Assembly (NCBI GenBank): GCA_964461725.1 | Contig: CAYWVN010000001.1 | Span: 1-47,691 of the forward strand | DNA length: 47,691 nt | Direction: 5' to 3' | From: an uncultured Coriobacteriia bacterium | GTDB lineage: Bacteria > Actinomycetota > Aquicultoria > CAYWVN01 | Part shown: positions 1 through 47,691 of the stretch, one piece after another | How the letters are laid out: each line of letters opens with the position of its first letter | How positions within the stretch are numbered: the first letter of the stretch is position 1 | Program-made: the position numbers and the translations under genes | The notes under the pieces: generated by a model | What the model saw: only the letters and a program-made list of their open reading frames with translations | The model's database searches: none | Told to the model about the DNA's origin: nothing

Positions 1-1269
1 GCTATTTCGAAACCCGTGCGCGAGGAAGAGAATGCGATCGTGCGCCGCCTGAAGACAGCATACGCGCCATTGCTGCGCATGGCCGTTAGCAGGCCGCTGC
101 CGGTAATTTCCAGTGCCGCTCTGCTGTTTGTATTCGCTGTCTTGTTGTTTGGCCGGCTTGGACAGGAATTCGCTCCCACGTTGGACGAGAAAAACATCGT
201 CATGGAGATCAGGCGCACGCCGAGCACCTCGCTCGCCCAATCGCAGGCGATGCAGCTCCTGATCGAACGCCAGATCAGCAAGGTTCCGGAGGTCGCGTTT
301 GTGTTCTCCCGAGTCGGTACACCCGATCTGGCTGCCGATCCGATGCCTCCCAACGTGGCCGACACCTACATCATCCTCAGGCCGCAGAGCGAATGGCTCG
401 ATCCTGGCATGACCAAGGACGTGCACGCCAAAGACGCGCACATGAAAGACAACGCCAAGTGCCGCTACTGCCACAACGTCTCGACTGCCGACCAGCAGTG
501 GGACTGCCGGAGCTGTCATCCGAAGGGCACTCTGCCGGGAGGCGGCACGGCCAACAAGCCGCCGGTGGCCAACGCCGGACCGGACCAGTCGGCGACGACT
601 GGGCAGAGCGTCAGCTTCGACGGTTCGTTGTCCCGCGACCCCGATGGCTCCATCAGGAGCTACAGCTGGAGCTTCGGCGACGGCACGACCGGCACCGGTG
701 TTACCACGTCGCACACCTACAACGCGGCTGGCGCCTACACGGTGACCCTGACTGTTACCGATGACAAGGGCGCCACCGGCACGGATACGGCCATCGTGAC
801 GGTGACCGCTCCGTCGTCCGGGGAGCTCATGACGGATGAAGCTGCCTGGATTCAGAACCTGAACCAGACCGACAATGACTCCAGGGGTACCGCGACCAAC
901 ATCACGGCGAGCATGGGGGACGGCGACACGTCCGTCGGCTATGAGGTGGTGAAGGACCGGGACCGCAGCAAGGTCATCGCGGTCAAGCTCAACAAGGACT
1001 GGAGGCTGTACTCCAAGGTGGTGCTCAAGTTCTTCGTGAGCTCCATCACCGAGAGCCCGGACAAGGCCAAGATCTACAACTACAAGTCCGACGGCAGATC
1101 GGTGGACTCCAGCGTGAGTGCGGACGTCAAGTCGACCGGCTGGATGCAGGTGGATGTGAGTGGCATCGCGTCCAAGATGTCCGGCTACGGTTGGATGAAG
1201 TTCCGCATCACTTCCGATGACAAGGCCTTCAAGGTCTCGGAGGTGAGGCTGGTAGTCACGGCCAAGTAG
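1..1269 (+). CDS. 5'-partial composite ORF: CusA/CzcA-type RND efflux pump internal fragment (nt 1-420) continuing in frame into a dihaem c-type cytochrome segment, a PKD domain and a C-terminal beta-sandwich domain
   Basis: Frame 1 is open from nt 1; the track ORF 16..1269 starts at an internal GTG. aa 1-135 read like the TM7/periplasmic part of heavy-metal RND pumps (LFGRLGQEFAPTLDEKN, DPMPPNVADTYIILRPQSEWLDPGMTKD). From nt ~421 come CRYCH and CRSCH haem motifs, then a PKD signature (FDGSLSRDPDGSIRSYSWSFGDGTTG...HTYNAAGAYTVTLTVTDDKG). Stop TAG at 1267-1269. Confidence 0.6.
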   Translation, partial: AISKPVREEENAIVRRLKTAYAPLLRMAVSRPLPVISSAALLFVFAVLLFGRLGQEFAPTLDEKNIVMEIRRTPSTSLAQSQAMQLLIERQISKVPEVAFVFSRVGTPDLAADPMPPNVADTYIILRPQSEWLDPGMTKDVHAKDAHMKDNAKCRYCHNVSTADQQWDCRSCHPKGTLPGGGTANKPPVANAGPDQSATTGQSVSFDGSLSRDPDGSIRSYSWSFGDGTTGTGVTTSHTYNAAGAYTVTLTVTDDKGATGTDTAIVTVTAPSSGELMTDEAAWIQNLNQTDNDSRGTATNITASMGDGDTSVGYEVVKDRDRSKVIAVKLNKDWRLYSKVVLKFFVSSITESPDKAKIYNYKSDGRSVDSSVSADVKSTGWMQVDVSGIASKMSGYGWMKFRITSDDKAFKVSEVRLVVTAK

Positions 1270-1316
1270 CAGGGAGTCGGCTCTGTCGGCTCTTGAAAGT
1301 GGGGCACTAGGAAGAC

Positions 1317-1348
1317 GGCGGTCGCTTCGGCGGCCGCCGCCCCCTTTT
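1317..1348 (+). terminator. Rho-independent terminator after the PKD/haem ORF
   Basis: Stem GGCGGTCGC / GCGGCCGCC (9 bp, one G.U) with a TTCG loop, followed by GCCCCC-TTTT, 48 nt after the stop codon. Confidence 0.6.
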
Positions 1349-1411
1349 GCCCTGTTGTCCGGAAACCGTTCAGTCGACGATGCCGACCGTTAAGAAAGGC
1401 TTCTCGACCGC

Positions 1412-1439
1412 TTGACATGCACATGGAGACGTGTATCAT
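1412..1439 (+). promoter_or_regulatory. Sigma70-like promoter, TTGACA-16 nt-TATCAT
   Basis: Perfect -35 TTGACA (1412-1417), 16-nt spacer, -10 TATCAT (1434-1439). Lies in the 475-nt gap upstream of the first giant cytochrome gene. Confidence 0.5.
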
Positions 1440-1450
1440 CCAAGATGACG

Positions 1451-1485
1451 ACCGCGTGGCGTGAGCCATTCACGCGTGTCGCGGT
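1451..1485 (+). promoter_or_regulatory. Nested inverted repeat just downstream of the promoter (operator or 5'-leader hairpin)
   Basis: ACCGCG..CGCGGT encloses the 17-bp palindrome GCGTGA-gccat-TCACGC (1459-1475). Sits about +5 to +40 relative to the predicted start of the 1412-1439 promoter. Confidence 0.3.
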
Positions 1486-1574
1486 TGTACGAAGAGAAAG
1501 TCGGACAGGTGCCCAGCCGGCTTTTTCTTCCTTTTCTGGGCTGTTTGCCTCTTGTGGCCTTGCGACGCTGTGGG

Positions 1575-1583
1575 TGCTAGAAT
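1575..1583 (+). promoter_or_regulatory. Possible second promoter, extended -10 TGcTAGAAT
   Basis: TG-c-TAGAAT at 1575-1583. No good -35, which is tolerated for extended -10 promoters. About 240 nt upstream of the cytochrome start. Confidence 0.3.
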
Positions 1584-1823
1584 CCTGCCCAAGATGGTCT
1601 TAAGGGCACGAGATCGTCGCTTCAGATTACCCATGACTTCTCGCTCAGCCGCGGCCATCCAAGGCCTGGTGTGGGCGTGCGGCGGCCTGTTCATGCAGCG
1701 TTCTCGCGTAACAGAGCGCGCGGTTTCTCGTTGTACTAGTGTCAGGGCAACAGGGGCCCGCCCGTGGCAACTTGAAGAGCTGTGCGGTTGCGGCGGCGGG
1801 GATTTCCAGACGGGGTAGGAGAC

Positions 1824-4800
1824 GTGGGCTTGAACGCGCGTGACCTCAGGCAAGCGCTGGATGATTCGCTAGAGCTGGTCCTGCACCAGGGCCTGCGCAC
1901 GGAACAGGCGGCCAAGCGCTTTCCCGAGTTGGAGAGTGACCTGTTGCCGTTGCTGAGGACGATGGCTGCTGCACGGCAGGCTCCGGCAATGCGGATGCCT
2001 GATCCCTCCAAGAACCGCGTGTGGGAGTCCGTAGAGGACAAGATCACGGCGACCGCTCCACCGGCCGGCCGGTTCCGTGTCAGGGCCGGGCGCTTCCTGC
2101 GTCACTTCAACTACCCCCAGCTGGCGGCCTCTTTCACAATGGTGAGCTTTCTGGTCGCCAGCTCGTGGGCGTTGGCGTCGGCGCTCACACCGGCGCCTGT
2201 GTCTAGCCCGATTCAACCTGACACGAGAGGCGGGTCCGTGGCGGCCGGAGCAGCGGGCGGCGTAACCGCGCCGGGGCAGCTGCCCACTGAAAGCTATGCT
2301 TCGGGCACCGGAGGCGGGATCAGCGTCAACCCGAGTTCCGGCACCGCAGGGTCTTCCGGATCGCTGTCGACCGGCGCCGGCTCGACCGTCGCGTCGGCCA
2401 ACACGGGCGATGAGGACTCCTCGGGCGGCTCCGGTGGTGACTCCGGCAGCTCGGGGAGTTCCGGTGGCGGCTCGTCGTCCACCAAGAAGCACAAGCCCAA
2501 GCCGCCGCAAGGCAACCACGGGACAGGCGACGAGGGCGATGGCCCTGGGCTGCCGGTGTCTACTCCGACGAGCCTGGCCGTCTACGCCGGCGACCTTGAG
2601 AATGATCTCTCGTGGGCGGCACCGGCCGACGCGAGCGGACGCCTCAAGGGCTACGACGTGTATCGGAGCGACACGGAAGACGGGACCTATCAGAAGGTCA
2701 ATGACGCGCCCGTTGCCTCCAGCGGATACGAAGATCCGATTTCGGAAGACGAACTCGGTCTCTACTACTACAAGGTCCGTTCGGTCTCCAAGTGGGGGCA
2801 GGAGAGCGGGCTCACGGAGGCGGAACCCAACCTGTACGTGAAGATCTCACACCGCTTCGCGGCTGCGGGCAGCGATGAAGTGATCGCGGCCAACGGCAAG
2901 CTCTCTTTCCTCGTGCCGACCGCTTCACTTACACAGGACACCACAGTTACCATCGACGAGCGCGACACCGCGCCGATCGTCGAAGACGCCCGCCAGGCGT
3001 CACCTCCCTACGACTTCGGCCCGGACGGGCTATCGTTCTCGGACAGCGCGCCGGCGCACTTGAGCATGGGCTACTACTTCGGGGTGAGTGACGCGGAGCT
3101 GGACCTGCTGCTGAGCACGACGGTGAATCTCTATTACTTCGACGAAGCGAGCGGCAGTGCGGTCCAGGTTCCAGACGGCGATGTCGCGGTCGACGGGGCG
3201 AGCAAGACCGTGAACGCCGCCGTGCGCCACTTTACCACCTACTGGTCGAGCGCCAAGGTCAATCCGCACGGCAACTCATCCAGTGGATCGACCGACTGGT
3301 GCACGAGCATCTGTCACGGACTGCACGGCGGGGGCTACAGTGCGACCAAGTGGAACGCCTACGACGTGTGTGTCCAGTGCCACGGCAACACCAACTCCTA
3401 CAACCCGCCCGCCGGAGCCGGTCTGACGACGACGGCCTACAACATCGAGGCCGGGTTCATAGACTGCGCCGACCAGACCTACTCTGATTCAACGATGTCG
3501 CGGCATCCGGCGCCGGAAAGCCTCATGGTCTGCAGCGCCTGCCACAGCCCGCATAGGAAGATAACCGATCTCACTGACAACTTGTATTACCGCTATCGGG
3601 ATCCCATAACGCCCGGCAACTATGCCAGCGCCTACACCTACTCCTACACCGCCAGCCCGCTCGGCAACGCTTTCTGTTGGGGGTGCCACGGGACGCAGGC
3701 CAACGTCTGGTCGGTGGCGGTGGGCCAGATCGCCTCGATCTCCTACTACACACAGTCGCTGGGGGACCACAGGACCGGCTACGAGTCGCTGGCGGCCCAC
3801 GACGTGTCGCTGCCGGCTTCCGGAGCCGCGCCCAACGCTTGGGTCCCGCCGACGTCTGCCCTGGGGGACAGGCAAGGTGTCAACCAGAGCACGAACATCC
3901 GATGTGAGAACTGCCATTATCACCACGGGACCAGCCAAGCGAGGGCACTGACGGGATACCGCCTGACGAGCTCCTATCAAGGTGGCCGGGAGGAGAACCT
4001 GTGCTACCAGTGCCACACGCAGACCTGGAAGGCCGGTATGAAGAACATCCGCGGCGAGTTCTCCAAGGCGTACTCGCACACGGTAGGCTCACAGACCTAC
4101 TACCACAACGCCTACAGCGAGAGCCTGACCGGGGTCATCGCCGGCCAGCGACACGTCGAGTGCGTCGACTGCCACAATACGCATCGCGCGAGGATGGGGA
4201 CGCACACCCGCGGGACCAACGCCGTGACGGGGGCGCTCGTCGGGGCCATGGGAGTCGTGCCCAACTTCGGGTCGACGACCGGCACGGCCGGCTCATACGC
4301 GATCACCCAGTCGGCGACGCGCGAGTACCAGATCTGTCTGCGCTGCCACTCCAGTTTCGACGCCTCCGCGCCTAAGGAGATCTCAATCGACTTCAACATC
4401 AACAACCCGTCGTATCACCCGGTGACATCGGTGGGGCGGAACAGCACGATGGCGGCCGGCACGCTGACCGCACCCTGGACGGCGTCGAGCACGATGTACT
4501 GCTCCGACTGCCACACGAGCGACTCGACGTCCATCTCCGGGCCGCACGGGTCGACCAACGCGTACATGCTGGCGCGCGCCTACTCGACCGCCTCGCGGAC
4601 CTCATCTACCGGATTCCTCTGCTACATATGCCACCAATACAACACCTACTATGCCGGAACCAACACGCAGTCGTACTTCAAGAAGTCGGGTAACGACAAC
4701 CTGCACTACACGCACGTGAATGCCGCCAAGGCGCCGCAGATGAACTGCTGGCGGTGCCACGACTCGCACGGCAGCGGCTTCAAGCAGCGTCTGATCGCCG

Positions 4801-6404
4801 AGGGGCGAGGCATCAACGCCTTCATCGGTCCCGCGCCCAGCAACTACTCGACTTCGAATTGCACGACCACCGGCTGCCATGGCTCGGACGACAACTGCTA
4901 CACGTGCCACGGCGAGACCGGCGGCAACCAGCGCGTGGTCTACCTGATGGGCCGCGGTTTTGCCGGCTCCGTGAACGGAGGTGTGGCCAAGACGTACCAC
5001 CACAACATGACGTCGCCGACGACGGCGTTTGCCGGGACTTCCGCGGATCCGCCGACGACTTCCGTCTCGACGAACACCTGCGAGGGTCGCTGTCACGCCA
5101 AGCATGCGGAGCATACCGGCACCAACGCCAAGTCACTCAGGGCCGGCAACGTGGAGCGCGAGCTGTGCCTCTACTGCCACGGCGTGGCCGGACGGGCCTA
5201 TCCGGCCCGGACGTTCACTTCCGTGTCGTACTCCGGGACGGCACATGACTACAGCACTCTGGGCTACACCGAGAACCGGTGGAACCCGAGCGTCGGCTAC
5301 AGCGCGAACTACCAGTACACCAAGAACTGCAACAAGTGCCATGCGCCGCACGGGACCAACATAAAGTATCTGGTCAACGAGGTAGTGGAGAACATGGGCA
5401 ATACCGGCTACGCCAACTACACTACGACGGCGGTCTCCGGCGAAGCCCAGCGGGATCGCGCCTGCTTCGCCTGCCACGGCCCAAAGGGCCCGGCCCCGCG
5501 TGACGTGAGCACCGCCTTCAATGAGTCCTCCAGGCACGACGTGTTCAGCACGGGGCAGGCCGGCCGCCATCAGGCGACCAGCACGGAGGCCACCGGTTCC
5601 GCCAACCGCCACGTGCTCTGCGAGGACTGCCATAATCCACACGGAGCCACAGCTTCGAACGTCCTCAGCGGGGTGTGGGGCGTGACGGTGAGCTACGGTC
5701 CACTCACCTACACGCGCATCGCGCAGGTCCAGACAGGCAAGGGGTGGCAGCTCTGCTTCAAGTGCCACAGCGGTTACGTGACTCTGCCGGCCGGAAGGCC
5801 GAACGTGGCAGTGCAGTTCACCCCCACAGTCGCTTTCCAGCACGGAGTCATGAGCGCCGGGGTCATGAACCCGAACGCCCTCATCGACGCCACGTTCGTG
5901 TCGCCGTGGACCAGGAACAGCCGAACCACATGCACGGACTGTCATGGTGACTCTGATTCGACCGCGCCCAAAGGCGTGCACGCCTCGGCCGCTGCGTCCA
6001 TCCTTCGGACGCCGACCAGCTCGGCGGCGCCCTCAGGCGCTTCCGACCAGTACGTCAACTGCTTCCTGTGCCACCGGTGGGAGGTCTACGACAACAATGT
6101 GGCGAACACTTCAGGCTCGCCCAGCGAGAACAACAGCCGGTTCGATCACAGTGGCTCCAACGGTGGCCATGACAAGCTGGTCGGAGACACGACCGTCTCA
6201 GGCATCTGGTGCCTGGCGTGCCACGGGGGCAAGGAAAAGGGCGGCATCCACGGGACCACGAACAACACGCTGCAGCATCTGAACGGGCAGTCCATCGCGT
6301 CCTATGCGAGCTTTACCGCCGGGACTATCACGTGTGACACGGTAGGTTCAGGCTCGGCGTGCACGCAGCACACCGGCGGCAAGTCGTATACCGCGAACTT
6401 CTAG
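1824..6404 (+). CDS. Giant membrane-anchored multihaem c-type cytochrome (19 CxxCH + 2 CxxxCH + 1 CxxxxCH, ~22 haem sites) with a cytoplasmic helical N-domain, one TM helix, a Ser/Gly-rich linker and an FN3-like domain
   Basis: Track ORF 1782..6404. Start is uncertain: GTG 1782, GTG 1824 or TTG 1830 (AGGAG at 1817-1821 is 8 nt before TTG 1830). TM helix YPQLAASFTMVSFLVASSWALASAL (~nt 2112-2192). S/G-rich linker at ~2292-2480. FN3-like segment LAVYAGDLENDLSWAAP...YYYKVRSVSKWG. Haem motifs run from nt ~3300 onward, many as CxxCHxxHG (CSACHSPH, CENCHYHHG, CNKCHAPHG, CEDCHNPHG). Variant sites: CTSICH, CTTTGCH, CEGRCH. Confidence 0.9.
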   Translation: MGLNARDLRQALDDSLELVLHQGLRTEQAAKRFPELESDLLPLLRTMAAARQAPAMRMPDPSKNRVWESVEDKITATAPPAGRFRVRAGRFLRHFNYPQLAASFTMVSFLVASSWALASALTPAPVSSPIQPDTRGGSVAAGAAGGVTAPGQLPTESYASGTGGGISVNPSSGTAGSSGSLSTGAGSTVASANTGDEDSSGGSGGDSGSSGSSGGGSSSTKKHKPKPPQGNHGTGDEGDGPGLPVSTPTSLAVYAGDLENDLSWAAPADASGRLKGYDVYRSDTEDGTYQKVNDAPVASSGYEDPISEDELGLYYYKVRSVSKWGQESGLTEAEPNLYVKISHRFAAAGSDEVIAANGKLSFLVPTASLTQDTTVTIDERDTAPIVEDARQASPPYDFGPDGLSFSDSAPAHLSMGYYFGVSDAELDLLLSTTVNLYYFDEASGSAVQVPDGDVAVDGASKTVNAAVRHFTTYWSSAKVNPHGNSSSGSTDWCTSICHGLHGGGYSATKWNAYDVCVQCHGNTNSYNPPAGAGLTTTAYNIEAGFIDCADQTYSDSTMSRHPAPESLMVCSACHSPHRKITDLTDNLYYRYRDPITPGNYASAYTYSYTASPLGNAFCWGCHGTQANVWSVAVGQIASISYYTQSLGDHRTGYESLAAHDVSLPASGAAPNAWVPPTSALGDRQGVNQSTNIRCENCHYHHGTSQARALTGYRLTSSYQGGREENLCYQCHTQTWKAGMKNIRGEFSKAYSHTVGSQTYYHNAYSESLTGVIAGQRHVECVDCHNTHRARMGTHTRGTNAVTGALVGAMGVVPNFGSTTGTAGSYAITQSATREYQICLRCHSSFDASAPKEISIDFNINNPSYHPVTSVGRNSTMAAGTLTAPWTASSTMYCSDCHTSDSTSISGPHGSTNAYMLARAYSTASRTSSTGFLCYICHQYNTYYAGTNTQSYFKKSGNDNLHYTHVNAAKAPQMNCWRCHDSHGSGFKQRLIAEGRGINAFIGPAPSNYSTSNCTTTGCHGSDDNCYTCHGETGGNQRVVYLMGRGFAGSVNGGVAKTYHHNMTSPTTAFAGTSADPPTTSVSTNTCEGRCHAKHAEHTGTNAKSLRAGNVERELCLYCHGVAGRAYPARTFTSVSYSGTAHDYSTLGYTENRWNPSVGYSANYQYTKNCNKCHAPHGTNIKYLVNEVVENMGNTGYANYTTTAVSGEAQRDRACFACHGPKGPAPRDVSTAFNESSRHDVFSTGQAGRHQATSTEATGSANRHVLCEDCHNPHGATASNVLSGVWGVTVSYGPLTYTRIAQVQTGKGWQLCFKCHSGYVTLPAGRPNVAVQFTPTVAFQHGVMSAGVMNPNALIDATFVSPWTRNSRTTCTDCHGDSDSTAPKGVHASAAASILRTPTSSAAPSGASDQYVNCFLCHRWEVYDNNVANTSGSPSENNSRFDHSGSNGGHDKLVGDTTVSGIWCLACHGGKEKGGIHGTTNNTLQHLNGQSIASYASFTAGTITCDTVGSGSACTQHTGGKSYTANF

Positions 6405-6427
6405 CCAGGAGAGGACGCACGGCCATT

Positions 6428-7825
6428 TTGGACACTCTCTTTGAACTACTGCGTTCGCGGAAGCTTGCCATAGGGCTCTTCATTGTGATCTCGGGGTTGG
6501 CCGTGGTGGGTACCATTGTGCCCCAGGCCCACCTGACACCGCCCGCGAGCTACCAAGCATTCTTGCAGAAGAACCCCACCCTGGCTCCCCTGGCCCAGAG
6601 GTTGGGTCTCACTGCCCTATACTACTCGTGGTGGTTCTACGCTCTTCTCCTATTGCTGCTGGCCAACACTGCGGCCTGCACCATCAGTCGCCTGGGTCCC
6701 CTGTGGCGCTTGCTGGCCGAGCCACCGTCGCTCAAGGACGCGCAGGCGATTGCGGCGATGCCCGGACACAGGAGCATCATGTGGCCGGACGTCCGGCCAT
6801 CGGACGGGGCCAAGCGGATCGGCGCGGTCTTCAGACGCGCCGGCTACGGCGTGAGACTGCACGAGGGCGAGTCAGGGACGCGGGCTGTCGCCTGGAAAGG
6901 ACGCGCCGGCCCGCTTGGCTCAATCGTCTTCCACTTGAGCTTCATCCCCATCGTGCTGGGTATTCTTTCCATGACGCTTTTTGGTCTTAGGGGAGTGGTT
7001 CTTGTCGACCAAGGAGAGCCGTGGAAGGAGGGCCACGGTGCGTATCTTTCTTTGAAGGAAGGCTATCTCTTTCGCGACCGCCATCCTGGGTTCCAGATCA
7101 CCTTGAACGGCGTCCGGCCCAGATACCGAAGGCGGGACCTTGTGGACCTGGCTGCCGACGTCACGGTGAACGGGGGGCTTGGGGAAAGGAAGCGGACAAT
7201 CGGTGTCAATCGCCCGCTGTCCCAGGACGGGTTTCTCCTTGTGTTGGACTCGTACGGGTTTGCCCCGCTGGTCCGGATTGCCGAGCGCGGTAGGGCGCGC
7301 TCCTACGCCTATATGAACCTCGGCTCGCGCGGTATCGAGGGCTCCGCCTTTGGGGACAGGTTCTCGATTGCAGGCAACCTGCAGGCGGACCTCCGCTTCT
7401 ACCCGGACGCCGTCTACGAGCGGGGCAAGGTGAGGGTTCTCTCACAGATCGCCCGCAGGCCTCTCGTCGAGCTGTTGCTTCGCCGGAACGGAAAGATCGT
7501 CTTCGACGGCCCGGTCGCGCTGGGAGGGACGGTGAAGCAGGGCGGCATGGCAGTGACGTTCTCCAAATGGCACCACTACGTAATCCTCAAGTTGATCAGA
7601 GACCCCGGCTGGTTCGTGCTGGTCGGGGGCTTCGTTCTGGCCGTTGCCGGACTAGTACTGCGCGCCGGCTTTGCATACCGCAGGTTCTGGATTGCGGTAG
7701 AAGCCCGCGGCAAGAGCCGACAGCTCCTCATGTCAGGAAGGAGCGACCGGTACGGCGCGTTCCTCGAACAGGAGATGGGGTCCTTGCTGTCAAGACTTCA
7801 GGAAGTCGGGGAGAAGGAGGCATAG
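6428..7825 (+). CDS. resB: Cytochrome c biogenesis protein ResB/CcsB (System II)
   Basis: N-terminus LFELLRSRKLAIGLFIVISGLAVVGTIVPQ is typical of ResB. TM helices flank a large extracytoplasmic loop. The likely start is TTG 6428, after AGGAGAGG (6406-6413); the track start 6359 would overlap the cytochrome gene. Confidence 0.8.
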   Translation: MDTLFELLRSRKLAIGLFIVISGLAVVGTIVPQAHLTPPASYQAFLQKNPTLAPLAQRLGLTALYYSWWFYALLLLLLANTAACTISRLGPLWRLLAEPPSLKDAQAIAAMPGHRSIMWPDVRPSDGAKRIGAVFRRAGYGVRLHEGESGTRAVAWKGRAGPLGSIVFHLSFIPIVLGILSMTLFGLRGVVLVDQGEPWKEGHGAYLSLKEGYLFRDRHPGFQITLNGVRPRYRRRDLVDLAADVTVNGGLGERKRTIGVNRPLSQDGFLLVLDSYGFAPLVRIAERGRARSYAYMNLGSRGIEGSAFGDRFSIAGNLQADLRFYPDAVYERGKVRVLSQIARRPLVELLLRRNGKIVFDGPVALGGTVKQGGMAVTFSKWHHYVILKLIRDPGWFVLVGGFVLAVAGLVLRAGFAYRRFWIAVEARGKSRQLLMSGRSDRYGAFLEQEMGSLLSRLQEVGEKEA

Positions 7826-8650
7826 GTGCTGTTCTATGAGACCATCTTCTTTTGGGTTGCGGTGGCCGGCTATGTCCTGGCCTTCGTCTATGGGCTTTTC
7901 TTGGTCGTCGCCCAGAAGGAATCCTCCCGGCTGTATGTTGCCCTGGCGGTGTCGGGTCTGGCTTGTCAGGCGGTGGCTATCGTGGTCAGGATTGACTATC
8001 TGTCGGCCCCACCGGTGCGCAATGTCTACGAGCTGAACATGCTGGGCGCCTGGCTGGTCGTGGCGATGTGGCTTGTTGTTCAGTGGAAATATCCGGAACT
8101 CAGGTCACCCGGGCTCGTCGTTCTAGCGGTGGCGTTCCTGATGATGGGCTTCGGCCTACTGTCACGGCCGGAGCTCAAACCCCTCACTCCGGCATACAAG
8201 AACCTATGGCTCTACGTGCACGTGTTCTTCGCCTGGTTTGCGTACGCGGCGTTCACAAGCGCATCGGCTGCCGCGATCTGGTTTCTATTGAGAGACCGCC
8301 CGCGGGCGCGTGCCGGGGACGAGCAGGCGGACCGGGCGCTGCTGGAACGTCTCGACTGGCTCGGCTATCGCCTGATTCTCTTTGGCTTCGCCATGAACGC
8401 AGTGATGCTTGTCTCTGGTGCGATCTGGGCTCGGGAGCTGTGGGGTAGCTACTGGAGCTGGGACGCGATAGAGACCTGGTCTCTGGTCGTCTGGCTGGCC
8501 TACGGTCTCTATCTCCACCTGAGAGCCAACTACGGCTGGAGGGGACGTCGGGCGGCCTGGTTTGCGGCTCTGGCGCTGCTACTAGTCAGCTTCAGCTTCT
8601 GGGGCGTAAACTACCTGACGTCTTCGGTCCATTCCTTCTACATGGCCTAG
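7826..8650 (+). CDS. ccsA: Cytochrome c biogenesis protein CcsA (System II haem lyase subunit)
   Basis: Trp-rich haem-handling motif WGSYWSWDAIETWSLVVWLAY in a polytopic protein. GTG 7826 directly follows the resB stop and is preceded by GGAGAAGGAGG. Confidence 0.9.
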   Translation: MLFYETIFFWVAVAGYVLAFVYGLFLVVAQKESSRLYVALAVSGLACQAVAIVVRIDYLSAPPVRNVYELNMLGAWLVVAMWLVVQWKYPELRSPGLVVLAVAFLMMGFGLLSRPELKPLTPAYKNLWLYVHVFFAWFAYAAFTSASAAAIWFLLRDRPRARAGDEQADRALLERLDWLGYRLILFGFAMNAVMLVSGAIWARELWGSYWSWDAIETWSLVVWLAYGLYLHLRANYGWRGRRAAWFAALALLLVSFSFWGVNYLTSSVHSFYMA

Positions 8651-8664
8651 CAGACACTCGATTC

Positions 8665-9333
8665 TTGGCGACTATGGCAAAACGTGCAGGGTCTAATCAG
8701 CGCGAGGGAGACCGGGGCTCCGGGGCAGGTGTCTGGAACGGAGCAGCTGGACCGAGCCGCGCGACCAAGCGCCCGGAGTCAGCCGAGCAGAAGGCGCCAT
8801 CCGAGCGGCCAAGGACGATGACCAAGGCACGTTGGGCGACCGTGCTTCTTGCCGCAGTCGCTCTTCTTCTGCTGGTTGTTACCGTGGCCTCGCGAAGAGG
8901 CCCCGCGGAGAAGATCGATTCCAGGGCGCTGGCCAAGGTACCACGGGAGTATCTGCTGCCCGGTGAACCGGTTGCCCGGGCTGAGGTCCTCGCGGGAGAA
9001 CGGCGGATGCCGATAATCAAGTGGCTTGTCGCCGTCAAACAGTACACCAACCTGCCCAGTCTCGCGGTCTGGAGGCGCTTCGACCGGGTATTGCGCTCGG
9101 GTGGCTTCGAGCACAATCTCACAGGAGAAGAGAAGCGGGACGACTACTTCTCCATGGACATGCTCAAGCCGGCCGGCCGCCTGCACATAGAGGTCTACCT
9201 CTATCCCACCCCGCAAGGTCCGAAGAAGAGCAAGTCCATCATCGTGTTGAGTCAGATCACCCACGATGCCTTCTCACAGGCGTGGTCACATCGCAATCAG
9301 ACACAGGCCGGCTCGCCTCAGCCTCCTGACTAG
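8665..9333 (+). CDS. Hypothetical single-pass membrane protein (charged N-tail, TM, ~140-aa extracytoplasmic domain)
   Basis: ORF with TM helix WATVLLAAVALLLLVVTVA. No motif recognised. The start is ambiguous (TTG 8665, ATG 8674 or ATG 8818). Confidence 0.45.
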   Translation: MATMAKRAGSNQREGDRGSGAGVWNGAAGPSRATKRPESAEQKAPSERPRTMTKARWATVLLAAVALLLLVVTVASRRGPAEKIDSRALAKVPREYLLPGEPVARAEVLAGERRMPIIKWLVAVKQYTNLPSLAVWRRFDRVLRSGGFEHNLTGEEKRDDYFSMDMLKPAGRLHIEVYLYPTPQGPKKSKSIIVLSQITHDAFSQAWSHRNQTQAGSPQPPD

Positions 9334-9541
9334 GACGCCACGTCTTCGACCTCGGCTTCTAGCCTCGCTGCCCTCAAGTGAGCGTGGAAGCGGGTCGATA
9401 GAGCTATCGTACGCATCCGTCGCGCGCGTCGATACTCCTTTGTGGCCGACCTGTCGCGCAGGCGGGACCCAGCGTGAAGATATGGTGAAGGCAGTGCGGT
9501 TCCCGGCCCGACTACGTTATATTGAGTGAGGCCAAAACGCC

Positions 9542-9558
9542 CCGGTATTGGATACCGG
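9542..9558. promoter_or_regulatory. 17-bp perfect palindrome CCGGTAT-tgg-ATACCGG, 25 nt upstream of the radical-SAM start
   Basis: Arms at 9542-9548 and 9552-9558 are exact reverse complements. It sits between a 250-nt intergenic region and the RBS GGAGGAG (9572-9578). Confidence 0.3.
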
Positions 9559-9582
9559 AACGGCAGCAACCGGAGGAGTAGG

Positions 9583-11064
9583 GTGAAGAGGGTCTTACTG
9601 TGTACACCGCCATATCACTGCGGCGTCCTGGAGTCCTCCGGGGTCTGGATGCCGCTGGGTCTGGCCTACATCGCCGGATCGCTGGAGGCGGCCGGCCACG
9701 AACCCGCCATCTATGACGCGATGTCCTTGTTCGACGAGTGGGACGATATTCGGAAGCGCCTGCGTGCCGATTGCCCCGACGTCGTCGGCGTGGGTGCCTA
9801 CACCGCGACCCTGCACGACGCCGTGCGCCTTCTTGCGGTGGCCAAGGAGGAGCTCCCTGGGGTGGTCACGGTGCTGGGCGGCATCCATCCGACCTTCTGC
9901 TGGCAGGAGGTCCTTGAGGGCGATGGCGACGCGGTCGACTACGTGATCCGCGGCGAAGGCGAGGCGACTTTCCCCGAACTTCTCGAGGCGTTGGAGAGCG
10001 GCGCGGACCCGGCGCAGGTTCCCGGCGTGGCGTGCCGTCGCGACGGCGAGGTCGTCGCCGGCCCGGTGCGGTCTTTCGTCGAGGACCTGGACACGCTGCC
10101 GGTGGCTTGGCACCTTCTGGACTGGCCGATGTATGAGTTCTACGCCGCCACCGACAACTCTCGCATGGCGCTGGTGTGTTCGTCTCGCGGCTGCACGCAG
10201 GGCTGCAGTTTCTGCTCGCAGCAGCTTTTCTGGGAGCGCACCTGGCGCGGTCGGAATCCGGAGAAGTTCGTCGCCGAAATCGAGATGCTGGCCCGCGACC
10301 ACGGCGTCGGCGTCTTCATGATCACCGACGAGATCCCCACGCTCGACCGGGAGCGGTGGGAGAAGATACTCGACCTCCTTATCGAGCGGGACCTGGGCGT
10401 GGAGATCTTGATGGAGACCCGCGTCGACGACGTTCTGCGCGACGAGGACATCATGCACAAGTACCACGAGGCGGGTGTCCTGCACATCTACGTGGGGGTC
10501 GAGGCGACCACTCAAGATACGCTGGATAGATTCAAGAAGAATATCAAGGTGGAGGGGTCGAAGAAGGCGGTCGATCTCATCAACCAGGCCGATATCATCT
10601 CAGAGACCTCGCTGGTGCTCGGGCTGCCGGAGGACACACCGGCCTCCATCAATGCCACGCTGAAGCTGGCGCAGCACTACAACCCGGACATGGCCTTCTT
10701 CCTGGCTCTTGCGCCCTGGCCCTACGCGGACATCTATCCAGAGCTGGAGCCCTTCGTTGAGGAGAAGGACTACAGCAAGTACAATCTGGTGGAGCCGATC
10801 ATCAAGCCGGTCGCGATGTCGCGCGAGGAATTGAACCGTGAGCTCCTGCGCTGCTTCAGGGAGTTCTACATGGGCAAGATGAAGCAACTGCCGGCGATGA
10901 CTCCGTTCAAACGCGAATACATGATGAAGGTAATGAACATCATCATGAACAACTCCTACATCTCGGCTCAGATGAAGGAGATGGGGCCGATACCGGAGAT
11001 GGTCCGGCAGGTGGCCCGGGCACTCGGCCCCGCTCAGGGCAAGCGGGCGGCCGGCCAGGGGTAG
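9583..11064 (+). CDS. B12-binding-domain radical SAM protein (class B)
   Basis: Radical SAM cluster motif CSSRGCTQGCSFCSQ (CxxxCxxC). N-terminal Rossmann-like B12-binding region (VLLCTPPY...VVGVGAYT...VLGGIHPT). GTG 9583 is preceded by GGAGGAG; the track start 9526 has no RBS. Confidence 0.8.
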   Translation: MKRVLLCTPPYHCGVLESSGVWMPLGLAYIAGSLEAAGHEPAIYDAMSLFDEWDDIRKRLRADCPDVVGVGAYTATLHDAVRLLAVAKEELPGVVTVLGGIHPTFCWQEVLEGDGDAVDYVIRGEGEATFPELLEALESGADPAQVPGVACRRDGEVVAGPVRSFVEDLDTLPVAWHLLDWPMYEFYAATDNSRMALVCSSRGCTQGCSFCSQQLFWERTWRGRNPEKFVAEIEMLARDHGVGVFMITDEIPTLDRERWEKILDLLIERDLGVEILMETRVDDVLRDEDIMHKYHEAGVLHIYVGVEATTQDTLDRFKKNIKVEGSKKAVDLINQADIISETSLVLGLPEDTPASINATLKLAQHYNPDMAFFLALAPWPYADIYPELEPFVEEKDYSKYNLVEPIIKPVAMSREELNRELLRCFREFYMGKMKQLPAMTPFKREYMMKVMNIIMNNSYISAQMKEMGPIPEMVRQVARALGPAQGKRAAGQG

Positions 11065-11136
11065 CCGGTCGTAGCCATCCGGCTGCCGGGCGGGTGCAGG
11101 TCGGCGGTCGCGTGAGCTGAGAAAGGGTAATTCCGC

Positions 11137-11820
11137 TTGATACACTTCCTTCCTGCAAGGGTGAACCGCTGGCTGTTCGTCGGCCGGATCAGCCCCTGGA
11201 CGGCGCTGGGGATCATCGCGCTTACTCTCGCGACGACCGTGGCCATCATCATCGCCATCTACCTGAGTTTGGCGCAGGCGCAACCCGGCTTCACGCCCCA
11301 GGAGCTCTCCTACATCGCCGGGCAGGTGAGGGCCGAGCAGCGTCCGGCCGACGCCTCCGCCCATGTCGACTATGCGTGGGCTCTCTACAGGAAGGGCGCT
11401 CTAGGCACGGCCGAAGTGGAGTACAAGAAGGCTTTGAGGCTGGACCCGGACAACCTCGCCGCGATCTACGGCCTGGGGCTGATCGCCGAGCGACGGGGGC
11501 GGTCGAGCGCCGCGGTAAGCTTGTACCGGAAGGCACTTCGGCTCTCGCCGTTCTTCTCCGAGGGCCACTTCCACCTAGGCCGCATCTACCTTGCGCAGAA
11601 GAAGTACGATGCGGCTATCCGCGAACTCAAGAAGGTCATTCGCTACGAGCCGGGCTCCGCCGACAGCCATCTTCTCCTGGGCAAGGCGTACCAAGGGAAG
11701 GGATTCCCCGGTCTTGCGGCGGCCGAGTACCGCGAGGCTTTGCGCTACGTCCCGGATCTTGCCGAAGCGAAGAAGGGCTTGCTTAGCTTGGGCAAGAAGT
11801 GGTGGGAGCGGCGTGACTGA
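11137..11820 (+). CDS. Membrane-anchored TPR-repeat protein
   Basis: TM helix WTALGIIALTLATTVAIIIAIYL, then TPR-like repeats (AWALYRKGALGTAEVEYKKALRLDPDN; GHFHLGRIYLAQKKYDAAIRELKKVIRYEPGS). Its stop overlaps the next start (TGATG). Confidence 0.75.
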   Translation: MIHFLPARVNRWLFVGRISPWTALGIIALTLATTVAIIIAIYLSLAQAQPGFTPQELSYIAGQVRAEQRPADASAHVDYAWALYRKGALGTAEVEYKKALRLDPDNLAAIYGLGLIAERRGRSSAAVSLYRKALRLSPFFSEGHFHLGRIYLAQKKYDAAIRELKKVIRYEPGSADSHLLLGKAYQGKGFPGLAAAEYREALRYVPDLAEAKKGLLSLGKKWWERRD

Positions 11821-12806
11821 TGAAGAAGACGAACCTTCTGGCGACGATCTGGGTCATCCTTCTGGCCGGCGGCCTGGCCAGCCTGTATCTGATCTACGCC
11901 TCCCTAGCGGGTGGTCCGATGTTCCTCCCTCTGGGCCGCCGGGTGACGCCGACGTTCTCCTTCCATGTGTACGGGCGCTCCGCCTATGGGGCCGGCGCGT
12001 TGTCCCGGCCTCTTGGAGCGGCGGTCTCTGAGGACCGCTTGTTCGTTGCGGACACCGGACGGGAGCGCATCCAGGTGTTCGACAAGTCGGGCGATTTCCT
12101 GATGTCGTTTGCCGCAAAGGCGCCGGAGCAGGCACCCGGGAGGGCCGGTGGCCAACCATCCTCCGTGAGCTTCTTTCCGGGTCGCCCCTTGTCCATCTCG
12201 GTCAGTCCCGACGGGCGGGTCTTCGTCGCCGTCTCGGGGAACCCTCGTCTGCTGGTGTTTGACGCGCAGGGCAGGTTCGAATCTCTCTTTCCCCCTTTGA
12301 AGCAGCCGGGGCTGCGGAGTCCGCTGGCTACGGTGGCCACGCGCGACAAGGTCTACGTGACCGACGCCGCTAACCAGTGCATGATCGTCTTCTCGCGCGA
12401 AGGCATCGAGCTCCTGAAGTTCGGTTCGTCCGGCGAGAAGCCGGGCCGGTTCTACTTCGCGACAGGTCTCGCGGTGGACTCGGTCGGGTCGATGTACGTG
12501 GCCGACAGCAACAACGGGCGGGTGCAGGCGTTCGATTCCGTGGGGCAGGCGCTGTTCGAGACGCCGCGCGAATGGCTCACGCTGCCGCGGGGCGTCGCCC
12601 TGGACCGCCTCGGGCGCATCCACGTCGTCGACGCGTTCAACCATCGGGTAGCGGTGCTCTCGCGCGACGGCACACCGCTCTTCAACTATGGGCAGCGTGG
12701 GACCGGGGAAGGTGAACTCAACTTCCCGGCTGGTATTGCCATAGACAATAGCCAGATTTATATTGCTGACAAGGAAAACGACCGCATCTCAGTGTGGGAA
12801 TACTAG
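11820..12806 (+). CDS. NHL-repeat beta-propeller protein with an N-terminal signal anchor
   Basis: Repeated NHL-type blades: LFVADTGRERIQVFDKSGDFL, VYVTDAANQCMIVFSREG, MYVADSNNGRVQAFDSVG, IHVVDAFNHRVAVLSRDG, IYIADKENDRISVWE. N-terminal hydrophobic segment LLATIWVILLAGGLASLYLIYA. Confidence 0.85.
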   Translation: MKKTNLLATIWVILLAGGLASLYLIYASLAGGPMFLPLGRRVTPTFSFHVYGRSAYGAGALSRPLGAAVSEDRLFVADTGRERIQVFDKSGDFLMSFAAKAPEQAPGRAGGQPSSVSFFPGRPLSISVSPDGRVFVAVSGNPRLLVFDAQGRFESLFPPLKQPGLRSPLATVATRDKVYVTDAANQCMIVFSREGIELLKFGSSGEKPGRFYFATGLAVDSVGSMYVADSNNGRVQAFDSVGQALFETPREWLTLPRGVALDRLGRIHVVDAFNHRVAVLSRDGTPLFNYGQRGTGEGELNFPAGIAIDNSQIYIADKENDRISVWEY

Positions 12807-12817
12807 AAGAGAGCCCA

Positions 12818-13258
12818 TTGCATCGTCGCGCCCTTCGTCCGGTCTGGCTCGTGTTCCTGCTGACGGCAACGGTCGTCCTCTACGCGTGCATTCCCGGCAG
12901 GGTAGACCGGCCGCGGGTCGTTGTGTCCCGCTATCTCGGCTACCTGGTTGAGCGCAACTACGAGCGGGCCTATCCGTTGCTCGCTTCCTCGTTCCGAAAG
13001 AAGTACCAGGTCAAGGACGTCATGAGCGTGAGCGAGCGACTGCGGGGCGAGGGGGTTTTCTTCTCTCGGCCGGAGGTGAGGAGTGAACGCATCGATGGAG
13101 ACCGGGCGTTCGTCCGGTACTCCATCGCGGTGCGCGGGGGCGCCGGGCACAGCGGGCGCACCTACTCCGGGGAGTCCGAGCTCCGGAGAGAAGCGGACGT
13201 GTGGCGCATCGTGAAGATCGTCGCCCTGCCGCGCACGTGGCTGGAATCGACCGAGTAA
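12818..13258 (+). CDS. Small putative lipoprotein, function unknown
   Basis: Signal-like HRRALRPVWLVFLLTATVVLYAC with a lipobox-like LYAC. Track start GTG 12794 overlaps the NHL gene; TTG 12818 gives a more typical signal peptide. Confidence 0.5.
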   Translation: MHRRALRPVWLVFLLTATVVLYACIPGRVDRPRVVVSRYLGYLVERNYERAYPLLASSFRKKYQVKDVMSVSERLRGEGVFFSRPEVRSERIDGDRAFVRYSIAVRGGAGHSGRTYSGESELRREADVWRIVKIVALPRTWLESTE

Positions 13259-13270
13259 GACAGGACCGCC

Positions 13271-15352
13271 ATGGCCAAGAAGAAGCGGAAGACCGCACCG
13301 CCGCCGAAGAGCCTGCGATTCGAGGATGAGGTCATCGGCTGGCTCATCCTGCTGATCGTGCTGCTGGTTCCCACGCTGGTCTATCCTCCCATGCTCGACA
13401 TGTACGATCTTGCCAAAGCCACCACCGTGCGGATCCTGGTCATCTCGCTCTTGTTCTTCTGGTGGCTGCGGGTCTCGTTCGGGGAACGGGCGACGCTCCG
13501 GCGCGGTGTCGGCGACGCGCCTCTCGCGGCCTTCCTGACGATTCTGGGCGCGACCGTGGTGACCTCAGTGGTACCGATCATCAGCCTGGTAGGCGCGTTC
13601 AAACGCCATGAAGGCTGGACCACGTTCTTGGCGTACGGCGTGATCTACTTCACCACGGTGAACTTCGTGAGACGCTACTCCGACCTCAAGCGAATCCTCT
13701 TCGTCACTTTCGTCGCAAGCAACCTGGCCGCCATCTATGCCGTTCTGCAGCGGACCGGCATCCCGTATTCGTCCAGTTGGGGCCGCGGGTGGGACTGGCT
13801 GGCCTTCAGCGCGGATAAGTACGAGCTGGTGCGGGCGTTCTCCTCGCTGGGCAACCCAGTGTTCTTGGCCAGCTACATGGCCATGATCCTGCCGTTGGCC
13901 CTGGCCGCCTACTTCTCGGCTCGCGGTCTGGCGGACCAGGCATTCGCGGCCGTCACGGGGTTGCTGGCGCTGGCTGCGCTCATCTTCACCTATTCGCGCG
14001 GTGGTTGGTGGGGCGCGCTGGCCGGAGTGATCGTGCTGCTCGTGATGGCTGCTCCGGCCATCGCCCGTCGCTGGAAAGCTCTGGCCGTGGCGGTGGCGTT
14101 GATCGTGCTGCTCGGATGGCTTATCGACCTGGCACCGATCCAGCGGCAGGGAGTCGGCTCGTCCGTGATCGAGCGGGCCGTCTCATCCGTGAAGCTTGGC
14201 GAAGGCAGCACGGCGACGCGCGCGGAGATGTGGAAATCTACTTTCAACGTGATTAAGGCGCGTCCGCTGACGGGCTTCGGCCTCGAGGTGTTCAAGGAGG
14301 TCTACCCGCGCTACCGGACGGAGCGCCTGGTGCGGTTGGAGGGGGAGATGTCGCTGCCCGACCGGCCGCACAACGAGGCCCTCTATCTGGCAGCGACCGG
14401 GGGCATCTTCGCGCTGCTCGCGTACTTGTGGTTCCTGTTCGCCGTGTGGGGACGGGCGTTTCAATGGCTGCGCCGTTCCGAGTCTCAGGAGCAGAAGCTC
14501 GTAGTCGGCGGATTGATCGCGGCCACCGTGGCTGTCGAGGCCGCCGCCCAGGCGTCGTTCTCCATGATCACCGTGACCCCGGTCTTCTTCGTGATGATGG
14601 GGTTGCTGGCCGTGACGGCGCCTCCACGGGGCGGTCGGCAGGAGGTCTCGTTCCGACTGCCGGGGCTGGATTCGGAGGGGGCCCGCTATGCCGCGCTGGC
14701 CGGCGTGACCGTGCTGTTGCTCGCGCTAGGGGTGTTCTCCTGGCGGCTCGGTGTAGCCGACGTGTACTACAATGCTGGTGTCAATGCCGAGTCGATGGGG
14801 CAGCTTCCGACGGCACTGGTCGGGTACAGCGAGGCGGTGAGCCTGAACCCGTGGCAGAACATGTACCGGCTGAACCTGGGGGCGAGCCTTCAACGACAGG
14901 CGCAAGCATCGCGTGACCGGGGCATCGCCGACCAGGCGCTGCAGGTCTATCGTGACGGAGTGGCCATGGATCCCCTTGACGAAGACACGTGGGCCAATAT
15001 GGGCGACGCCTATCGTAACTACGCCGCGCAGTGGAACGACCCGGCCAAGCTGGACAACGCGATTGCGGCATACCGCCAGGCGATCCGGATAGATCCGTGG
15101 TTCGCCGCGCCCAACGAGGGCGCGGGGGCCATATGGATCCAGCGTAACCGACCCGCTGAAGCCATCCCCTATCTGCGGGCCGCGGTCAGGGTGGACCCGA
15201 AGAGAACTGAGAGTTTCTACCTTCTCGGTCTGTCCTACGAGGTCGGAAACCGGGTCGAGGAGGCCAGGGCGGCATTCCGGAAGGTACTCGAGTTGGACCC
15301 GAAGCACTCCGGGGCACGGAAAGAGCTGGCCAAGCTGACCCGGTCGAAGTAG
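13271..15352 (+). CDS. Polytopic O-antigen-ligase/Wzy_C-like membrane protein fused to C-terminal TPR repeats
   Basis: At least 10 hydrophobic helices. Wzy_C-like core (IFTYSRGGWWGALAGVIVLL, GFGLEVFKEVYPRY, PHNEALYLAATGGIFALLAYLWF). C-terminal TPR repeats (YSEAVSLNPWQ, AYRQAIRIDPWF, AFRKVLELDPKH). Confidence 0.75.
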   Translation: MAKKKRKTAPPPKSLRFEDEVIGWLILLIVLLVPTLVYPPMLDMYDLAKATTVRILVISLLFFWWLRVSFGERATLRRGVGDAPLAAFLTILGATVVTSVVPIISLVGAFKRHEGWTTFLAYGVIYFTTVNFVRRYSDLKRILFVTFVASNLAAIYAVLQRTGIPYSSSWGRGWDWLAFSADKYELVRAFSSLGNPVFLASYMAMILPLALAAYFSARGLADQAFAAVTGLLALAALIFTYSRGGWWGALAGVIVLLVMAAPAIARRWKALAVAVALIVLLGWLIDLAPIQRQGVGSSVIERAVSSVKLGEGSTATRAEMWKSTFNVIKARPLTGFGLEVFKEVYPRYRTERLVRLEGEMSLPDRPHNEALYLAATGGIFALLAYLWFLFAVWGRAFQWLRRSESQEQKLVVGGLIAATVAVEAAAQASFSMITVTPVFFVMMGLLAVTAPPRGGRQEVSFRLPGLDSEGARYAALAGVTVLLLALGVFSWRLGVADVYYNAGVNAESMGQLPTALVGYSEAVSLNPWQNMYRLNLGASLQRQAQASRDRGIADQALQVYRDGVAMDPLDEDTWANMGDAYRNYAAQWNDPAKLDNAIAAYRQAIRIDPWFAAPNEGAGAIWIQRNRPAEAIPYLRAAVRVDPKRTESFYLLGLSYEVGNRVEEARAAFRKVLELDPKHSGARKELAKLTRSK

Positions 15353-15405
15353 GAAACGCCGAGGTCGGAGTGGCCAAAGGGGCGCGTCCGGACGGGCTGC
15401 GTCTC

Positions 15406-15435
15406 TGGACGGATGGGCACAGTCTGGGGTATAGT
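15406..15435 (+). promoter_or_regulatory. Possible promoter TGGACG-18 nt-TATAGT
   Basis: Found by eye in the 342-nt gap before the second cytochrome gene. The -35 matches 4/6 and the -10 matches 5/6. Confidence 0.3.
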
Positions 15436-15592
15436 AATAAGGTGTTTCGTCTCCGGGGATGATTTCGGCGGCGAACACGGATGTAGGGCCGCAGCCACAT
15501 CCGCTCCGCCCGATTCTATATGCCCCAGCTGGGCAAAGGCTTGTTCGTGCCGGGCGGGACCGAGGCGGGGGGCGTGAGGTGGTTGTGGATAA

Positions 15593-15608
15593 TGTGAACT
15601 GGTTCACA
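15593..15608. promoter_or_regulatory. Perfect CRP/GlxR-type operator TGTGA-N6-TCACA
   Basis: TGTGA (15593-15597), actggt, TCACA (15604-15608). The arms extend to TGTGAAC/GTTCACA. It lies 87 nt upstream of ATG 15695 of the second multihaem cytochrome. Confidence 0.55.
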
Positions 15609-15694
15609 TGCGGACACCGAGGGCGGCAGAAAGCCACCGTGGGTGTCGCGGTGTGCTGCGCCCAGGGGTGCGCACGAATGCAGGATCAGCACGC

Positions 15695-18451
15695 ATGATA
15701 GTGGTGAAGAGAGGGGTTCTGGGGCTCTCGGCGTCGATTGCCGTGATGCTGGCGTTGGCCGGCCTTTGGGCACCGGTTGCGTCGGCCGCCAACGCTCACT
15801 CCAGCTACTCGCGGGGGACGGAGCGATGCCGCTCCTGTCACTTCAACCACACCGCCGCGGAATCGGACAGCCTGCTCAAGACGTCCACTGTGTCAGGCAG
15901 CTGCCGGATGTGCCATGACGGTACTGGGAGCGATTACGACGTCGAGGCGGGGACCGCGTTCGGTAAGCCGGCTCCTGCCGGGAACGCGGCCATGCGCTCG
16001 GGTCGGACCACATCGGCCCATGACCTGGACGTGACGACCAAGGCGCCGGGTGGCTCCGGTAACTGGATCGAGATGGACTGCGCGGCGTGCCATGCCCCGC
16101 ACGGTTCGGAGAACTTCCGGAACCTGCGCGAGAATATCCTGGGACGGGCGGTCTCGGTGTCGGCGGATGTTCGCCCGGCGACCTCCACGTCCGCCGAGGT
16201 TGTCACATACAAGGGTGGCAACGTTGAGTTCTGCACCGCGTGTCATACGACCTACTACCAGGACACCTCTCGGGGGCACTACTTCCTCAGGTCGGCCGGC
16301 AAGGCGGAGGCCGGATCACGGTTGATTTGTGAGGACTGCCACAACTCCCATGGCTCCCGCGGCACCGGCAGCATCTTGTCCGAGGAGCTTCTGACGGCGG
16401 TCAGGGGAGAGCGGCTGTTGGCCAGCGGCGGGTACCAGCGCTTCGTCTCTCTGGAAAGCGATGCTTGGGACAGCCGGGTCGGGGTGACAATCTATGTTAA
16501 CGGTCATCGTGCCGACGGGAACTACAAGGTCAACTACGACGAGGCCTACGTGCAGTTCGACGCCCCGCTGGATGACAATGCCAAGGTGACCGCCGACTAT
16601 CGGCGTACCGGGGTCTCGAAAGGCTCAAGCGGGCGGAGGCGAAGGGACGCGTGCCTGGCGTGTCACCACGCCAAGAACGCTCCGGCTCTGTATGGTCGCC
16701 AGCCGGTGCAGATGCTGACCGGCATGGAGGGTCACGATATCGGACTTCTTCGCCCCTGTCAGGACTGCCACGGCGACGTGCATGACGTCGGGCCCGGCGA
16801 CAGCGGGTGCTACCCCTGCCACTCCGAGTTCGACCCGGTGAGCGGCAAGAGCGGTCCGGCCTCGGACCTGCTGTCGCTCATGGGCGAGTCGAAGAACGGG
16901 CTGGCACCCAAGGTGAAGTACCACCACACGATAACGGACGGGCGTAGTGCGGGCACCAACTCCTGCGAGGTCATGTGTCATGCGCCTCACCCGCACTACA
17001 GGGGCGCGGCCTCCGCGGGCGCTTCCGCGCACACCTGGCTCACCAGCCCGGCTCTGGGTACCGTAGAGGTCAGCATGGCCGCCCGGACGGACTACGACTA
17101 CGTTGGCGCGGGCGGCGGTGGGGTGTGCCTCTCCTGCCACTCCGCCGACTCCAAGGTAGTCCCCAGCGACCTCCAGGTCGACGCGCGCGTCTATCAAGAC
17201 AGTCTCCACAGCTACAAGACGGCCGTCTACGACGCCGACTTCGGTTCGAGCGCGGCCGGCGACGGTACGTTCTACGAGGCGGGTTGCGCGAAGTGCCACT
17301 CTCCGCATGGCTCGAATCTTCCAGGCATGATGCGGCAGGCCATCAAGGACACGGGTTTGTCCGAGGAGGGCCGGGTCCATGAGGTGAAGACCGATTCGAG
17401 GGGACGGCTTAGCGATTCCGTCTGCTATGCGTGTCATGCGGAGGCGAGCTCGGGCCTTCCGACCAGCAGCTATAGCCTGCTGGCCTATCCGTTCGGCCCC
17501 GCGACCGACAATGGCTCGGCGTTCTATCCCGGGCGGGGGTCGCTCGTCGACTATGATCGCGCCCGCTGGCCCGGATTCGACGTGTATGCCGAGTCGGCCC
17601 ACGGGAACAAGACCGACGCCCAGATGCGTTGGCCGGGTACCGACTCCGGGCAAGGGTCCCCGTACGCCAAGGACGCCGATCTGTCCTACACGCGTGAGGC
17701 ACCGGTGGGCGATGAAGGCAAGTGCAAGAACTGTCATGCGACACACGGCTCCAGCGAGAACGACATGCTGCTGGCGGCCTACAGCGGAACGGCCGGCGAA
17801 ACGCAAGCGATCAACAACGTGTGCTTCGTCTGCCACGACGCGGACGGGCCCGCGCAGAACATCTACCAGTACTACGACAGCGATGCTGCCGGGCCGTCGG
17901 CTGGGCACGCACTCAAGGTAGGCGGTGCGGGCAAGGCGGCCGGCTACAAACTGCTCTGCAGCGATTGTCACGCACCGCACGGCTCCAAGAACGGAAACGG
18001 CGCCATGCTGTCCGACAGCCTGAACACCAGCAGCTACCAGCTGTCCGCGCCGGACGACCCGGCCAGCCACGATGCGACCTGCATCGCTTGTCACGGCAGC
18101 CCGGGAGGGAACTACGGCGCGCAAGTTGCCGGCCGCGTCATGTATGGGCACGCTATCGTCACCACTCCGGCCGATCACGCCGAGAAGACCGGCCGGTGCC
18201 TCCATTGCCACGGACCGGCCCACGCGCCGAGTTCGGGGACGGCTTCCGGGGACGAGTGCTACAGCTGCCATCCCGACGGTACGCCAGAGTCAGGTGGCGT
18301 CACGGGCGGCACAGATGGCGGCACTGGTGGCGTCACGGGCGGCTCCGAGGGCGATACCGGCGCGGCGACCGGCGGCTCCGCAGGGACTATCGGCGGCGCG
18401 TCATGGGGCGTTCTTCAAGGGGCAACATCGGCCGTCAAGAACAGGCGTTAG
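15695..18451 (+). CDS. Secreted multihaem c-type cytochrome (17 CxxCH + 1 CxxxCH, ~18 haem sites) with a Gly-rich repeat tail
   Basis: Signal peptide MIVVKRGVLGLSASIAVMLALAGLWAPVASA/AN. Motifs CRSCH, CRMCH, CAACHAPHG, CTACH, CEDCHNSHG, CLACH, CQDCH, CYPCH, CEVMCH, CLSCH, CAKCHSPHG, CYACH, CKNCHATHG, CFVCH, CSDCHAPHG, CIACH, CLHCH, CYSCH. The track start 15608 lies upstream of the signal peptide. Confidence 0.9.
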   Translation: MIVVKRGVLGLSASIAVMLALAGLWAPVASAANAHSSYSRGTERCRSCHFNHTAAESDSLLKTSTVSGSCRMCHDGTGSDYDVEAGTAFGKPAPAGNAAMRSGRTTSAHDLDVTTKAPGGSGNWIEMDCAACHAPHGSENFRNLRENILGRAVSVSADVRPATSTSAEVVTYKGGNVEFCTACHTTYYQDTSRGHYFLRSAGKAEAGSRLICEDCHNSHGSRGTGSILSEELLTAVRGERLLASGGYQRFVSLESDAWDSRVGVTIYVNGHRADGNYKVNYDEAYVQFDAPLDDNAKVTADYRRTGVSKGSSGRRRRDACLACHHAKNAPALYGRQPVQMLTGMEGHDIGLLRPCQDCHGDVHDVGPGDSGCYPCHSEFDPVSGKSGPASDLLSLMGESKNGLAPKVKYHHTITDGRSAGTNSCEVMCHAPHPHYRGAASAGASAHTWLTSPALGTVEVSMAARTDYDYVGAGGGGVCLSCHSADSKVVPSDLQVDARVYQDSLHSYKTAVYDADFGSSAAGDGTFYEAGCAKCHSPHGSNLPGMMRQAIKDTGLSEEGRVHEVKTDSRGRLSDSVCYACHAEASSGLPTSSYSLLAYPFGPATDNGSAFYPGRGSLVDYDRARWPGFDVYAESAHGNKTDAQMRWPGTDSGQGSPYAKDADLSYTREAPVGDEGKCKNCHATHGSSENDMLLAAYSGTAGETQAINNVCFVCHDADGPAQNIYQYYDSDAAGPSAGHALKVGGAGKAAGYKLLCSDCHAPHGSKNGNGAMLSDSLNTSSYQLSAPDDPASHDATCIACHGSPGGNYGAQVAGRVMYGHAIVTTPADHAEKTGRCLHCHGPAHAPSSGTASGDECYSCHPDGTPESGGVTGGTDGGTGGVTGGSEGDTGAATGGSAGTIGGASWGVLQGATSAVKNRR
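18293..18391 (+). repeat. Three imperfect 33-bp (11-aa) Gly-rich tandem repeats at the C-terminus of the second cytochrome
   Basis: GGTGGCGTCACGGGCGGC occurs at 18293-18310 and again at 18326-18343. The protein reads GGVTGGTDGGT / GGVTGGSEGDT / GAATGGSAGTI. Confidence 0.7.
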
Positions 18452-18457
18452 TCCACA

Positions 18458-18841
18458 TTGAGTACGGGTGCGGCGCTCCTCGTCTACACCAACAACTACC
18501 TGCATGACTTCTCAGCGGCCGTGTTCCTCGCCAACGCTGTCCTTACCTACTGGGTCGGCCGCGCGTTGACCGAACGGGACGACGTCGGTACCCGGGAGGC
18601 CTTTGTCCGCATCTACCGCAAGTCTCTTGTCATCACCGGCATCAGCGGCGGCGGCATCGTCGTGGGCGGGGTCATCCGCGCTCTGGCCTACGTGCGCTAC
18701 GAATGGGCGCCGGCGGCGGGTTCGGGTCAGATCACCGTACTGCTGGTGAAGCACGTCGTCTTCGCTCTGACCGTCGTGGCGGCGCTGTATCTCCAGTTGG
18801 GGCCTGTCCGGGCGATGCTGCGGGAGCCAAGAGGGAGATGA
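18458..18841 (+). CDS. Small ~3-TM membrane protein of unknown function, immediately after the second cytochrome
   Basis: TTG start 6 nt after the cytochrome stop. Hydrophobic helices AALLVYTNNYLHDFSAAVFLANAVLTYWV, SLVITGISGGGIVVGGVIRALAYV and ITVLLVKHVVFALTVVAALYLQL. Two conserved-looking His residues. The stop overlaps the next start (ATGA). Confidence 0.55.
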   Translation: MSTGAALLVYTNNYLHDFSAAVFLANAVLTYWVGRALTERDDVGTREAFVRIYRKSLVITGISGGGIVVGGVIRALAYVRYEWAPAAGSGQITVLLVKHVVFALTVVAALYLQLGPVRAMLREPRGR

Positions 18842-19584
18842 CGAACGGTTCAGGGTTGGACATCATCTCTCTCTGGCGGTCGGTCGTGTCCGCCGTCGAC
18901 GAGGAAGCCTACGGGCCCGATCCCCAGCTCGCGTCTCTTCGAGACGATGTCCCGCGATGCGCCCGGGCATTGCTCGTCTTCCTGGCAGCCGACGCGAGCG
19001 GCAGCAAGGTCGACGACGGCACTCTGATCAGGACGGCAACCGCAATCGAGCTGCTGGGCATCGGCATCTCTCGCCACTACGAGCCTCCGGCCGACACCGG
19101 CGATCCTCAGCTGGATCTCATCGCGGGCGATTTCTGGTGTGCGCGCAGCATGCAGGTGGCCGCGTCGCTGGGACGGCCTTGGCTAAACGGCCTGCTTGCC
19201 GGGGTCGTGGCGGAGACGGCCGTGGCCGAGAGTGAGCTCTCCGACGGGGAGCTGTCCGCCGGGCAGGCCGCCCGGGCGCTGGGCCGCCGGGCGGAGCTGT
19301 ACGCGACGGCCTGCGAGGTGGCGGTGGCAATTGGAGCGCCGGAGTACCGCCGGGAGGGACCCGTGGAGCGCTGGCGCGAGGCGGGGCGTCGCCTTGGCGT
19401 GTTGAAGCTGGCGGCGTCGGATTCATGGGCGACGGTCCGAGAAGCGCTTGATCCCGATCACCTGTCCGTATGTCGCGCGGAACTGACCTCGCTAATCGAC
19501 GAGTACGCTCATGGCCCCGGGGCAGAGTCCCTGCGGGCCTACTGCGAGAGCACGGGAGACTGGACACCCGGGGGCGCCAGATGA
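18838..19584 (+). CDS. Polyprenyl-synthase-like protein lacking both DDxxD motifs (putative non-catalytic partner subunit)
   Basis: Reads like a trans-prenyltransferase fold (TATAIELLGIGISRHYE where LxHxxSLxHDDxxD is expected; LIAGDFW), but the catalytic Asp-rich motifs are absent. ATG 18838 overlaps the previous stop, and its own stop overlaps the ATG of the next gene. Confidence 0.5.
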   Translation: MTNGSGLDIISLWRSVVSAVDEEAYGPDPQLASLRDDVPRCARALLVFLAADASGSKVDDGTLIRTATAIELLGIGISRHYEPPADTGDPQLDLIAGDFWCARSMQVAASLGRPWLNGLLAGVVAETAVAESELSDGELSAGQAARALGRRAELYATACEVAVAIGAPEYRREGPVERWREAGRRLGVLKLAASDSWATVREALDPDHLSVCRAELTSLIDEYAHGPGAESLRAYCESTGDWTPGGAR

Positions 19585-20558
19585 CGGGCGGCGCAGGCGA
19601 TCTCCAGCTTTCCTCTGAGGTGTTGGCGGGCCTGGCAGAGGTCGAGTCGACAATGGAGGCGCGTCTCCGGGCGACGTCGGGGCGAATCGCTTCGGCAGCC
19701 CTGGAGACGGCGGCTGCCGGGGGCAAGCGTCTTCGGCCGACGCTGGTGCTTGTCTGCGGCAGCGGGGCGGGCGATCCAACGAGGCTCCGGCTGGCGGCGG
19801 CCGCGGTCGAGTTCATCCACACGGCCTCGCTCGTGCACGATGACATCTTGGATGAGGCGACGACCCGGCGCGGGCGCCCGACGGTCAACGGACTCATGGG
19901 TACCCGGGCGGCTACGGAGACAGGCAATCTCCTCCTCGGCTTGGCGTTTCAGATGCTGGCCGAGTTGGACGATGTGGAGGTGATGCAGGAGGCGTGCCGC
20001 ACCATCGTCGCGCTCACCATGGGGGAGCTGCACCAGCGCGCGGCGGTCTTCGACGCGGGCGTGTCGGAAGCCGACTACCTGGTCCGAGTCGAAGAGAAGA
20101 CGGCCACCCTGATATCCGTCTGCTGCCGCATCGGGGCGCTCTTGGCGGGCTTGCCGGTCGGCGAGACCAACACGCTGTCGCTGTTCGGGACCGAGCTCGG
20201 GCTGGCCTTCCAGATCTACGACGACATCCTGGACATCGCGGGCGATTCCCAGGAGCTCGGCAAGGTCGTGGGCACGGACATCAGGGAGGGCATGGTCACT
20301 CTCCCGATGATCTATGCCTTGAGGGATGATCAGGTGGCGGCACGGCTTACCGATCTGATTACCAGGCGTGATGCCACCGACGCTGAGGTCACGGAGGCGA
20401 TCGGACTCATGGAGTCGTCAGGCGGTCTGGAGGCGGCGCGCCGGAAGGCGCGGTCGCTGGCCGACCGGGCGGCCGTCCGGGCCGAGGGTCTGGGCTCCCA
20501 GGAGACGCGCCGGCAGCTGATGGACATGGCCAAGTTCGTCGTGGCGAGATACCACTAG
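19581..20558 (+). CDS. Long-chain trans-polyprenyl diphosphate synthase (menaquinone side-chain type)
   Basis: First Asp-rich motif FIHTASLVHDDILDE and second motif FQIYDDILD. GKRLRP near the N-terminus. ATG 19581 (ATGA overlap) is preferred to the track start 19470. Confidence 0.85.
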   Translation: MTGGAGDLQLSSEVLAGLAEVESTMEARLRATSGRIASAALETAAAGGKRLRPTLVLVCGSGAGDPTRLRLAAAAVEFIHTASLVHDDILDEATTRRGRPTVNGLMGTRAATETGNLLLGLAFQMLAELDDVEVMQEACRTIVALTMGELHQRAAVFDAGVSEADYLVRVEEKTATLISVCCRIGALLAGLPVGETNTLSLFGTELGLAFQIYDDILDIAGDSQELGKVVGTDIREGMVTLPMIYALRDDQVAARLTDLITRRDATDAEVTEAIGLMESSGGLEAARRKARSLADRAAVRAEGLGSQETRRQLMDMAKFVVARYH

Positions 20559-20628
20559 CGAGCGGGGATGTGCTACATTACCCGAACCCCCAACGGGCGC
20601 GAATGCGGATGGTAGGAGAGGGAGACAG

Positions 20629-21972
20629 ATGCTTCTCAAGGCCGATTGGGTGCTCCCGGTAAGTTCACCGCCGGTCGCCAACGGGGCCGTGCTGGTAGAG
20701 GATGGGTGCATCGTGCGAGTGGGGCCGGCCGATGAGCTGGCCCAAGGCTATGATGGCGAAGCTCTCGACTTCGGTGAGGCGGCGATCTTGCCGGGTTTCG
20801 TCGATTTGCACACTCATCTGGAGTACAGCGTGTTCCGGGGGCTCTGCGACGATCTCTCGTACCCCGACTGGAAGATCCAGGTTACCCAGCGGAGCGCGGC
20901 GCTCGCGCCCGCTGATTGGGCGGCATCCGCCCGCCTGGGCGCACTGGAGGCCATCCGCTCAGGAATCACCTGCATCGCCGACATCTCGTCTTCCGGCGGG
21001 AGTCTGGACGCGTCGCTCGCGGCGGGCCTGCGCGGTCTGGCGTTCTACGAGCTCACCGGCATGGACGACTCGCGTGTCTCTGAGACTATCGGCGCGGCCA
21101 AGGAGGCGGTCTTGGCCTGGCAGGCGAAGGCGGTAGGCAGCCACATGATGGTTGGCCTAGCGCCGCATTCTCCCTATAGTGTTGCCCCGCCCCTCTTCAA
21201 GGCGGTTTCCCAGTGGGCCCGCCAGGATGGATTCATGATGTGTGTCCACCTGGCCGGATCCAAGGAAGAGGTCGAGTTCGTCAAGTACGCGTCGGGGAAG
21301 CTCGCCACCGTATATCGTGACCTGGTCGGATGGAGCGACCTCTTGTGGCAGCCCACCGGTGTCAGCCCGGTCAAGTATCTCGAGGAATGGGAAGTCTTTG
21401 ATGGCCCCGTCCTGGCCGTGCACTGCATCCAGGTCGACGAAGCCGACATCGATATCCTCCAGAAGCACGACGTGGCTATTGCCCATTGCCCCAAGTGTGG
21501 GGCGAAATGGGGCATGGGCGTCGCGCCCCTGCCCGAGTTCTTGAGGCGGCAGCTCCGCGTCGGGATAGGCACGGACAGCCCGGCCAGCAATAACACGATG
21601 GACTTCTTTGACGAGATGAGGGTGGGTCTCCTGCTGCAGAGGGGCAGCAAGCGCACCGTGGAAGGGCTGTCGGCGGCCGAGTTTGTCTCCCTGGCCACGG
21701 AAGGTGGCGCGGGGGCGCTCGGACTGGGTGCCTCGATCGGTACGCTCGAGCCGGGCAAGCAGGCGGACGTCGTCGCCGTGGATCTGTCGCACAGTCATCA
21801 GAAGCCGGTCCAGGACCCGTACTCCGCGCTCGTCTATACTGCCAATCAGGAAAACGTTATACTTACCATGGTCAACGGCCGCGTTCTCTTCCTGGCCGGC
21901 GTTTACGAGACGCTGGACCGGGAGAAGATCGTGGCCGATGCTGAGCAGGTCCGCGCCAAGCTGGGCGGATAG
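20629..21972 (+). CDS. Amidohydrolase-superfamily deaminase (MTA/SAH deaminase or aminofutalosine deaminase-like)
   Basis: Metal-binding HxH in PGFVDLHTHLEYS, plus HC..., GTDSPASNN. Typical length and N-terminus (LLKADWVLPV). RBS GGTAGGAGAGGGAG precedes the ATG. Confidence 0.7.
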   Translation: MLLKADWVLPVSSPPVANGAVLVEDGCIVRVGPADELAQGYDGEALDFGEAAILPGFVDLHTHLEYSVFRGLCDDLSYPDWKIQVTQRSAALAPADWAASARLGALEAIRSGITCIADISSSGGSLDASLAAGLRGLAFYELTGMDDSRVSETIGAAKEAVLAWQAKAVGSHMMVGLAPHSPYSVAPPLFKAVSQWARQDGFMMCVHLAGSKEEVEFVKYASGKLATVYRDLVGWSDLLWQPTGVSPVKYLEEWEVFDGPVLAVHCIQVDEADIDILQKHDVAIAHCPKCGAKWGMGVAPLPEFLRRQLRVGIGTDSPASNNTMDFFDEMRVGLLLQRGSKRTVEGLSAAEFVSLATEGGAGALGLGASIGTLEPGKQADVVAVDLSHSHQKPVQDPYSALVYTANQENVILTMVNGRVLFLAGVYETLDREKIVADAEQVRAKLGG

Positions 21973-21984
21973 CGGAAGGGCCGG

Positions 21985-22431
21985 ATGGTGGCGACCGAGC
22001 TGGCCCGGGTTGTGGAAGTCCATGAAGACGGCTCCGCCGTCGTGGAAATCCGGAGGTCGGAGGCCTGCGAGAGGTGCGGCCTGTGCGCGGCCGGGGCATC
22101 CGCCGACCTCATGCGAACGGAGGTGCCTAGCGCAGGAGAGGCTCGCGCGGGCGACGTGGTCGAGGTCGAGAAGTCACCCGGCACGCCTCTCATCGCCAGC
22201 CTGATCGTGTTCGGTGTCCCGGTGGCGGCGCTTGTGGTGGGGTACTTCGCCGGCAGTTGGGGCGCATACCTTTTGGGTTTGGGACGGTCGGCCCAGGCTG
22301 CGGGAATCTGGTCGGGGCTGGCCCTGGTAGGTTTGTCCTACTTGGTTGTCAGGGGCGTCGAGCGGCGAGTGGCCGGGGACGAACGTTGGCAGCTTCAGGT
22401 GACCGCGATAGTCAAACGTTGGGAAGGGTAG
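21985..22431 (+). CDS. RseC/MucC-family (SoxR-reducing system) small membrane protein
   Basis: N-terminal pattern VVEVHEDGSAVVEIRRSEACERCGLCAAG followed by two TM helices. This is characteristic of the RseC family. Confidence 0.6.
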   Translation: MVATELARVVEVHEDGSAVVEIRRSEACERCGLCAAGASADLMRTEVPSAGEARAGDVVEVEKSPGTPLIASLIVFGVPVAALVVGYFAGSWGAYLLGLGRSAQAAGIWSGLALVGLSYLVVRGVERRVAGDERWQLQVTAIVKRWEG

Positions 22432-22441
22432 GAGGGCGATA

Positions 22442-22918
22442 GTGGAGCACGATGATTTCTTTGAAGACGACCTAGCCTACGATGAGGAGATCCCCAAGGA
22501 GACTTCCAAGGGCAAGGCCAAGGGCAAGAGTGCGGGCAAGGCCAAGGGCAAGAGCAAGGCGGAGCCGCCGAAGAGCCGCGTGACTGACTCGAGCGATGAG
22601 TCTGAGGCGCCGATGGTGTCCCTAAACTGGGTCATCGCCATCGCTGTGGCGGCTCTTATCGTGGGCTTCGTGGCCCGCGGCATGTTCCAACCGGCTCAGA
22701 CGCAGTACGGGGCCGCGACGACCGGCACTGGAACCGTCCAGCAGGGCGGGACAGGTGACCAGACCGGGACCACGCAGCTGCCGCCGGGCCATCCGCAGGT
22801 GCAGCCGGGCCAGCAGGCGCCGCCTCTCACGCAGGAGCAGATTGACGCGGGAGTGAAGAGCGACCCTTCGGGATCCTCGGGTTCTTCCGGGTCCTCCAAC
22901 TCCAAGAAGAAGCCCTAG
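22442..22918 (+). CDS. Hypothetical single-pass membrane protein with acidic/Lys-rich N-tail and Gln/Gly/Thr/Pro-rich C-region
   Basis: GTG start after GGTAGGAGGG. TM helix LNWVIAIAVAALIVGFVA. Low-complexity KGKAKGKSAGKAKGKSKA and SGSSGSSGSS tracts. Confidence 0.45.
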   Translation: MEHDDFFEDDLAYDEEIPKETSKGKAKGKSAGKAKGKSKAEPPKSRVTDSSDESEAPMVSLNWVIAIAVAALIVGFVARGMFQPAQTQYGAATTGTGTVQQGGTGDQTGTTQLPPGHPQVQPGQQAPPLTQEQIDAGVKSDPSGSSGSSGSSNSKKKP

Positions 22919-22924
22919 GAACCG

Positions 22925-23635
22925 ATGCTACTGGACAAGCGCCGGGTCTCCTCCTTTACCAGGGTTGGGGCAATCGTCCTGGCCGTTGCGTTCATCGGGA
23001 GCCTGATATCGTACGCGCTACCCTCGCTGCGCGGGGATCTTTCTAGCAATAGCCAGAACGCCGACCTCGATACCACGCGGCAGCAGCTCTTGGCCGACAC
23101 CAAGGCGTACGAGCAGAGCCTCAAGATGTACCCGAAGATCGGGCGCAACTGGGCCGCCTTGGGCGAAACCTACGTCAAGTTGGCTCAAGTCGAGGGTGAG
23201 GCCAAGGCTCCGCAGAAGGCGTTGAAGTACTGGAGCAAGTCGACTGAGGCCTTCCAGAAGGCCATCAAGTTGCTGCCGCGCAACTTGGCCTCGCGGGTGC
23301 AGCTGGCTTTCGGATTCATCCAAACCGGGCGCCCGACGCAGGCATTGCAGCAGCTCGCCGTGGCCGATCGCATCAAGCCCAATGACGCAAACGTCTACTT
23401 CGGCTTGGGTCTCGCCTACCAGGGCGTCGGCAAGAAGGCCAAGGCGATCGACGCCTTGAAGAGGTTCCTCAAGCTTGAGCCCAAGACAGATCGTGCCAAG
23501 TATGCCCAGCAAGTACTGGCACAGCTCCAGGGAACCACACCGCCGGCCACCCCCGGCGCCCCGGCCACCGGAACGGGACAGGGCACCGGTGCGGAGACCA
23601 GGTCTCCGCTGCAGATTCCGTCCTCGGGACCGTAG
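22925..23635 (+). CDS. Membrane-anchored TPR-repeat protein
   Basis: TM helix VGAIVLAVAFIGSLISYAL. TPR-like repeats (NWAALGETYVKLAQ..., AFQKAIKLLPRNLASRVQLAFGFIQTGR, NVYFGLGLAYQGVGKKAKAIDALKRFLKLEP). Confidence 0.65.
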   Translation: MLLDKRRVSSFTRVGAIVLAVAFIGSLISYALPSLRGDLSSNSQNADLDTTRQQLLADTKAYEQSLKMYPKIGRNWAALGETYVKLAQVEGEAKAPQKALKYWSKSTEAFQKAIKLLPRNLASRVQLAFGFIQTGRPTQALQQLAVADRIKPNDANVYFGLGLAYQGVGKKAKAIDALKRFLKLEPKTDRAKYAQQVLAQLQGTTPPATPGAPATGTGQGTGAETRSPLQIPSSGP

Positions 23636-23817
23636 GCGCGGTCCAGCCGGTCGCCGGCTACACTCTGTGCCACAAATCAGGGGCGGCTTGGCCTTCGGCG
23701 CGAGCCCCATCGAGCTCCGGACGTTCTTCACCGCGCAACCTCACAGAACCGGTCTAGGATGGGGTCGAGGCAGGAATGGGCGTCCTCAAAGCGAAAGTAC
23801 TCTGGTAGGCGGAAGCG

Positions 23818-24462
23818 GTGAGCGGGGTTTCAGTGTATGCGGACCGAGTCGAGGCCGGTCGCAGGCTGGCCAAGCAACTCAGGCGGTACCAAGGGCAAGG
23901 CACGGTGGTGCTTGGCATACCGCGCGGCGGAGTGGTCGTCGCGGCCGAAGTAGCCAAGGCGCTCGACGCCACCCTCGATATCATCATCCCACGCAAGATC
24001 GGCGCGCCGGGCAATCCGGAGCTCGCCATCGGCGCTGTGGCCGGGCCCGGCGAGGTGATTCTGCACAAGGACCTGGTGCGCTCGCTTCGCGTGAGCGTGT
24101 CGTATCTGAAGGAGGAAGTCCGGCGGCAGTTGGCCGAGATCGAGCGGCGACGTCATCGGTACCTCAAGGACCGTCCGTCCGTGGAGCTTGACGGGAAGAC
24201 GGTGATCATCGTCGATGACGGACTGGCTACAGGCTCCACTGCCGAAGCGGCTGTGGCAAGCGTGAGGCGGCGATGTCCCGCCAAGACGGTGCTGGCGGTG
24301 CCGGTGGCGCCGCGAGACGCGTGCAAAAGGCTTGAAGGCCAAGTCGATGAGCTCGTCTGTGGCGTCACGCCGGCCCACTTCTACGCCGTCGGTCAGTTCT
24401 ACGCCGATTTCGCCCAGACGACGGACGACGAAGTCATCGGGCTTCTGGAGGAGGCGGGTTGA
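23818..24462 (+). CDS. Phosphoribosyltransferase-family protein
   Basis: PRPP-binding loop VIIVDDGLATGSTAEAAV. N-terminal F/Y-xDRxEAGrrLA pattern (VYADRVEAGRRLA). Confidence 0.8.
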   Translation: MSGVSVYADRVEAGRRLAKQLRRYQGQGTVVLGIPRGGVVVAAEVAKALDATLDIIIPRKIGAPGNPELAIGAVAGPGEVILHKDLVRSLRVSVSYLKEEVRRQLAEIERRRHRYLKDRPSVELDGKTVIIVDDGLATGSTAEAAVASVRRRCPAKTVLAVPVAPRDACKRLEGQVDELVCGVTPAHFYAVGQFYADFAQTTDDEVIGLLEEAG

Positions 24463-25016
24463 CGGTCCGGGATCGAGAAGTCGTGTGCGTGGTCCCGCTC
24501 GGCGACAGGCCTCCGGCGCGCGAGCTCATCAACGTGGCCGATGCGCTCGAGTCCGGGCTCGGCCTGACCGGCATGGTCGGCAAAGCGGTGGGCCTGCCCG
24601 ACTTCGCTCGTCACGCCCAACGCGGGCAGTACAACTCCTCCGCGGTGCTGCGCTCTCTCGCTTCGGAGATGCCGTCCGGCGCAACCCGGGTACTGGGTGT
24701 GACCCGGCTCGACCTCTATGTGCCGGGGATGAACTTCGTCTTCGGGGAGGCGGAAGTCGGCGGCGACTGCGCGGTCATATCGCTGTGCCGGCTCCGGGAG
24801 GAGCACTATGGGCGTCGTCCAGACAACGATCTCTTGGCTTCGCGCGCGGCCAAGGAGGGGATCCATGAGGTGGGACACATGCTGGAGCTCACGCACTGCC
24901 CGGACGGCGCCTGCGTGATGCGCTTCTCGAATACCTTGGCCGACACGGACCGCAAGGGCCGGGAGCTCTGCCCGGCCTGCCGCGAGAAGCTGGGCCTCGC
25001 CTTGGGGAAGGCCTAG
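24459..25016 (+). CDS. Archaemetzincin-like zinc metallopeptidase (family M54)
   Basis: HEVGHMLELTHC (HExxHxxxxxH-type zinc site) followed by CPDGACVM...CPAC. TTG start overlaps the upstream stop by 4 nt. Confidence 0.65.
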   Translation: MTVRDREVVCVVPLGDRPPARELINVADALESGLGLTGMVGKAVGLPDFARHAQRGQYNSSAVLRSLASEMPSGATRVLGVTRLDLYVPGMNFVFGEAEVGGDCAVISLCRLREEHYGRRPDNDLLASRAAKEGIHEVGHMLELTHCPDGACVMRFSNTLADTDRKGRELCPACREKLGLALGKA

Positions 25017-25068
25017 GTGCCCGTGCCCCCACAGGCGGCGCTTCGGGCACAGCGGCGCTTCGGGCGCT

Positions 25069-25096
25069 TTCCAACCCTAGGTGCCTGGTATATCAT
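25069..25096 (+). promoter_or_regulatory. Promoter TTCCAA-16 nt-TATCAT upstream of tatA
   Basis: Same -10 hexamer and same spacer length as the 1412-1439 promoter. It lies inside the 5' end of the track ORF 25081..25554. Confidence 0.4.
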
Positions 25097-25158
25097 ACGG
25101 TGGGTGTCGGCGCCTGGTCCGGCATCTTTCTGCATCTGCGAGAAGAGGTGAGCGGGAC

Positions 25159-25554
<396 letters not shown>

Positions 25555-25581
25555 CCGGCGACCTCCTAGGAGCATACGCAC

Positions 25582-26322
25582 GTGGCCGAACCGCGCATGG
25601 GTTTCCTGGACCACCTAGGCGAACTCAGATCGCGCCTCATCGTCGCCGTGGCGGCCTGGGGTGCGGCCGCGATCGTCGCGTTCTTCTTCGTCGAGCCCAT
25701 CTTCGTGTGGCTCAAGCGCCCGATCAACGACATCAAGAACATCCACCTCATCTACCAGACCGTGCTCGAACCGTTCATGACCAAGATCAAGATCGCGGCA
25801 TTCGCGGGCCTCGGGCTGGCGCTCCCAGTCATCAGCTACGAGTTCCTGGCTTTCGTCTCTCCGGCGCTTCGCAAGAAGGAGAAGAAGTACATCTACCCGA
25901 TTCTCTTCTTCTTGGTGCTCCTGTTCGTGGGCGGCGCGATGTTCTGCTACTTCCTGGTGCTGAAGAACAGCGCCGAATGGTTGGTCAACCAGTCTTTCGG
26001 CGGGATGCAGCCCTATCTGACAGTCAGCCAATACATCTCCTTCGTGGCTCTGTTCATGATCGCCTTCGGGGTGGGCTTCGAGACGCCGCTTGTCGTGCTC
26101 CTGCTGGTCATGCTGGGCGTGGTGAGTCCGAAGGCGCTCCGGCAGAACTGGCGGGTGGCGACTGTCGTCATCCTGCTGGTGGCGGCGGTGGCAACCCCTG
26201 ACTGGAGCCTGCCCCCGATGATCATCCTGTCCGTAGCCATGATGGTTCTCTACTGGATCAGCGTGCTGGTTTCTTATGCCCTGGTGCGGGGCCGCAAGAA
26301 GAACCTCCTCGAGGAGGACTAG
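25582..26322 (+). CDS. tatC: Sec-independent translocase TatC
   Basis: N-terminus GFLDHLGELRSRLI and a six-TM layout typical of TatC. RBS TAGGAGC lies 9 nt upstream of GTG 25582. Confidence 0.9.
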   Translation: MAEPRMGFLDHLGELRSRLIVAVAAWGAAAIVAFFFVEPIFVWLKRPINDIKNIHLIYQTVLEPFMTKIKIAAFAGLGLALPVISYEFLAFVSPALRKKEKKYIYPILFFLVLLFVGGAMFCYFLVLKNSAEWLVNQSFGGMQPYLTVSQYISFVALFMIAFGVGFETPLVVLLLVMLGVVSPKALRQNWRVATVVILLVAAVATPDWSLPPMIILSVAMMVLYWISVLVSYALVRGRKKNLLEED

Positions 26323-26352
26323 GCCGCGGCGGCGGTCCGAGGTGAGGCCGTG

Positions 26353-27501
26353 ATGGTAGCTTCGCGTCTCAGTAGGCGGGAGTTCCTGGTCTACTGTGGA
26401 GCCCTGGCCGCCTGGTTGGGGCTCTCCGAACTGTACGTTCCCCAGATCGCCCGGGCGATCGAGCAGCTCACCAGACGCAAGGTGCCGCTCGTCTGGCTGC
26501 AGGGCCAGGCGTGCGCCGGCTGCACGATCTCGACTCTGAACTCCGGCGAGCCGACGGCCGCTGAGATCATCCTGGACGTGGCCTCGCTGCGCTACCAGCC
26601 CAACCTGATGGCCGCGACGGGCGACCAGGCGATGGTCGCGATACAGGACACCATCAAGAAGGAGAAGGGCAGGTTCGTCGCCGTCATCGAAGGCTCCATC
26701 CCGACCGCGCACAACGGCGCCTTCTGCGTGGTGGGTCGCGCGGACAACCGGCCGATCCCCTTCACGGCGCTGGCCCGCCAGGCCGCGGACGCGGCGCTGG
26801 CCACCGTTGCCGCTGGGACCTGCGCCGCATACGGGGGTATTCCGGCCGCGAACAAGGGGGTCACGGGTGCGCGCGGGGCCGAGGCGTTCCTGAACCGGCC
26901 CGTGGTGAACGTCCCGGGCTGCCCGACCCACCCGGACTGGCTGGTCGGCACTCTGGTCAAACTGGTTCTCTTCGGCAAAGACGCGGTGATGGCGGACTTG
27001 GACGGCCTGGGCCGGCCCAAGGAGTTCTTTCGCACGCTGGTCCACGACAACTGCCCGCGGCGGCACTGGTTCGAGGCCGGGCTCTTCGTCGAGGACTGGA
27101 ACGATCCCGCACAGGCCGGCCGATGCCTGTTGCTCAAGGGCTGCAAGGGCCCATTCACCTTCGCCGACTGTCCCAAGCGGCGGTGGAACGATCACGTCAA
27201 CTTCTGCATCGACGCGAACGCCCCCTGCGCGGGGTGCACGCAGCCCGAGTTCTACGCGCGCTTCGCACCCCTCTACCAGCGGTCCTTGTCCGTGCGGGTG
27301 CCGGGACTGGCCGGCGCGGAGGTTTCGGCCGACCGGGTGGGGATGGCCCTCGGGGTGGCGACCGCGGTCGGCATCGGGGCGCATCTGGCGGGTCAGATCG
27401 CGACGGGGCGCCTGGGCCACGGGGGGCCGCGCGAGGGCGCCGGCCAGGATGAGGGTTCCGGCCGCGCCGATGGCCCAGGCCGCGCCGATGGGGAGGGCTA
27501 G
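26353..27501 (+). CDS. [NiFe(Se)] hydrogenase small subunit, Tat-exported, with a C-terminal membrane anchor
   Basis: Twin-arginine signal SRREFLVYCGALAAW. Fe-S cluster motifs WLQGQACAGCTIS, GTCAAYGGIP, KGCKGPFTFADCPKRRWN and NFCIDANAPCAGC. C-terminal hydrophobic helix MALGVATAVGIGAHLAGQI. Confidence 0.9.
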   Translation: MVASRLSRREFLVYCGALAAWLGLSELYVPQIARAIEQLTRRKVPLVWLQGQACAGCTISTLNSGEPTAAEIILDVASLRYQPNLMAATGDQAMVAIQDTIKKEKGRFVAVIEGSIPTAHNGAFCVVGRADNRPIPFTALARQAADAALATVAAGTCAAYGGIPAANKGVTGARGAEAFLNRPVVNVPGCPTHPDWLVGTLVKLVLFGKDAVMADLDGLGRPKEFFRTLVHDNCPRRHWFEAGLFVEDWNDPAQAGRCLLLKGCKGPFTFADCPKRRWNDHVNFCIDANAPCAGCTQPEFYARFAPLYQRSLSVRVPGLAGAEVSADRVGMALGVATAVGIGAHLAGQIATGRLGHGGPREGAGQDEGSGRADGPGRADGEG

Positions 27502-27504
27502 CCT

Positions 27505-29085
27505 ATGGGCGAGCGCATCTCCATCGGGCCGGTCACGAGGATAGAAGGCCACCTCAACGTGGAGGTGGAGGTCGAGAACGGCAAGGTCGTCGAAGCCTGG
27601 GTGGGCGCTACCATGGCCCGCGGCTTCGAGCAGCTCATCGTCGGCCGAGACCCGCGGGACGCCCAGATCGTCATGCAGCGCATCTGCGGCATCTGCCCGG
27701 CCTCGCACGGACTGGCGGCCGCGCAGGCCCTGGACGAGGCGTTCGGCGCCGAGGTTCCCGACAACGGCCGCCTCGTCCGCAATCTGACCGTGGCGGCCGA
27801 CTGGCTTCAGTCGCACATCCTGCACTTCTATCATCTGGGGCTACTCGACTTCATAGATATCACCGCGGTCGGCACGTACAAAGGCCGTGACCCGGCTCTC
27901 AGGGCCGTCAAGGACAAGCTCGTCGCGCTGTCCGATTCGTCCGATCCCTACCCCTTTAGCCCCGGCTACCCGCCGGATGAGACCTCGGTGGCCGATCCAG
28001 GGACGGTGCTCACACTGGTGGCGCACTACCTCAAGGCGCTCGAGGTCCGAAAGAAAGCGCACGTCATGGCCGCCATCTTCGGCGGCAAGATGCCCCACTA
28101 CTGCTCCGTGGTGCCGGGTGGTGTCACCATGCACCCGCAGCTCTCCGATGTGACGGCGTTCCGGTTCCATCTGGCGGAGATCACGGACTTCATCAATGAC
28201 GTCTACGTCAAGGATGTTCTGGCACTCTGCACGGGACCCCTCCTCGAGATGGGCAAGAACGGCCTTGGCGTAGCCGTGCCCAACTATCTCTCATTCGGCA
28301 TGTTCGACCTGGAGGAATCGGGCAATACGACGAAGCCGCGCCTGCTGCCTCCGGGGGTGATCATGGACAGCAACGTAGCCCAGGTGCAGGAGCTCGATCC
28401 GTCGAAGGTGCGGGAGTTCGTCAAGGACTCTTGGTACACGGCGGCCTGCGGGAACCGGCATCCCAAAGAGGGCAGGACGGAGTTCATGACCGGCAAGGCC
28501 GAGGCGTACAGTTTCTCCAAGGCGGCCCGCTACGACGGGCGCCCCGTGGAGGTCGGGCCCCTGGCGCGGATGCTGGTCGGCGCGGACAAGACACTCTCGA
28601 GCCTGCTTGGCCAGTACCAGATCAAGTACGGTGCGGTCGCCCGTCATCTGGCCCGGGCGCTTGAGTGCCGGAAGGTCGCCGAGGCCATGATGTCGTGGGT
28701 GGAGGAGCTGGCCGGCAACCTGAAGGCAGGGAACGCGGACGTCTGCGACGATACGGCGCCGCCGGTCGCCGGCGTAGGCCGCGGTCTCGTGGAGGCGCCG
28801 CGCGGCGCGCTCGGCCACTGGATCGAGATCGCCGATGGTGTTACCAAGAACTACCAGGTGGTGTCGCCGACCACGTGGAACGCGGGGCCGCGCGACGACC
28901 AGGCGTCGCGGGGACCGATGGAAGAGGCGCTGATGAACACTCCGGTTTCGGACACGGCGGCGCCGCTGAACGTCATGCGAGTCGTGCGCTCGTTCGACCC
29001 ATGACTGGCCTGCGCCGTCCACGTGATTGGACTAGGGCCGGAACGTGAGAGGCAGTGTGCCCCAAACGGGGTGGGGGTGCTCTGA
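27505..29085 (+). CDS. [NiFeSe] hydrogenase large subunit; selenocysteine encoded by TGA 29002-29004 (the track ORF stops there)
   Basis: N-terminal Ni-ligand motif RICGICPASH. The track ORF ends ...VVRSFDP-TGA. In-frame continuation reads LACAVH-VIGLGPERERQCAPNGVGVL-TGA (29083-29085). This restores DP-U-xxCxxH plus a cleavable tail. Confidence 0.85.
29014..29038 (+). promoter_or_regulatory. SECIS-like hairpin downstream of the hydrogenase UGA
   Basis: GCC-GUCCA [CGUGAU] UGGAC-uag-GGC. The stem starts 10 nt after the UGA, and the apical loop contains G and U. Folded by hand only. Confidence 0.4.
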
Positions 29086-29600
29086 TGGCTGAAGACACCG
29101 GAAAGCCCGGAAAGCACGGGAAGCCAGAACGGATCATCGTGATGGGTGTGGGGAACACGCTACTCACCGATGAGGCCGTCGGGGTCAAGGTAATCGAAGA
29201 GCTGCGCGCTTACGACCTGCCGGACAACGTCCAGCTGGTCGACGGCGGAACCGGCGGACTGGACCTCATCGGCTACATGAGCCAGGCGGACCGTATGATC
29301 GTGGTGGATGCCGTCGACGCCGGCAAGCCGCCCGGCTCCATCTTCCGTTTCACGCCCCAGGACGTGGAGGGGGCGCTCGAGAAGAAGCAGGCCGCCATGT
29401 CGCTGCACGACGTCGGGCTGATCGAATCCTTCGTGGTGGGTCGCCAGCTCGGCCACGAGCCGGACGTCGTCATCATCGGTATCCAGCCCAAGGACCTCAC
29501 CTGGGGCATGGAGCTTACCCCGGAGGTCGCCGCCAAGGTCCCGCGGCTGATCGAACTGGTCCTCGAGGAGCTGGGTCTTTCCGGTTCTTCCCCGGGCTGA
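29085..29600 (+). CDS. Hydrogenase maturation endopeptidase (HyaD/HybD/HynC family)
   Basis: IIVMGVGNTLLTDEAVGVKVIEEL...VDGGTGGLDL...MIVVDAV...SLHD motifs. ATG 29085 overlaps the true large-subunit stop (TGATG). Confidence 0.85.
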   Translation: MAEDTGKPGKHGKPERIIVMGVGNTLLTDEAVGVKVIEELRAYDLPDNVQLVDGGTGGLDLIGYMSQADRMIVVDAVDAGKPPGSIFRFTPQDVEGALEKKQAAMSLHDVGLIESFVVGRQLGHEPDVVIIGIQPKDLTWGMELTPEVAAKVPRLIELVLEELGLSGSSPG

Positions 29601-29629
29601 GTCCCGGCAAGTCCGAACCCTGACTCAGC
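29596..29629. terminator. Weak inverted repeat between convergent genes (possible bidirectional terminator)
   Basis: GCTGAGTC (29596-29603) and GACTCAGC (29622-29629), an 8-bp stem with an 18-nt loop. No clear U-tract. Confidence 0.2.
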
Positions 29630-30184
29630 CTAGCCTGCGCGGTCCATCACGTACTTCAGCGTGCGTACGTTGTCTCTGATCGCAGTCTCTCCGGACGCGG
29701 GCTTCACGATAGCCGTAAGGCTGTTGGTGCTTCCCTGGTTCGAAGACACGCCGGAGAACACCAAGCGTCGGTTCGCGCCCATCGCCAATGAGGGCACGTT
29801 CCTGGCAAGAGTCGCCACATTCCGGTTCAGACTCTCGTCGCGGACCGTGAGCGTGACGCGGACCGAGCGCAACGGACGCACGCCGGTGTTCTTCACCTCG
29901 AAGAAGACGGTGAGCTGAGGGCGATAGGCAAGCAGGTGTACGCCGGTGCTTGGGTACACCTCCAGCACCTTCGCGTCGGTCGTGAGGCTCTCGATGGACG
30001 CATTCGTCCTCGATCGCCCCCCGTCGGTTCCCGTGTGCCAAGTAGGCTGGAAAGCTGCAGCTAGATACACCCCCACGCTGCTCATCACCAGCACCAAGGC
30101 GGTCGACAAGACGAATGACTCTAGAGTGCTCGTGTGGGCCGCTGCGGTCTGACGCTGGGTGCCGCCGGCTTTCTCTTCCGGCAT
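29630..30184 (-). CDS. Hypothetical membrane-anchored beta-sandwich protein (LEA_2/CARDB-like guess)
   Basis: Minus-strand ORF with RBS AAAGGA 8 nt before the ATG (30184). TM helix FVLSTALVLVMSSVGVYLAAA, followed by beta-rich alternating patterns (LTVFFEVKNTGVRPLRSVRVTLTV). Confidence 0.55.
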   Translation of the reverse strand: MPEEKAGGTQRQTAAAHTSTLESFVLSTALVLVMSSVGVYLAAAFQPTWHTGTDGGRSRTNASIESLTTDAKVLEVYPSTGVHLLAYRPQLTVFFEVKNTGVRPLRSVRVTLTVRDESLNRNVATLARNVPSLAMGANRRLVFSGVSSNQGSTNSLTAIVKPASGETAIRDNVRTLKYVMDRAG

Positions 30185-30352
30185 CGAGCGGATCCTTTCG
30201 TGTCTGGGGGTTCAACACCAAGATACTCCAAGATGATAGGCCAGGTCAAAGCGCACGTCCCGCGCGAATCCAGCGGTCGGAAGCCCAGGCGTCCCCAATC
30301 CGGAAGGCACAAGAGGAAAAGTGAAAAGGGGTACAAAGATTCCGCCACTTTG

Positions 30353-30358
30353 TATAAT
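30353..30358 (+). promoter_or_regulatory. Consensus -10 box TATAAT, ~270 nt upstream of the small cytochrome genes
   Basis: TATAAT at 30353-30358 with a weak -35 (GGTACA, 17-nt spacer). Strand assignment is uncertain because the region is divergent. Confidence 0.3.
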
Positions 30359-30626
30359 ACGAACACTGACAGGTGTCTGGGGGCACCGTGTATGCCCCGG
30401 CTGGCGGTATTGCCGGGGACATGCGGCCAGAGCCACCATCACCGTGTGCGTGTAGACGGTAAGCGCGCACGACTGCGGTTCATTTGCCGGGGTGCGACCG
30501 GCTGGACGCACCCGCCACGGCTTTCAACGCGAGATGCCCCCTGATACACGTGCTACTACGGGTCGTAGCCTCTCTGCACATCTAATCGAGAGAACAGGCG
30601 TTGTGCCGGGGAAGGGGGTGTACGGT

Positions 30627-30776
30627 ATGAAGAAGGCAGTAGCTCTGATGCTGTCGGCGCTCATCTTGGCGGTAGCGGTCAGCACCAGCGTGGCCACTCC
30701 ACAGAAGGCCAAGCAGACCGGCAAGGACTGCAGCTCGTGTCACAAGGGCGGCAAGACGGGCCCGGACGGCAAGTAG
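30627..30776 (+). CDS. Very small secreted monohaem c-type cytochrome-like peptide (49-aa precursor, ~25-aa mature)
   Basis: MKKAVALMLSALILAVAVSTSVA/TPQKAKQTGKDCSSCHKGGKTGPDGK. It has a classical signal peptide, a single CSSCH, and RBS GGGGAAGGGGGTG 7 nt upstream. It is embedded in the track ORF 30492..30776. Confidence 0.55.
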   Translation: MKKAVALMLSALILAVAVSTSVATPQKAKQTGKDCSSCHKGGKTGPDGK

Positions 30777-30782
30777 CATCCG

Positions 30783-31201
30783 ATGGCATCACGCGCGCGG
30801 CCGGTTGTCCCCGATAGACGCACTGCGAAACAAGCGAACCGGCCGGGGGCAACGGAAGGAGGGAGAAGTACGAGAGGCAAGGCAATCGCTCTGGTCGTGG
30901 TCCTCGCGCTGGCGGTCGTCACGCTGGCGGCGGCTTCCGCTTCCGCGGGCACAAAGTCCTCCGTTTGCGACAACAACATCTATGTCAAGCACATGCAGAT
31001 GGGCGGTGGCGATGCGGCGCGCTGCCTCGCGTGCCATGCCAGCAAGAAGGACGCGATGCCCGGGGAACTAAGGGGCAAGTACGCCAATATGGGGGCCCCA
31101 ACCACGGGTGCACGGACTGCCACTACGAAGGCGGCAAGGCTGTACCGCTGCCGCTGCCGTGGGGCGCCAACTCGTGCTCCGATTGTCATCCCGGCAAGTA
31201 G
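30783..31201 (+). pseudogene. c7-like trihaem cytochrome gene split by a 1-nt frameshift in a G5C4 run (31091-31099)
   Basis: Frame of 30783: signal anchor KAIALVVVLALAVVTLAAASASA plus CLACH. The -1-shifted frame of 30965..31201 reads GPNHGCTDCHYEGGKAVPLPLPWGANSCSDCHPGK-stop. Adding one G or C at ATGGGGGCCCC joins them. Each frame loses all motifs beyond the junction. Confidence 0.65.
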
Positions 31202-31275
31202 CTAGGCAATGGCGCTTGTAGGTTTGTAACGCACCGGCCGGGCCTCAGGCGGTCCAGGCGGGGACACAGCTTCGA

Positions 31276-31309
31276 ACATAGAGACGGGCACATGTGTCCG
31301 TCTCTATGT
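31276..31309. terminator. 34-nt near-perfect palindrome/hairpin between the cytochrome genes and hypA
   Basis: ACATAGAGACGGGCAC-AT-GTGTCCGTCTCTATGT, about 15 bp of stem with one G.U. There is no strong U-tract (TCTTCC follows), so it could be a terminator or a protein-binding palindrome. Confidence 0.45.
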
Positions 31310-31437
31310 CTTCCTGGGGTCGTCCACTTCGTGCGTCGCATGACACGATTCATGCGGGTCAGCGTCGCCGTCTGCACGGTTGCTTTCTGAACCGCCCTTG
31401 GCTACAGTCTTTGTACATTTGACGAGAGCAGGAGGGC

Positions 31438-31890
31438 ATGCACGAATTCGGCATCACCCAGGAGATACTGAGGATCGCCCAGGAGCGGGCGGAAGCCGCT
31501 GGTGCGGAGAAGGTCACCAAGGTGAAGTTGACCGTCGGCGCCATGACCGGCGTGGTCGAGGACAGCCTGCGCTTCTACTGGGACCAGCTCGTGGCCGGCA
31601 CGGTCGTCGAGGGGGCGGAGCTGGAGGTAGACAACGTACCCATCACCTTGCGCTGTCCGAGCTGCAACGAGGAGAGCGAGGTCGAAGACGTCGCGCTGAT
31701 GTGCCCCAAGTGCTCGGCGTTCGGGCCCGAGGTGATTGCCGGCAAGGAGCTGCAGGTGAGCTCGCTGGAGGTCGAAGGCGGAGAAGAACTTGTGGCGGGC
31801 GGCGAATCTGAAGAGCAGGAAGACGAGGGCGGGGAAGCGAACGCCGGCGCGGAAGCCGCGGCGCAAAGCCCCGTTGAAGGAGGTCAGTAG
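31438..31890 (+). CDS. hypA: Hydrogenase nickel-insertion protein HypA with an acidic C-terminal extension
   Basis: MHEFGITQEIL start. Zinc site CPSCN...CPKC. An extra ~45-aa Glu/Gly/Ala-rich tail. Confidence 0.85.
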   Translation: MHEFGITQEILRIAQERAEAAGAEKVTKVKLTVGAMTGVVEDSLRFYWDQLVAGTVVEGAELEVDNVPITLRCPSCNEESEVEDVALMCPKCSAFGPEVIAGKELQVSSLEVEGGEELVAGGESEEQEDEGGEANAGAEAAAQSPVEGGQ

Positions 31891-31893
31891 AAC

Positions 31894-32541
31894 GTGGAAG
31901 TGAAAGTGCTCGAGAACGTACTGGCGGCCAACGACGCCATCGCGGCTGAGAACAGGGACAATCTCAAGAAGAACGGCGTATTCACGGTCAACTTGATGGC
32001 CTCACCCGGTGCCGGCAAGACCAGCTTCATCTTGCAGACGATCGACCGTCTCAGGGACGAAATGGCCATCGCCGTCATCGAGGGCGACATCACCTCCTCG
32101 GTGGATGCGGAGAAGGTGAGCGAGCAAGGGGTGGCGGCTGTCCAGATCAACACGGGCGGCTCGTGCCACTTGGATGCCAACATGACGCGCAACGGTCTGA
32201 ACGCCATCGACCTGACCGCGAGCGATCTGCTCATCATCGAGAATGTCGGCAATCTCGTCTGCCCGGCCGGGTTCGACCTGGGCGAGGACGCCAAGGTGAT
32301 GATCCTCTCGATACCGGAGGGCGACGACAAGCCCTTGAAGTACCCGCTGATGTTCAGCGAGTGCGAAGCACTCATCCTGAACAAGATCGACATGATGTCG
32401 ATGAGCGACTTCTCTATGGATAGGCTGCGCGAGGTCGTGAGCGGACTCAACCCCGACATGAAGGTCTTCCCGATGTCCTGCAAGTCGGGCGAGGGCGTGG
32501 AGGATTGGATCGCCTACCTCAAGGCCCGCATGGGGCGCTAG
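31894..32541 (+). CDS. hypB: Hydrogenase accessory GTPase HypB
   Basis: P-loop ASPGAGKTS, ENVGNLVCPA and NKID motifs. GTG start 3 nt after the hypA stop. Confidence 0.9.
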   Translation: MEVKVLENVLAANDAIAAENRDNLKKNGVFTVNLMASPGAGKTSFILQTIDRLRDEMAIAVIEGDITSSVDAEKVSEQGVAAVQINTGGSCHLDANMTRNGLNAIDLTASDLLIIENVGNLVCPAGFDLGEDAKVMILSIPEGDDKPLKYPLMFSECEALILNKIDMMSMSDFSMDRLREVVSGLNPDMKVFPMSCKSGEGVEDWIAYLKARMGR

Positions 32542-32549
32542 GAGGTCAC

Positions 32550-33095
32550 ATGGACAGAGAGAAGGCCCTGGCGCTGGTGGAGAGACATGTCGCCAATGTG
32601 AACCTGGTGCGCCATATGCTGGCCGCCGAGGTCATCATGAGGCGGCTGGCGGTCCACTTCGGGGAAGACGAGGCACTCTGGGCACTCTCTGGGCTGCTCC
32701 ACGACCTTGACTACGACAACACCGCGACGGACCCGGCCCGGCACGGGCATGTCTCCGCCGAGATGCTCGAGTTCACCGATGTGGCGCCGGAAGTCGTCCA
32801 CGCCATCCTGGGCCATGCTGAGAAGGTGGAGCGCAAGAGCCGCATGGACGTGGCGCTCTACGTGACGGACCCGCTGACCGGGTTCCTGGTTGCCTGCGCG
32901 CTGATGACCGCGGACAAGAAGCTGGCCTCGGTCGACACCGGCTTTGCGCTGCGCCGTTTCAAGGAGAAGTCCTTCGCGCGTGGTGCCAAGCGCGAGCAGA
33001 TGCTCATGTGCCAGGATCTCGGACTATCTCTGGAGGACTTCGTGACGATGGGCCTGGAGTCCATGCAGGCCATCGCTTCCGACCTCGGCCTATAG
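32550..33095 (+). CDS. HD-domain metal-dependent phosphohydrolase
   Basis: HD signature LLHDLDY and upstream H (RHMLAAE). AGGAGG is 4 nt... ATG 32550 is preferred to the track start 32505. Confidence 0.7.
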   Translation: MDREKALALVERHVANVNLVRHMLAAEVIMRRLAVHFGEDEALWALSGLLHDLDYDNTATDPARHGHVSAEMLEFTDVAPEVVHAILGHAEKVERKSRMDVALYVTDPLTGFLVACALMTADKKLASVDTGFALRRFKEKSFARGAKREQMLMCQDLGLSLEDFVTMGLESMQAIASDLGL

Positions 33096-33132
33096 CGCTT
33101 TCCCCTTGTGGCTACTATGAGTCCTCTTTATA

Positions 33133-34311
33133 ATGGGGATTATCGTGACTGAGACTCGCGAGATCATCTACCTGGACAACGCGGCGACCTCGTTTCCCAA
33201 GCCGTGCCAGGTCATCGAAGCCGTCACAGACTGCATGGAGCACCACGGCGCCAATCCGGGCCGCGGGGCGCATTCCATGAGCCTGGAGGCCAGCCGCATC
33301 ATCTTCGAGACCCGGGAGCGCATGGCCGCCTTCCTGGGCGCCCAGGACTCAGCCGACGTCGTCTTCACCAAGAACGCCACCGAGGCCTTGAATATCGGGC
33401 TGAAGGGTTTTGTCCGGGCGAGCGACCACATCGTGACGACCTCGATGGAGCACAACTCCGTGGCGCGGCCGATCGAGTGGCTTGTGCGACTGGGAGTCAA
33501 GCTCACCAAGGTGCAATGCTCGCCGGAGGGCGTGCTGGACCCCGAGGACGTCGACCGGGCCATCCGGGCCGACACGCGGCTCATCGCCGTGACCCACGCC
33601 TCGAATGTGACCGGTACCATCATGCCGATCGAGGCCATCGCCAAGATTGCCAGCAAACACGGCATCCCGGTCATGGTGGACGCGGCCCAGACGGCCGGCG
33701 TGTTGCCGATAGACGTCGGCGCGCTCGGCGTCGACATGGTGGCCTTCTCCGGCCACAAGGGGATGCTGGGACCGCAGGGGACCGGCGTGCTATACATCAG
33801 CCCGGATCTCGACCTGCGTGAGATGATGCAGGGTGGCACGGGCTCTGAGTCCGAGTCCATCCGGCAGCCCGTCGAGAGACCGGAGCGCTTCGAGTGTGGA
33901 ACTCCCAACACGCTCGGTATCGCCGGACTGGGCGCCGCGCTGGAGTTCCTGGGCGAAGTGGGACTGGACGCGGTTCGGGCGCGCGAGGTGGAGCTCACGG
34001 CGCGGCTCTTGGGCGGGTTCCGCGGGATTCCGGCAGTGACTGTCTACGGGCCGGGCGACGCGGAGGCGCGCACGGCTATCGTGTCTATCAACATCGACGG
34101 GATGGATTCGAGCCAGGCGGCATTCCTCCTCGACAAGAACTATCGGATCGCGGTGCGCTCCGGCCTGCATTGTGCGCCGGAGGCCCATCGGACGCTGGGC
34201 ACCCTGACGCCGGGCACGGTCCGCTTCAGTATCGGGTACTTCAACACTGCCGAAGACGTGGACGCCGCCATCAAAGCGGTGGCCGAGATCGCGGGCCGGG
34301 ACCGCACCTAG
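33133..34311 (+). CDS. Class V aminotransferase: cysteine desulfurase / selenocysteine lyase-like
   Basis: YLDNAATSFPKP N-terminus. PLP-lysine context FSGHKGMLGPQGTGVLY. Conserved Cys in RSGLHCAPEAH. The start could be ATG 33133 or GTG 33145. Confidence 0.8.
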   Translation: MGIIVTETREIIYLDNAATSFPKPCQVIEAVTDCMEHHGANPGRGAHSMSLEASRIIFETRERMAAFLGAQDSADVVFTKNATEALNIGLKGFVRASDHIVTTSMEHNSVARPIEWLVRLGVKLTKVQCSPEGVLDPEDVDRAIRADTRLIAVTHASNVTGTIMPIEAIAKIASKHGIPVMVDAAQTAGVLPIDVGALGVDMVAFSGHKGMLGPQGTGVLYISPDLDLREMMQGGTGSESESIRQPVERPERFECGTPNTLGIAGLGAALEFLGEVGLDAVRAREVELTARLLGGFRGIPAVTVYGPGDAEARTAIVSINIDGMDSSQAAFLLDKNYRIAVRSGLHCAPEAHRTLGTLTPGTVRFSIGYFNTAEDVDAAIKAVAEIAGRDRT

Positions 34312-34388
34312 TGATGCGCCGTGCGGACCGGCGGTGCGCCGGACGGACCGGTGCCCCGCTGGATGGACCAGGGAGGTGACATGCGCCG

Positions 34389-35426
34389 ATGGCCGATGAA
34401 GTGAAGCTCACGCAGCTGGCAAGCAAGGCGGGCTGAGCGTCTAAGATGGGTCCGGGAGACCTGGAGAAAGCGCTGGCGGGCCTGCCCCGCGAGGTATCGG
34501 ACGAGCTGCTGGTCGGCTTCGAGCATTCGGACGACGCGGCCGTGTATCGGTTCTCGGACGACTGCACGTTGATCCAGACGGTGGACTTCTTCACGCCGGT
34601 CGTCGACACGCCGTACCTCTTCGGCCAGATATCGGCCGCCAACTCCCTGAGCGATATCTACGCGATGGGCGGCGAGCCGGTGACCGTCATGAACCTGGTG
34701 GGGTTCCCCTGCCATCTCGACTTGAGCGTCCTCGGCGAGATACTGCGGGGCGGTGCCGAGAAGGTGCGGGAAGCGGGGGCCGTCATCGTCGGCGGCCACA
34801 CGGTCCAAGACGACGAGCCCAAGTACGGGATGGCCGTCACCGGGCGGGTGATAGACGGGCGCTTCACGACCAACGCGGCGTGCCGCCCGGGGGACCGGCT
34901 GGTGCTGACCAAGCGTCTCGGCATCGGGGTTCTCTCGACGGCGCTGAAGGGCGGGCTGATCGGTGAAGACGACATGATGCCGGCCATCGATGAGGCGCGG
35001 ATGCTGAACCGTGCGGCCGCCGAGGCGATGCGTGAGGTCGGGGCCCATGCCTGCACCGACGTCACCGGTTTCGGTCTGGCCGGGCACCTGAAACTGATGC
35101 TGGAGGCGAGCGGCGCGTCGGCGCGGCTTTTCGGCGACGCGCTACCCATCTGGGAGAACGCGCTGGAGTTCGCGGCGACCGGCGTCATCCCGGGCGGGGC
35201 GCATGACAACGAGAAGTACTTGGCGTCTTGGATCGATGTAGGCGGCATGCACGATACGCGGAAGGAGTTTCTCTTCGACCCGCAGACATCGGGTGGGCTT
35301 ATCATCTCGGTCGCTTCAGAGCGCGAGACGGAGCTCCTGGCCGCGCTGGAGTCTCGTGGTGTCGCCACCAGGGCGGTCATCGGCGAGGTGTTCGACGGAC
35401 CGGCCGGGCATATCGCGATTTGCTAG
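34389..35426 (+). CDS. selD: Selenophosphate synthetase SelD, itself a selenoprotein (TGA 34434-34436 = Sec)
   Basis: The track ORF starts at ATG 34446, but the frame is open upstream: ATG 34389 MADEVKLTQLASKAG-TGA-ASKMGPGDLEKAL. This is the SelD active-site loop G(C/U)xxK. RBS GGGAGGTGA lies 9 nt before ATG 34389. A hand-folded hairpin at 34447-34463 is a possible SECIS. Confidence 0.8.
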
Positions 35427-35440
35427 AAGGGGGAACGGAA

Positions 35441-36019
35441 GTGGAGGCGAAGACGGTCGACGCGCGCGGGCTGGCCTGCCCGCAGCCGGTAATACTCACC
35501 AAGCAGGCTTTGGACGGCGGGGCCGATGCGGTGACGGTGCTCGTGGACAACGAGGCGGCCGTCGGCAACGTCTCCAAGATGGGGACGGCCTATGGGTGCA
35601 ACGTCACCGTGGAGGGCGCCGCCCCGGACTTCAAGCTGAACCTGGTCCGGGTCGGGGAGAAGGAAGCCGCGGCGCCGGCGACCGGCGAGACCGTGTTCCT
35701 TATCACCTCGGACGTCCTGGGCCAGGGCAGCGAGGAGCTGGGTCTGACGCTCCGGCGCAGTTTCCTACACGTTCTGACTGAAGTCGACTGCAAGCCGACT
35801 AGGCTCGTGTTGATGAACAGCGCCGTCAAGCTGGTGGTGGAGGGCTCGCCGGTCCTCGAGGACCTGAAGGCTCTTGACCGCGCCGGCGTCGGTATCGCGG
35901 CTTGCGGTCTGTGCCTCGACTACCTTAATCTGAAGGACAAGGTGGCCGTCGGCGAGGTCGGCAATATGTACGACTTCGTCGAGACGTTCATGTCGGGTGC
36001 CAAGGTAGTGAGCATCTAG
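35441..36019 (+). CDS. yedF: Selenium metabolism protein YedF (TusA-like domain + DsrE-like domain)
   Basis: VDARGLACPQPVILTK (CPxP sulfur/selenium-carrier motif), then a DsrE-like C-domain (VFLITSDVLGQGSEELG...). GTG 35441 follows GAAGGGGGAA. The track start 35228 would overlap selD by ~200 nt. Confidence 0.75.
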   Translation: MEAKTVDARGLACPQPVILTKQALDGGADAVTVLVDNEAAVGNVSKMGTAYGCNVTVEGAAPDFKLNLVRVGEKEAAAPATGETVFLITSDVLGQGSEELGLTLRRSFLHVLTEVDCKPTRLVLMNSAVKLVVEGSPVLEDLKALDRAGVGIAACGLCLDYLNLKDKVAVGEVGNMYDFVETFMSGAKVVSI

Positions 36020-36049
36020 CCGCCGGAGCCGGCGAACAAAGGAACTCCT

Positions 36050-37468
36050 TTGCCCACCAAGAACGAACTGCTGCGCCAGATTCCATCGATCGACCAATTG
36101 GTGGCCTCGCCTGAGGCGTCCCGCGCGCTAGAGCGCTTCGACCGCGAGCTGGTGGTCGATTGCCTCAGGGAGGCGGTCGACGGGCTGCGCGCGCAAGTTC
36201 TGGCCGCACCCGGCGAGGAGGGCCCCGAAGGCGTGGAGGTCACCGCGGCCGCTATCGCCGGGGAGGCGGAGACGATCGTGCGGCGTCTCTTCCAGCCCAA
36301 CCTGCAGCGTGTCATCAACGCGACCGGGGTGGTCATCCACACCAACCTGGGGCGCTCGATCCTGTCGGTGGAGGCCTGTGAGGCTGTGCAGATGGCGGCC
36401 CGCAACTACTCCAACCTGGAGTTCGATATCGGCTCCGGCGCGCGCGGCTCGCGCCACAGCCACGTCGAGACACTGCTCCGCGGGCTGACCGGCGCCGAAG
36501 CGGGGATGGTGGTGAACAACAACGCGGCCGCTGTGCTCCTCGCACTGGCCGCGCTGGCCGACGGCAAGGAGTCGATCGTCTCGCGCGGTCAGCTGGTGGA
36601 AATTGGCGGCTCCTTCCGCATCCCGGACGTCATGAGCCAGAGCGGCTCCATCTTGCGGGAGGTCGGCGCGACCAACAAGACACACCTGGCTGACTATGAG
36701 GCGGCCATCGGTGAGCGGACCGGCCTCTTGCTCCGGGTCCACCCGAGCAACTTCAAGATGATGGGGTTCACCACCGAGGTGAGCCTGGAGGAGCTGGTCG
36801 AGCTGGGCGCCAAGCGCGGCATCCCGGTCATGGAAGACCTGGGGAGCGGCGTGCTGGTCGATTTGTCATCGTATGGGCTGCCCTTCGAGCCGACCGTTCA
36901 GCACTCGGTGGCCAGCGGCGCCGACGTCGTCACATTCAGCGGGGACAAGCTTCTGGGCGGGCCGCAGGCCGGCGTCGTCGTGGGCAAGACGGAAGCGGTT
37001 GCCCGCATGAAGAAGCACCCGCTGGCCCGGGCGCTCCGCGTCGACAAGATGACCCTGGCGGCGCTGGAAGCGACACTGCGCGGCTATCTCAACCCGGCCC
37101 GCGTGCTGGAGGACAACCCGACGGTGCGCATGATCACGGTGGGCCGTGACGAACTCGCCCGCCAGGCCCAGGGGCTGGCCGAGAAGCTCTCCGCGCTGGC
37201 AGATCATTTCGACATCACCTGCGAAGACGAGATTTCCCGCGCCGGCGGAGGGGCGCTGCCGATGACAGAGCTCCCGACCGTGGTCGTGGCGCTGAAGCCC
37301 AAGACCGCCCGCGTGGAGGCGATCGAGGCGGCTCTGCGCACGGGGACGCCGCACGTCATCGCGCGGGTCAAGGAGGACCGGCTCCTTCTGGATCCGCGGA
37401 CCATCCAGACAGGCGAGGACGACGAGGTTCTGACCGCGCTGACCGCCGCGATGGGCAGAAGCGGATGA
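36050..37468 (+). CDS. selA: L-seryl-tRNA(Sec) selenium transferase SelA
   Basis: N-terminus LLRQIPSIDQLV. PLP-lysine motif FSGDKLLGGPQAGVVVG. Typical length of 472 aa. Confidence 0.9.
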   Translation: MPTKNELLRQIPSIDQLVASPEASRALERFDRELVVDCLREAVDGLRAQVLAAPGEEGPEGVEVTAAAIAGEAETIVRRLFQPNLQRVINATGVVIHTNLGRSILSVEACEAVQMAARNYSNLEFDIGSGARGSRHSHVETLLRGLTGAEAGMVVNNNAAAVLLALAALADGKESIVSRGQLVEIGGSFRIPDVMSQSGSILREVGATNKTHLADYEAAIGERTGLLLRVHPSNFKMMGFTTEVSLEELVELGAKRGIPVMEDLGSGVLVDLSSYGLPFEPTVQHSVASGADVVTFSGDKLLGGPQAGVVVGKTEAVARMKKHPLARALRVDKMTLAALEATLRGYLNPARVLEDNPTVRMITVGRDELARQAQGLAEKLSALADHFDITCEDEISRAGGGALPMTELPTVVVALKPKTARVEAIEAALRTGTPHVIARVKEDRLLLDPRTIQTGEDDEVLTALTAAMGRSG

Positions 37469-37477
37469 TTCCGGTGA

Positions 37478-39403
37478 GTGACGCCGGTGACTGACCAGAG
37501 CCATCCACTCATCCTCGGCACAGCCGGTCACATCGACCACGGCAAGACGGTGCTCATCAAGGCCCTGACGGGCATCGACACGGATCGCCTCAAGGAAGAG
37601 AAGGCCCGCGGCATCTCCATCGACCTCGGCTTCGCCCACCTGGAGCTTCCCAGCGGTCAGCGTCTGGGTATCGTCGACGTGCCCGGGCACGAGCGGTTCG
37701 TCAAGAACATGTTGGCCGGGGCGACCGGCATTGACATGGTGCTCCTGGTCGTGGCGGCCGATGACGGCTTGATGCCGCAGACGCTGGAGCACCTGGCCAT
37801 CATCGACCTCCTGGGGATCTCGCGCGGGGTGGTGGCGATCACCAAGTGCGACCTGGCCGAGGACGACTGGATCGACATGGTCGAGGAAGACATCCGCGGG
37901 GTCCTCAAGGGCACCGCGCTGGAGGGTGCGCCGATTGTGCGGGTGTCCGCCCGCGAGGGGCGCGGCCTCGACGACTTGAAGCGCGAGCTGGACGTGATCG
38001 CGATGGCTACCGTGCGCCGCGAGGACAAGGCGCCGGCGCGGCTGCCGGTGGACCGCGTGTTCTCTCTGACCGGCGCCGGCACGGTGGTGACCGGGACGCT
38101 GTGGTCCGGCCACATCCGCCCGGAGGACAAGGTGGTGCTGCAACCCGAGGGAAGAGAGGCGCGCGTCCGCAGCGTCCAGGTGCACGGCGAGAAGTCGACG
38201 GAAGCGGAGGCAGGCCAGCGGGTGGCGCTGAATCTGGCCGGGCTGGCTAAGACAGACCTCGCGCGCGGCGACTGGGCGACCGCCCCCCGCTACCTCTCGC
38301 CCTCCTGGATGGTCGACGTGCGGCTGCGCCTGCTCGCCGGCGCGCCGCGGCCGCTGCGTCATCGGACCCGGGTGCGGCTGCACCACGGCACGAGCGAGAT
38401 CCTGGGCCGGGTGGTGCTCTTGGACCAAGACGAACTGGCTCCCGGGAACGCCGCGTTCGCCCAGCTCAAGCTGGAAGCACCCATCGTGCCCAAGCGCGGC
38501 GACCGGTTCATCATCAGGTCGTACTCGCCGGTGCAGACGATCGGCGGGGGCCGGATAGTCGACAGCCATCCGCGGCGCCACCGTCGCCACGACGCGGAGG
38601 TCGTGAAGCGTCTCGACGAGCTTACCCACGCCGACCCGGACCGGGTGGTCGCGGTGGTCATAGAAGAGGAAGCCTGGCCCGTGGCGCTGGACGAGCTGGT
38701 CGCCCGCACCGAGCTCGAGACGATCGAGGTCGAGGAGGCGGTGAACCGACTCCTTTCGGAGGACAAAGTGGCCGTGCTCGATTTCGATGGCAAGAAGCAC
38801 TACGTGGCTCCGGGGCAGCTGGACTACCTGGAGGAACGACTGCTGCGCTACCTGGGCGAGTATCACCTCGCCAATCCGTTGAAGAAGGGTGCGGACAAGC
38901 AGGTTATGCGGGCCGAGGTCTTCGGCGACGCGCCGGCGCGCACCTTCGAGGGGCTGCTCGGCTACTTCGCCTCGCGGGGACTCATCAAGATGACGGGTCC
39001 GTTGGTCGCGCATGCTGAAGCCAAGCTGGATCTCGGGGAGCGGGACGAGAAGGCGCTCGAGCGGGTGGAGCAGGAGTTGGGCCGCGAGCTGTTTGCTCCG
39101 CCTGAGTTGACGGCCCTGATAGAGGCTGTCGGTCGCACCCCCGCCGAGGTCAAGGAAATGCTGAAGATCCTCGAGGAGAAGGGGTCCGTGACCCGGGTGA
39201 CCTCGGACCTGTACTTCCTGACCGAGGCCGTCGATCACGCCGTTCAGACAATCGAGGGTAAGCTCGCCGGCGAGAACGGCTTCACCGTCTCCGACTTCCG
39301 CCAGGCCGTGGGGACCAGTCGTAAGTACGCGCTCCCTCTGCTAAACTTCTTTGATGCGCGAGGGCTCACTCGTCGCGATGGCGACGTGCGGCGCCCGCGC
39401 TAG
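37478..39403 (+). CDS. selB: Selenocysteine-specific elongation factor SelB
   Basis: GTPase motifs [19 protein letters not shown] and TKCD. Long C-terminal winged-helix extension of ~300 aa. Lies between selA and tRNA-Sec. Confidence 0.9.
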
Positions 39404-39405
39404 AT

Positions 39406-39502
39406 GGAGGCGAATCAGTCCTGGTGGGCTGCCTGGTCTTCAAAACCACGGTAGGGCGTGAAGAGCGTCCTGGGTAGGTTCGATTCCTACACGCCTCCGC
39501 CA
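39406..39502 (+). tRNA. selC: tRNA-Sec (anticodon UCA)
   Basis: GGAGGCG acceptor arm pairs with CGCCTCC-G-CCA at the 3' end. 6-bp D stem CAGTCC/GGGCTG with loop TGGT. Anticodon loop CT-TCA-AA. Long variable arm (AGGGCG..CGTCCT). T arm GTAGG-TTCGATT-CCTAC. 97 nt in total. My hand fold leaves a C.C mismatch in the anticodon stem and an A.A at acceptor pair 8. Confidence 0.85.
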
Positions 39503-39642
39503 CGCTCCTCCTAGGAGAAGCCCCCTCCGGCCGGCTCTCATCTTCTTGCCATGAATCCGAAAAAGGCGGTATCCCCCGGACGCGTCTTTCGTTACTATGG
39601 GGAACAAGTCCAGCTCCGCCTAATGAGGTTTCCGGCAGTCAC

Positions 39643-41337
39643 TTGGCAGTAGGTGAGATCATCCGTAGGCCGATAGTCGTGATGCTCTTTCTCGCACTCG
39701 GCCTTATCTTCCCCGCACTCGCCCACGCAGAGCATGTCGGCGTCCCCGAGCGTGGTTGCCTGGTAGGAGCGGACATCGGTCCGACCGAGGAGTCCAACCA
39801 GGCGGCCATGGCGAGGTTCAACGTCGAGGCCGGCAAGTCGCACGCTTTCTTCCATCGCTACGTCGATTTGCGCACCGATGAGTTCAGCGGATACGGGTAC
39901 ACGGCGGAGGCCTTCTGCAACGCGGCCGACAACGTGGGCGCGGTTCCCTTCCTCACTATCGAACCCTGGAACGCTACCTACTCCTCCGTGCTGACGTCGC
40001 GCGACGTCGCCTGGGTGGAGCGGTTTGCCGCGGACTGCGGCCGGTGGGGCAAGCCGATGATGATCCGGTTCGCTCACGAGATGAACGGGAACTGGTATCC
40101 GTGGGGTTGGCAGAAGACGACGGCCGGCGCGTACGTGCAGGCCTTCAGGACTTTCGGGCGAATCTTCCGCGCGAAGGCCCCCAACGTGAGCCTGGTGTGG
40201 GCGCCCAACCAGAACTGGGGCCCGGTCGCGGACGACGCCTACAGCAACTGGTATCCAGGCGACGAGTACGTCGACTGGGTCGGGCTGTCGGTCTACCACT
40301 GGTACTTCAGCGAGCTCAACTCCGACCAGTTCGCGCGCAATGTGCTCCAGGGGTCCGGCGCCGAGGGCAACTTCCATCGGGAGTTCGCCGTCGGTCACAA
40401 CAAGCCGATGATACTCGCCGAGACGGCCTGCGGAGACGATTTCAGCGACTACTACGACAACAAGGACTACGCCGGCCGCTTTCAGAACGAAACCGGGACC
40501 TATGGGACGCGAGCCGGGCAGGGCGCGCAGAGCTGGTGGATCGATCAGATCTACAAGGTCGGGGGCGGCTATCCGGCCATCGATTCGTCGATGCCGATGC
40601 TGAAAGCCGTCATGTGGTATGCGCGCCCGTATGTGCGTTCGTACCTTCCGAAGCCTGTGGACTTCCAGATCGCCGGTGCCGACAGGACCACGCATTCGCT
40701 CGACTTCTCCGCGTATCGCCGGGCGGTCTCGAATCCGTACTTCAGCAGCGACGCAGTGGGCCCCAGCACGACGTTCACGAGCTCTCCGGCGGCTCCCGAC
40801 GGCCGTTACGGTTGGTATGTCAGCCGGCCGACCATCACGCTGGCGGGCGATTCGTGGAACACTGTGCGATACCGGTGGGGCGGCGCGGGGACCTTCTCTG
40901 ACTATGCCGGCCCGCTCACCGTGTCCGAGGGCCGCCGGGTCCTCGATTTCTACTCTGTGGACGCGCGGGGCATGGCGGAAGCGCCGCGACGGGCGGTCAT
41001 CAAGGTCGACACGAGCGCCCCGGCCCTGTCCCGCGTGGCTGTGCTCCCCAGGGGCTTCACGCCGCGGCGTGGGCAGCGGACGCGCGCTCGATACGTCACC
41101 GCCGACAACCTGAGCGGCCGGATGGCGATGATGATCCTCGTGTACGATCGCAGTCGCCGCTTTGTCTGCCGGGTCGGGCCCAGCTGGAGGGACAGGGGCT
41201 ACGGTTCGACGGTATGGAACGGCCGCAACTCCCGTGGCCGCATCGTGCGGCGCGGCACGTACCTCCTCCGCGTGGTCGCTCGCGACGTGGCGGGCAACCG
41301 CACTGACTCCTCGTTGCGCCCCGTGTTCGTCCGCTAG
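39643..41337 (+). CDS. Secreted glycoside hydrolase family 26-like protein with a C-terminal Ig-like (FlgD-Ig type) domain
   Basis: Signal peptide IVVMLFLALGLIFPALAHA. GH26-like blocks MIRFAHEMNGNWYPWG, LVWAPNQ and WYPGDEYVDWVGLSVYHW. C-terminus GTYLLRVVARDVAGN. Confidence 0.65.
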   Translation: MAVGEIIRRPIVVMLFLALGLIFPALAHAEHVGVPERGCLVGADIGPTEESNQAAMARFNVEAGKSHAFFHRYVDLRTDEFSGYGYTAEAFCNAADNVGAVPFLTIEPWNATYSSVLTSRDVAWVERFAADCGRWGKPMMIRFAHEMNGNWYPWGWQKTTAGAYVQAFRTFGRIFRAKAPNVSLVWAPNQNWGPVADDAYSNWYPGDEYVDWVGLSVYHWYFSELNSDQFARNVLQGSGAEGNFHREFAVGHNKPMILAETACGDDFSDYYDNKDYAGRFQNETGTYGTRAGQGAQSWWIDQIYKVGGGYPAIDSSMPMLKAVMWYARPYVRSYLPKPVDFQIAGADRTTHSLDFSAYRRAVSNPYFSSDAVGPSTTFTSSPAAPDGRYGWYVSRPTITLAGDSWNTVRYRWGGAGTFSDYAGPLTVSEGRRVLDFYSVDARGMAEAPRRAVIKVDTSAPALSRVAVLPRGFTPRRGQRTRARYVTADNLSGRMAMMILVYDRSRRFVCRVGPSWRDRGYGSTVWNGRNSRGRIVRRGTYLLRVVARDVAGNRTDSSLRPVFVR

Positions 41338-41517
41338 GCCGCCCTTTCTCGTCGCGCGTTCCTCCTGCTCTGACTCCCTGTCTGCTTTGACGAAACCCAT
41401 TTCGCCTGCTAGGGTCATTCAAGTACGGGGCTTCTGCCTTCGACAAGACATAGTAGAAGATGCAGCGTTAGCCGTAGCTTTCGTCGCAGCCGTCACTGAA
41501 GCAGGGAGCTGTACAGA

Positions 41518-43092
41518 ATGAGGCAAGAACCCGGACATAGCAGTACCTCCTGGTGCGCGTTTGCCTTCGCAGGCACCGCCGTCTTCCTGATGCTCGCTAT
41601 CCTCAGCCCGGTCTCTCTGGTCGGCGCCGCCGATTTGGGTGTCGCCACGTCGGCTACGGCTGATCCGGCGACGGCCCCATCGACGACAGATGGTTCGGTG
41701 ACAGTCAGAGCGACCCCGGATAGCTCGGCCGCGGTCCAGCCGGCCGCCGCGCTTACGGCCGATTCGGTCAGCCTGGGAGCGTCAAGCACACTCATCACGG
41801 TGGGCTCGGCCGTCTGGCTGACCGGGCACACGAGCTCCACGGCGGCCCGGCAGCGCGTGTACCTTACGCGGCGGCAGGCGGGCCAGACATCGTGGCACTC
41901 GGTGACCTCCACGCTCACCGCCTCGGGAGGGACGTTCCGTTTCCGGGTGGGACCGCAGTGCATCAGCGGATACCGGGCGAAATGGCAGACGGCCACCGAT
42001 GAGCTGACCATCAACGCGCGGGCCAACCTTGGGTTCAAGGTGGACTCGTACATAACGTGGGGCGACGCGGCCGCTCTGAAGGTCTATCTGCGGGGCCGCG
42101 TCAGGGGCGGCATCCACGTACATGTCCTCTACAAGAACTCCTCGATGGACCGCTGGGCGATGCTTCGCGATACGGATACGAGCGATTCCGGGGGGGTCTA
42201 CACATCCAGCTCGCCGGTCCGGAACACGGCCTATGTGGCCCAAGTTCGCGACAATCACTACGTGGCCTCAGACACAACGGCTCGTCCGGTCAAGGTGCGT
42301 CCCCGGCTTACGCTGGCCGTGAGCCGCACGACAGCCCACGTGGGAAATACCATCTCACTCAGTGGCAAGCTCACTCCCAAAGAGCAGCACAGCGTGGTCT
42401 CGCTGCAGACCAGCTCAGACGGCGCCACCTGGCACCAGATCGCCCGGCCGACCGTGAGCGACACGAGCGGCGCTTACCGCGCCTATTGGCAGCCGAATGC
42501 CAAGGCGACGCTGTGGGTGCGGGTGGCCGTGCCGCACAGCAGCGACATGACGGCCGCGTCCAGCCTGTACCTACCGAACAAGCGGGTGTTCCCGGTCGGC
42601 GGCCGGCTGGGGCATGAGGGAGATCGGCTACTCATGTCGTGGGATCGTCTGGGCTGGACGCGGCAGCGCGCCTGGCTGGGCCTTGTCCATCACGACTACC
42701 CGGCGTCCGACATCATGGCCCCCCACGGCTTCCCGGTCTACTCGACGGTCGGTGGAGTGGTGAGGAAGGCGGATCACGACGGGGAGAGCTCCAGTGGCGG
42801 CAACGACGTGACGATCGCCGGCAACGATCGCCGTGTCTACTATTACGCGCATCTGATGACCATCAACCGCAGCATCGTCGTCGGGAAGAGGATCGCCGCA
42901 GGCCGCCAGATCGGCACGGTGGGCTGTTCCGGCAACGCCAGTCATGATGCGCCGCACCTACACTTCGGAGTGAGTCGTCCCGGCGGGACCATCAAGGGGG
43001 AGATCGACCCGTATCCACTGCTGGACCCCGCCTGGGTCAAGGTGTTCGTCCGCACGCCGGCCTACATCGCCCGGAAGGTCACCATCCAGTAG
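41518..43092 (+). CDS. Secreted protein with a C-terminal M23 (LytM-type) metallopeptidase domain
   Basis: Signal peptide, repeated Ig-like regions, then VYYYAHLMTINRSIVVGKRIAAGRQIGTVGCSGNASHDAPHLHFGV (M23 HxH motif). Confidence 0.7.
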   Translation: MRQEPGHSSTSWCAFAFAGTAVFLMLAILSPVSLVGAADLGVATSATADPATAPSTTDGSVTVRATPDSSAAVQPAAALTADSVSLGASSTLITVGSAVWLTGHTSSTAARQRVYLTRRQAGQTSWHSVTSTLTASGGTFRFRVGPQCISGYRAKWQTATDELTINARANLGFKVDSYITWGDAAALKVYLRGRVRGGIHVHVLYKNSSMDRWAMLRDTDTSDSGGVYTSSSPVRNTAYVAQVRDNHYVASDTTARPVKVRPRLTLAVSRTTAHVGNTISLSGKLTPKEQHSVVSLQTSSDGATWHQIARPTVSDTSGAYRAYWQPNAKATLWVRVAVPHSSDMTAASSLYLPNKRVFPVGGRLGHEGDRLLMSWDRLGWTRQRAWLGLVHHDYPASDIMAPHGFPVYSTVGGVVRKADHDGESSSGGNDVTIAGNDRRVYYYAHLMTINRSIVVGKRIAAGRQIGTVGCSGNASHDAPHLHFGVSRPGGTIKGEIDPYPLLDPAWVKVFVRTPAYIARKVTIQ

Positions 43093-43106
43093 CCGGCCCC
43101 GCCGGT

Positions 43107-43148
43107 CCATGTACCATCGTCCACCCATGTACCATCGTCCACCCATGT
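43107..43148. repeat. 18-bp tandem repeat, 2.3 copies (CCATGTACCATCGTCCAC)
   Basis: Exact copies at 43107-43124 and 43125-43142, and a partial third copy at 43143-43148. Intergenic. Confidence 0.9.
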
Positions 43149-43245
43149 CTGCCCATTCGGGCAATGCGCACGCCTGTGGTATCCTGAAAAGGTTGACGGG
43201 TGGTCTTTCGGGGGCACAACCCTGATCCAATCCAGGAGGAACATC

Positions 43246-44793
43246 GTGAAGCGTAGGAGTTCTGCCGGGAAGAGGTCCGTGTGGACGGTGGCCGCCCTGG
43301 TCATGGCCGCTGTGATGTCGTGGTCGGGGCCTGCGCCGGCGTCCTCCGGCGCGCGGGTCTTGAGTCCGGCGCTGTCCGGGAGCGTGTTGCGCCGGCATCT
43401 GGAGCTGCGCAGGTCGGCGGAGTTCGCGCGGGCCAGAAGGGCGGCTGTCGGGAGCGCGTCGCTGCTGCAGCCGGCCGACACGACCCACGCTAATCCCCTG
43501 TCCCATCCCGTCGAGACCAAGGCCAAGAACGTGCCGATAACGGGCACTCTATCCAAGGGGACTCTATCGAGGACACGGGTCGACAAGACCGATCTGTACC
43601 GCATCTACCTGGCGGCCGGTGACATACTGAACTTCACTCTAGACACCACCTCCGACGCCGCGTCCGCGGACTTCGATCCCGATGTCTACCTCTATCGGGC
43701 CGCCGATTGGCCCTACGGCAAGCCTCTCAACCAATCGAACCGCTATGTGACGGGCGGTGGGCAGTACATCCGGACGGCCGAGCAGTTCATCCAGCAGATA
43801 CCCGCCACCGGCTACTACTACGTGTACCTGGAGGGCTACGTCGGGTCCGGTACCTACTGCGCGATGCCGGCGGTCACCACCGACGACACCGCCGCCGACG
43901 TCATGGCCTTCTCGCGCGGCTTTACCCATGGAGTCCTGGGCCTAGGAGCTGACACCAAGGACAGCTACACGTTCCCTATTCCCGACGGGGACAGGCGTGT
44001 CATATACGCCGGACCGTCTTTCGGGTCGGCTCTCACTTCGGACATCGCCTTGCACACACCCACGCTCGGCACCCGATATGCTGACTTCACCGACTCAGAC
44101 GACTGGCAGGCCATCGACGTGTCCGCGGGCACCGGGGAGGGCGGCACCTTCACTCTGGACGTGACCCCGGCGGCGTCGACGAGCGGCGCCTACGCGCTCT
44201 GGGTGCTCTACACGTCCGACATCACGCGGACATCGTCTCACGATCCGCTGACCGTGACTTATGGGCAGCCCGTCACCTTCACCGGGCACGTGAACTACTC
44301 CGGCCCCTATGACCACACCGGCACCGAAGTCGATGTCTACCGCCGGGGTGCCTCGGGCGGAACTATCTGGACCAGCATGGGCTACGCCTGGCTCGACTCG
44401 TCGGGGAACTACAGCGTCTCGGCCAAACCGACCGCCAGCGGCAATCACTATGCACTCTGGTTGGGTGACTCCGACCACGACGTCTGGGGAACCGACAACC
44501 GGCCCATCGTGGTCAAGGCCAAGGTGACCATGGGCACTTCGTCGTCCCGTATCCGTAGGGGATCTTCTGTGCGGCTCTACGGCAGTGTGGCGCCGAGGCA
44601 CCACGGGACAGTCTACATCCAGAAGAAGGTGGGCGACAGCTACCGGACGGTGGGGCACGCCGCTCTCAACACTCTGAGCAAATGGGCCTGGCGCACCTAT
44701 CCCAGCCGTTCGGCCAGGTGGCGGGCCTACTTCAAGGGAGACGCGTCTCACGCGAAGGGGTACAGCGCTTCCCGGTACGTGCGCGTCTACTAG
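43246..44793 (+). CDS. Secreted protein with a pre-peptidase C-terminal (PPC)-like domain and Ig-like repeats
   Basis: GTG start after AGGAGG. Signal peptide VWTVAALVMAAVMSWSGPAPA. PPC-like segment DKTDLYRIYLAAGDILNFTLD...YLYRA. Confidence 0.5.
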   Translation: MKRRSSAGKRSVWTVAALVMAAVMSWSGPAPASSGARVLSPALSGSVLRRHLELRRSAEFARARRAAVGSASLLQPADTTHANPLSHPVETKAKNVPITGTLSKGTLSRTRVDKTDLYRIYLAAGDILNFTLDTTSDAASADFDPDVYLYRAADWPYGKPLNQSNRYVTGGGQYIRTAEQFIQQIPATGYYYVYLEGYVGSGTYCAMPAVTTDDTAADVMAFSRGFTHGVLGLGADTKDSYTFPIPDGDRRVIYAGPSFGSALTSDIALHTPTLGTRYADFTDSDDWQAIDVSAGTGEGGTFTLDVTPAASTSGAYALWVLYTSDITRTSSHDPLTVTYGQPVTFTGHVNYSGPYDHTGTEVDVYRRGASGGTIWTSMGYAWLDSSGNYSVSAKPTASGNHYALWLGDSDHDVWGTDNRPIVVKAKVTMGTSSSRIRRGSSVRLYGSVAPRHHGTVYIQKKVGDSYRTVGHAALNTLSKWAWRTYPSRSARWRAYFKGDASHAKGYSASRYVRVY

Positions 44794-44859
44794 GAGAATC
44801 GGATAGGCGCGCGCGGCCGGTACGGGCCGGCGCGCCAAACGGGCGAACATGACGATGAG

Positions 44860-44888
44860 GGACCCGAGACTTGCTCTCGGGTCCTTTT
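44860..44888 (+). terminator. Strong rho-independent terminator
   Basis: Perfect 10-bp stem GGACCCGAGA / TCTCGGGTCC, loop CTTGC, then TTTTG. Confidence 0.85.
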
Positions 44889-44891
44889 GCA

Positions 44892-44908
44892 TATAAGCTG
44901 CGCTTATA
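44892..44908. promoter_or_regulatory. LysR-type binding box (T-N11-A dyad) TATAAGC-tgc-GCTTATA
   Basis: Perfect 7-bp inverted repeat, 39 nt upstream of the LysR start. It overlaps a TATAAG -10-like hexamer. Confidence 0.55.
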
Positions 44909-44946
44909 GAGTCTCTTCGGCCATCTGTCCCCGGGAGGTGGGTCAG

Positions 44947-45855
44947 TTGAACCTTAACCAGCTGCGCGCGTTCGTCACAGTCGCCGATAAGGGCAGCTTT
45001 TCGGTCACCGCCAAGGTACTCGGCGTGTCTCAACCGGCGGTCACGCTCCAGATCCAGTCGCTCGAGGACTCCCTCGGCGTGGAACTCCTGGATCGGCAGA
45101 CGCGAAAGGTGCGCCTTACCGACCCGGGGCAGGTCTTCTATCCGGTCGCGCGACAGGTTCTGTCCCGCCTGGAGACGGCTCAGCAGCAGCTCGAAGAGCT
45201 GTCGCAGCAGGTGAAGGGGCGGCTGGTGGTGGGCGGGAGTACCATTCCCGGCCAGCATATCCTGCCCCGTATCCTCGGCCTCTTCAAGCAGCGGTATCCG
45301 GACGTGAGCGTGGCGCTGGAGGTGGCCGACACCCGGGCAATCGTCGACAAGATCACGGACCGGGAGATCGACGTCGGACTGATCGGCGCTCCCGTGAAGA
45401 AGGAGCACCTGATCAGCCGGGAACTTACCGCGGATGAACTCGTCATGGTGGTCCCCGCGGACCATCCGCTCGCCCGCAAGCGCAAGATCCCACTCACGGC
45501 GCTCTCCCAGCACGATTTCATCCTCCGCGAGGCCGGTTCGGGCACCCGCCAGGCGACCCAGGAGTTCCTGCGTTCCCATGGAATGGGCTTGGAGCGGCTG
45601 CGAGTCTCGATGGAGCTCGGGAGCAGCGAGGCGGTGGTAAGCGCCGTCGAGGCGGGCCTGGGGATTTCGATCGTCTCCAGATGGGCGGCCGAGAAGGCGC
45701 TGGCGCTGGGGCGGGTGAAGATCGCCAAGGTCGAGGGACTGCCGCTCTTGCGACCGCTCTATCTGGTCTACCAGGAGCATCCGCGAGGCAAAGTGGCAAA
45801 GGTGTTCGTGGAGTTCACAGAGGGTTTGGACATGTCGAAGGTCCAGCCAAGCTAG
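44947..45855 (+). CDS. LysR-family transcriptional regulator
   Basis: HTH region LNQLRAFVTVADKGSFSVTAKVLGVSQPAVTLQIQSLE plus a substrate-binding domain. TTG 44947 lies 6 nt after GGGAGG. The track start 44887 lies inside the terminator. Confidence 0.9.
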   Translation: MNLNQLRAFVTVADKGSFSVTAKVLGVSQPAVTLQIQSLEDSLGVELLDRQTRKVRLTDPGQVFYPVARQVLSRLETAQQQLEELSQQVKGRLVVGGSTIPGQHILPRILGLFKQRYPDVSVALEVADTRAIVDKITDREIDVGLIGAPVKKEHLISRELTADELVMVVPADHPLARKRKIPLTALSQHDFILREAGSGTRQATQEFLRSHGMGLERLRVSMELGSSEAVVSAVEAGLGISIVSRWAAEKALALGRVKIAKVEGLPLLRPLYLVYQEHPRGKVAKVFVEFTEGLDMSKVQPS

Positions 45856-45890
45856 GGCCCAGGAGAGGCGAGCGTTCGGGACGGACGGAT

Positions 45891-46208
45891 ATGAGCGAAG
45901 ACGGCAGCAACAGAGACAGCGGCAACGACAGCTCTTCCACTTCCGGCGACCGGGGTAGGAATCGAGGCTTGCGGGGACTGGCCACGTTCGGCTCGACGCA
46001 CCACGTGCTGAAGGCTGAGAAGCTGTTGCTTGAGGCGGGGCTGGACGTCCGGATGGTGCCGATGCCGCGGGAAGTGAGCTCGGACTGTGGGGTCGCCTTG
46101 GAGTTCGCCTATGAGCTGACGCCGGAAGTCCGGGACACCGTGCGCGAAGCCGGTCTCGACGTGAAGCGCATCCACCGCCTGACTCCGGGGCGGCAGGCTG
46201 GCGGCTAG
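45891..46208 (+). CDS. DUF3343-like putative Se/S carrier protein with a Ser/Asp/Gly-rich N-tail
   Basis: Core ATFGSTHHVLKAEKLLLEAGLDVRMVPMPREVSSDCGVALEF matches my recollection of the DUF3343 pattern (conserved SxxCG). ATG 45891 is preferred to the track start 45681, which overlaps the lysR gene. Confidence 0.55.
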   Translation: MSEDGSNRDSGNDSSSTSGDRGRNRGLRGLATFGSTHHVLKAEKLLLEAGLDVRMVPMPREVSSDCGVALEFAYELTPEVRDTVREAGLDVKRIHRLTPGRQAGG

Positions 46209-46236
46209 TTCGCCCAGCTCACAGGCCTTGCCAAAG

Positions 46237-46264
46237 GACACGCCCGCAGACACGCCCGCAGACA
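46237..46264. repeat. 12-bp tandem repeat, 2.3 copies (GACACGCCCGCA)
   Basis: Exact copies at 46237-46248 and 46249-46260, with a partial copy at 46261-46264, just upstream of the tupA promoter. Confidence 0.9.
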
Positions 46265-46268
46265 GTAC

Positions 46269-46297
46269 TTGTTCCGCACGCCTTTTTCCCCTAGAAT
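46269..46297 (+). promoter_or_regulatory. Promoter TTGTTC-17 nt-TAGAAT for the tupA leader
   Basis: -10 TAGAAT (46292-46297) matches 5/6, with a 17-nt spacer and -35 TTGTTC. Confidence 0.4.
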
Positions 46298-46319
46298 CAA
46301 TGACAACTTCATATCGGAA

Positions 46320-46445
46320 TTCTCCGACCCGACTTCTCTAAAGCCGCGCGAGCGGCCAAGGGATTAGGGCGAAGGGCCCGGCTCGACGGGGCTCACAGGG
46401 TGTAGCTGGAAACGGCTGTGCCTCCCGTGTTTGGAAAGGAGGAGA
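46320..46445 (+). ncRNA. Candidate Moco/Tuco (molybdenum/tungsten cofactor) riboswitch aptamer
   Basis: 5' UCUCCGACC ... GCCUCCC ... GGAAAGGAGGAGA resembles the conserved Moco-motif blocks as I recall them (CUCCGAGCC, GCCUCC, AAAGGAG). P1 is TCTCC/GGAGA. Internal hairpins GCCGC-GCGA-GCGGC and GGGC-GAAGG-GCCC. It sits in the 5' leader of a tungstate transporter. Not verified against a covariance model. Confidence 0.4.
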
Positions 46446-46463
46446 TCAGATGGCGCTCATGCG

Positions 46464-46503
46464 CCTACCTTTCCGGCATCGGGATCGGTAGGCGTTTTTG
46501 TTT
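46464..46503 (+). terminator. Intrinsic terminator inside the tupA leader (attenuator / riboswitch expression platform)
   Basis: CCTACC...(CCG-gcat-CGG)...GGTAGG followed by CG-TTTTT-G-TTT, 84 nt upstream of the tupA ATG. Confidence 0.6.
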
Positions 46504-46586
46504 GCCACCGCTTCCGTTGTCCGGAGGCGGCCACGATGCATACCCGGTCGCAATGCGTTTGTTCAAAGCAAGAAGGGAGAGGAGCC

Positions 46587-47486
46587 ATGGCAAGACTACT
46601 GCGGCATCGCATGACCCGCGTGGCTGCGGCATCGGCCATCGCGTTGGCCGTATTTGGTGGGGCAGTCGCCGGCTGCAAGACAGGGCTCAAGACCGGCAAG
46701 ACCGGCGGAGAGGGAACCAAGGTCGGGGGAGAGATCATCCTCGCCACTACGACGAGCACCGCCGACACGGGCCTGCTGGATGTGCTCCTGCCGGCTTTCA
46801 CCAAGAAGACGGGTACACAAGTGAAGCCGATCGCCGTGGGTAGCGGCGAGGCATTCAAGATGGGAATCCAGGGAGAGGCCGACGTGCTGCTGGTCCACGC
46901 GCCGGCCGACGAGGAGAGCTTTGTGGCGGCCGGGTTCGGCATGGACCGCAAGCCGGTCATGTACAATTACTTCGTCGTGGTCGGCCCTAAGAACGACCCG
47001 GCCGGCATCAAAGGCCTGACCAGCGCTGCGGAGGCTCTAAAGAGAATCGCGGCGGCCAAGGCCACTTTCGTGTCCCGCGGCGACGACTCTGGTACCAACA
47101 AGAAGGAGCTCAAGCTCTGGAAGGGCGCGGGAATCGAGCCCAAGGGTAGCTGGTACGTAGACACCGGCCAGGGCATGGGTGAGACGCTGCGCATCGCCAG
47201 CGAGAAGAAGGGGTATACGCTCTCCGATACCGGCACCTACATCGCGACCAAGGAGAGTCTGCAGCTGGTTGCGCTGGTCGAGAAGAACAAGGACCTGCTG
47301 AACGCCTACTCGGTCATCGTCATCAACCCGAAGAAGTTCCCTAAGGTCAACGTCGCCGGCACCAGGGCCTTCGCGCAGTGGATCACCTCGGCTGAAGGCC
47401 AGGATCTGATCGGCAGGTTCGGTGTGGAGAAGTTCGGTGCGGCCCTGTTCACGCCTGACGCGGAGACGGGGCCTCCCGGCAAGTAG
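46587..47486 (+). CDS. tupA: Tungstate ABC transporter substrate-binding lipoprotein TupA
   Basis: Lipoprotein signal AIALAVFGGAVAGC. TupA hallmark ATTTSTADTGLLDVLLPAF, plus GEADVLLVHAP, VSRGDDSGTNKKE and TGQGMGETL. ATG 46587 follows GGGAGAGGAG. The track start 46431 lies in the leader. Confidence 0.85.
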   Translation: MARLLRHRMTRVAAASAIALAVFGGAVAGCKTGLKTGKTGGEGTKVGGEIILATTTSTADTGLLDVLLPAFTKKTGTQVKPIAVGSGEAFKMGIQGEADVLLVHAPADEESFVAAGFGMDRKPVMYNYFVVVGPKNDPAGIKGLTSAAEALKRIAAAKATFVSRGDDSGTNKKELKLWKGAGIEPKGSWYVDTGQGMGETLRIASEKKGYTLSDTGTYIATKESLQLVALVEKNKDLLNAYSVIVINPKKFPKVNVAGTRAFAQWITSAEGQDLIGRFGVEKFGAALFTPDAETGPPGK

Positions 47487-47513
47487 CGCTTTGAAGGAGG
47501 CAGAAGTACTCAG

Positions 47514-47691
47514 ATGCAGGTTCTGCTGGAGGGGTTCGCCAAAGCGTTTGTTCTGATCGCGTCCGGGAACCCGGACGTGCTGGAGAGCACGCTCCGGACG
47601 CTCCAAGTCTCGGGGGTCGCCGTACCGTTACAAATGGTCATCGGCGTGCCGGCCGGGGTAGCATTTGCCCTCGGGAGCTTCCCGGGCCGGC
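47514..47691 (+). CDS. tupB: Tungstate ABC transporter permease TupB, 3'-truncated by the window end
   Basis: My own translation from ATG 47514 (after GAAGGAGG): MQVLLEGFAKAFVLIASGNPDVLESTLRTLQVSGVAVPLQMVIGVPAGVAFALGSFPGR. The frame is open to nt 47691. This is the typical N-terminus of TupB/ModB-like permeases. Confidence 0.7.
   Translation, partial: MQVLLEGFAKAFVLIASGNPDVLESTLRTLQVSGVAVPLQMVIGVPAGVAFALGSFPGR

Follow-up and report, generated by a model that had tools for sequence, protein, structure and literature searches.

The window, the 47,691-nucleotide stretch of DNA analysed here, carries a block of same-strand (+) genes for a giant multihaem cytochrome (MHC1), ResB and CcsA, a B12-binding radical-SAM enzyme, a TPR protein, an NHL protein, a lipoprotein, a Wzy_C-TPR protein, a second giant cytochrome (MHC2), a 3-TM protein and a polyprenyl synthase (Table 1). 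Families were assigned from Pfam and NCBIfam profile scores judged against their thresholds. The open reading frames, haem motifs and profile scores confirm the co-directional block with two giant cytochromes described in the original prediction, and above-threshold scores uphold its ResB/CcsA, radical-SAM, TPR, NHL and Wzy_C-TPR calls. Its statement that a porin or outer-membrane component is absent also holds: family profile searches give no match to a porin or outer-membrane family across the whole window, and none of the block's unassigned ORFs is big enough for a porin. A quinol dehydrogenase of the NapC/NirT, CbcL or ImcH type was not found in the window. Gene order conserved with L001, the contig most closely related, continues to ~23.6 kb, beyond the block end first given (20558).

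Table 1. Features of the cytochrome block and its flanks (nucleotide positions in the window unless marked aa).
Feature	Position	Strand	Basis or remark
Promoter-like site 5' of MHC1	1412..1439	+	TTGACA, 16-nt spacer, TATCAT; 11/12 matches; consensus similarity only, function not implied
MHC1, membrane-tethered 22-haem cytochrome	1782..6404	+	haem motifs, TM, composition
MHC1 single TM segment	aa ~114-136, nt ~2121-2189	+	cytoplasmic N terminus
MHC1 Gly/Ser-rich linker	aa 137-262, nt ~2190-2567	+	126 aa; 25% Gly, 21% Ser
MHC1 β-rich region	aa 263-505, nt ~2568-3296	+	
MHC1 haem domain	nt ~3300-6401	+	~1040 residues, 22 haems
ResB, System II cytochrome c biogenesis	6359..7825	+	PF05140, 198.6 bits
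CcsA-type cytochrome c assembly protein	7826..8650	+	PF01578 (Cytochrom_C_asm), 136.7 bits
222-aa single-TM protein	8665..9333	+	function unassigned; not kept in related loci
B12-binding radical-SAM enzyme, BchE-like	9526..11064	+	TIGR02026 416.6 bits, under BchE cut-off of 481.35
Small TM-anchored TPR protein	11137..11820	+	TPR match; predicted N-in, TPR domain outside
TM-anchored NHL six-bladed β-propeller	11820..12806	+	NHL 107.6 bits
154-aa lipoprotein	12794..13258	+	lipobox LYAC (ISGC in homologue)
Wzy_C (O-antigen-ligase-like) polytopic membrane protein with C-terminal TPR	13271..15352	+	Wzy_C 77.4 bits
Promoter-like site, gap 5' of MHC2	15406..15435	+	weak, 9/12 consensus matches
MHC2, secreted 18-haem cytochrome	15695..18451	+	918 aa in database call; longest ORF from 15608
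OmcS-like hexahaem unit, MHC2 N terminus	15695..16680	+	signal peptide and haem motifs 1-5, then motif 6
127-aa 3-TM protein	18458..18841	+	3 hydrophobic segments, conserved His residues
Degenerate polyprenyl-synthase paralogue	18838..19584	+	without first Asp-rich motif
Long-chain trans-polyprenyl diphosphate synthase (HepT/solanesyl type)	19470..20558	+	polyprenyl_synt 219.4 bits
Amidohydrolase, anchor gene of conserved Coriobacteriia backbone	20629..21972	+	outside cytochrome block; serves organism placement
Tat-exported [NiFeSe] hydrogenase, small and large subunits	26350..29085	+	in-frame TGA at 29002-29004
Small c-type cytochromes	30624..31205	+	one a ~50-aa monohaem protein

MHC1 contains 19 CXXCH, 2 CX3CH and 1 CX4CH motifs (22 in ORF 1782-6404), and the database gene call starts at 1830 to give a protein of 1524 aa. 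These motifs and the one TM segment agree with the predicted ~1530-aa membrane-anchored cytochrome of ~22 haems, and composition verifies its long flexible Ser/Gly linker. The 34 spare histidines suffice for bis-His ligation of the 22 haems to be possible. MHC1 matches Paired_CXXCH_1, Cytochrom_c3_2 and Cytochrome_C7 in Pfam. A set of 5.8 billion proteins contains nothing closely homologous to it, and it is 25% identical across 767 aa to a 19-haem protein from a cluster of the same type (L141). The FN3/Ig-like domains that had been predicted are not confirmed, with an fn3 score of 15.5 bits (E 0.021) under the cut-off of 25 and a single-sequence AlphaFold model at a pLDDT of 35, too low for domain assignment; FN3 domains and a wall-spanning geometry are treated here as putative.

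MHC2 has 17 CXXCH and 1 CX3CH motifs (18 in ORF 15608-18451) behind a Sec-type signal peptide ending A-S-A, as expected from the predicted secreted cytochrome of ~920 aa and ~18 haems. The only close homologue is P0002 (51% identity); no further full-length relative turned up when 1.84 billion representatives were searched in full with HMMER. Neither an LPXTG motif nor an SLH domain nor a lipobox that could serve as a wall anchor is recognised in the MHC2 sequence. Its first ~220 residues align with a hexahaem family (A8) at an hhalign probability of 99.8% (E 2e-28); hmmsearch gives E 6.5e-30, and the match stands at z = 14.8 over motif-preserving shuffles. The best solved relative of family A8 in the PDB is OmcS (6ef8, E 1.5e-13), collinear over OmcS residues 7-339, and OmcE is a weak match (E 1.2e-4). 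The relation of MHC2 to OmcS is transitive through family A8, because an MHC2-only profile gives no significant match to OmcS (E 0.18). Motif 6 of the MHC2 unit, assigned by eye, comes after a ~80-aa β-rich insertion. Further segments of MHC2 and MHC1 resemble the OmcS-like unit beyond motif-preserving shuffles (z 3.0-7.0), including three of MHC1 against the OmcS-like profile (z 7.0, 3.5 and 4.6). Both giant cytochromes thus appear to be built from units like those of OmcS, the Geobacter "nanowire" protein, and the apparent OmcS-like start of MHC2 is an addition to the original prediction, which had missed it.

The radical-SAM enzyme has homologues in two other cytochrome clusters (L098 and L122; 55% and 50% identity). 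Homologues of the small TPR protein lie directly upstream of NHL in many loci. The Wzy_C-TPR protein has SRGG and PHNE motifs and 4 TM segments past a large loop, which would therefore place its TPR tail outside. The lipoprotein and the 3-TM protein of the original prediction are both present, the former recognised by its lipobox and the latter by its hydrophobic segments. The 3-TM protein resembles CopD weakly and under the cut-off (E 0.02). It is conserved only in L001, and the lipoprotein occurs only in the window and L001; the lineage specificity of these two and of the 222-aa protein, together with a radical-SAM gene missing from L001, counts against an electron-conduit reading.

Recurrence of the accessory genes was surveyed in 80 metagenome loci recovered via the NHL protein and in 72 control loci (1.28 Mb). 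A gene with at least 4 haem motifs is present in 44 of the 80 NHL loci and an OmcS-like ORF in 41, lying within 600 bp of NHL in 39 of those 41; Wzy_C-TPR is found in 12 of the 41 NHL loci of at least 8 kb. None of the 72 control loci has a multihaem gene, an OmcS-like ORF or Wzy_C-TPR features. Small TPR, Wzy_C-TPR, ResB/CcsA and radical-SAM genes recur at OmcS-like loci whose contigs range from 38 to 73% GC. Multihaem cytochromes flank both of the closest Wzy_C-TPR homologues (contigs of 54% and 40% GC), one of which also has TPR and NHL nearby; distant relatives are not beside such cytochromes. A giant cytochrome with ResB and CcsA is found again as a sub-block in L098 and L141, joined in L098 by the radical-SAM gene. 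The proposed co-variation check is therefore positive for TPR, NHL and Wzy_C-TPR, with radical-SAM in few loci. Judged by sequence, OmcS-like cytochromes appear to travel with genes for small TPR, NHL and Wzy_C-TPR proteins, three predicted membrane-anchored helpers that would lie outside the cytoplasm, in a widespread, largely uncharacterised cluster type.

Two menaquinone-type prenyl synthases had been called at the 3' end, and one is bona fide. The other is degenerate, with no Pfam or NCBIfam match and an hhalign probability of 78% (E 1.8e-5) against polyprenyl synthases; it is possibly a non-catalytic small subunit. Like the amidohydrolase, the prenyl genes are part of a conserved menaquinone-type backbone and not of the cytochrome module, and variable cytochrome islands are inserted at one backbone position across related Coriobacteriia. 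The predicted downstream Tat-exported hydrogenase and small cytochromes are found, with TatA/TatC and HycI genes among them; the CXXCH motifs of the second small cytochrome gene are split over two reading frames.

A flanking housekeeping gene finds its best matches exclusively in sequences labelled Coriobacteriia or Actinomycetes (43-60% identity; the rest at most 30%), and these have the conserved downstream backbone in common with the window. By sequence and synteny the nearest relatives are deep-branching Coriobacteriia, namely EMTCatB1 and MAGs, which is why we infer a Gram-positive host. Cultured deep Coriobacteriia have Gram-positive walls (PMC9686372). Taxonomy from this one flanking gene and synteny make a monoderm host most likely.

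We give a probability of about 60% to a reading in which the block, an example of the widespread cluster type described above, encodes a cytochrome-based electron conduit in the cell envelope of a deep-branching, monoderm Coriobacteriia bacterium. The OmcS-like units and the recurring helper set make it probable cell-surface wiring for electrons out of the cell. Against this reading count the absence of a quinol dehydrogenase from the window, the absence of a recognisable wall anchor from MHC2 and the transitive nature of the OmcS link. The analysis shows gene content, homologies, module recurrence and taxonomic placement; where the proteins sit, whether they span the wall, the path and direction of the electrons and what each helper does are laid out below as a conditional scheme. 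ResB/CcsA would attach haem to both apocytochromes at the outer face of the membrane. MHC1 would be held by its N-terminal TM helix, and on the ~126-residue linker its 22-haem domain could extend into the wall or across it. Sec-secreted MHC2, with its OmcS-type hexahaem unit first, would prolong the chain to the surface. TPR, NHL and Wzy_C-TPR may serve in folding, positioning, glycosylation or wall anchoring of the cytochromes. The menaquinone pool could supply the electrons, as could the nearby periplasm-facing [NiFeSe] hydrogenase by way of the small cytochromes; insoluble Fe(III), an electrode or a partner cell would receive them. Electrons may also flow the other way, as proposed for EMTCatB1.

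MHC2, or both giants, might instead form a filament by OmcS-like polymerisation or end-to-end stacking, with the TM-anchored TPR, NHL and Wzy_C-TPR proteins as a monoderm assembly and anchoring machine and MHC1 as the tethered base. The N-terminal unit has a CXXCH-x-x-H motif, which in OmcS gives the histidine (His16) that ligates a haem of the neighbouring subunit, and the NHL and OmcS-like genes are tightly adjacent. NHL adjoins omcS in Geobacter (PMC9070056), and Parvivirga forms pili-like appendages only with ferrihydrite (PMC9686372). However, MHC2 has a ~600-residue, 12-haem extension past the OmcS-like unit, and units joined covalently in one chain would have no need to polymerise. The direct match to OmcS is not significant, polymerisation cannot be read from sequence, and the two AlphaFold models (pLDDT 35 and 26.5) are too low in confidence for haem-chain geometry. 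We consider such a filament unlikely.

A periplasm-like respiratory system, in which the cytochromes reduce a soluble acceptor (nitrite, sulfite, tetrathionate or polysulfide) or store electrons for it close to the membrane, is quite improbable. EMTCatB1 encodes nitrite-respiration genes (PMC7943316), and there are sub-threshold matches to NrfA (PDB 3ubr, E 0.0095; Cytochrom_C552, 16.6 bits) and octahaem tetrathionate reductase (28.6 bits against a cut-off of 375), but every catalytic-family score is far under its cut-off and the cytochromes lack a CXXCK motif. Their 18-22 haems at ~48 residues per haem, flexible tether and OmcS-type units favour conduction over catalysis. Coincidence of neighbours deserves similarly little credence. 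Wzy_C-TPR, TPR and NHL would then make or remodel a wall glycopolymer unrelated to the cytochromes, kept together by lineage synteny, as might be suggested by Wzy_C-TPR genes that follow a Bac_transf sugar transferase with no nearby cytochrome (L006) or GT4 and ManC genes (L141), by distant homologues in polysaccharide loci, and by the backbone nature of the block's 3' genes. Yet the association repeats across 38-73% GC and varied gene orders and is absent from the control loci, a recurrence that shared ancestry alone does not account for, and glycan and cytochrome roles are compatible, for example in cytochrome glycosylation.

The electron conduit favoured here shares parts with known systems. 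That the gene combination is undescribed, as first proposed, holds only in part: NHL beside omcS, NHL/TPR in Gram-positive multihaem clusters and EET in deep Coriobacteriia are already published. The accessory module is not in the Anaerosomatales or EMTCatB1 papers. For Thermincola and Carboxydothermus (OcwA and others) a membrane-to-wall multihaem chain in a monoderm with no porin is described. It consists of several 6-11-haem proteins, in contrast to the 18-22-haem giants of the window, for which searches against all PDB chain sequences give nothing significant beyond a marginal NrfA match. Multihaem-based EET has been proposed for Anaerosomatales (PMC9686372) and EMTCatB1 (PMC7943316), which belong to the same class as the window's host and have Gram-positive walls, ~66-68% GC, H2 use and 17-18 multihaem genes that are connected with the reduction of Fe(III) or with electron uptake from a cathode (PMC9686372; PMC7943316). 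Parvivirga, which has 17 such genes, is an obligate Fe(III) reducer (PMC9686372), and EMTCatB1 expresses cytochromes on the biocathode (PMC7943316) and has a cytochrome of at least 32 haems with ResB/CcsA at the syntenic position. Close homologues of the window's own two cytochromes are lacking in these organisms. Compared by description and not by sequence, the monoderm Dethiobacter alkaliphilus also has NHL and TPR proteins within EET multihaem clusters, with a proposed role in cytochrome secretion, orientation or assembly; Wzy_C-TPR, an OmcS relationship and giant tethered cytochromes are not reported there (PMC10376724). OmcE clusters of Desulfuromonadia combine a nanowire cytochrome with more multihaem cytochromes and β-propeller proteins, often with glycosylation and TPR genes after them and with resB/ccsB nearby, and always have a large β-barrel protein and lipoprotein propellers (bioRxiv 10.1101/2025.10.22.684050); the window has no barrel, and its helpers are predicted to be anchored in the cytoplasmic membrane. 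In Geobacter sulfurreducens the NHL protein GSU2505, encoded just downstream of omcS, has a proposed role in OmcS assembly or expression (PMC9070056), a likeness to the window by gene type and not by direct alignment. OmcS, from a diderm, has 407 residues and six haems, whereas the OmcS-like unit of MHC2 is fused to 12 more haems in 918 residues in a probable monoderm actinobacterium, beside an NHL protein that is TM-anchored.

The gene inventory of the original prediction, a co-directional block around two giant multihaem cytochromes, was borne out by the ORFs, motif counts and family matches across the window (47,691 bp, ~65% GC), where the + strand holds nearly all long ORFs. MHC1, the membrane-tethered cytochrome, is followed by a System II maturation pair (ResB/CcsA) in which both family domains were found and the genes are adjacent. 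Genes 3' of the block encode an amidohydrolase, RseC, TatA/TatC, a Tat-signal NiFe hydrogenase, HycI, small cytochromes, HypA/B and selenocysteine functions. The radical-SAM enzyme scores 416.6 bits with TIGR02026 (BchE), under the equivalog cut-off of 481.35; BchE proper (anaerobic Mg-protoporphyrin monomethyl ester cyclase) was rejected on this score, and by sequence the enzyme is BchE-like. Two prenyl-synthase genes had been predicted. The downstream one stands as a polyprenyl synthase and candidate large subunit of a HepS/HepT-type heteromer (polyprenyl_synt 219.4 bits; HepT 222.7 bits against a cut-off of 456.55), and the upstream one has no family match and is only a degenerate paralogue that aligns with polyprenyl synthases (hhalign probability 78%, E 1.8e-5) and has lost the Asp-rich motif. 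Pfam searches with sub-segments gave no significant match for the MHC1 N terminus, the MHC1 β-rich region, the 222-aa protein, the lipoprotein or the prenyl paralogue.

Coordinates of features in the window, with strand and supporting matches
Feature	Position	Strand	Evidence or remark
ORF entering from window start	16-1269	+	AcrB/RND fragment (profile positions 505-638 of 1021), two CXXCH, PKD, C-terminal domain of no known family
MHC1	1782-6404	+	19 CXXCH + 2 CX3CH + 1 CX4CH = 22 haem motifs
ResB	6359-7825	+	PF05140 198.6 bits
CcsA	7826-8650	+	PF01578 136.7 bits; adjoins ResB gene
Single-TM protein, 222 aa	8665-9333	+	
B12-binding radical-SAM enzyme	9526-11064	+	
TPR protein, TM-anchored	11137-11820	+	
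NHL propeller, TM-anchored	11820-12806	+	
Lipoprotein	12794-13258	+	
Wzy_C protein with C-terminal TPR domain	13271-15352	+	
MHC2, Sec-secreted, 918 aa	15695-18451	+	18 haem motifs
3-TM protein	18458-18841	+	
Degenerate polyprenyl-synthase paralogue	18838-19584	+	
True polyprenyl synthase	19470-20558	+	
Deep Coriobacteriia backbone	20629-23635		
Hydrogenase large subunit	27505-29085	+	In-frame TGA 29002-29004
Monohaem ORF, ~50 aa	30624-30776		Just 5' of next ORF
Cytochrome ORF	30783-31205	+	Signal peptide and one CXXCH in one frame
Overlapping frame	30818-31201		Ends with two more CXXCH
Selenocysteine genes	33133-39498	+	Class-V aminotransferase, SelD-type AIRS protein, SelA, SelB, tRNA-Sec
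tRNA-Sec	39406-39498		Rfam 74.7 bits; ARAGORN anticodon TCA
Molybdenum/tungsten cofactor riboswitch	46310-46458	+	RF01055 66.3 bits; directly 5' of PBP_like_2
Periplasmic-binding-protein gene PBP_like_2	46431-47486		

Truncation, chimerism or a join made in assembly could each account for the ORF at the window start. An 18-haem cytochrome of a compared locus, L117, contains a stretch with 47% identity to the PKD part of this ORF.

MHC1 has one TM segment (about residues 114-136), then a 126-residue linker (25% Gly, 21% Ser, 10% Pro), a β-rich region of ~240 residues and a haem domain of ~1040 residues. The predicted topology is N-in, with the haem domain on a flexible tether. This domain contains 34 His outside the motifs, enough for bis-His ligation. 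The FN3/Ig-like domains originally proposed for the cytochromes trace to one sub-threshold fn3 match (E 0.021) and a low-confidence model, and were not confirmed. MHC2 has no recognisable anchor. A search of 5.8 billion proteins matched MHC1 to itself and to one hit at 14% coverage, and MHC2 has a single homologue, P0002, at 51% identity. HMMER over 1.84 billion representatives gave MHC2 partial-module matches only, outside its own cluster, and PDB sequence searches with MHC1 or MHC2 directly were essentially empty. AlphaFold2 returned a pLDDT of 34.8 for MHC1 residues 251-510 from a single sequence and 26.5 for MHC2 from a two-sequence alignment.

Hexahaem proteins of 310-425 residues encoded beside NHL genes in metagenome loci form a family, A8. 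Among solved structures the A8 profile matches Geobacter OmcS best (6ef8; E 1.5e-13, 53.8 bits), collinear with OmcS residues 7-339, and OmcE weakly (E 1.2e-4). MHC2 residues 1-221, which span the signal peptide and haems 1-5, align with A8 positions 1-288 of 325 (hhalign 99.8%, E 2e-28), and hmmsearch of MHC2 against A8 gives E 6.5e-30. The sixth MHC2 motif, RRRDACLACHHAK, follows an insertion of ~80 residues and is like the A8 C-terminal DNRGVCxxCHxK; with this motif assigned by eye, MHC2 contains a collinear hexahaem unit, six CXXCH in the family order and spacing. A profile of MHC2 only falls short of OmcS (E 0.18), so the link between MHC2 and OmcS is transitive, via A8. Three residues past its first CXXCH, OmcS has His16, which ligates a haem in the neighbouring subunit. 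MHC2 (CRSCHFNH) has a His three residues past its first CXXCH and the A8 equivalent, H46, is invariant, a residue match alone that does not imply the same role.

Haem-rich segments inflate raw hhalign E-values (~1e-10), and one motif-preserving shuffle reached 5e-9; each segment was therefore re-scored against 12 motif-preserving shuffles and its z-score against A8 reported. The values are 14.8 for MHC2 residues 1-300, 3.0 for 300-620 and 4.8 for 600-918, and 7.0 for MHC1 residues 500-900, 3.5 for 850-1250 and 4.6 for 1150-1540. NapC-like and other cytochromes of the same loci reach only E ~1e-3 with A8. These sequence comparisons firmly assign the MHC2 N terminus as an OmcS-type unit. The z-scores make both giants look like concatenations of such units, a resemblance that is moderate to weak for the rest of MHC2 and for MHC1. 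Some free OmcS-like hexahaem proteins (in loci L104, L111 and L115) carry an N-terminal domain of ~100 residues with an FN3-like sequence pattern that resembles the region before the MHC1 haem domain; Pfam finds no fn3 there.

Other identities for the cytochromes were also considered. Catalysis as a reductase of nitrite, sulfite or tetrathionate was rejected: the cytochromes lack CXXCK and every score is far under its cut-off. A porin-cytochrome system (MtrCAB/Pcc) would be expected to include a gene for an outer-membrane β-barrel, whereas the window ORFs give no porin, β-barrel or outer-membrane family match, as had been noted originally, and the unassigned ORFs in the block are all too small for a porin. 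The profile for MtrA/DmsE, the decahaem cytochrome of such systems (TIGR03508), scores 42.1 and 64.1 bits here against a cut-off of 192.2. The missing barrel and the low DmsE-family scores led us to reject a porin-cytochrome system for the locus. A preprint on EET in peat deals with such clusters in diderms and has no bearing on it.

The host was placed by gene neighbourhood. The gene for P0002 is on L001, a contig of 20 kb and the closest relative of the window, and the two are syntenic for CcsA, TPR, NHL, lipoprotein, Wzy_C-TPR, MHC2, 3-TM, both prenyl genes, amidohydrolase and two more genes; gene-by-gene comparison found the radical-SAM gene missing from L001. When the genome collection was scanned with the amidohydrolase, the eight best matches (43-60% identity) came from Coriobacteriaceae bacterium EMTCatB1, several Coriobacteriia MAGs and MAGs labelled Actinomycetes or Eubacteriales, and no other hit exceeded 30%. 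The window and those loci have a common downstream backbone of amidohydrolase, RseC, an acidic "DFFFDEE" protein and a TPR protein. These hits and the common backbone place the organism in the deep-branching Coriobacteriia (Actinomycetota). Directly upstream of the backbone are inserted cytochrome islands that differ by locus: a cytochrome with at least 32 haems, ResB and CcsA in EMTCatB1; Wzy_C-TPR, TPR, NHL and 15-haem and 12-haem cytochromes in two MAGs; and a cytochrome with at least 16 haems, ResB and CcsA in another. The backbone in L002-L008 and the window begins with either a B12 radical-SAM gene (~600 aa) and a UbiE methyltransferase gene or two prenyl-synthase genes, followed by the amidohydrolase, RseC, an acidic protein beginning DQDFFFDEE and the TPR protein. 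Cultured deep Coriobacteriia have Gram-positive walls and 66-68% GC (PMC9686372), and from this placement we infer a monoderm host.

The accessory genes were traced through profile scans. An earlier scan of the genome collection with a two-sequence Wzy_C-TPR alignment found no relatives, its patterns being too specific. The two homologues nearest to a profile built from four proteins share 37% and 32% identity, and both are flanked by multihaem cytochromes; distant Wzy_C-TPR proteins (at most 27% identity) lie in polysaccharide or unrelated loci. L082 (54% GC) encodes 8-haem and 13-haem cytochromes and a second Wzy_C gene, then prenyl genes and an amidohydrolase. Two Wzy_C-TPR genes in L083 (40% GC) bracket five cytochromes (6-20 haems), Rex, a small TPR protein and NHL, the last two 38% and 32% identical to those of the window. 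Scanning metagenomes with an NHL alignment yielded 80 loci (38-73% GC), 41 of them at least 8 kb long. An ORF with at least four CXXCH is present in 44 of the 80 and in 28 of the 41, and many of the 80 have a small TPR gene directly 5' of NHL. Full-length Wzy_C-TPR occurs in 12 of the 41 long loci, ResB/CcsA in several NHL loci and a BchE-like radical-SAM gene (50-55% identity) in two independent ones. The 72 control loci from the amidohydrolase scan (1.28 Mb) contained no multihaem, OmcS-like or Wzy_C-TPR genes.

Three loci illustrate typical gene orders. L124 reads Wzy_C-TPR, TPR, NHL, hexahaem cytochrome. L098 reads TPR, 17-haem cytochrome, TPR, NHL, hexahaem cytochrome, NHL, 1495-aa 20-haem cytochrome, ResB, CcsA, ResB-like, radical-SAM. 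L141 reads GT4 and ManC, Wzy_C-TPR, Rex, TPR, NHL, cytochromes, ResB, CcsA, NHL and a 1052-aa 19-haem cytochrome, which is 25% identical to MHC1 across 767 residues. The GT4, ManC, Rex, Bac_transf and UbiE calls in compared loci have Pfam support. Co-variation with the cytochromes, a check proposed with the original prediction, is seen for TPR, NHL and Wzy_C-TPR across the compared loci, and the accessory module really does travel with the cytochromes.

Several compared loci have further features. Six paralogous hexahaem ORFs (310-500 aa) stand in a row around one NHL gene in L122 (~2.5-17.7 kb), and after them comes a BchE-like radical-SAM gene whose product is 50% identical to that of the window. 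Rex-type repressor genes lie in or beside cytochrome/NHL/TPR clusters (L083 6067-6714, L141 8422-9057, L117 20115-20780) and are absent from the window block; their presence points to regulation by NADH/NAD+. L117 (1879-6621) encodes a 1580-aa protein with NHL repeats and Ig-like and CHB_HEX_C domains directly 5' of Wzy_C-TPR, TPR and NHL, by its domains a giant surface propeller protein of the same cluster type.

The Wzy_C-TPR protein matches Wzy_C (PF04932) with 77.4 bits against a cut-off of 31.7. Its YSRGGW and PHNE motifs, which supply the Arg and His conserved in the external loops of the family, flank an 88-residue loop that is followed by four TM segments. This is one TM more than in WaaL, so the TPR tail would lie outside. 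Basic residues precede the single TM of the TPR and NHL proteins, and their domains should therefore also face outward. Members of the Wzy_C superfamily include O-antigen ligases, polymerases and protein O-oligosaccharyltransferases. In the OmcE filament of G. sulfurreducens, extra densities were ascribed by the authors to probable glycosylation, and genes for glycosylation and TPR proteins occur in many omcE clusters (bioRxiv 10.1101/2025.10.22.684050). Outward topology, the superfamily activities and the OmcE precedent make it plausible that TPR, NHL and Wzy_C-TPR help the cytochromes to fold, glycosylate them, set their position or anchor them in the wall. ResB/CcsA would load haem on the outer side of the membrane, with MHC1 tethered N-in and MHC2 secreted.

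The hydrogenase downstream could feed this conduit. The frame of its large subunit contains a TGA (DP-TGA-LACAVH) in place of the first Cys of the C-terminal DPCxxCxxH motif and runs on beyond it, which identifies a putative [NiFeSe] hydrogenase; standard gene calling splits the ORF. The adjacent selenocysteine genes are, as annotated, a full toolkit. The overlapping frames at 30783-31205 may together represent one trihaem c7-like cytochrome gene broken by a frameshift or by mis-assembly. No quinol dehydrogenase was found in the window. The full genome would be expected to encode one resembling the NapC/CymA-like proteins with 11-12 haems of loci L003, L005 and L141. Electrons might enter from the menaquinone pool or from the neighbouring Tat-exported hydrogenase with its small cytochromes, and flow either outward (to Fe(III), which Parvivirga, another deep-branching Coriobacteriia member, reduces) or inward (EMTCatB1 has been proposed to take up electrons from a cathode).

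The locus is genuine and coherent. To our knowledge, electron passage through a thick Gram-positive wall is known from a few Firmicutes only, and cytochrome nanowire assembly is not known even in Geobacter. The locus joins both questions, with fused OmcS-type haem units in an actinobacterium. Across many lineages, such cytochromes are accompanied by NHL propellers, small TPR proteins and TPR proteins resembling O-antigen ligases, which makes these three specific candidates for a pathway of assembly or anchoring. They also provide a gene signature by which metagenomes from the subsurface, sediments and bioelectrochemical systems could be screened for electroactive monoderms. The value of the locus lies in the OmcS link and the conserved TPR/NHL/Wzy_C-TPR set, testable leads on wire assembly without an outer membrane. 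A bolder proposal, unlikely at perhaps one chance in five, is that deep-branching monoderms build their wires, whether extracellular or spanning the wall, from OmcS-type units, as free hexahaem or fused 18-22-haem proteins, with the TM-TPR/TM-NHL/Wzy_C-TPR trio in the cytoplasmic membrane as a previously unrecognised assembly, glycosylation and anchoring machine, MHC1 as the base and MHC2 as the distal part.

Sequence and context leave the original reading of a monoderm extracellular electron transfer conduit plausible; its description as a kind not yet reported gave way, since related systems are known. The closest are OmcS with its NHL neighbour GSU2505 in Geobacter, the omcE clusters with their β-propeller proteins, β-barrel and glycosylation/TPR genes, and multihaem clusters with NHL/TPR in the monoderm Dethiobacter (PMC10376724). 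GSU2505, encoded beside omcS, is implicated in anode reduction and was proposed to aid OmcS assembly or expression (PMC9070056). Compared with these three systems, the window locus appears to have OmcS-type units fused into 18-haem and 22-haem proteins, lacks a barrel, has one giant tethered to the cytoplasmic membrane, uses TM-anchored helpers rather than lipoproteins, includes Wzy_C-TPR as a recurrent member and belongs to an actinobacterial host.

What the first reader, a model, noticed from the sequence alone, without database searches (positions are those of the whole stretch)
1824..6404. Unusual architecture of the first giant cytochrome: cytoplasmic helical N-module + TM + S/G linker + FN3 + ~22 haems
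Instead of a cleavable signal peptide, the protein begins with ~100 cytoplasmic residues (RDLRQALDDSLELVLHQGLRTEQAAKRFPELESDLLPLLRTMAAAR). From memory, this resembles the ALDxCLxxLxxGxSxExxLxxYPExAxELxPLL module found in front of the single TM helix of many anti-sigma-like or DUF5667-type proteins of Chloroflexota, Actinomycetota and Firmicutes. Fusing such a module to a huge extracytoplasmic haem array hints at signalling across the membrane (redox state reported to the cytoplasm), or simply at a type-II anchor. Three non-canonical sites (CTSICH, CTTTGCH, CEGRCH) sit among 19 CxxCH motifs.
Basis: partly seen in the sequence, partly recalled or inferred. Interest (0 to 1): 0.65.

Follow-up and report, generated by a model that had tools for sequence, protein, structure and literature searches.

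The report
Giant cytochrome with anti-sigma-type membrane anchor
A 1524-residue, 22-haem-site cytochrome from a rock-dwelling bacterium has no ordinary export signal; it starts with a small cytoplasmic domain and membrane helix otherwise found only in presumed sigma-factor inhibitors, a domain combination none of my searches found elsewhere, which might link electron export to gene control.

Summary
The ORF (start most likely TTG 1830, stop 6404; 1524 aa) has 19 CxxCH sites plus CTSICH, CTTTGCH and CEGRCH. It also has one hydrophobic helix (aa 98-119), a 121-aa S/G-rich spacer and about 97 residues ahead of the helix.

A profile built from 23 Chloroflexota proteins, without the window sequence, matches aa 1-111 at 38.4 bits. 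The best of 5000 shuffles scored 13.5 bits, and hhalign gives 94.8% probability.

That family is single-pass and mostly carries DUF5667. In 41 of 41 testable loci it lies downstream of an ECF sigma-factor gene. None of the 44 members has a haem motif.

The window copy is the most divergent member. It lacks both family cysteines and the ES of the GES motif. No sigma gene lies in the 47.7 kb.

Pfam, NCBIfam, PDB sequences and Foldseek do not place the module in a characterised anti-sigma class. The closest cytochrome homologue has an ordinary signal peptide.

My reading is a type-II anchored electron-export cytochrome built by domain swap onto an anti-sigma-type N-terminus. Whether the N-domain still signals is open (about 0.35). 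FN3 is only weakly supported.

The parts
1412..1439 (+). sigma-70-like promoter candidate TTGACA-16-TATCAT; it would give a leader of about 390 nt
   Evidence: 11 of 12 matches, against 0.1 expected in shuffles. No Rfam family matches the leader. This is a consensus match only.
1817..1832 (+). ribosome-binding site AGGAG (1817-1821) and the most likely start codon TTG 1830
   Evidence: 8-nt spacer; the collection's gene call is 1524 aa; profile position 1 aligns to this Met.
1830..1979 (+). N-module, aa 1-50: a predicted three-helix domain homologous to the N-terminus of ECF-sigma-linked DUF5667-type proteins
   Evidence: 38.4 bits; hhalign 94.8%; pLDDT of the 10-residue blocks 87-94, helices 3-20, 24-28 and 35-50.
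1980..2120 (+). cytoplasmic linker, aa 51-97, holding the family's conserved 'P-x-P...' segment (possible fourth helix, aa 63-72) and an Arg-rich stretch before the membrane helix
   Evidence: aligned to profile positions up to 108; helix 63-72, low confidence; net charge +5.
2121..2186 (+). the single hydrophobic helix, aa 98-119 (LAASFTMVSFLVASSWALASAL), ending in an A-S-A|L signal-peptidase-like site
   Evidence: The reading of the cleavage site comes from the sequence only.
2187..2549 (+). Ser/Gly-rich low-complexity spacer, aa 120-240
   Evidence: 31 Gly and 26 Ser in 121 residues.
2550..2840 (+). FN3-like segment, aa 241-337 (weak support)
   Evidence: neogenin, myomesin, DCC and integrin beta-4 chains (FN3 proteins) dominate the PDB hits, E 0.03-0.9; no Pfam fn3 hit.
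2841..3299 (+). beta-rich region of unknown fold, aa 338-490
   Evidence: no significant match, and the AlphaFold model failed.
3300..6404 (+). multihaem region: 19 CxxCH sites plus CTSICH (3300-3317), CTTTGCH (4860-4880) and CEGRCH (5079-5096), then a C-terminal tail and the stop codon
   Evidence: Paired_CXXCH_1 1.5e-27, Cytochrom_c3_2 and Cytochrome_C7.
6359..7825 (+). ResB/Ccs1 (System II cytochrome c maturation); the listed ORF overlaps the end of the cytochrome gene
   Evidence: PF05140 2.4e-58.
7826..8650 (+). CcsA/ResC haem-handling protein
   Evidence: PF01578 1.1e-39.
15608..18451 (+). second large multihaem cytochrome (947 aa); it has an ordinary signal peptide and serves as an internal contrast

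Best explanation
The gene encodes a membrane-anchored giant c-type cytochrome with its N-terminus in the cytoplasm and its C-terminus outside. Its job is to carry electrons outward through the cell envelope.

From the outside inward, the extracytoplasmic part is:
- an array of up to 22 haems;
- a beta-rich region that includes an FN3-like segment;
- a 121-residue Ser/Gly spacer that could span a cell wall.

The haems would be attached by the co-transcribed System II proteins ResB and CcsA.

The protein lacks a signal peptide. Its first 119 residues (three-helix module, linker with a possible fourth helix, Arg-rich stretch, single helix) descend from the cytoplasmic and transmembrane part of a Chloroflexota family. 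That family consists of ECF-sigma-coupled, DUF5667-type single-pass proteins, which are presumed anti-sigma factors. The protein is therefore a domain-swap product: the family's outer domain was replaced by a haem wire.

I take the inherited N-terminus to serve mainly as a non-cleaved signal anchor. Its original partner-binding role is weakened or lost.

Shown: the architecture, the homology, the family's linkage to sigma genes, and the absence of a sigma gene here.
Inferred: the topology, the electron-export role, and the anchor-only function of the N-domain.
For: Homology:
- A profile built without the window sequence matches aa 1-111 at 38.4 bits (i-E 5.5e-11).
- The next best ORF in the window scores 8.1 bits, and the best of 5000 shuffles scores 13.5 bits.
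- hhalign gives 94.8% probability and E 5e-8.

Family:
- 19 of 23 members carry DUF5667.
- 41 of 44 loci have an ECF sigma gene upstream; the other 3 are cut by a contig end.
- None of the 44 members has a CxxCH motif.

Signs of relaxed constraint in the window copy:
- It is the most divergent member: median 33% identity, against 40-55% for each member versus the others.
- Four of the 12 near-invariant positions are changed: C13S, E22L, S23R and L28A. The family's second cysteine is also changed, to Ala.
- No ECF sigma gene lies anywhere in the window; the best score is 2.8 bits.
- The gene has its own promoter-like site after a 560-nt gap.

Topology:
- The charge bias is +5 before the helix and 0 after it.
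- c-type haem attachment by ResB/CcsA takes place outside the membrane (established knowledge). The ResB and CcsA genes follow directly.

Electron-export context:
- The neighbours include a second cytochrome and NHL, TPR and B12-radical-SAM genes.
- The only detectable cytochrome homologue, P0002 from Aquicultorales, sits in a similar NHL/TPR/cytochrome cluster. It has an ordinary signal peptide and no N-module.
Against: - A plain anchor needs only a few charged residues and a helix. Here about 97 cytoplasmic residues are kept, and the first 50 are predicted as a confident fold (pLDDT blocks 87-94) from only two sequences.
- The match to the family runs through the fourth-helix segment and keeps the spacing to the membrane helix. 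That suggests continued selection on the N-domain.
- Only about 1.4 kb of trustworthy upstream DNA exists. In 7 family loci the sigma gene lies 0.6-4 kb upstream rather than adjacent, so a sigma gene beyond the contig end cannot be excluded.
- The A-S-A|L site could allow cleavage.
- There are no orthologues and no population variants, so selection on the N-domain could not be measured.
Confidence: 0.5

Rival explanations
1. The protein is a working anti-sigma factor with a haem-wire sensor. The N-domain still holds an ECF sigma factor encoded elsewhere in the genome. The state of the outer cytochrome (redox state, contact with a mineral acceptor, folding or haem loading) would control proteolysis or conformation of the anchor. 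That would release the sigma factor and so couple electron export to transcription.
For: - The N-domain's fold is predicted with high confidence.
- The full-length profile match includes the segment equivalent to a fourth helix.
- The layout (three-helix bundle, flexible linker, fourth helix, single membrane helix) is the one that defines class I anti-sigma domains (PMC7406223).
- The family is linked to ECF sigma genes in every testable locus.
- Some members show sub-threshold matches to two NCBIfam anti-sigma models: NF052375 at 7.1e-8 and NF010501 at 4.4e-4.
- Other cytochromes in the same region use plain signal peptides, so the unusual N-terminus is not needed for export.
Against: - There is no sigma gene in 47.7 kb, whereas family members have one directly or closely upstream.
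- The family's hallmark residues are lost, and this is the most divergent member.
- The window module has no hit in Pfam, NCBIfam or PDB sequences, and its model has no significant Foldseek match.
- A 22-haem array is far larger than known single-haem c-type sensor domains (general knowledge).
Confidence: 0.35
2. The N-terminus is a cleavable pre-sequence. The hydrophobic segment is cut by signal peptidase after A-S-A (aa 117-119), which frees the cytochrome into the wall. The 119-residue N-terminal piece is then a by-product, or it is degraded further as in regulated intramembrane proteolysis.
For: - The sequence has Ala at positions -3 and -1 at the outer end of the helix (SWALASA|LTP).
Against: - The hydrophobic stretch is 22 residues, nearer to a membrane anchor than to a typical signal-peptide core.
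- No signal-peptide predictor was available.
- Family members keep a similar helix as a permanent anchor in front of DUF5667.
Confidence: 0.1
3. Translation starts at ATG 2139 (MVSFLVASSW...) and the upstream 'module' is untranslated leader.
For: - ATG is a stronger start codon than TTG.
- The hydrophobic segment would then lie at the N-terminus, like a signal peptide.
Against: - No purine-rich ribosome-binding site lies before 2139 (upstream 20 nt AGCTGGCGGCCTCTTTCACA).
- A start there would leave no positively charged n-region before the hydrophobic core.
- The stretch 1830-2138 has coding-type GC3 of 0.79, against 0.61 in the true intergenic DNA.
- That stretch encodes a domain with a significant profile match that begins exactly at the TTG 1830 Met.
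Confidence: 0.03

Closest known systems
ECF-sigma-adjacent DUF5667 (PF18915) single-pass proteins of Chloroflexota (uncharacterised; presumed anti-sigma factors), for example P0006 and the genes in L001-L044
   Same: - N-terminal module of about 50 aa (L-D-x-x-L...G...E...[YF]-P-x...L-x-P-L-L-R).
- A conserved following segment, an Arg-rich stretch, and one membrane helix about 90-110 residues from the start.
- Profile match of 38.4 bits; hhalign 94.8%.
   Different: - The outer domain is an S/G spacer, an FN3-like segment and 22 haem sites, in place of DUF5667 or DUF5666.
- No adjacent ECF sigma gene.
- Both family cysteines and the E-S of G-E-S are replaced.
- It is the most divergent member.
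Class I anti-sigma factors (ASDI: RsiW, RseA, ChrR, RskA)
   Same: - Predicted layout of a three-helix bundle, a flexible linker, a fourth helix and a single membrane helix, with the N-terminus inside. This matches the ASDI definition in PMC7406223.
- In the related family, the gene lies directly downstream of an ECF sigma gene.
   Different: - No sequence or profile similarity to Pfam or NCBIfam anti-sigma models for the window protein, and none to any solved anti-sigma chain.
- No significant Foldseek match.
- No Hx3Cx2C zinc motif; there is no Cys before residue 491.
Large multihaem cytochromes of wall-bearing bacteria and their NHL/TPR gene clusters, for example the Aquicultorales protein P0002; Thermincola-type electron export is cited from general knowledge
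   Same: - Paired_CXXCH_1, c3 and c7 repeats.
- 34% identity to P0002 over 20% of the length.
- NHL and TPR neighbours in both loci.
- System II maturation genes next to the window gene.
   Different: - P0002 and the window's second cytochrome start with ordinary signal peptides.
- Only this protein carries the anti-sigma-type N-domain.
RsiV of Bacillus subtilis (anti-sigma-V, cut by signal peptidase at site 1)
   Same: Single-pass anti-sigma-type topology, with a signal-peptidase-like A-x-A site at the outer end of the helix.
   Different: - No sequence relationship was found.
- RsiV senses lysozyme through DUF4179 and is encoded next to sigV.
- Cleavage of the window protein is untested.
NapC/NirT/CymA-type membrane-anchored multihaem quinol dehydrogenases (general knowledge)
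   Same: An N-terminal membrane helix anchors a multihaem domain on the outer face of the membrane.
   Different: - Those proteins have four haems and only a short cytoplasmic tail.
- No NapC/NirT-family (Cytochrom_NNT) hit was found for the window protein.

Membership tests
ECF-linked DUF5667-type N-module family (Chloroflexota) | The N-terminal module matches a profile of the family built without the query | tested here: met
   38.4 bits, i-E 5.5e-11; 5000 shuffles reach at most 13.5 bits. hhalign 94.8%, E 5e-8.
ECF-linked DUF5667-type N-module family (Chloroflexota) | A single membrane helix about 90-110 residues from the start, preceded by basic residues | tested here: met
   Helix at aa 98-119, net charge +5 before it. 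It aligns to profile positions up to 108.
ECF-linked DUF5667-type N-module family (Chloroflexota) | Near-invariant residues of the module (L10, C13, G21, E22, S23, E25, L28, P32, L38, P40, L41, L42) | tested here: inconclusive
   8 of 12 are kept. C13S, E22L, S23R and L28A are changed. A few family members also lack single positions.
ECF-linked DUF5667-type N-module family (Chloroflexota) | Extracytoplasmic DUF5667 domain | tested here: not met
   No DUF5667 hit for the window protein. 19 of 23 family members have it.
ECF-linked DUF5667-type N-module family (Chloroflexota) | An ECF sigma-factor gene upstream on the same strand | tested here: not met
   The sigma profile scores at most 2.8 bits anywhere in the window, against 41 of 41 testable family loci. 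Caveat: only about 1.4 kb of reliable upstream DNA is available.
Class I anti-sigma domain (ASDI) | Three-helix bundle, then a linker, then a fourth helix | tested here: inconclusive
   AlphaFold predicts helices 3-20, 24-28 and 35-50 with pLDDT blocks of 87-94. Helix 63-72 has pLDDT below 55. The definition is taken from PMC7406223.
Class I anti-sigma domain (ASDI) | Sequence or structure similarity to known ASDI models or solved structures | tested here: not met
   Pfam and NCBIfam give no hit. The PDB profile search gives nothing below E 0.1. All Foldseek matches have E>2. Some family members reach only sub-threshold scores on NF052375 and NF010501.
Class I anti-sigma domain (ASDI) | Hx3Cx2C zinc motif (present in about half of ASDIs, so not obligatory) | tested here: not met
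   There is no Cys before residue 491.
Class I anti-sigma domain (ASDI) | Binds and inhibits a cognate ECF sigma factor | not testable with these tools
   This needs the rest of the genome and a binding assay or a co-fold.
Multihaem c-type cytochrome | Multiple CxxCH haem-attachment motifs and matches to cytochrome profiles | tested here: met
   19 CxxCH, two Cx3CH and one Cx4CH. Paired_CXXCH_1 1.5e-27, Cytochrom_c3_2 1.3e-10, Cytochrome_C7 9.5e-10.
Multihaem c-type cytochrome | An export route and a haem-attachment system are available | tested here: met
   ResB and CcsA genes lie directly downstream. A hydrophobic helix with N-in charge bias is present.
Multihaem c-type cytochrome | Covalently bound haem, and the number of haems | not testable with these tools
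   This needs haem staining and mass spectrometry.
Fibronectin type III domain | Match to an FN3 profile or fold | tested here: inconclusive
   No Pfam fn3 hit at E<=10. Neogenin, myomesin, DCC and integrin beta-4 chains dominate the PDB hits, but at E 0.03-0.9. The AlphaFold model is unusable.

The most novel reading that the evidence does not exclude
The protein would be the first 'haem-wire anti-sigma factor'. Its cytoplasmic module would sequester an ECF sigma factor encoded elsewhere. The sigma factor would be released when the outer 22-haem domain changes redox or contact state, or each time the cytochrome is cut at A-S-A|L by signal peptidase, as happens with RsiV. Extracellular electron transfer, or cytochrome secretion itself, would then be reported directly to the transcription machinery.
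Probability: 0.3. Interest if true: 0.8.

Novelty: new variant of a known kind. Interest (0 to 1): 0.55.

Why it matters
How bacteria sense that their extracellular electron conduits are engaged is poorly understood. This protein physically joins a very large haem wire to a cytoplasmic domain that otherwise occurs only in partners of ECF sigma factors. That makes a concrete, testable candidate for such a link.

The finding still matters if the N-domain is only an anchor. It would show that anti-sigma-type N-termini can be recruited as signal anchors for large secreted redox proteins. It also defines an N-terminal module for which I found no Pfam family or paper, conserved in the DUF5667 proteins and tightly coupled to ECF sigma genes.

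Tried and rejected
Searches with the N-terminus that found nothing:
- Pfam and NCBIfam scans of the N-terminus gave no hit.
- A word-indexed search of 5.8 billion proteins with aa 1-135 gave nothing at E<=10.
- A full phmmer search of aa 1-100 against 1.84 billion representatives returned the protein itself and three repetitive proteins: two that look like translated repeat DNA and one TPR-like repeat protein. A single short, divergent module cannot reach significance in databases of that size, so I switched to a targeted profile test.

Searches for relatives and structure:
- The full-length search found one distant cytochrome homologue, and it has no N-module.
- A metagenome scan with the window's own N-terminus found no relative.
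- A four-sequence alignment gave 21 more family loci, none with haem motifs.
- A PDB profile search and a Foldseek search of the N-module model found nothing significant.
- The AlphaFold model of aa 242-495 was unusable.
- A PDB search of aa 341-481 found nothing.

Other attempts:
- I looked for population variants to measure selection. All contigs in the four runs are identical at 2-5x depth.
- Taxonomy could not be assigned, because every window protein I looked up is a singleton at 90% identity.
- There is no Rfam element in the long leader.
- No paper in the library mentions DUF5667, and none links anti-sigma factors to multihaem cytochromes in this sense.

Rejected readings:
- A start at ATG 2139 (see rival explanations).
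- Membership in zinc-binding anti-sigma factors, because the module contains no Cys.
Full report
**1. What is in the sequence**

One long ORF runs from 1782 to 6404 on the + strand.
- AGGAG at 1817-1821 lies 8 nt before TTG 1830 and only 2 nt before GTG 1824.
- The public protein collection holds this product as exactly 1524 aa (P0001).
- The family profile described below aligns its first position to this Met.

Features, numbered from that Met:
- 19 CxxCH motifs, plus CTSICH (491), CTTTGCH (1011) and CEGRCH (1084). The first Cys of the protein is residue 491.
- One hydrophobic segment, aa 98-119 (LAASFTMVSFLVASSWALASAL). The 20 residues before it have net charge +5, and the 20 after it have net 0.
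- A 121-residue spacer with 31 Gly and 26 Ser.
- An FN3-like segment (aa 241-337) and a beta-rich region of unknown fold up to the first haem site.

Pfam sees Paired_CXXCH_1 (1.5e-27), Cytochrom_c3_2 and Cytochrome_C7 in the haem part. It sees nothing in the first 137 residues.

**2. Is the N-terminal stretch translated?**

The stretch 1830-2138 has codon-position GC of 0.67/0.49/0.79, like the rest of the gene. The 300 nt before it is flat at 0.64/0.60/0.61. ATG 2139 has no purine-rich site in front of it, and a start there would leave no charged n-region. Together with the homology below, this rules out the ATG 2139 start for practical purposes.

**3. Testing the remembered resemblance**

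Direct searches with the window N-terminus failed.
- Pfam and NCBIfam gave no hit.
- The word-indexed search gave nothing.
- A full phmmer scan of 1.84 billion representatives returned only the protein itself and repeat junk.

A 50-residue divergent module cannot reach significance against databases of that size, so I tested the claim another way.
- A consensus written from memory retrieved a real 91-aa protein, P0006 (63% identical to the consensus). Its gene lies directly upstream of a DUF5667 gene.
- Using P0006 as a seed, a scan of one genome per species returned 23 loci, all Chloroflexota.
- A later metagenome scan added 21 more loci.

I built an HMM from the first 125 residues of 22 of the genome proteins plus P0006, without the window sequence. 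I then searched all 658 six-frame ORFs of the window.
- The target ORF scored 30.8 bits as a whole ORF. The next best ORF scored 8.1 bits.
- The isolated N-terminus scored 38.4 bits (i-E 5.5e-11). It aligned profile positions 1-108 to residues 1-111.
- 5000 shuffles of the cytoplasmic part reached at most 13.5 bits.
- hhalign against a family alignment without the query gave 94.8% probability and E 5e-8, with 41% identity to the consensus over 49 columns.

The resemblance is therefore homology. It extends past the three-helix module, through the following 'P-x-P...' segment, and into the membrane helix.

**4. What the family is**

- 19 of the 23 genome members carry DUF5667, 7 carry DUF5666, and one carries FecR.
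- The gene immediately upstream, often overlapping by a few bases, encodes an ECF sigma factor. Sigma70_r2 and r4 were confirmed for 10 of 10 tested.
- Across all 44 loci, 41 have such a gene upstream on the same strand: 34 directly adjacent and 7 about 0.6-4 kb away. The 3 without it have fewer than 112 nt of upstream DNA.
- Some members give sub-threshold matches to two NCBIfam anti-sigma models. NF052375 reaches at best 7.1e-8 (32.7 bits against a cutoff of 100). NF010501 reaches at best 4.4e-4.
- None matches Pfam zf-HC2 at E<=0.001.
- No paper in the library mentions DUF5667.

The label 'anti-sigma-like' is thus a strong inference from gene neighbourhood, not an experimentally established function.

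**5. How the window copy differs**

- It is the only one of 45 sequences with haem motifs.
- It is the most divergent member: median 33% identity in the module, against 40-55% for each member versus the others.
- Four of the 12 near-invariant positions are changed (C13S, E22L, S23R, L28A), and the second family Cys is Ala.
- A profile of the family's sigma factors finds nothing in the whole 47.7-kb window; the best score is 2.8 bits.
- The gene follows a 560-nt non-coding gap that holds a strong sigma-70-like promoter match at 1412-1439.

One caveat applies. Contigs from the sequencing runs agree with the window only from position 402 onward and diverge before it. The reliable upstream DNA is therefore only about 1.4 kb, and a sigma gene further upstream cannot be excluded.

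**6. Structure**

AlphaFold on aa 1-100 with P0006 as the only extra sequence gives pLDDT blocks of 87-94 for residues 1-50. It predicts helices at 3-20, 24-28 and 35-50, then a low-confidence linker with a helix at 63-72.

This layout is the one that defines class I anti-sigma domains: a three-helix bundle, a flexible linker and a fourth helix (PMC7406223). However, Foldseek finds nothing significant (all E>2), and a profile search of PDB sequences finds nothing either. The layout is a resemblance, not a demonstration of membership.

The model of aa 242-495 failed (pLDDT 35). FN3 rests only on a PDB sequence search in which neogenin, myomesin, DCC and integrin beta-4 chains dominate the hits at E 0.03-0.9.

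**7. Context**

The cytochrome gene is followed directly by ResB (2.4e-58) and CcsA (1.1e-39), the System II haem-attachment proteins. After these come:
- a small membrane protein;
- a B12-radical-SAM protein;
- TPR and NHL-repeat proteins;
- a Wzy_C/TPR membrane protein;
- a second cytochrome of 947 aa with an ordinary signal peptide.

The gene upstream (402-1269) is also a cytochrome, with a PKD domain.

The only detectable homologue of the haem part is P0002 from an Aquicultorales genome (34% identity over 20% of the length). It sits in a similar NHL/TPR/cytochrome cluster. Its ORF extends upstream to an ordinary signal peptide, and its locus has no N-module.

The window comes from a rock metagenome, at 2-5x depth and with no variants. 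Every protein I looked up is a singleton at 90% identity.

**8. Interpretation**

Shown:
- a 22-site multihaem protein whose first ~119 residues are homologous to the cytoplasmic and transmembrane part of an ECF-sigma-coupled protein family;
- a combination absent from the 44 relatives collected and from the nearest cytochrome homologue.

Inferred:
- N-in/C-out topology, from the charge bias and from haem attachment taking place outside the membrane;
- an electron-export role, from the gene cluster;
- origin by domain swap.

Open: whether the N-domain still binds a sigma factor.
- The lost hallmark residues, the high divergence and the missing sigma gene favour an exapted anchor (0.5).
- The retained confident fold, the full-length match and the fact that neighbouring cytochromes manage with plain signal peptides favour a retained function (0.35).
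- The A-S-A|L site at the outer end of the helix allows a third reading, in which signal peptidase cuts the protein, as it does the anti-sigma factor RsiV (PMC6066255) (0.1).

**9. Novelty and verdict**

Each module is of a known kind; the combination is new as far as these searches reach. The finding is a new variant of a known kind. It is of moderate interest as it stands. Interest would be high if the signalling reading were confirmed.

Noticed in passing
window 1-401 (and ORF 16-1269): The first ~400 bases encode an AcrB/ACR_tran fragment (profile positions 505-638) fused in frame to a dihaem + PKD protein. Run contigs from X3 and X4 match the window only from position 402. Upstream of that they continue with different sequence that encodes another CxxCH (..GHDCVKCH). 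The contig's 5' end is therefore probably an assembly chimera, and the real upstream gene is a cytochrome-PKD protein.
   Followed up: partly
window 1412-1829: A strong sigma-70-like promoter match (TTGACA-16-TATCAT, 11 of 12) lies about 390 nt before the start codon, which implies a long leader. No Rfam family matches it. I did not examine its structure.
   Followed up: partly
window 34446-39498: A selenocysteine machinery cluster: a SelD-like AIRS protein (34446-35426), SelA (36050-37468) and SelB (37478-39403), followed directly by tRNA-Sec (39406-39498).
   Followed up: no
window 46310-47486: A molybdenum/tungsten cofactor riboswitch (66.3 bits) lies just upstream of a periplasmic binding protein gene (46431-47486; the match, 46310-46458, overlaps the first bases of the listed ORF) and next to a LysR regulator.
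   Followed up: no
window 25582-29004: TatC is followed by what look like the small and large subunits of a [NiFe] hydrogenase (26350-27501, 27505-29004). This is read from the translations and was not profile-tested.
   Followed up: no
L018:3533-6184 and L020:1617-3986: Two Anaerolineales family members carry tandem copies of the N-module within one protein.
   Followed up: no
L004, L005, L007, L014, L028, L039: In a subgroup of Dehalococcoidia loci the ECF sigma gene is not adjacent but 3-4 kb upstream. Where the adjacent upstream ORF was listed (L004, L005, L007, L014), a ~370-aa protein with a signal-peptide-like N-terminus lies directly before the module-bearing gene.
   Followed up: partly
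L045:5772-6000: The annotated start of the Aquicultorales cytochrome P0002 looks too far downstream. The ORF extends upstream to a Met followed by a typical signal peptide (MGAVYLHRSGAPLRSRVIGVLLLAAMAAGLSLSLPFKSFA).
   Followed up: partly
window 8665-9333: A 222-aa ORF between CcsA and the radical-SAM gene encodes a protein with a long charged N-terminal region and one hydrophobic helix. It has no significant family match. Its GC3 signal is weaker than that of its neighbours: it was not picked up.
   Followed up: no

Follow-up and report, generated by a model that had tools for sequence, protein, structure and literature searches.

Why are genes for a radical SAM enzyme, a TPR protein, an NHL beta-propeller, a small putative lipoprotein and a Wzy-like membrane protein packed between two multihaem cytochrome genes in an uncultured Coriobacteriia bacterium? 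The five open reading frames (ORFs) lie at 9583-15352 of the window (the whole 47,691-nt stretch of DNA that was analysed), all on the + strand. The first-pass annotation took them for one translationally coupled module sandwiched between the two cytochromes. With slightly better than even confidence, we favor a different view, in which they belong to two distinct cytochrome-accessory units in one co-directional extracellular-electron-transfer island: the radical SAM gene in one unit, and the other four genes, an envelope set, in the second. The features of the island are as follows.

1782-6404, + strand: upstream multihaem cytochrome (1540 aa, 19 CXXCH motifs)
6359-7825, + strand: ResB (CcsB), System II cytochrome c synthetase subunit (Pfam ResB, 2.4e-58)
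7826-8650, + strand: CcsA (ResC), System II haem-handling subunit (Pfam Cytochrom_C_asm, 1.1e-39)
8665-9333, + strand: 222-aa ORF with a single predicted TM helix, placed between the genes for CcsA and the radical SAM enzyme
9583-11064, + strand: cobalamin-dependent (class B) radical SAM enzyme, BchE sister clade (by Pfam, TIGR02026, identities and linkage)
11137-11820, + strand: membrane-anchored TPR protein (TM prediction, orthologue in locus L088)
11820-12806, + strand: membrane-anchored six-bladed NHL beta-propeller (Pfam NHL, 1.2e-31; six repeats; orthologues)
12794-13258 (alternative start TTG 12818), + strand: small putative lipoprotein, predicted NTF2-like fold (Cys, AF2 and PDB matches)
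13271-15352, + strand: WaaL-like Wzy_C polytopic membrane protein with a C-terminal TPR tail (Pfam Wzy_C, 1.3e-21; 7TPG profile match)
15608-18451, + strand: downstream multihaem cytochrome (17 CXXCH motifs)
18458-18841, + strand: small two-histidine membrane protein, 127 aa (match to a neighbour-cluster HMM)

The gene junctions described in the first-pass annotation are real, and its domain assignments for the five products were right (Pfam, TM predictions and NHL repeats). The stop codon of the TPR gene overlaps the start of the NHL gene in TGATG at 11818-11822. The NHL gene ends at TAG 12804-12806, and the lipoprotein gene could start either at GTG 12794, giving a 13-nt overlap with the NHL gene, or at an in-frame TTG at 12818, leaving an 11-nt gap. 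The lipoprotein gene stops at TAA 13256-13258, and after a 12-nt gap (13259-13270) the Wzy-TPR gene starts at ATG 13271. Thus, the packing is tight from the TPR gene through the Wzy-TPR gene, but the radical SAM gene is joined more loosely, set off from the TPR gene by 72 nt (11065-11136). Similarly, cytochromes do flank the five genes on both sides, but ResB, CcsA and the 222-aa ORF intervene on the upstream side. The 222-aa ORF matched no family above threshold in Pfam or a further family-model scan, and a homologue was absent from 87 related loci. In the window, this unrelated ORF and a 249-nt gap (9334-9582) part the radical SAM gene from CcsA.

The link of the packed genes to cytochromes goes beyond chance, as its recurrence in other genomes shows; packing alone would not show it. 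The closest syntenic relative, locus L088, has conserved synteny from CcsA to an amidohydrolase (40-66% identity) and the order CcsA-TPR-NHL-lipoprotein-WzyTPR-cytochrome, in which no radical SAM gene intervenes. The distant P0145 contig, also without the radical SAM gene, has the order lipoprotein-WzyTPR-TPR-NHL-cytochrome, and L106 has NHL-lipoprotein-Wzy. Wzy-TPR, TPR or NHL genes are combined with cytochromes at L089-L091, L094, L096, L107, L013 and L024. The last two, from Actinomycetota, have the order Wzy-TPR-NHL-NHL-cytochrome-ResB-CcsA-radical SAM, with a Wzy protein ~25% identical to that of the window.

These arrangements bear on whether the five genes are a single, translationally coupled module directed at one target, either an envelope component or the cytochromes. 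The overlapping, co-directional packing in the window and the recurrence of all five families in L013 and L024 are consistent with such a module. However, in L013 and L024 the radical SAM gene is at the far end and adjoins CcsA rather than Wzy, TPR or NHL, and L088 and the P0145 contig keep the other four genes without it. Furthermore, among 80 species-level radical SAM loci, NHL was found at 9, TPR at 10 and Wzy at 2; the conserved partners of the radical SAM gene are ResB/CcsA and a small membrane protein. Together with the 72-nt gap in the window, this makes a single module unlikely.

The radical SAM protein has an N-terminal B12-binding domain (PF02310, 2.7e-27) followed by a radical SAM core (PF04055, 4.6e-21), both above gathering cutoffs, and a CX3CX2C motif (C204/C208/C211) that is invariant in 22 aligned homologues, and thus has both defining features of class B radical SAM enzymes. 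Neither a TM helix nor a signal sequence was predicted, and because it lacks a TM helix the enzyme is most likely cytoplasmic. BchE is by far its best family match (full length; next family, 8.6e-48) and is the closest characterised family to the clade to which the protein belongs, sharing with it the N-terminal B12-binding domain, the CX3CX2C radical SAM core and a C-terminal extension.

We considered and rejected the possibility that the enzyme is a true BchE. Its score against the TIGR02026 BchE model, 416.8 bits, is below the curated cutoff of 481.35 bits. It is 37-39% identical to true BchE (represented by three bchE genes of photosynthesis clusters, with puhE/hemN or ppsR alongside) versus 56-63% within its own clade, and in a neighbor-joining tree this clade is sister to, and outside, the bchE genes of photosynthesis clusters. 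In addition, BchE genes are found in a bch/puh context, whereas genes of the clade have ResB/CcsA and cytochromes as neighbours, with no bch/puh genes, in hosts that are not phototrophs. The substrate would therefore not be that of BchE. The homologues with 56-63% identity, among the best matches, come from Methanoperedens/ANME-2, Geobacterales, Nitrospirota, Actinomycetota and a few others. By sequence, the radical SAM gene is a member of an uncharacterised BchE sister clade with members in bacteria and archaea alike. Class B radical SAM enzymes are mostly methylases, some with peptide substrates, so the substrate is not fixed by similarity to BchE. For this enzyme, the hypothesis of a covalent modification, raised in the first-pass annotation, can be narrowed to what is probably a BchE-like, tetrapyrrole-directed reaction.

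The genomic neighbours of the radical SAM gene are most often System II and cytochrome genes. Within 10 kb, CcsA was found at 53 of the 80 loci, ResB at 38, and a cytochrome with at least four CXXCH motifs at 47; any of the three was present at 65. ResB or CcsA was within 3 kb at 37 loci. All 94 of the ResB/CcsA ORFs run in the same direction as the radical SAM gene (94:0), and cytochrome ORFs mostly do so (82:11, same versus opposite strand). Unbiased clustering of neighbours gave CcsA, ResB and the small membrane protein the top ranks. By adjacency to ResB/CcsA and a shared strand, both in the window and in the 80-locus counts, the radical SAM gene is a candidate member of a System II cluster. 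The order in archaeal loci is radical SAM-thioredoxin-ResB-CcsA-giant cytochrome, and cytochromes with at least 20 CXXCH motifs are present at 17 of the loci. At 15 of the 80 loci, none of ResB, CcsA or a cytochrome is within reach. One of these (L015, Methanoperedens) is in a housekeeping context, and a second copy in the same genome adjoins ResB-CcsA (L034). The first-pass annotation overlooked the link to the System II genes that lie directly upstream.

A similar cluster is known from Geobacter sulfurreducens. Cytochrome c biogenesis cluster #3 of Aklujkar et al. 2009 (PMC2700814, Table S5), which spans GSU2891-GSU2885, includes ResB (GSU2891), ResC (GSU2890), a hypothetical protein (GSU2889), a radical SAM protein (GSU2888), a 27-haem cytochrome (GSU2887) and an NHL protein (GSU2885). 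In the proposal of those authors, each ResB/ResC pair works for the cytochromes of its own gene neighbourhood; they gave the radical SAM gene no role. In the papers of the literature collection that we searched, GSU2888 was tabulated in PMC2700814 and we found no other mention of it. The gene order, taken alone and apart from sequence, suggests that GSU2888 is the G. sulfurreducens counterpart of the radical SAM gene in the window, and the same order is found at loci L031 and L060. The features shared with cluster #3 are ResB, ResC/CcsA, a conserved hypothetical protein, the radical SAM protein, a >20-haem cytochrome, a 7-haem cytochrome and NHL. Compared to that cluster, the window adds the TPR/NHL/lipoprotein/Wzy set and has no LuxE-like acyl-protein synthetase gene nearby.

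The small membrane protein is the family that most often adjoins the radical SAM gene in other genomes, abutting it at 19 of 33 loci in Geobacterales and 10 of 14 in Nitrospirota. The ORF at 18458-18841 in the window was recognized with the HMM of this family (neighbour cluster 3 of the radical SAM loci; E = 6e-10). NxxxHD and KH motifs are invariant in the alignment of the family, which has weak CopD-like Pfam matches in four lineages. The window copy is 7.4 kb from the radical SAM gene.

We postulate that the radical SAM gene works with ResB-CcsA upstream and with this small membrane protein. As to substrate and chemistry, we infer that the radical SAM enzyme acts in the cytoplasm to modify either haem or a porphyrin precursor. 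The dedicated CcsBA could then export the modified haem and attach it to the large neighbouring cytochromes, and the two-histidine membrane protein might be a haem-handling or redox partner. Judged by homology and gene neighbourhood, this unit is probably a cytoplasmic maturation step, directed at a tetrapyrrole and coupled to a dedicated System II.

Alternatively, the cytoplasmic target of the enzyme might be the apocytochrome polypeptide, and not haem, with a modification such as C-methylation preceding Sec export. Methylation of peptides or proteins is common among class B radical SAM enzymes, there are weaker matches to RiPP C-methyltransferase families, and genomic linkage to cytochromes fits this possibility equally well. 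We doubt it nonetheless: the full-length match to BchE has an E value of 1e-124, whereas the values for peptide methylases are about 1e-31 to 1e-39; the neighbours that recur most constantly are ResB/CcsA, which handle haem; and the cytochromes near radical SAM genes fall in several unrelated clusters, not in one family. It seems quite unlikely that the enzyme simply supplies haem under anaerobic conditions, boosting haem b for haem-rich proteins with the product unmodified, even though it is kin to a tetrapyrrole enzyme and its hosts are anaerobes of very high haem demand. The haem pathways of these hosts are siroheme-dependent in the archaea, protoporphyrin-dependent in Geobacter and coproporphyrin-dependent in Actinomycetota, yet the radical SAM enzyme is common to all three at ~58% identity, and no haem-biosynthesis family is among the recurrent neighbours of the radical SAM genes.

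The four proteins of the second unit are all membrane-anchored or polytopic, with soluble domains predicted to be outside the membrane. The TPR protein has one N-terminal TM helix and a TPR domain that is predicted to be extracytoplasmic. The NHL protein also has an N-terminal TM helix; its Pfam NHL match comprises four significant stretches, in addition to a match to the DUF5128 six-bladed propeller, and six blades are apparent by motif (residues 62-92, 120-151, 165-195, 211-242, 253-284 and 300-328). Orthologues are present in L088 (43% identical) and L106 (86%). The 154-aa lipoprotein candidate carries a signal sequence and shares a Cys with its L088 homologue, where the lipobox is a canonical ISGC; that of the window is LYAC, with an atypical Tyr at -2. 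Remoter relatives lack the Cys and look TM-anchored. The protein matched no Pfam family, and its relatives number only 17 in a set of 1.84 billion representative proteins. Its AF2 model (pLDDT 86) matches NTF2-like structures in the PDB. Both the NTF2 and the NHL folds are functionally unspecific.

The Wzy-TPR protein scores 77.4 bits against Wzy_C (Pfam cutoff, 31.7) and has ~12-13 hydrophobic segments as well as a TPR tail of ~200 aa at its C terminus (AF2 pLDDT 81). The profile of its membrane domain matches WaaL (7TPG, E = 5.5e-16), including the AHN motif, and R302, R317, R349, D364, R365, H367 and N368 are invariant in its four closest homologues. In its large loop, conserved Arg residues and the histidine motif (A/P)HN(D/E) align with those of WaaL, and it differs from WaaL and PglL in having an extra TM helix and the TPR tail. 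PglL-type enzymes are O-oligosaccharyltransferases that glycosylate proteins. Unlike for WaaL and PglL, no glycan-assembly genes turned up near the Wzy-TPR gene in the window ORFs that were scanned, and cytochromes are its constant neighbours.

Homology to Wzy_C/WaaL, and the occurrence of distant Wzy_C relatives (22-27% identity) without cytochromes, might suggest that the four genes make up a cluster for cell-wall polysaccharide or the surface layer in general, and that its nearness to cytochromes is incidental. We consider this very improbable. All Wzy-TPR relatives of at least 28% identity, and all lipoprotein relatives on contigs long enough to show neighbours, are among cytochrome genes, in lineages of both ~62% and ~40% GC, and the scan of window ORFs turned up no sugar-nucleotide, glycosyltransferase or flippase gene. 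Thus, the cytochrome-free contexts that would mark a polysaccharide cluster were not observed for close relatives, and the link to multihaem cytochromes, for which the first-pass annotation proposed a co-occurrence test, survives it for these relatives as it does for the 65 radical SAM loci.

We infer that the four-gene set acts on the exported cytochrome. The TPR protein could be an apocytochrome chaperone by analogy with CcmI/CycH and NrfG, the TPR apocytochrome chaperones of System I. The likeness is in a membrane-anchored TPR gene directly after cytochrome c synthetase genes; in L088, the TPR orthologue (40% identical) starts 23 nt after CcsA. However, matches to PF23914 (CcmH/CycH type) miss the 42-bit cutoff (28.8 bits for the TPR protein and 22.1 for the Wzy TPR tail), and the setting is System II, for which we know of no TPR chaperone. 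The NHL propeller might be a scaffold for the exported cytochrome. The WaaL-like protein could ligate a lipid-linked glycan to Ser/Thr/Gly-rich linkers of the cytochromes or to the wall, with its TPR tail recognizing the protein substrate. Besides a TM helix and a cytoplasmic region at its N terminus, the upstream cytochrome has a linker rich in Ser/Thr/Gly (62% S/T/G, residues 150-240). The downstream cytochrome, with a likely start at ATG 15696 that gives a signal peptide, has a Gly/Thr/Ser-rich C-terminal tail and an orthologue in L088 (51% identical).

OscD of G. sulfurreducens is beta-propeller-like, as is the NHL protein of the window. The osc (omcS-companion) cluster of that organism consists of non-cytochrome genes whose place next to an extracellular cytochrome is conserved (Shen et al. 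2025, summarized in PMC13194489), and the proposed roles are that OscH folds, OscEFG secretes and OscD shapes the cytochrome (PMC13194489). By that summary description alone, both sets are non-cytochrome companions of an extracellular cytochrome; the window has no PPIase or channel-like gene like those described, and the description includes no radical SAM or Wzy-like member. Unlike the osc host, the host of the window appears to be from a high-GC lineage and is probably monoderm.

Lastly, we speculate, and only tentatively, that the radical SAM enzyme of the BchE sister clade makes up, together with a dedicated CcsBA and the small two-histidine membrane protein, an ancient cassette that is shared horizontally and occurs in Bacteria as well as Archaea. 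Such a cassette would produce haem in a chemically altered form (methylated, ring-modified or side-chain-oxidised, for instance) and attach it specifically in multihaem cytochromes of the giant extracellular kind. The solved structures of cytochrome nanowires contain ordinary haem c, which counts against a modified haem. If such a cassette exists, then cytochromes of extracellular electron transfer would carry a cofactor other than plain haem c.

We conclude that the five genes at 9583-15352, which the first-pass annotation took for one module, are two evolutionary units that merely abut in this genome. Unit A is the radical SAM gene, which belongs with ResB/CcsA and a small two-histidine membrane protein; unit B comprises the TPR, NHL, small lipoprotein and Wzy-TPR genes. 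Every substantial ORF from 1782 to 21972 is on the + strand, and the GC content of the window is ~64%.

Genes of the cytochrome island (window coordinates, strand, feature)
1782-6404, +, multihaem cytochrome, 19 CXXCH motifs
6359-7825, +, ResB (Pfam, 2.4e-58)
7826-8650, +, CcsA (Pfam, 1.1e-39)
8665-9333, +, 222-aa single-TM ORF, no family matched
9583-11064, +, radical SAM (Pfam)
11137-11820, +, TPR (Pfam)
11820-12806, +, NHL (Pfam)
12794 or 12818 to 13258, +, small lipoprotein
13271-15352, +, Wzy_C plus TPR (Pfam)
15608-18451, +, second cytochrome, 17 CXXCH motifs
18458-18841, +, 127-aa membrane protein (HMM match)
18703-21972, +, ORF without assignment, then polyprenyl synthase and amidohydrolase genes

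The junctions quoted for the five genes are exact, and Pfam confirmed all of the earlier domain assignments. The picture of genes tightly packed between two cytochromes needs amending, however. The radical SAM gene is set off by gaps of 249 nt upstream and 72 nt downstream, and although cytochromes do flank the five genes, ResB, CcsA and one more ORF separate the upstream cytochrome from them. An Rfam scan of the 249-nt gap found no cobalamin riboswitch or other RNA. The only Rfam matches in the window, tRNA-Sec (39406-39498, directly following selA and selB at 36050-39403) and a Moco/tungsten riboswitch (46310-46458), are both away from this gap. At 64% GC, scans for terminators (background level) and promoters (one weak promoter-like site 5' of the downstream cytochrome) were uninformative. 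ORFs of 164-215 aa that adjoin the radical SAM gene elsewhere were rejected as counterparts of the ORF at 8665-9333, to which they have no homology.

Both flanking cytochromes contain Ser/Thr/Gly-rich low-complexity stretches. The N-terminal part of the upstream cytochrome (1782-2500) begins with ~110 residues that have an arginine-rich start and no signal peptide, followed by a TM helix and a linker that is 62% Ser/Thr/Gly; this N-terminus resembles a membrane-anchored, possibly anti-sigma-like segment and not a plain signal peptide. A third small TPR protein (22925-23635; counterpart at 15729-16526 in locus L088 from another genome) lies a few kb 3' of the island and has a sub-threshold match (30.4 bits) to CcmH/CycH-type TPRs. 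Genes for TatC and for both subunits, small and large, of a NiFe hydrogenase also lie 3' of the island (25582-29004).

The division into two units comes from the genomic contexts of relatives. A scan that covered each GTDB species by one genome turned up 495 relatives of the radical SAM gene. We analyzed the best 80 loci by translating all ORFs, using the window proteins as queries against them and counting CXXCH motifs. NHL, TPR and Wzy genes are present in only 9, 10 and 2 of these 80 loci, respectively. Conversely, L088 has relatives of all four unit B genes, and there the TPR gene follows CcsA without an intervening radical SAM gene. Thus, the five genes are not one module but two units that happen to lie side by side in the window genome.

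Loci from other genomes with relatives of unit B genes
L088: CcsA-TPR (40%)-NHL (43%)-lipoprotein (48%)-WzyTPR (46%)-cytochrome (51%)-small membrane protein (44%)-...-polyprenyl synthase-amidohydrolase (66%)
L106: NHL (86%)-lipoprotein (61%)-Wzy (72%)
P0145 contig (29% lipoprotein relative): lipoprotein-WzyTPR-TPR-NHL-cytochrome
L089-L091 (~40% GC): five cytochrome genes interspersed with Wzy-TPR, TPR and NHL genes
L094, 7428-20979 (~40% GC): seven or more Wzy_C-type paralogues in tandem, next to three multihaem cytochrome genes
L107: cytochrome-Wzy-cytochrome-WzyTPR
L013 and L024 (Actinomycetota): Wzy-TPR-NHL-NHL-cytochrome-ResB-CcsA-radical SAM

All four unit B products are anchored in the envelope, and the close relatives that we found were all encoded among cytochrome genes. 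At E <1e-90, the Wzy-TPR protein has three relatives besides itself among 5.8 billion cluster representatives, and at E <=1e-3 the lipoprotein has 17 among 1.84 billion. The Wzy_C relatives without cytochrome neighbours are distant ones only (22-27% identity). The ORF without assignment, trans-polyprenyl synthase and amidohydrolase genes keep their order beside Wzy-TPR/cytochrome genes in three lineages (window 18703-21972, L088 11896-14992, L107 6957-9327), and this trio may be menaquinone-related.

A single N-terminal TM helix is present in the TPR protein and in the NHL protein, and the latter has six recognizable blade repeats. The putative lipoprotein carries a signal sequence, with a Cys at the position of the canonical lipobox Cys in its closest homologue; AF2 models it (pLDDT 86) as an alpha+beta cone of the NTF2-like type, similar to the N-terminal domains of PBP3 and PBP2a and to further NTF2-like proteins. 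A search for folds similar to the complete Wzy-TPR model was dominated by TPR matches (OGT, SPY), so the membrane domain was tested by sequence profile instead. This profile matches the WaaL O-antigen ligase 7TPG (5.5e-16) in an alignment that covers the (A/P)HN(D/E) histidine motif, and Arg and His residues of the large loop are invariant in the four closest homologues. Hydropathy and the AF2 model suggest that an extra TM helix C-terminal to the WaaL-like core should put the TPR tail outside the membrane. The protein is thus a genuine Wzy_C/WaaL relative, but its TPR tail is unusual and its context atypical.

We speculate that the TPR protein could serve as an apocytochrome chaperone and the NHL protein as a scaffold, and that the WaaL-like protein might be a ligase that either decorates linkers of the cytochrome with a lipid-linked glycan or ties the cytochrome to the wall. 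This reading is somewhat less likely than not, because the folds are unspecific and glycan genes are missing: there are no glycosyltransferase or flippase genes among the window ORFs scanned. By its description, the osc cluster is a functional analogue of unit B: its accessory genes are proposed to serve the folding, secretion and shaping of an extracellular cytochrome (PMC13194489).

The NCBIfam family nearest to the radical SAM protein of unit A is BchE, the anaerobic Mg-protoporphyrin IX monomethyl ester cyclase (416.8 bits, E 1e-124, full length); the second-best family is much weaker (8.6e-48). The protein differs from BchE in score, clade, and host and context. The score is below the cutoff of the BchE model TIGR02026 (481.35 bits), and identity to true bchE genes, from plasmid-borne photosynthesis clusters, is 37-39%. 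In a neighbour-joining tree, the protein and its homologues form a separate clade that is sister to true BchE. Homologues with 56-63% identity are found in Candidatus Methanoperedens, ANME-2, Geobacteraceae, Nitrospirota and Actinomycetota, and the best 80 loci, classified by record title, include 22 archaeal, 33 Geobacterales/Desulfuromonadales, 14 Nitrospirota, 6 Actinomycetota and a few others. Judged by its sequence, the protein is a class B (cobalamin) radical SAM enzyme and not BchE proper. A search of solved structures returned distant class B enzymes only (TokK, 8e-18), which do not indicate a substrate. Further B12-binding radical SAM paralogues, 21-26% identical to the main clade, lie directly 3' of CcsA in many Geobacterales and Nitrospirota loci (second and third copies, e.g., L017 8379-9815, L071 6186-7541, L037 4651-6045).

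The proposed co-occurrence of the radical SAM family with cytochromes held up. Within 10 kb of the radical SAM gene, CcsA is present in 53 of the 80 loci, a cytochrome with at least four CXXCH motifs in 47, ResB in 38, and any of the three in 65. Where the flank is at least 10 kb (n=59), at least one of them is present in 50. ResB or CcsA is within 3 kb in 37/80 loci, and a cytochrome with at least 20 CXXCH motifs is near the gene in 17/80. All 94 ResB/CcsA ORFs are on the same strand as the radical SAM gene, as are 82 cytochrome ORFs (11 are opposite). In all-against-all clustering of neighbouring ORFs, CcsA (48 loci) and ResB (43 loci) ranked first and second, followed by a ~120-aa membrane protein and then cytochrome families. 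The cytochromes can be very large: L006 (14484-21377) encodes a 2,297-aa protein with 56 CXXCH motifs beside the radical SAM gene, and L029 (11604-21416, a Euryarchaeota MAG) has an ORF of >3,271 aa with 69 that extends past the locus edge.

In Geobacterales and Nitrospirota, no family adjoins the radical SAM gene more often than the ~120-aa membrane protein, which has invariant NxxxHD and KH motifs; it directly abuts the gene in 19/33 and 10/14 loci, respectively. Its HMM finds a member in ~47 of 87 loci (examples are L059 4700-5092, L010 14328-14681 and L007 7595-7981) and matches the window ORF at 18458-18841 (E 6e-10), which lies at the end of the downstream cytochrome gene. Matches to CopD-like proteins are weak and sub-threshold in four lineages, and a homologue search returned the window's own protein and two relatives only.

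In 12 archaeal loci (L008, L010-L012, L018, L019, L021-L023, L025, L030 and L034; e.g., L011 3709-4203), a thioredoxin gene lies between the radical SAM gene and ResB. Methanoperedens loci have a bacterial-type System II in the order radical SAM-thioredoxin-ResB-CcsA-giant cytochrome. Archaeal and bacterial radical SAM proteins are ~58% identical, which suggests that the whole cassette may have moved between Archaea and Bacteria. A six-haem cytochrome was rejected as a common substrate; the one encoded beside the radical SAM gene in Methanoperedens is conserved in archaea, but neither Actinomycetota nor the window has a counterpart.

Other neighbours recur. A LuxE-like acyl-protein synthetase (Pfam LuxE, 3.2e-18; e.g., L051 995-2518) is encoded in 15 radical SAM loci (L037, L044, L051, L054, L066, L071, L074, L078-L081, L083, L084, L086 and L087), with none near the five genes in the window. 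The pairing of an adenylate-forming enzyme with a BchE-like one could be a sign that a haem propionate is activated. PMT/ArnT-type membrane glycosyltransferases adjoin ResB/CcsA and the radical SAM gene in 6-7 loci (e.g., L007 2578-4565, with a GT2 enzyme, and L045 2289-3686), an independent hint of glycan transfer during maturation of these cytochromes.

Among described systems, 'cytochrome c biogenesis cluster #3' of Geobacter comes closest. Aklujkar et al. (2009) described four Geobacter ResB/ResC pairs, each adjoining multihaem cytochrome genes, and proposed that every pair serves its neighbouring cytochromes (PMC2700814). Their Table S5 lists in cluster #3 GSU2893 (acyl-protein synthetase), GSU2891 (ResB), GSU2890 (ResC), GSU2889 (hypothetical), GSU2888 (radical SAM, given no role), GSU2887 (27-haem cytochrome), a 7-haem cytochrome and GSU2885 (NHL) (PMC2700814). 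Loci L031 and L060 have the same gene order. From gene order alone, we infer that GSU2888 is the orthologue of the window radical SAM gene, and GSU2889 is probably the small membrane protein (a putative match, likewise by order). GSU2893 corresponds to the LuxE-like synthetase. In the literature searched, we found no paper naming GSU2888 and none on a radical SAM-CcsBA link.

The unit A enzyme is a class B radical SAM protein of the cytoplasm and belongs to the sister clade of BchE. In both domains its gene lies beside those of very large cytochromes, runs in the same direction as the genes for a dedicated System II synthetase and a small membrane protein with histidines, and is conserved together with them. 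The target of BchE is a porphyrin side chain, haem is what CcsBA exports, and the host lineages differ in their haem pathways yet have this enzyme in common. These three points lead us to suggest that the enzyme would act on haem or a late porphyrin prior to export, with the small membrane protein as a possible haem-handling or electron-transfer partner. We give a tetrapyrrole substrate a little under an even chance. The adjoining cytochrome genes would also be in keeping with action on the apocytochrome polypeptide, which seems unlikely for a relative of a porphyrin enzyme. Plain haem supply would fit the very high haem demand of the anaerobic hosts; given the differing haem pathways of the hosts, we regard it as very unlikely. 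All of our functional statements draw on homology and gene neighbourhood. Overall, the first-pass observation stands, and its interpretation is partly supported: the link to multihaem cytochromes holds, the single five-gene module does not, and covalent modification of an envelope component or of the cytochromes is a hypothesis.

How cytochromes with 20 to 70 haems are built and placed is largely unexplained. Our main result is twofold: the genes split into two units, and a BchE-sister radical SAM enzyme shows a cross-domain, orientation-perfect linkage to System II. In the literature searched, we found no prior description of this linkage. This cobalamin enzyme, whose nearest characterized relative reshapes a porphyrin, accompanies dedicated ResB/CcsA pairs in Geobacterales, Nitrospirota, Actinomycetota and methane-oxidizing archaea. 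The association yields a concrete hypothesis: the maturation of these cytochromes would include an additional step in the cytoplasm, possibly one that modifies the haem. The hypothesis is genetically testable in the model organism G. sulfurreducens, where GSU2888 and GSU2889, the counterparts by gene order, are the candidates. The four-gene set, in turn, suggests how wall-bearing (probably monoderm) bacteria might chaperone, anchor or glycosylate their surface cytochromes.

Follow-up and report, generated by a model that had tools for sequence, protein, structure and literature searches.

A TGA codon at 29002–29004, within the large-subunit gene of a hydrogenase, is very probably (a probability of about 0.9) read as selenocysteine (Sec), which would make the encoded enzyme a group 1 [NiFeSe] hydrogenase. 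The gene is located in a stretch of 47,691 nt (hereafter the window) from an uncultured Coriobacteriia bacterium (GCA_964461725.1, CAYWVN010000001.1:1-47691), and all features described here are on the plus strand. The recoded codon, a conserved hairpin behind it, a set of Sec genes and the family placement of the enzyme are each demonstrated by sequence and comparison.

Under the standard code, the ORF at 27505–29004 encodes a body of 499 residues ending ...MRVVRSFDP, directly followed by the TGA (...TTC GAC CCA TGA CTG GCC TGC GCC GTC CAC GTG...). The same frame continues past the TGA with LACAVH and a 20-residue tail, VIGLGPERERQCAPNGVGVL in translation, up to a second in-frame TGA at 29083–29085. 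This second TGA is the true stop and overlaps the ATG of the next gene (29085–29087) as TGATG. A preliminary description of this DNA had placed the end of the ORF (...SFDP) at 29002–29004 and had proposed read-through to DP-U-LACAVH plus a tail, with a stop at 29083–29085; re-translation returned the same coordinates for both. It had also claimed that read-through restores the C-terminal nickel-ligand motif, and Cys503 and His506 are indeed in frame. The overlap of the true stop with the start of a maturation protease gene is likewise seen at 29083–29087, the protease family being assigned by PF01750 and TIGR00072.

The complete large-subunit precursor (27505–29085) comprises 526 codons, with Sec500 replacing the first Cys of DPCxxCxxH, Cys503, His506 and the 20-residue tail. 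The N-terminal ligand motif, QRICGICPASH, occupies residues 58–68, and the C-terminal motif, DP-U-LACAVH, occupies residues 498–506 of the read-through product. PF00374 (nickel-dependent hydrogenase) matches the whole 499-residue body with 448 bits. During [NiFe] maturation the endopeptidase cuts on the C-terminal side of the motif His, here His506, and the mature chains of the solved [NiFeSe] structures terminate precisely at the residue aligned with it. The public protein for the large-subunit gene ends at the TGA, as do those of all Sec-type relatives found; these proteins are therefore without two of the four metal ligands. The relatives share a conserved tail (VIEPKTNEILKF...) that the 20-residue tail does not resemble, and the conserved EPxTNEILKF tail was not found in the other frames 3′ of His506, so that the tail of the window is divergent. 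Since it has no similarity to the tail of the relatives, its processing is assumed.

Conservation of the TGA was followed in the best 120 matches from a collection of 5.8 billion proteins. An abrupt end at ...DP occurs in 6 of these 120 homologues, namely the product of the window itself and five relatives, and CxxCxxH continues in the other 114. In the DNA of the five truncated-looking relatives and of two further cluster members, TGA stands at the same codon in each case, followed in frame by [IL][GA]C[AST]VH and then a tail of about 15 residues. The same TGA was seen in loci L001, L004, L006, L007, L088, L089 and L090. Taken as distinct DNA sequences, 7–8 relatives with 55–61 % protein identity to the window keep both the TGA and xxCxxH. 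The nearest relative of the hydrogenase, P0002 (locus L092, 61 % identical), is Cys-type with a TGT codon.

The hairpin downstream of the UGA

A SECIS-type hairpin at 29005–29041 was delineated by fold prediction and by comparison across Sec-type loci. In the predicted fold, the lower stem (29005–29011 with 29035–29041) begins directly 3′ of the UGA, a 5 bp upper stem (29017–29021 with 29028–29032) starts 12 nt past it, and the apical loop CGUGAU (29022–29027) has its first base 17 nt past it. The SECIS-like hairpin of the preliminary description is thus retained, whereas its distance of 10 nt from the UGA is not, the lower stem being immediate and the upper stem lying 12 nt away. The fold energy of the region is no better than that of shuffled sequence (MFE z = −1.1 for 69 nt and +0.7 for 121 nt), and the support for the hairpin is therefore comparison with relatives rather than thermodynamics.

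For this comparison, group 1 loci were sampled from a contig scan with generic N-terminal patterns, which gave at least 80 diverse loci. Among the matches listed, a hairpin of at least 5 contiguous pairs at the same position is present in 12/13 distinct Sec-type loci as against 6/74 Cys-type loci (Fisher p = 1.3e-9). The Cys-type P0002 locus, with its TGT, is without such a hairpin. The hairpins occur in two registers: 97.6 % of cells are paired in the register group of the window and 100 % in a second group, the members of which are HysA-type sequences, Slackia and Oleimmundimicrobium. Sliding the 3′ arm drops the paired cells to 64 % or less.

At one pair that is U-A in its relatives, the window has a compensatory C-G. 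Within the register group of the window this covariation amounts to one event, a level reached by 73 of 500 shuffles. The same pair was also followed in metagenomes, with a search pattern that fixed the hairpin loop and left that pair free; in at least 96 unique sequences, among the matches listed, it is U-A in 80, G-C in 16 and mismatched in none. The pair joins the silent third position of a Val codon (5′ base) to the second position of the codon four places on (3′ base; Glu, Ala or Gly). Because of these codon positions, RNA pairing overrides amino acid identity at the codon of the 3′ base. The second loop base in the window is G, in line with the bacterial SECIS consensus cited in PMC13582414 (G at the first or second loop position). 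An Rfam search of the hydrogenase hairpin gave no family match, even at E ≤ 10.

Selenocysteine machinery and readings of the TGA

Genes for selD, selA, selB and tRNA-Sec lie 5.4–10.5 kb downstream of the hydrogenase TGA. All four were identified by profile, ARAGORN or Rfam searches, in agreement with the earlier claim of a complete Sec machinery 5–10 kb downstream. The gene selA (selenocysteine synthase) is located at 36050–37468 and scores 610 with TIGR00474; selB (Sec-specific elongation factor) follows at 37478–39403 and scores 405 with TIGR00475. The Pfam domains SelB-wing_2, SelB-wing_3 and Beta-barrel_SelB were found in SelB, including the winged-helix SECIS-binding domains. The tRNA-Sec, with anticodon UCA, is located at 39406–39502 and was predicted by ARAGORN as well as by Rfam (RF01852, 74.7 bits, gathering score 47). 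Two further genes stand on either side of selD. A class V aminotransferase at 33133–34311, cysteine desulfurase or selenocysteine-lyase-like, scores 490 with TIGR01977, above cutoff, and 389 with the SclA model, below the cutoff of 525. A TusA plus DsrE-like (YedF-like) gene occupies 35429–36019, its start being approximate (Pfam TusA 46 bits, DsrE weak).

The selD gene (selenophosphate synthetase, 34389–35426) itself carries an in-frame UGA at 34434–34436 (...SKAG-U-ASK...), and TIGR00476 scores 341 for the part downstream of it. The ORF is listed from 34446, and the true start is the ATG at 34389, giving MADEVKLTQLASKAG-TGA-ASKMGPGDL.... Its Sec codon coincides with the U of the UxxK motif known from selenoprotein SelD, as tabulated in PMC13188914. 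An Rfam search of the selD region returned chance-level matches only. The window was scanned for further in-frame TGAs in coding-like flanks, and none was convincing beyond those of the hydrogenase and selD. Since both are known Sec sites, TGA does not serve as a sense codon in general; a general reassignment of TGA (code 4 or 25) was rejected. As a separate observation on stop codon usage, TAG ends 25 of the 30 genes of the window.

Several other readings of the hydrogenase TGA have to be set against Sec insertion. A genuine stop would leave the large subunit truncated and short of two metal ligands, in a gene that is dead or decaying. The ORF does end at the TGA under the standard code, and the public annotations of the relatives end at the same place. 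However, the next 26 codons restore xxCxxH in frame and finish exactly at the start of the protease gene, an arrangement kept in the 7–8 distinct relatives at 55–61 % identity and in at least 96 metagenome sequences; the hairpin is maintained by compensatory change, and the nearby maturation and Sec genes are intact, which makes a dead gene very improbable. There is similarly little to recommend a sequencing or assembly error for TGC or TGT in the gene of an ordinary Cys-type [NiFe] hydrogenase. A difference of one base would suffice, and the closest relative, P0002, does have TGT, but the window possesses a Sec-type hairpin including GUG in its loop. Such a hairpin is found in only 6/74 Cys-type genes, among the matches listed, and is absent from the closest Cys relative. 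Additionally, the same contig carries selD as a second gene with a Sec codon, together with the entire Sec system.

Recoding of the UGA to Cys or another residue, whether through selenium limitation or through a non-canonical tRNA, has a slim chance of being correct. It is favoured by tRNA(ReC)-like species that recode UGA where SECIS elements are present, as cited in PMC13582414, yet only one such tRNA was found in the window, and ARAGORN and Rfam alike classify it as a standard tRNA-Sec, with its gene immediately following selA and selB. Synthesis of the C-terminal piece as a separate small subunit, with no read-through at all, is extremely improbable. It has a precedent in the methanogen Vhu enzymes, in which the Sec-containing C-terminal peptide can be split off (VhuU of Methanococcus voltae). 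VhuU is listed in PMC13188914. In the window, however, the interval from the TGA to the CxxH motif contains neither a start codon nor a ribosome-binding site, a separate subunit would have to begin with the Sec codon itself, and the frame is continuous across the TGA.

With Sec insertion as the preferred reading, the genes at 26350–29085 would encode a Tat-exported, membrane-anchored group 1 uptake hydrogenase with Sec for the first Cys of its Ni-binding motif. SelB with Sec-tRNA(Sec) would bind the hairpin, the apical loop of which is 17 nt past the UGA, and deliver Sec at codon 500; translation would then continue for 26 codons past Sec to the TGA at 29083. Insertion of Ni-Fe would come first, HypA and HypB being encoded nearby, and the endopeptidase of the overlapping gene would then cut after His506 and remove the 20-residue tail. 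The small subunit would hold three cubane-type Fe-S clusters; like its counterpart in solved [NiFeSe] structures, the medial cluster is predicted to be [4Fe-4S]. Selenium is thus expected at codon 500 of the product, and catalysis is presumed to run in the direction of H2 uptake/oxidation.

Subunits, family placement and known [NiFeSe] enzymes

The small-subunit gene (26350–27501) matches Pfam Oxidored_q6 and NiFe_hyd_SSU_C and scores 293 with TIGR00391. Its product carries a Tat signal (SRREFL), motifs for three Fe-S clusters and, at its C-terminus, a hydrophobic anchor; its best PDB matches are 2wpn_A and 1cc1_S, both small subunits of [NiFeSe] enzymes. At the medial-cluster position there is a fourth Cys (NFC), aligned with the NWC of both structures, and this Cys is present in 12/12 distinct Sec-type small subunits. 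In the sampled group 1 enzymes of the standard type this position reads WP; in standard enzymes Pro238 (D. gigas numbering) leaves the medial cluster as [3Fe-4S]. Judged by this residue, the medial cluster of the window enzyme is probably [4Fe-4S]. The medial Cys is a feature of the clade and not linked to Sec, because Cys-type members of the broad clade share it.

Export and maturation genes surround the two subunits. A TatA/B-type translocase component (25081–25554, Pfam TatA_B_E 70 bits) and TatC (25582–26322, Pfam TatC 205 bits) lie upstream, TatC also preceding the hydrogenase at this position in L001, L007, L089, L090 and L092. The overlapping downstream gene (29085–29600) encodes a HycI/HybD-type maturation endopeptidase of 171 residues (PF01750 102 bits, TIGR00072 147). 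Further on are genes for the nickel metallochaperone HypA (31438–31890, TIGR00100 99.7 versus a cutoff of 88) and for a HypB-like GTPase of the CobW/HypB/UreG family (31894–32541, PF02492 80 bits), the latter at the same position in relatives.

With the NCBIfam model NF033181 ‘NiFeSe_hydrog’ the large subunit scores above the cutoff (649.1 bits, cutoff 600) even without its last 27 residues. It does not reach the cutoff of the HysA model NF045518, built for the large subunit of sulfate reducers (437.8 bits, cutoff 780), nor those of the methanogen FrhA and VhuA models for the group 3 Vhu/Fru enzymes (162 and 111 bits, cutoffs 392 and 800), and the FrhA/VhuA match is confined to the N-terminal 120 residues or so. 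For both subunits the best PDB matches are the [NiFeSe] enzymes of D. vulgaris Hildenborough and Desulfomicrobium baculatum. Both the solved structures and the families closest to the window enzyme are periplasmic and of group 1a type; in HydDB, [NiFeSe] variants are placed in group 1a (PMC5037454).

Placement among relatives was examined in a neighbour-joining tree of 66 large subunits (478 columns, 200 bootstraps), which is a distance tree and not a maximum likelihood tree, and the deeper nodes of which are weak (12–64 % bootstrap). The large subunit of the window pairs with the Cys-type P0002 (98 %), and the HysA-type sequences (L033, L039 and L043) form a separate clade (100 %). The Sec-type Oleimmundimicrobium protein falls inside a Cys-type Thermincola clade (99 %), and the Slackia protein, likewise Sec-type, is paired with a Cys-type sequence (98 %). 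These mixed pairings thus point to several Sec–Cys exchanges within group 1, as far as a distance tree with weak deep nodes can be read. By its model score and its position in the tree, the window enzyme is not a HysA orthologue.

The periplasmic HysAB of D. vulgaris Hildenborough and Desulfomicrobium baculatum (PDB 2WPN, 5JSH, 1CC1 and 4KL8) has Sec at the same motif Cys, with a hairpin equally far from the UGA and the same CAC-GUG core. The fourth Cys at the medial Fe-S cluster, the Tat signal, the dedicated endopeptidase and an operon without a cytochrome b gene are also common to both. The hairpins differ, however, in register and in loop, which has 6 nt (CGUGAU) in the window and 5 nt (CGUGC) in the HysA type. 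In addition, the small subunit of the window has a C-terminal membrane anchor, its host appears to be actinobacterial-type and not a sulfate reducer, and the protein scores 438 against the HysA cutoff of 780 and lies outside the HysA clade.

The NF033181/HydDB group 1a enzymes of Firmicutes and Actinomycetota (Thermincola, Desulfitobacterium and Ca. Aquicultor) are 50–61 % identical to that of the window and share the medial-cluster Cys and the gene order TatC–small subunit–large subunit. Most members are Cys-type (114/120 best matches), whereas the window is Sec-type, and close relatives have a cytochrome b, or HybA/NrfD-type genes in Oleimmundimicrobium, whereas the window has neither. Sec-type homologues occur in the Actinomycetota metagenome-assembled genomes (MAGs) GCA_030651595.1 (Ca. 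Oleimmundimicrobium), GCA_040755895.1, GCA_002339355.1 and GCA_964347095.1. Their TGA is at the same codon and is followed by the same hairpin, and their neighbourhood likewise contains phosphoribosyltransferase, M54 peptidase, TatC, hydrogenase, HycI, HypA and HypB. They differ in being 55–61 % identical and in having a conserved 15-residue tail, compared with the divergent 20-residue tail of the window, and in the tree they form no single exclusive Sec clade with it.

Gene neighbourhood, host and distribution

The gene order of the window begins with B12-radical SAM, polyprenyl synthase, amidohydrolase, RseC, phosphoribosyltransferase and M54 peptidase genes and continues with TatA, TatC, small subunit, large subunit, HycI, HypA and HypB. 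This order is common to loci from Actinomycetota MAGs. The best named relatives of SelA come from Ca. Aquicultor, Actinobacteria/Actinomycetota and Coriobacteriia MAGs, with at most 62 % identity. The host would appear, by these comparisons, to be a deep-branching and poorly sampled lineage of actinobacterial type. The G+C content of the window is 64.8 %, and that of the Sec-type Actinomycetota relatives is 42–48 %.

In all close relatives a cytochrome b gene is located directly 3′ of the large-subunit gene, with the exception of Oleimmundimicrobium, which has HybA/NrfD-type genes in its place. A Pfam scan found no cytochrome b among the ORFs neighbouring the hydrogenase of the window, and HybA/NrfD-type genes were not found in the window. 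The window encodes two multihaem cytochromes of very large size, one with 19 and the other with 17 CxxCH motifs, as well as a ResB/CcsA haem-attachment pair, and two small putative monohaem cytochromes are encoded between the protease gene and hypA. Multihaem cytochrome genes occupy 1782–6404 and 15608–18451, and the small monohaem ones 30627–31205. The electron acceptor is probably a set of c-type cytochromes and not the cytochrome b of the relatives. Coupling of the hydrogenase to the cytochromes of the window is put forward purely as a hypothesis. Metal respiration is among the roles of group 1a in HydDB (PMC5037454). A broader and rather doubtful scenario would join these points: Sec has been gained and lost repeatedly in group 1; the window represents a deep-branching, high-G+C, actinobacterial-type monoderm that is neither a sulfate reducer nor a methanogen, the genome of which strongly avoids UGA stops; its hydrogenase has lost the cytochrome b partner; and H2 drives extracellular electron transfer via cell-surface multihaem cytochromes.

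The [NiFeSe] type is well known, and the enzyme of the window is in a different branch and a different host lineage from the textbook examples. No description of such NiFeSe enzymes from Actinobacteria, Coriobacteriia or Oleimmundimicrobium was found in the literature. In a 2026 review (PMC13188914), [NiFeSe] hydrogenases are described as occurring ‘exclusively’ in sulfate reducers and methanogens, and a paper of September 2026 demonstrated a wider occurrence of Sec forms for group 4 (PMC13582414). The view that these enzymes are known mainly from sulfate reducers and methanogens, as expressed in the preliminary description, therefore agrees with the literature but not with the sequence databases, in which Sec-type group 1 enzymes are far more widespread. 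A metagenome scan gave at least 120 large subunits of Sec-type group 1 enzymes, with several kinds of sequence context; among the matches listed, the C-terminal contexts include ...HTFDP-U-MACAVH, ...RSFDP-U-LGCAVHVIAP and ...AHSFDP-U-IGCAVH. In 80 diverse genomes, Sec-type group 1 genes were also found in Desulfobacterales and in a Slackia MAG, among the matches listed. Because Sec-type group 1 hydrogenases are so much more widespread in the databases, the enzyme of the window is less exceptional than first thought. Together with its relatives from Actinomycetota MAGs, the Slackia genome and the metagenome matches (at least 120), it renders the ‘exclusively’ statement outdated for group 1, and NCBI already curates a family model (NF033181) that the protein of the window passes.

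The main value of the locus is as a further case of a selenoprotein truncated by automated annotation. Since the annotated proteins are short of two metal ligands, automated surveys will miscount or misclassify Sec-type enzymes. [NiFeSe] enzymes are prized for their O2 tolerance and high rates of H2 production. The window enzyme and P0002 form a natural Sec/Cys pair at 61 % identity, in which the contribution of selenium could be compared.

selD and stop-codon usage

The selD gene (34389..35426, + strand) carries an in-frame TGA at 34434–34436. Although the ORF is listed from 34446, an ATG with a GGAGG site lies further upstream at 34389, and translation from this ATG gives MADEVKLTQLASKAG-U-ASKMGPGDL. 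Read through the TGA in this way, the selenocysteine (Sec, U) falls on the known UxxK position; selD is itself a predicted selenoprotein gene. A hairpin is predicted 10–27 nt 3′ of the UGA.

Of the 30 gene ends on the + strand of the window (64.8 % G+C), 25 are TAG and five are TGA, with no TAA; three of the five TGA stops are within start/stop overlaps. Counted out of frame, TGA trinucleotides are approximately 3.5 times as frequent as TAG. TAG as the dominant stop is, to our knowledge, very unusual in high-G+C bacteria, and avoidance of UGA may be the cause of the preference. The locus of the closest relative (L092, 62 % G+C) has five TAG and five TGA stops.

The large-subunit tail and the downstream region

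The hydrogenase large subunit ends in a 20-residue tail, VIGLGPERERQCAPNGVGVL, encoded within 29023..29085. Relatives of both the Sec-type (TGA at the first Cys of the Ni-ligand motif) and the Cys-type share a conserved tail, VIEPKTNEILKFRV, to which the tail in the window has no similarity, and no alternative frame restores VIEPKTNEILKFRV. This stretch has two further roles: it provides the 3′ arm of the lower SECIS stem, and it is where the ribosome would bind for the maturation protease gene.

Nearly all close relatives have a cytochrome b gene after the large subunit, whereas none is present at this position in the window (29600..31400). In its place are two small ORFs, each with a signal/anchor segment and one CxxCH (about 30627..30776 and about 30783..31205); a CARDB-domain ORF is located on the minus strand at 29630..30184. 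The two small putative cytochromes (30627..31205) might be the electron acceptors of the hydrogenase.

Two giant multihaem c-type cytochromes are encoded at 1782..6404 (1540 aa, 19 CxxCH motifs) and 15608..18451 (947 aa, 17 CxxCH motifs), adjoined by a ResB/CcsA system II haem-attachment pair (6359..8650). Together, the giant cytochromes and this pair suggest that the host, probably a monoderm, carries out electron transfer extracellularly or at its cell wall.

Sec-type large subunits at other loci

A metagenome scan for Sec-type group 1 large subunits returned at least 120 matches, so Sec variants of these subunits appear to be widespread beyond HysA. At the metagenome loci L093–L172, Sec-type subunits with the CACGUGAUUG hairpin have several distinct C-terminal contexts, including a Hyb/Hya-like ...LEILRTVHTFDP-U-MACAVH and ...FEIVRIVRSFDP-U-LGCAVHVIAP. 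Within the Coriobacteriia, a Slackia sp. MAG (DYEA01000002.1, about 11573) encodes a group 1 hydrogenase with TGA at the same Ni-ligand position as in the window, …AHSFDP-U-IGCAVH, accompanied by a 7-bp hairpin. A Desulfobacteraceae MAG (L022, about 2173) encodes a second large subunit, which is group 3/4-like (…SYDP-U-LSCATH) and has its hairpin placed differently.

Other elements

A molybdenum/tungsten cofactor (Moco) riboswitch was detected at 46310..46458 of the window (66 bits versus a gathering score of 36). It is located immediately 5′ of a periplasmic-binding-protein gene (PBP_like_2, 46431..47486) and overlaps the listed start of that gene, which probably belongs to a molybdate/tungstate transporter. 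On one related Actinomycetota contig (L090), an intein with a LAGLIDADG domain is encoded within the gene for topoisomerase I (14300..18088), which lies downstream of the hydrogenase cluster; the gene product is 1262 aa long, compared with about 680 aa at two other related loci (L001 and L089).

What the first reader, a model, noticed from the sequence alone, without database searches (positions are those of the whole stretch)
30627..30776. Miniature monohaem cytochrome: a 49-aa precursor predicting a ~25-residue haem peptide
This ORF is hidden inside a longer track ORF and has everything needed for expression and export. There is an RBS (GGGGAAGGGGGTG) 7 nt upstream, a classical Sec signal peptide (MKKAVALMLSALILAVAVSTSVA) and a single CSSCH. 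The mature part (TPQKAKQTGKDCSSCHKGGKTGPDGK) would be far smaller than any c-type cytochrome I know of. It contains no second His or Met for distal ligation, only Lys residues. It could be a natural microperoxidase-like haem peptide, a haem-carrying subunit that docks onto a partner (the hydrogenase or the neighbouring trihaem protein), or a decayed duplicate of the C-terminal haem site of the next gene. A consensus TATAAT at 30353 would give a ~270-nt leader.
Basis: seen in the sequence. Interest (0 to 1): 0.65.

Follow-up and report, generated by a model that had tools for sequence, protein, structure and literature searches.

The report
Conserved miniature c-type cytochrome gene
The 49-codon ORF is a real, conserved gene for an exported peptide of about 26 residues with one haem-attachment motif, from an undescribed family that would be the smallest gene-encoded cytochromes; haem binding is not shown, and this copy has lost its usual partner gene.

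Summary
ATG 30627 to TAG 30776 encodes MKKAVALMLSALILAVAVSTSVA|TPQKAKQTGKDCSSCHKGGKTGPDGK.

It is a gene, not a chance ORF. Its closest relative (L007) is 80.7% identical in DNA with no gaps, while both flanks are 44-48% identical. dN/dS is 0.19. Protein homologues occur on contigs of 36-65% GC, and 39 clusters match at E<1e-3. No Pfam or NCBIfam model covers the family, and I found no paper on it.

Mature peptides are 24-46 residues and share TPxxAKxTGKxCxxCH plus a short, mostly basic tail. The same N-terminal module opens the surface cytochrome OmhA (PDB 6QVM) and resembles the published Cyc2 cytochrome-domain motif.

In 5 of 7 close loci the gene lies next to a c7-like trihaem cytochrome gene. 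The window also encodes System II haem attachment (ResB/CcsA, 6359-8650).

Two points cut against the window copy. It has Asp where six of its seven closest relatives have a second His (the seventh has Asn). Its trihaem neighbour is broken: ACG replaces the start codon and one base is missing. Both lesions appear in contigs from three separately sequenced rock samples.

The "decayed duplicate" and hydrogenase-subunit ideas are not supported. Haem attachment remains inferred.

The parts
30608..30618 (+). Shine-Dalgarno-like GGGGAAGGGGG, 8 nt upstream of the ATG
   Evidence: Read directly. The purine run and the ATG are conserved in L007, while the rest of the upstream region is not.
30627..30776 (+). 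Mini-cytochrome precursor gene, 49 codons plus TAG
   Evidence: Compared with L007 it is 80.7% nt identical with no gaps, and dN/dS is 0.19. Family members score E 1e-14 to 1e-24.
30627..30695 (+). Predicted Sec signal peptide MKKAVALMLSALILAVAVSTSVA, with cleavage inferred after S-V-A
   Evidence: It has a KK n-region and a hydrophobic core, and small residues sit at -3 and -1 in the members aligned. AF2 predicts a helix over residues 2-22. Cleavage is inferred, not shown.
30696..30773 (+). Predicted mature peptide TPQKAKQTGKDCSSCHKGGKTGPDGK (26 aa, 2645 Da without haem, pI 9.5)
   Evidence: The N-terminal TPxxAKxTGKxC module is shared by the whole family.
30729..30743 (+). CSSCH haem c attachment motif (Cys35, Cys38, His39)
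   Evidence: Invariant in every family member aligned.
30765..30767 (+). Asp47 codon (gac), where six of the seven closest relatives have His
   Evidence: L007 has cac at this codon. The same base is present in contigs from the rock samples.
30854..30865 (+). Shine-Dalgarno GGAAGGAGGGAG of the downstream trihaem gene
   Evidence: Read.
30870..31201 (+). c7-like trihaem cytochrome gene (CLACH, CTDCH, CSDCH), inactivated here. ACG at 30870-30872 stands where L007 has its GTG start. One base is missing from the G5C4 run at 31091-31099, which shifts the frame before haem sites 2 and 3.
   Evidence: Homologues P0003, P0004 and L007 read YANMGGPNHGC across the junction. P0004 and P0003 pass Pfam's Cytochrome_C7 threshold (32.9 and 29.4 bits against 24.8), while the repaired window protein scores 19.3. 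Both lesions are identical in contigs of runs X1-X3.
31276..31309 (+). Perfect 15-bp hairpin after the trihaem gene, a candidate terminator for a mini-plus-trihaem transcript
   Evidence: z = -3.4. There is no U-tract, and no comparable structure lies between the two genes.
29630..30184 (-). Divergently oriented CARDB-like exported protein, with gene order conserved in the closest relative
   Evidence: Pfam CARDB at 6e-5. L007 has the same gene order.
6359..8650 (+). ResB (6359-7825) and CcsA (7826-8650): System II cytochrome c synthase, the machinery that would attach haem
   Evidence: Pfam ResB at 2.4e-58 and Cytochrom_C_asm at 1.1e-39.

Best explanation
Window 30627-30776 is a functional-looking member of an uncurated family of miniature c-type cytochromes.

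Proposed mechanism:
1. The 49-aa precursor is exported by Sec and cut after SVA. This releases a basic 26-residue peptide, TPQKAKQTGKDCSSCHKGGKTGPDGK.
2. The System II synthase encoded in the same window (ResB/CcsA) attaches haem to Cys35 and Cys38. His39 is the proximal ligand.
3. The N-terminal segment ATPxxAKQTGKxCxxCH is the same haem-1 module that opens OmhA. It matches most of the published Cyc2 cytochrome-domain motif and also opens CopD+cytochrome b5 fusion proteins. The mini-cytochromes are therefore that module on its own with a short tail.
4. In most members the tail carries a second His, a plausible sixth ligand to the peptide's own haem or to a neighbour's.
5. In the closest relatives the gene is paired with a c7-like trihaem cytochrome. 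The pair most likely acts as a 3+1-haem electron-transfer unit outside the cytoplasmic membrane.

In this window the pair sits beside a [NiFeSe] hydrogenase operon that has Tat genes and no cytochrome b gene. Here, however, the trihaem partner is a pseudogene and the mini copy has Asp in place of the tail His. This copy therefore either works alone, with an open or Lys-ligated sixth site, or is a recently orphaned gene.

Shown: the ORF, its conservation and purifying selection, the synteny with the trihaem gene, and System II in the window. Inferred: signal-peptide cleavage, haem attachment, ligation and the partnership.
For: - The ORF and its motifs are present as described.
- Against L007 the ORF is 80.7% nt identical with no gaps, while the flanks are 44-48%. 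dN/dS is 0.19.
- Eight family proteins match at E 7.9e-14 or better (the strongest 4.9e-24) in 5.8 billion sequences. In 1.84 billion representatives, 39 clusters match at E<1e-3 and 8 at E<1e-10.
- Members sit on contigs of 36-65% GC. One is a MAG labelled Nitrospira sp..
- CxxCH is invariant, and small residues precede a conserved TP at the predicted cleavage site.
- A trihaem c7-like gene is adjacent in the window, L007, L003/L006, L005 and L008. The gene order varies and each gene has its own signal peptide. P0004 and P0003 pass Pfam Cytochrome_C7.
- Paralogue arrays exist: four copies in L008 and two in L004.
- The family profile hits the N-terminus of OmhA, PDB 6QVM, at E 8.5e-8.
- The Cyc2 consensus AXPXFAR[Q/K][T/Y]...CXXCH resembles ATPQKAKQT-GKD-CSSCH (PMC8406198).
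- ResB and CcsA are in the window, together with two large multihaem cytochromes.
- Purified CcsBA attaches haem to CXXCH peptides as short as 9 residues in vitro (PMC8112865).
Against: - There are no expression, proteomic or haem data. No RNA run holds the locus.
- The window copy lacks the tail His found in 20 of 23 relatives.
- Its partner gene is inactivated. The lesions are the same in contigs from three separately sequenced samples, so they are not an error of one assembly.
- More distant members lie in loci with no other CxxCH gene within about 6 kb (L070-L076, L069). The trihaem link therefore holds only for the close subfamily.
- A 26-residue peptide cannot bury a haem, so a free form would be solvent-exposed and reactive.
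- AF2 gives only a low-confidence model (pLDDT 68).
- Part of the wider module family was found with a DNA pattern that fixes KQTGKxCxxCH. Similarity inside that stretch is therefore by construction.
Confidence: 0.6

Rival explanations
1. The gene family is real, but the window copy is a non-functional relic. It was orphaned when its trihaem partner decayed, has already lost its tail His, and has not yet been disrupted.
For: The partner gene has ACG in place of its start codon and a 1-nt deletion. These lesions are the same in three samples. The window has Asp47 where six of the seven closest relatives have His.
Against: The ORF, the RBS, the signal peptide and CxxCH are all intact. dN/dS against L007 is 0.19, although that figure averages over the whole divergence. 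Two other family members also lack a second His (P0016 and P0017). Several members stand alone without a trihaem gene.
Confidence: 0.25
2. The exported CxxCH peptide does not carry haem. Instead it binds a metal or acts through its thiols. For example, it could be a Ni, Fe or Cu carrier, a CxxC redox peptide, or a decoy or regulator of cytochrome c maturation.
For: In the window it lies between hydrogenase and hypA/hypB nickel-insertion genes. In L004 it follows an FtrD-like iron-uptake cluster. The peptide is too small to shield a haem. Some members have no cytochrome gene nearby.
Against: The His of CxxCH is invariant across all members. The flanking module is the one that opens the 11-haem OmhA solved in 6QVM and resembles the Cyc2 cytochrome-domain motif. 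The hydrogenase/hyp context is unique to the window. The recurring neighbour is a cytochrome.
Confidence: 0.1
3. It is a secreted cationic peptide or RiPP-type precursor, modified by a neighbouring radical SAM enzyme. It would act outside the cell, for example as an antimicrobial or a peroxidase-like haem peptide, and not as an electron carrier.
For: The mature peptides are lysine-rich, with pI 9-10 in the close subfamily. Tandem paralogue arrays with variable tails exist. In L005 a B12-binding radical SAM gene lies directly upstream of the trihaem-mini pair, and a similar gene is in the window at 9526-11064.
Against: The radical SAM gene is adjacent in one locus only and is 20 kb away in the window. 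The leader is an ordinary Sec signal peptide rather than a RiPP leader. No transporter, protease or immunity genes recur.
Confidence: 0.04
4. It is a chance ORF in GC-rich intergenic DNA and not a gene.
For: The ORF is short. High GC content keeps many frames open, and the +1 frame is also open here. No curated family matches it.
Against: The peptide is conserved in contigs of 36-46% GC, where such ORFs do not arise by chance. The flanks are unalignable while the ORF is 81% identical. dN/dS is 0.19.
Confidence: 0.01

Closest known systems
N-terminal haem-1 module of OmhA, the 11-haem surface cytochrome of Carboxydothermus ferrireducens (PDB 6QVM)
   Same: A signal peptide is followed directly by ATEQYAKDTGKNCSYCH, compared with ATPQKAKQTGKDCSSCH here. 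The profile hit is E 8.5e-8. OmhA is a solved 11-haem cytochrome with 11 CxxCH sites, so its first site carries haem 1 (PMC9250108).
   Different: In OmhA the module is the first of 11 haem sites in a 681-aa protein. Its authors found no homologue for that N-terminal extension (PMC9250108). Here the module is nearly the whole protein.
Cytochrome domain of Cyc2, the fused cytochrome-porin of iron oxidisers
   Same: Both are a single-haem domain placed at the mature N-terminus. The published signature AXPXFAR[Q/K][T/Y] upstream of CXXCH (PMC8406198) matches A-T-P-Q-K-A-K-Q-T at 7 of its 9 positions, counting the two unconstrained X positions. Metagenome loci L036 and L046 carry the same KQTGKSCxxCH...PKL start on a protein of about 440 aa.
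   Different: The window peptide has no porin and no PXL motif four residues after CXXCH. The signature's Phe and Arg are both Lys. It is not a Cyc2 member.
Microperoxidases (MP-8, MP-11) and CXXCH peptides matured in vitro
   Same: Both are a haem c on a peptide of comparable, very small size with one proximal His. CcsBA accepts substrates this small (PMC8112865).
   Different: Microperoxidases are proteolytic or synthetic products. This peptide is genetically encoded, exported and under purifying selection.
Cytochrome c7 and c3 (class III multihaem cytochromes; Pfam PF14522 and PF02085)
   Same: The partner gene's homologues pass the PF14522 threshold. From my own knowledge, periplasmic hydrogenases that lack a cytochrome b subunit use tetrahaem c3 as acceptor in Desulfovibrio. 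A 3+1-haem pair beside such a hydrogenase would be analogous.
   Different: The mini peptide itself is not a c7 or c3 (E 0.02-0.7 at best). The 3+1 complementation is my hypothesis and is untested. The partner is broken in this window.
Small class I monohaem cytochromes c (c-551, c-553; about 70-85 residues)
   Same: They share a basic N-terminal segment, CxxCH and a Gly-Pro shortly after it. There is a weak sub-threshold hit to Cytochrome_CBB3 (E 0.066).
   Different: The mini peptide is about a third of the length. It lacks the remaining helices and the Met loop, and it fails Pfam thresholds.

Membership tests
c-type cytochrome (covalent haem via CxxCH) | A CxxCH motif | tested here: met
   CSSCH is encoded at 30729-30743. 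The motif is invariant in all homologues.
c-type cytochrome (covalent haem via CxxCH) | Export to the outer side of the cytoplasmic membrane | tested here: met
   The signal peptide has a KK n-region, a hydrophobic core and small residues at -3/-1. This holds for the members aligned. No signal-peptide predictor was available, so the judgement rests on sequence inspection and on the AF2 helix over residues 2-22.
c-type cytochrome (covalent haem via CxxCH) | A cytochrome c maturation system in the same genome | tested here: met
   ResB is at 6359-7825 and CcsA at 7826-8650 in the window. CcsA or ResB genes also lie near relatives in L002 and L005.
c-type cytochrome (covalent haem via CxxCH) | Haem covalently bound to the mature polypeptide | not testable with these tools
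   This needs a haem stain, mass spectrometry or a pyridine haemochrome. Only plausibility is available: CcsBA matures 9-mer peptides in vitro.
Mini-cytochrome family (defined here) | A precursor under 70 aa with a signal peptide followed by TPxxAKxTGKxCxxCH | tested here: met
   The window has TPQKAKQTGKDCSSCH. It is 78% identical to P0009 and 49-61% identical to P0005, P0006, P0008 and P0010.
Mini-cytochrome family (defined here) | A second His in the short C-terminal tail (GPHGK in the close subfamily) | tested here: not met
   The window reads GPDGK. Of 23 members, 20 have an extra His; P0016 and P0017 also lack it.
Mini-cytochrome family (defined here) | An adjacent intact c7-like trihaem gene (close subfamily) | tested here: inconclusive
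   The gene is present and adjacent, but ACG replaces the start codon and the frame is shifted.
Cyc2 fused cytochrome-porin | The AXPXFAR[Q/K][T/Y] motif upstream of CXXCH | tested here: inconclusive
   ATPQKAKQT matches A, P, A, Q and T, but Phe and Arg are both Lys. The comparison is with the consensus printed in PMC8406198, not with a Cyc2 profile.
Cyc2 fused cytochrome-porin | A PXL motif 4 residues after CXXCH and a 16-strand porin (at least 365 aa) | tested here: not met
   The tail is KGGKTGPDGK followed by the stop codon. The whole protein is 49 aa.
Class I cytochrome c (Pfam Cytochrom_C / Cytochrome_CBB3) | A profile match above Pfam's threshold, and a distal Met or His | tested here: not met
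   The best hit is Cytochrome_CBB3 at E 0.066, 14 bits against a cut-off of 27. The mature window peptide has no Met and no second His.
Cytochrome c7 (PF14522), for the neighbouring gene | A profile match above Pfam's threshold, and three CxxCH motifs | tested here: inconclusive
   Homologues P0004 and P0003 pass with 32.9 and 29.4 bits against a cut-off of 24.8. The window protein, read through its frameshift, scores 19.3 bits. Three CxxCH motifs are present.

The most novel reading that the evidence does not exclude
These 24-46-residue peptides are the smallest natural cytochromes. They work by sharing ligands between molecules: the tail His of one peptide ligates the haem of another peptide or of the c7-like partner. 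In some members the tail His is only about 5 residues after the proximal His, which I judge too close to reach the far face of the same haem. This would give either a detachable fourth haem that turns a c7 into a c3-like acceptor for the neighbouring hydrogenase, or coordination oligomers of cationic haem peptides that serve as a diffusible or matrix-bound electron conduit in rock-dwelling microbes.
Probability: 0.12. Interest if true: 0.85.

Novelty: new variant of a known kind. Interest (0 to 1): 0.62.

Why it matters
If the peptides carry haem, they would set a new lower size limit for a natural cytochrome: about 2.6 kDa of peptide, against roughly 7-9 kDa for the smallest characterised ones. 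That would make them gene-encoded counterparts of microperoxidases.

They would show that one N-terminal haem module is used alone, fused to porins (Cyc2), fused to membrane CopD+b5 proteins, and placed at the start of large surface multihaem cytochromes. Its structural place in OmhA was noted in the literature as having no known homologue.

They would also give a very simple natural substrate for studying System II haem attachment. They suggest a new kind of small electron carrier in subsurface and rock communities.

The case also shows how such genes are missed. In two relatives the ORF or its partner was not called, and in one of them an overlapping ORF in another frame was called instead.

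Tried and rejected
- The genome-contig scan with the hydrogenase large subunit found no relative.
- The metagenome scan with the first two-sequence peptide alignment had no tblastn-confirmed hit. A direct degenerate DNA pattern then worked.
- The first protein search, with the window peptide alone, found only itself. Homologues appeared only after the uncalled ORF in L003 was seen.
- Pfam and NCBIfam have nothing above threshold for the peptide, the wider module or the barrel fusion.
- Rfam finds nothing in 29500-31500.
- AF2 of the mini family gave pLDDT 68, with only the signal helix and a short turn at CxxCH. AF2 of the trihaem partner gave pLDDT 48. Both are too poor for fold searches, so none were run.
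- The PDB sequence search with the trihaem profile returned only noise.
- No RNA-seq runs were available for the window or for L005.
- Four literature searches for naturally encoded mini-cytochromes found nothing relevant.
- The "duplicate of the trihaem C-terminal site" idea was rejected. The two share only CxxCH and a GGK-like stretch, and the peptide has its own widely distributed N-terminal module.
- "Hydrogenase subunit" was rejected as a family property, because no other locus has a hydrogenase in its held flanks.
- I looked for a common partner of the wider module's stand-alone proteins of about 45 mature residues. Their neighbourhoods are heterogeneous.

Full report
**1. What is in the sequence**

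The ORF is exactly as described. ATG is at 30627 and TAG at 30774-30776. The product is MKKAVALMLSALILAVAVSTSVATPQKAKQTGKDCSSCHKGGKTGPDGK.

A purine-rich stretch, GGGGAAGGGGG (30608-30618), ends 8 nt before the ATG. The ORF lies inside a longer same-frame ORF that starts at GTG 30492. Public gene callers already call it, either from GTG 30603 (57 aa, P0001) or from the ATG (49 aa, in a Logan contig).

TATAAT is present at 30353-30358. It has no acceptable -35 hexamer, so the promoter scan did not report it. Rfam finds nothing in 29500-31500.

**2. Genomic context in the window**

Upstream, in order, are:
- TatA and TatC;
- a hydrogenase small subunit (26350-27501);
- a hydrogenase large subunit (27505 onward);
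- a HycI-type maturation protease;
- a divergently oriented CARDB-like gene (29630-30184, minus strand).

Downstream is a gene with three CxxCH motifs, followed by hypA, hypB, an HD-domain gene, a class V aminotransferase, selD, a TusA-like gene, selA, selB and tRNA-Sec.

The hydrogenase large subunit reads through a TGA codon as DP-U-LACAVH, so it is a [NiFeSe] enzyme. No cytochrome b gene was identified between the large-subunit gene and the protease gene.

Further upstream the window holds:
- a 1540-aa multihaem cytochrome;
- ResB and CcsA (System II, 6359-8650);
- a B12-binding radical SAM gene;
- TPR and NHL proteins;
- a Wzy_C/TPR protein;
- a 947-aa multihaem cytochrome.

**3. The ORF is a conserved gene**

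A search with the peptide alone found only itself. Searching instead with the neighbouring trihaem protein, read through its frameshift, found two homologues.

Upstream of one of them, on a 45% GC contig, is an uncalled ORF: MKTVKKLIVALALGAFLAGSLVPLYATPQKHKQTGKACKECHQGSKTGPHGKR (L003). JGI had called an overlapping ORF in another frame there.

With this second sequence, further scans recovered:
- a tandem pair in a MAG labelled Nitrospira sp. (L004);
- eight database proteins at E 7.9e-14 or better, the strongest at 4.9e-24;
- 39 clusters at E<1e-3, eight of them at E<1e-10, in an index-free search of 1.84 billion representatives.

Carrier contigs range from 36% to 65% GC.

The closest relative, L007, comes from a different run and shares the gene order CARDB(-) / mini / trihaem. 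Against it:

| Segment | nt identity to L007 |
|---|---|
| Mini ORF | 80.7%, no gaps |
| 5' flank | 48% |
| 3' flank | 44% |
| Trihaem gene | 75% |
| CARDB-like gene | 53% |

Substitutions fall 9/5/15 by codon position, and dN/dS is 0.19. The frame is conserved.

**4. Anatomy of the family**

All members have a Lys-rich n-region, a hydrophobic core and small residues at -3/-1. Next comes a conserved TP and the block TPxxAKxTGKxCxxCH. A short tail of 7-30 residues follows.

Predicted mature lengths are 24-46 residues. In the close subfamily the pI is 9-10.

CxxCH is invariant. Of 23 compiled members, 20 have at least one further His. It usually follows the motif at variable spacing: CHSGGRHH, CHSKISH, CHKGSKAGPH or CH(x)12PH.

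The window (GPDGK), P0016 and P0017 lack a further His. So "no distal ligand" describes this copy and not the family.

No Pfam or NCBIfam model reaches threshold. Four literature searches found no description of such genes.

**5. What the module is related to**

*OmhA.* The family profile hits the N-terminus of the 11-haem surface cytochrome OmhA at E 8.5e-8. The OmhA sequence there is ...PVLATEQYAKDTGKNCSYCHQ (PDB 6QVM). The OmhA authors state that no homologue was found for that N-terminal two-haem extension (PMC9250108).

*Cyc2.* The published Cyc2 cytochrome-domain consensus is AXPXFAR[Q/K][T/Y] upstream of CXXCH, with PXL four residues after it (PMC8406198). ATPQKAKQT-GKD-CSSCH resembles the first part. 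The PXL motif and the porin are absent here.

*Wider module.* A degenerate DNA pattern for KQTGKxCxxCH in metagenome contigs returned 60 loci. Many start, directly after a signal peptide, with ATxEYAKQTGKxCxxCHxxPxGGGxLTxxGxxFKA. They fall into four forms:
- stand-alone proteins with about 45 mature residues;
- a variant with 29 mature residues;
- the N-terminus of membrane proteins with CopD and cytochrome b5-like domains;
- the N-terminus of a barrel-like protein of about 440 aa with a PKL motif.

The KQTGKxCxxCH stretch in these loci is similar by construction of the pattern. The position after the signal peptide and the preceding ATPxxA are independent similarities. The index-free profile search also found such proteins without any pattern (P0024, P0026, P0027, P0033, P0040, P0042 and P0044).

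My reading is that the mini-cytochromes are this N-terminal single-haem module on its own with a minimal tail.

**6. The partner gene**

A trihaem gene is immediately adjacent in five loci: the window, L007, L003/L006, L005 and L008. Its hallmarks are YVKHxxMxGGD...CxxCH...YANMGGPNHxCxDCH...CxxCH.

The gene order varies between loci, and each gene has its own signal peptide. In L005 the trihaem gene was not called. L008 has one trihaem gene and four mini paralogues.

P0004 and P0003 pass Pfam's Cytochrome_C7 threshold. The trihaem protein has five His and a conserved H-x-x-M. From my own knowledge, c7 has H-x-x-H at that position. If that is right, the trihaem's three haems can be fully ligated internally. 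This is an inference.

More distant mini genes have no other CxxCH gene within about 6 kb. Examples are P0018, on Firmicute-like contigs beside a CRP-family regulator, and P0025, P0013 and P0012.

No hydrogenase lies in the held flanks of any other locus. Those flanks run from under 1 kb to about 10 kb per side.

**7. State of the window copy**

The window's trihaem gene is inactivated. ACG stands where L007 has its GTG start codon. One base is missing from the G5C4 run at 31091-31099. The reading frame is therefore lost before haem sites 2 and 3, whereas all homologues read YANMGGPNHGC across that point.

Contigs from three separately sequenced rock-metagenome samples cover all of 30627-31300 with no differences from the window. 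A fourth covers only parts of the region. The identical stretch includes both lesions and the Asp47 codon. These are therefore real features of the population, although depth is only 3-5x and only assembler contigs could be laid.

The mini ORF itself is intact. A perfect 15-bp hairpin at 31276-31309 follows the pair. No comparable structure lies between the two genes.

**8. Most likely mechanism**

The steps below are inferred unless marked otherwise.
1. Sec export, then cleavage after SVA.
2. Haem attachment by ResB/CcsA. These genes are shown to be encoded in the window. Purified CcsBA is shown to accept CXXCH peptides as short as 9 residues in vitro (PMC8112865).
3. His39 acts as the proximal ligand.
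4. In most relatives the tail His acts as sixth ligand, to the peptide's own haem or to a neighbouring one.
5. Electron exchange with the c7-like partner.

In the window this 3+1-haem pair sits beside a [NiFeSe] hydrogenase operon with Tat genes and no cytochrome b gene. From my own knowledge, that arrangement uses tetrahaem c3 as acceptor in Desulfovibrio. The partner is dead here, however, so this copy either acts alone or is being lost.

**9. Verdict**

The central interpretation, a real miniature exported CxxCH peptide, is well supported by comparative evidence. Haem binding is plausible but untested.

The "decayed duplicate" idea is rejected. The hydrogenase link is not conserved. The family is uncurated, and I found no description of it in the libraries and papers searched.

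I rate it a new variant of a known kind, with interest 0.62.

Noticed in passing
window 27505-29085, 34446-39502: The hydrogenase large subunit is a selenoprotein. The ORF 'ends' at TGA 29002-29004 but continues as DP-U-LACAVHVIGLG... to a stop at 29083-29085, which is the [NiFeSe] motif. selD, selA, selB and tRNA-Sec (39406-39502) lie 5-10 kb downstream.
   Followed up: partly
window 1782-18451; L005 1-16655: A large cytochrome gene neighbourhood is present in the window. It comprises a 1540-aa multihaem protein, ResB, CcsA, a 222-aa unknown, a B12-binding radical SAM gene, TPR and NHL proteins, a Wzy_C+TPR protein and a 947-aa multihaem protein. L005, where the mini gene sits inside the cluster, repeats part of it: Wzy_C, CcsA, a 1475-aa multihaem protein, a B12-binding radical SAM gene and an NHL protein. 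No ResB or TPR hit was recorded there.
   Followed up: partly
L009, L010, L013, L016, L028, L039, L055, L061 (metagenome contigs): A wider family of stand-alone proteins has a signal peptide followed by ATxEYAKQTGKxCxxCHxxPxGGGxLTxxGxxFKA, with about 45 mature residues. Most come from contigs whose names suggest peat or soil metagenomes. No Pfam model covers them, and their neighbourhoods are heterogeneous.
   Followed up: partly
L044, L048, L060, L066; L036, L046: The same N-terminal single-haem module is fused to membrane proteins with CopD and cytochrome b5-like domains. It is also fused to a barrel-like protein of about 440 aa that has a PKL motif after CxxCH, as in Cyc2. No curated model matches the barrel protein.
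   Followed up: partly
L021, L057, L058, L068: A further mini variant has about 29 mature residues, ATPDMAKQTGK[AP]C[TG]xCHTAMPPTKDNA[PT]KK. Its possible sixth ligand is Met rather than His. It appears on four contigs with JGI-style (Ga...) names.
   Followed up: no
L008 800-2600: Four mini-cytochrome paralogues with different tails and one c7-like gene are packed into 1.8 kb. They lie downstream of a response-regulator-like gene that I read by eye as AraC-type; it was not scanned against a family library.
   Followed up: partly
L003 175-336; L005 9617-9967: There are annotation gaps in public data. The mini ORF in L003 was not called, and JGI called an overlapping 76-aa ORF in another frame instead. 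The trihaem gene in L005 was not called at all.
   Followed up: yes
window 31276-31309: A perfect 15-bp inverted repeat (ACATAGAGACGGGCA / TGTCCGTCTCTATGT) lies after the trihaem pseudogene. The fold is -31.8 kcal/mol with z = -3.4, and there is no U-tract.
   Followed up: partly
L009 and L061: Here the stand-alone module gene lies near what looks by eye like a TorD-like chaperone. In L009 it is also near an 800-aa protein with a twin-arginine signal. This hints at a different partnership, with a Tat-exported molybdoenzyme. Neither neighbour was scanned against a family library.
   Followed up: no
L070-L073 (P0018): A 49-aa member with the mature sequence TPDKAEKTGKTCGECHSKISHKPFGN is found on 12 contigs. 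Some come from rock porewater metagenomes, in an organism with SLH-domain proteins. The gene is solitary and lies divergent from a CRP/FNR-type regulator. L006 also has a CRP-type regulator about 1 kb downstream of its mini-trihaem pair.
   Followed up: partly
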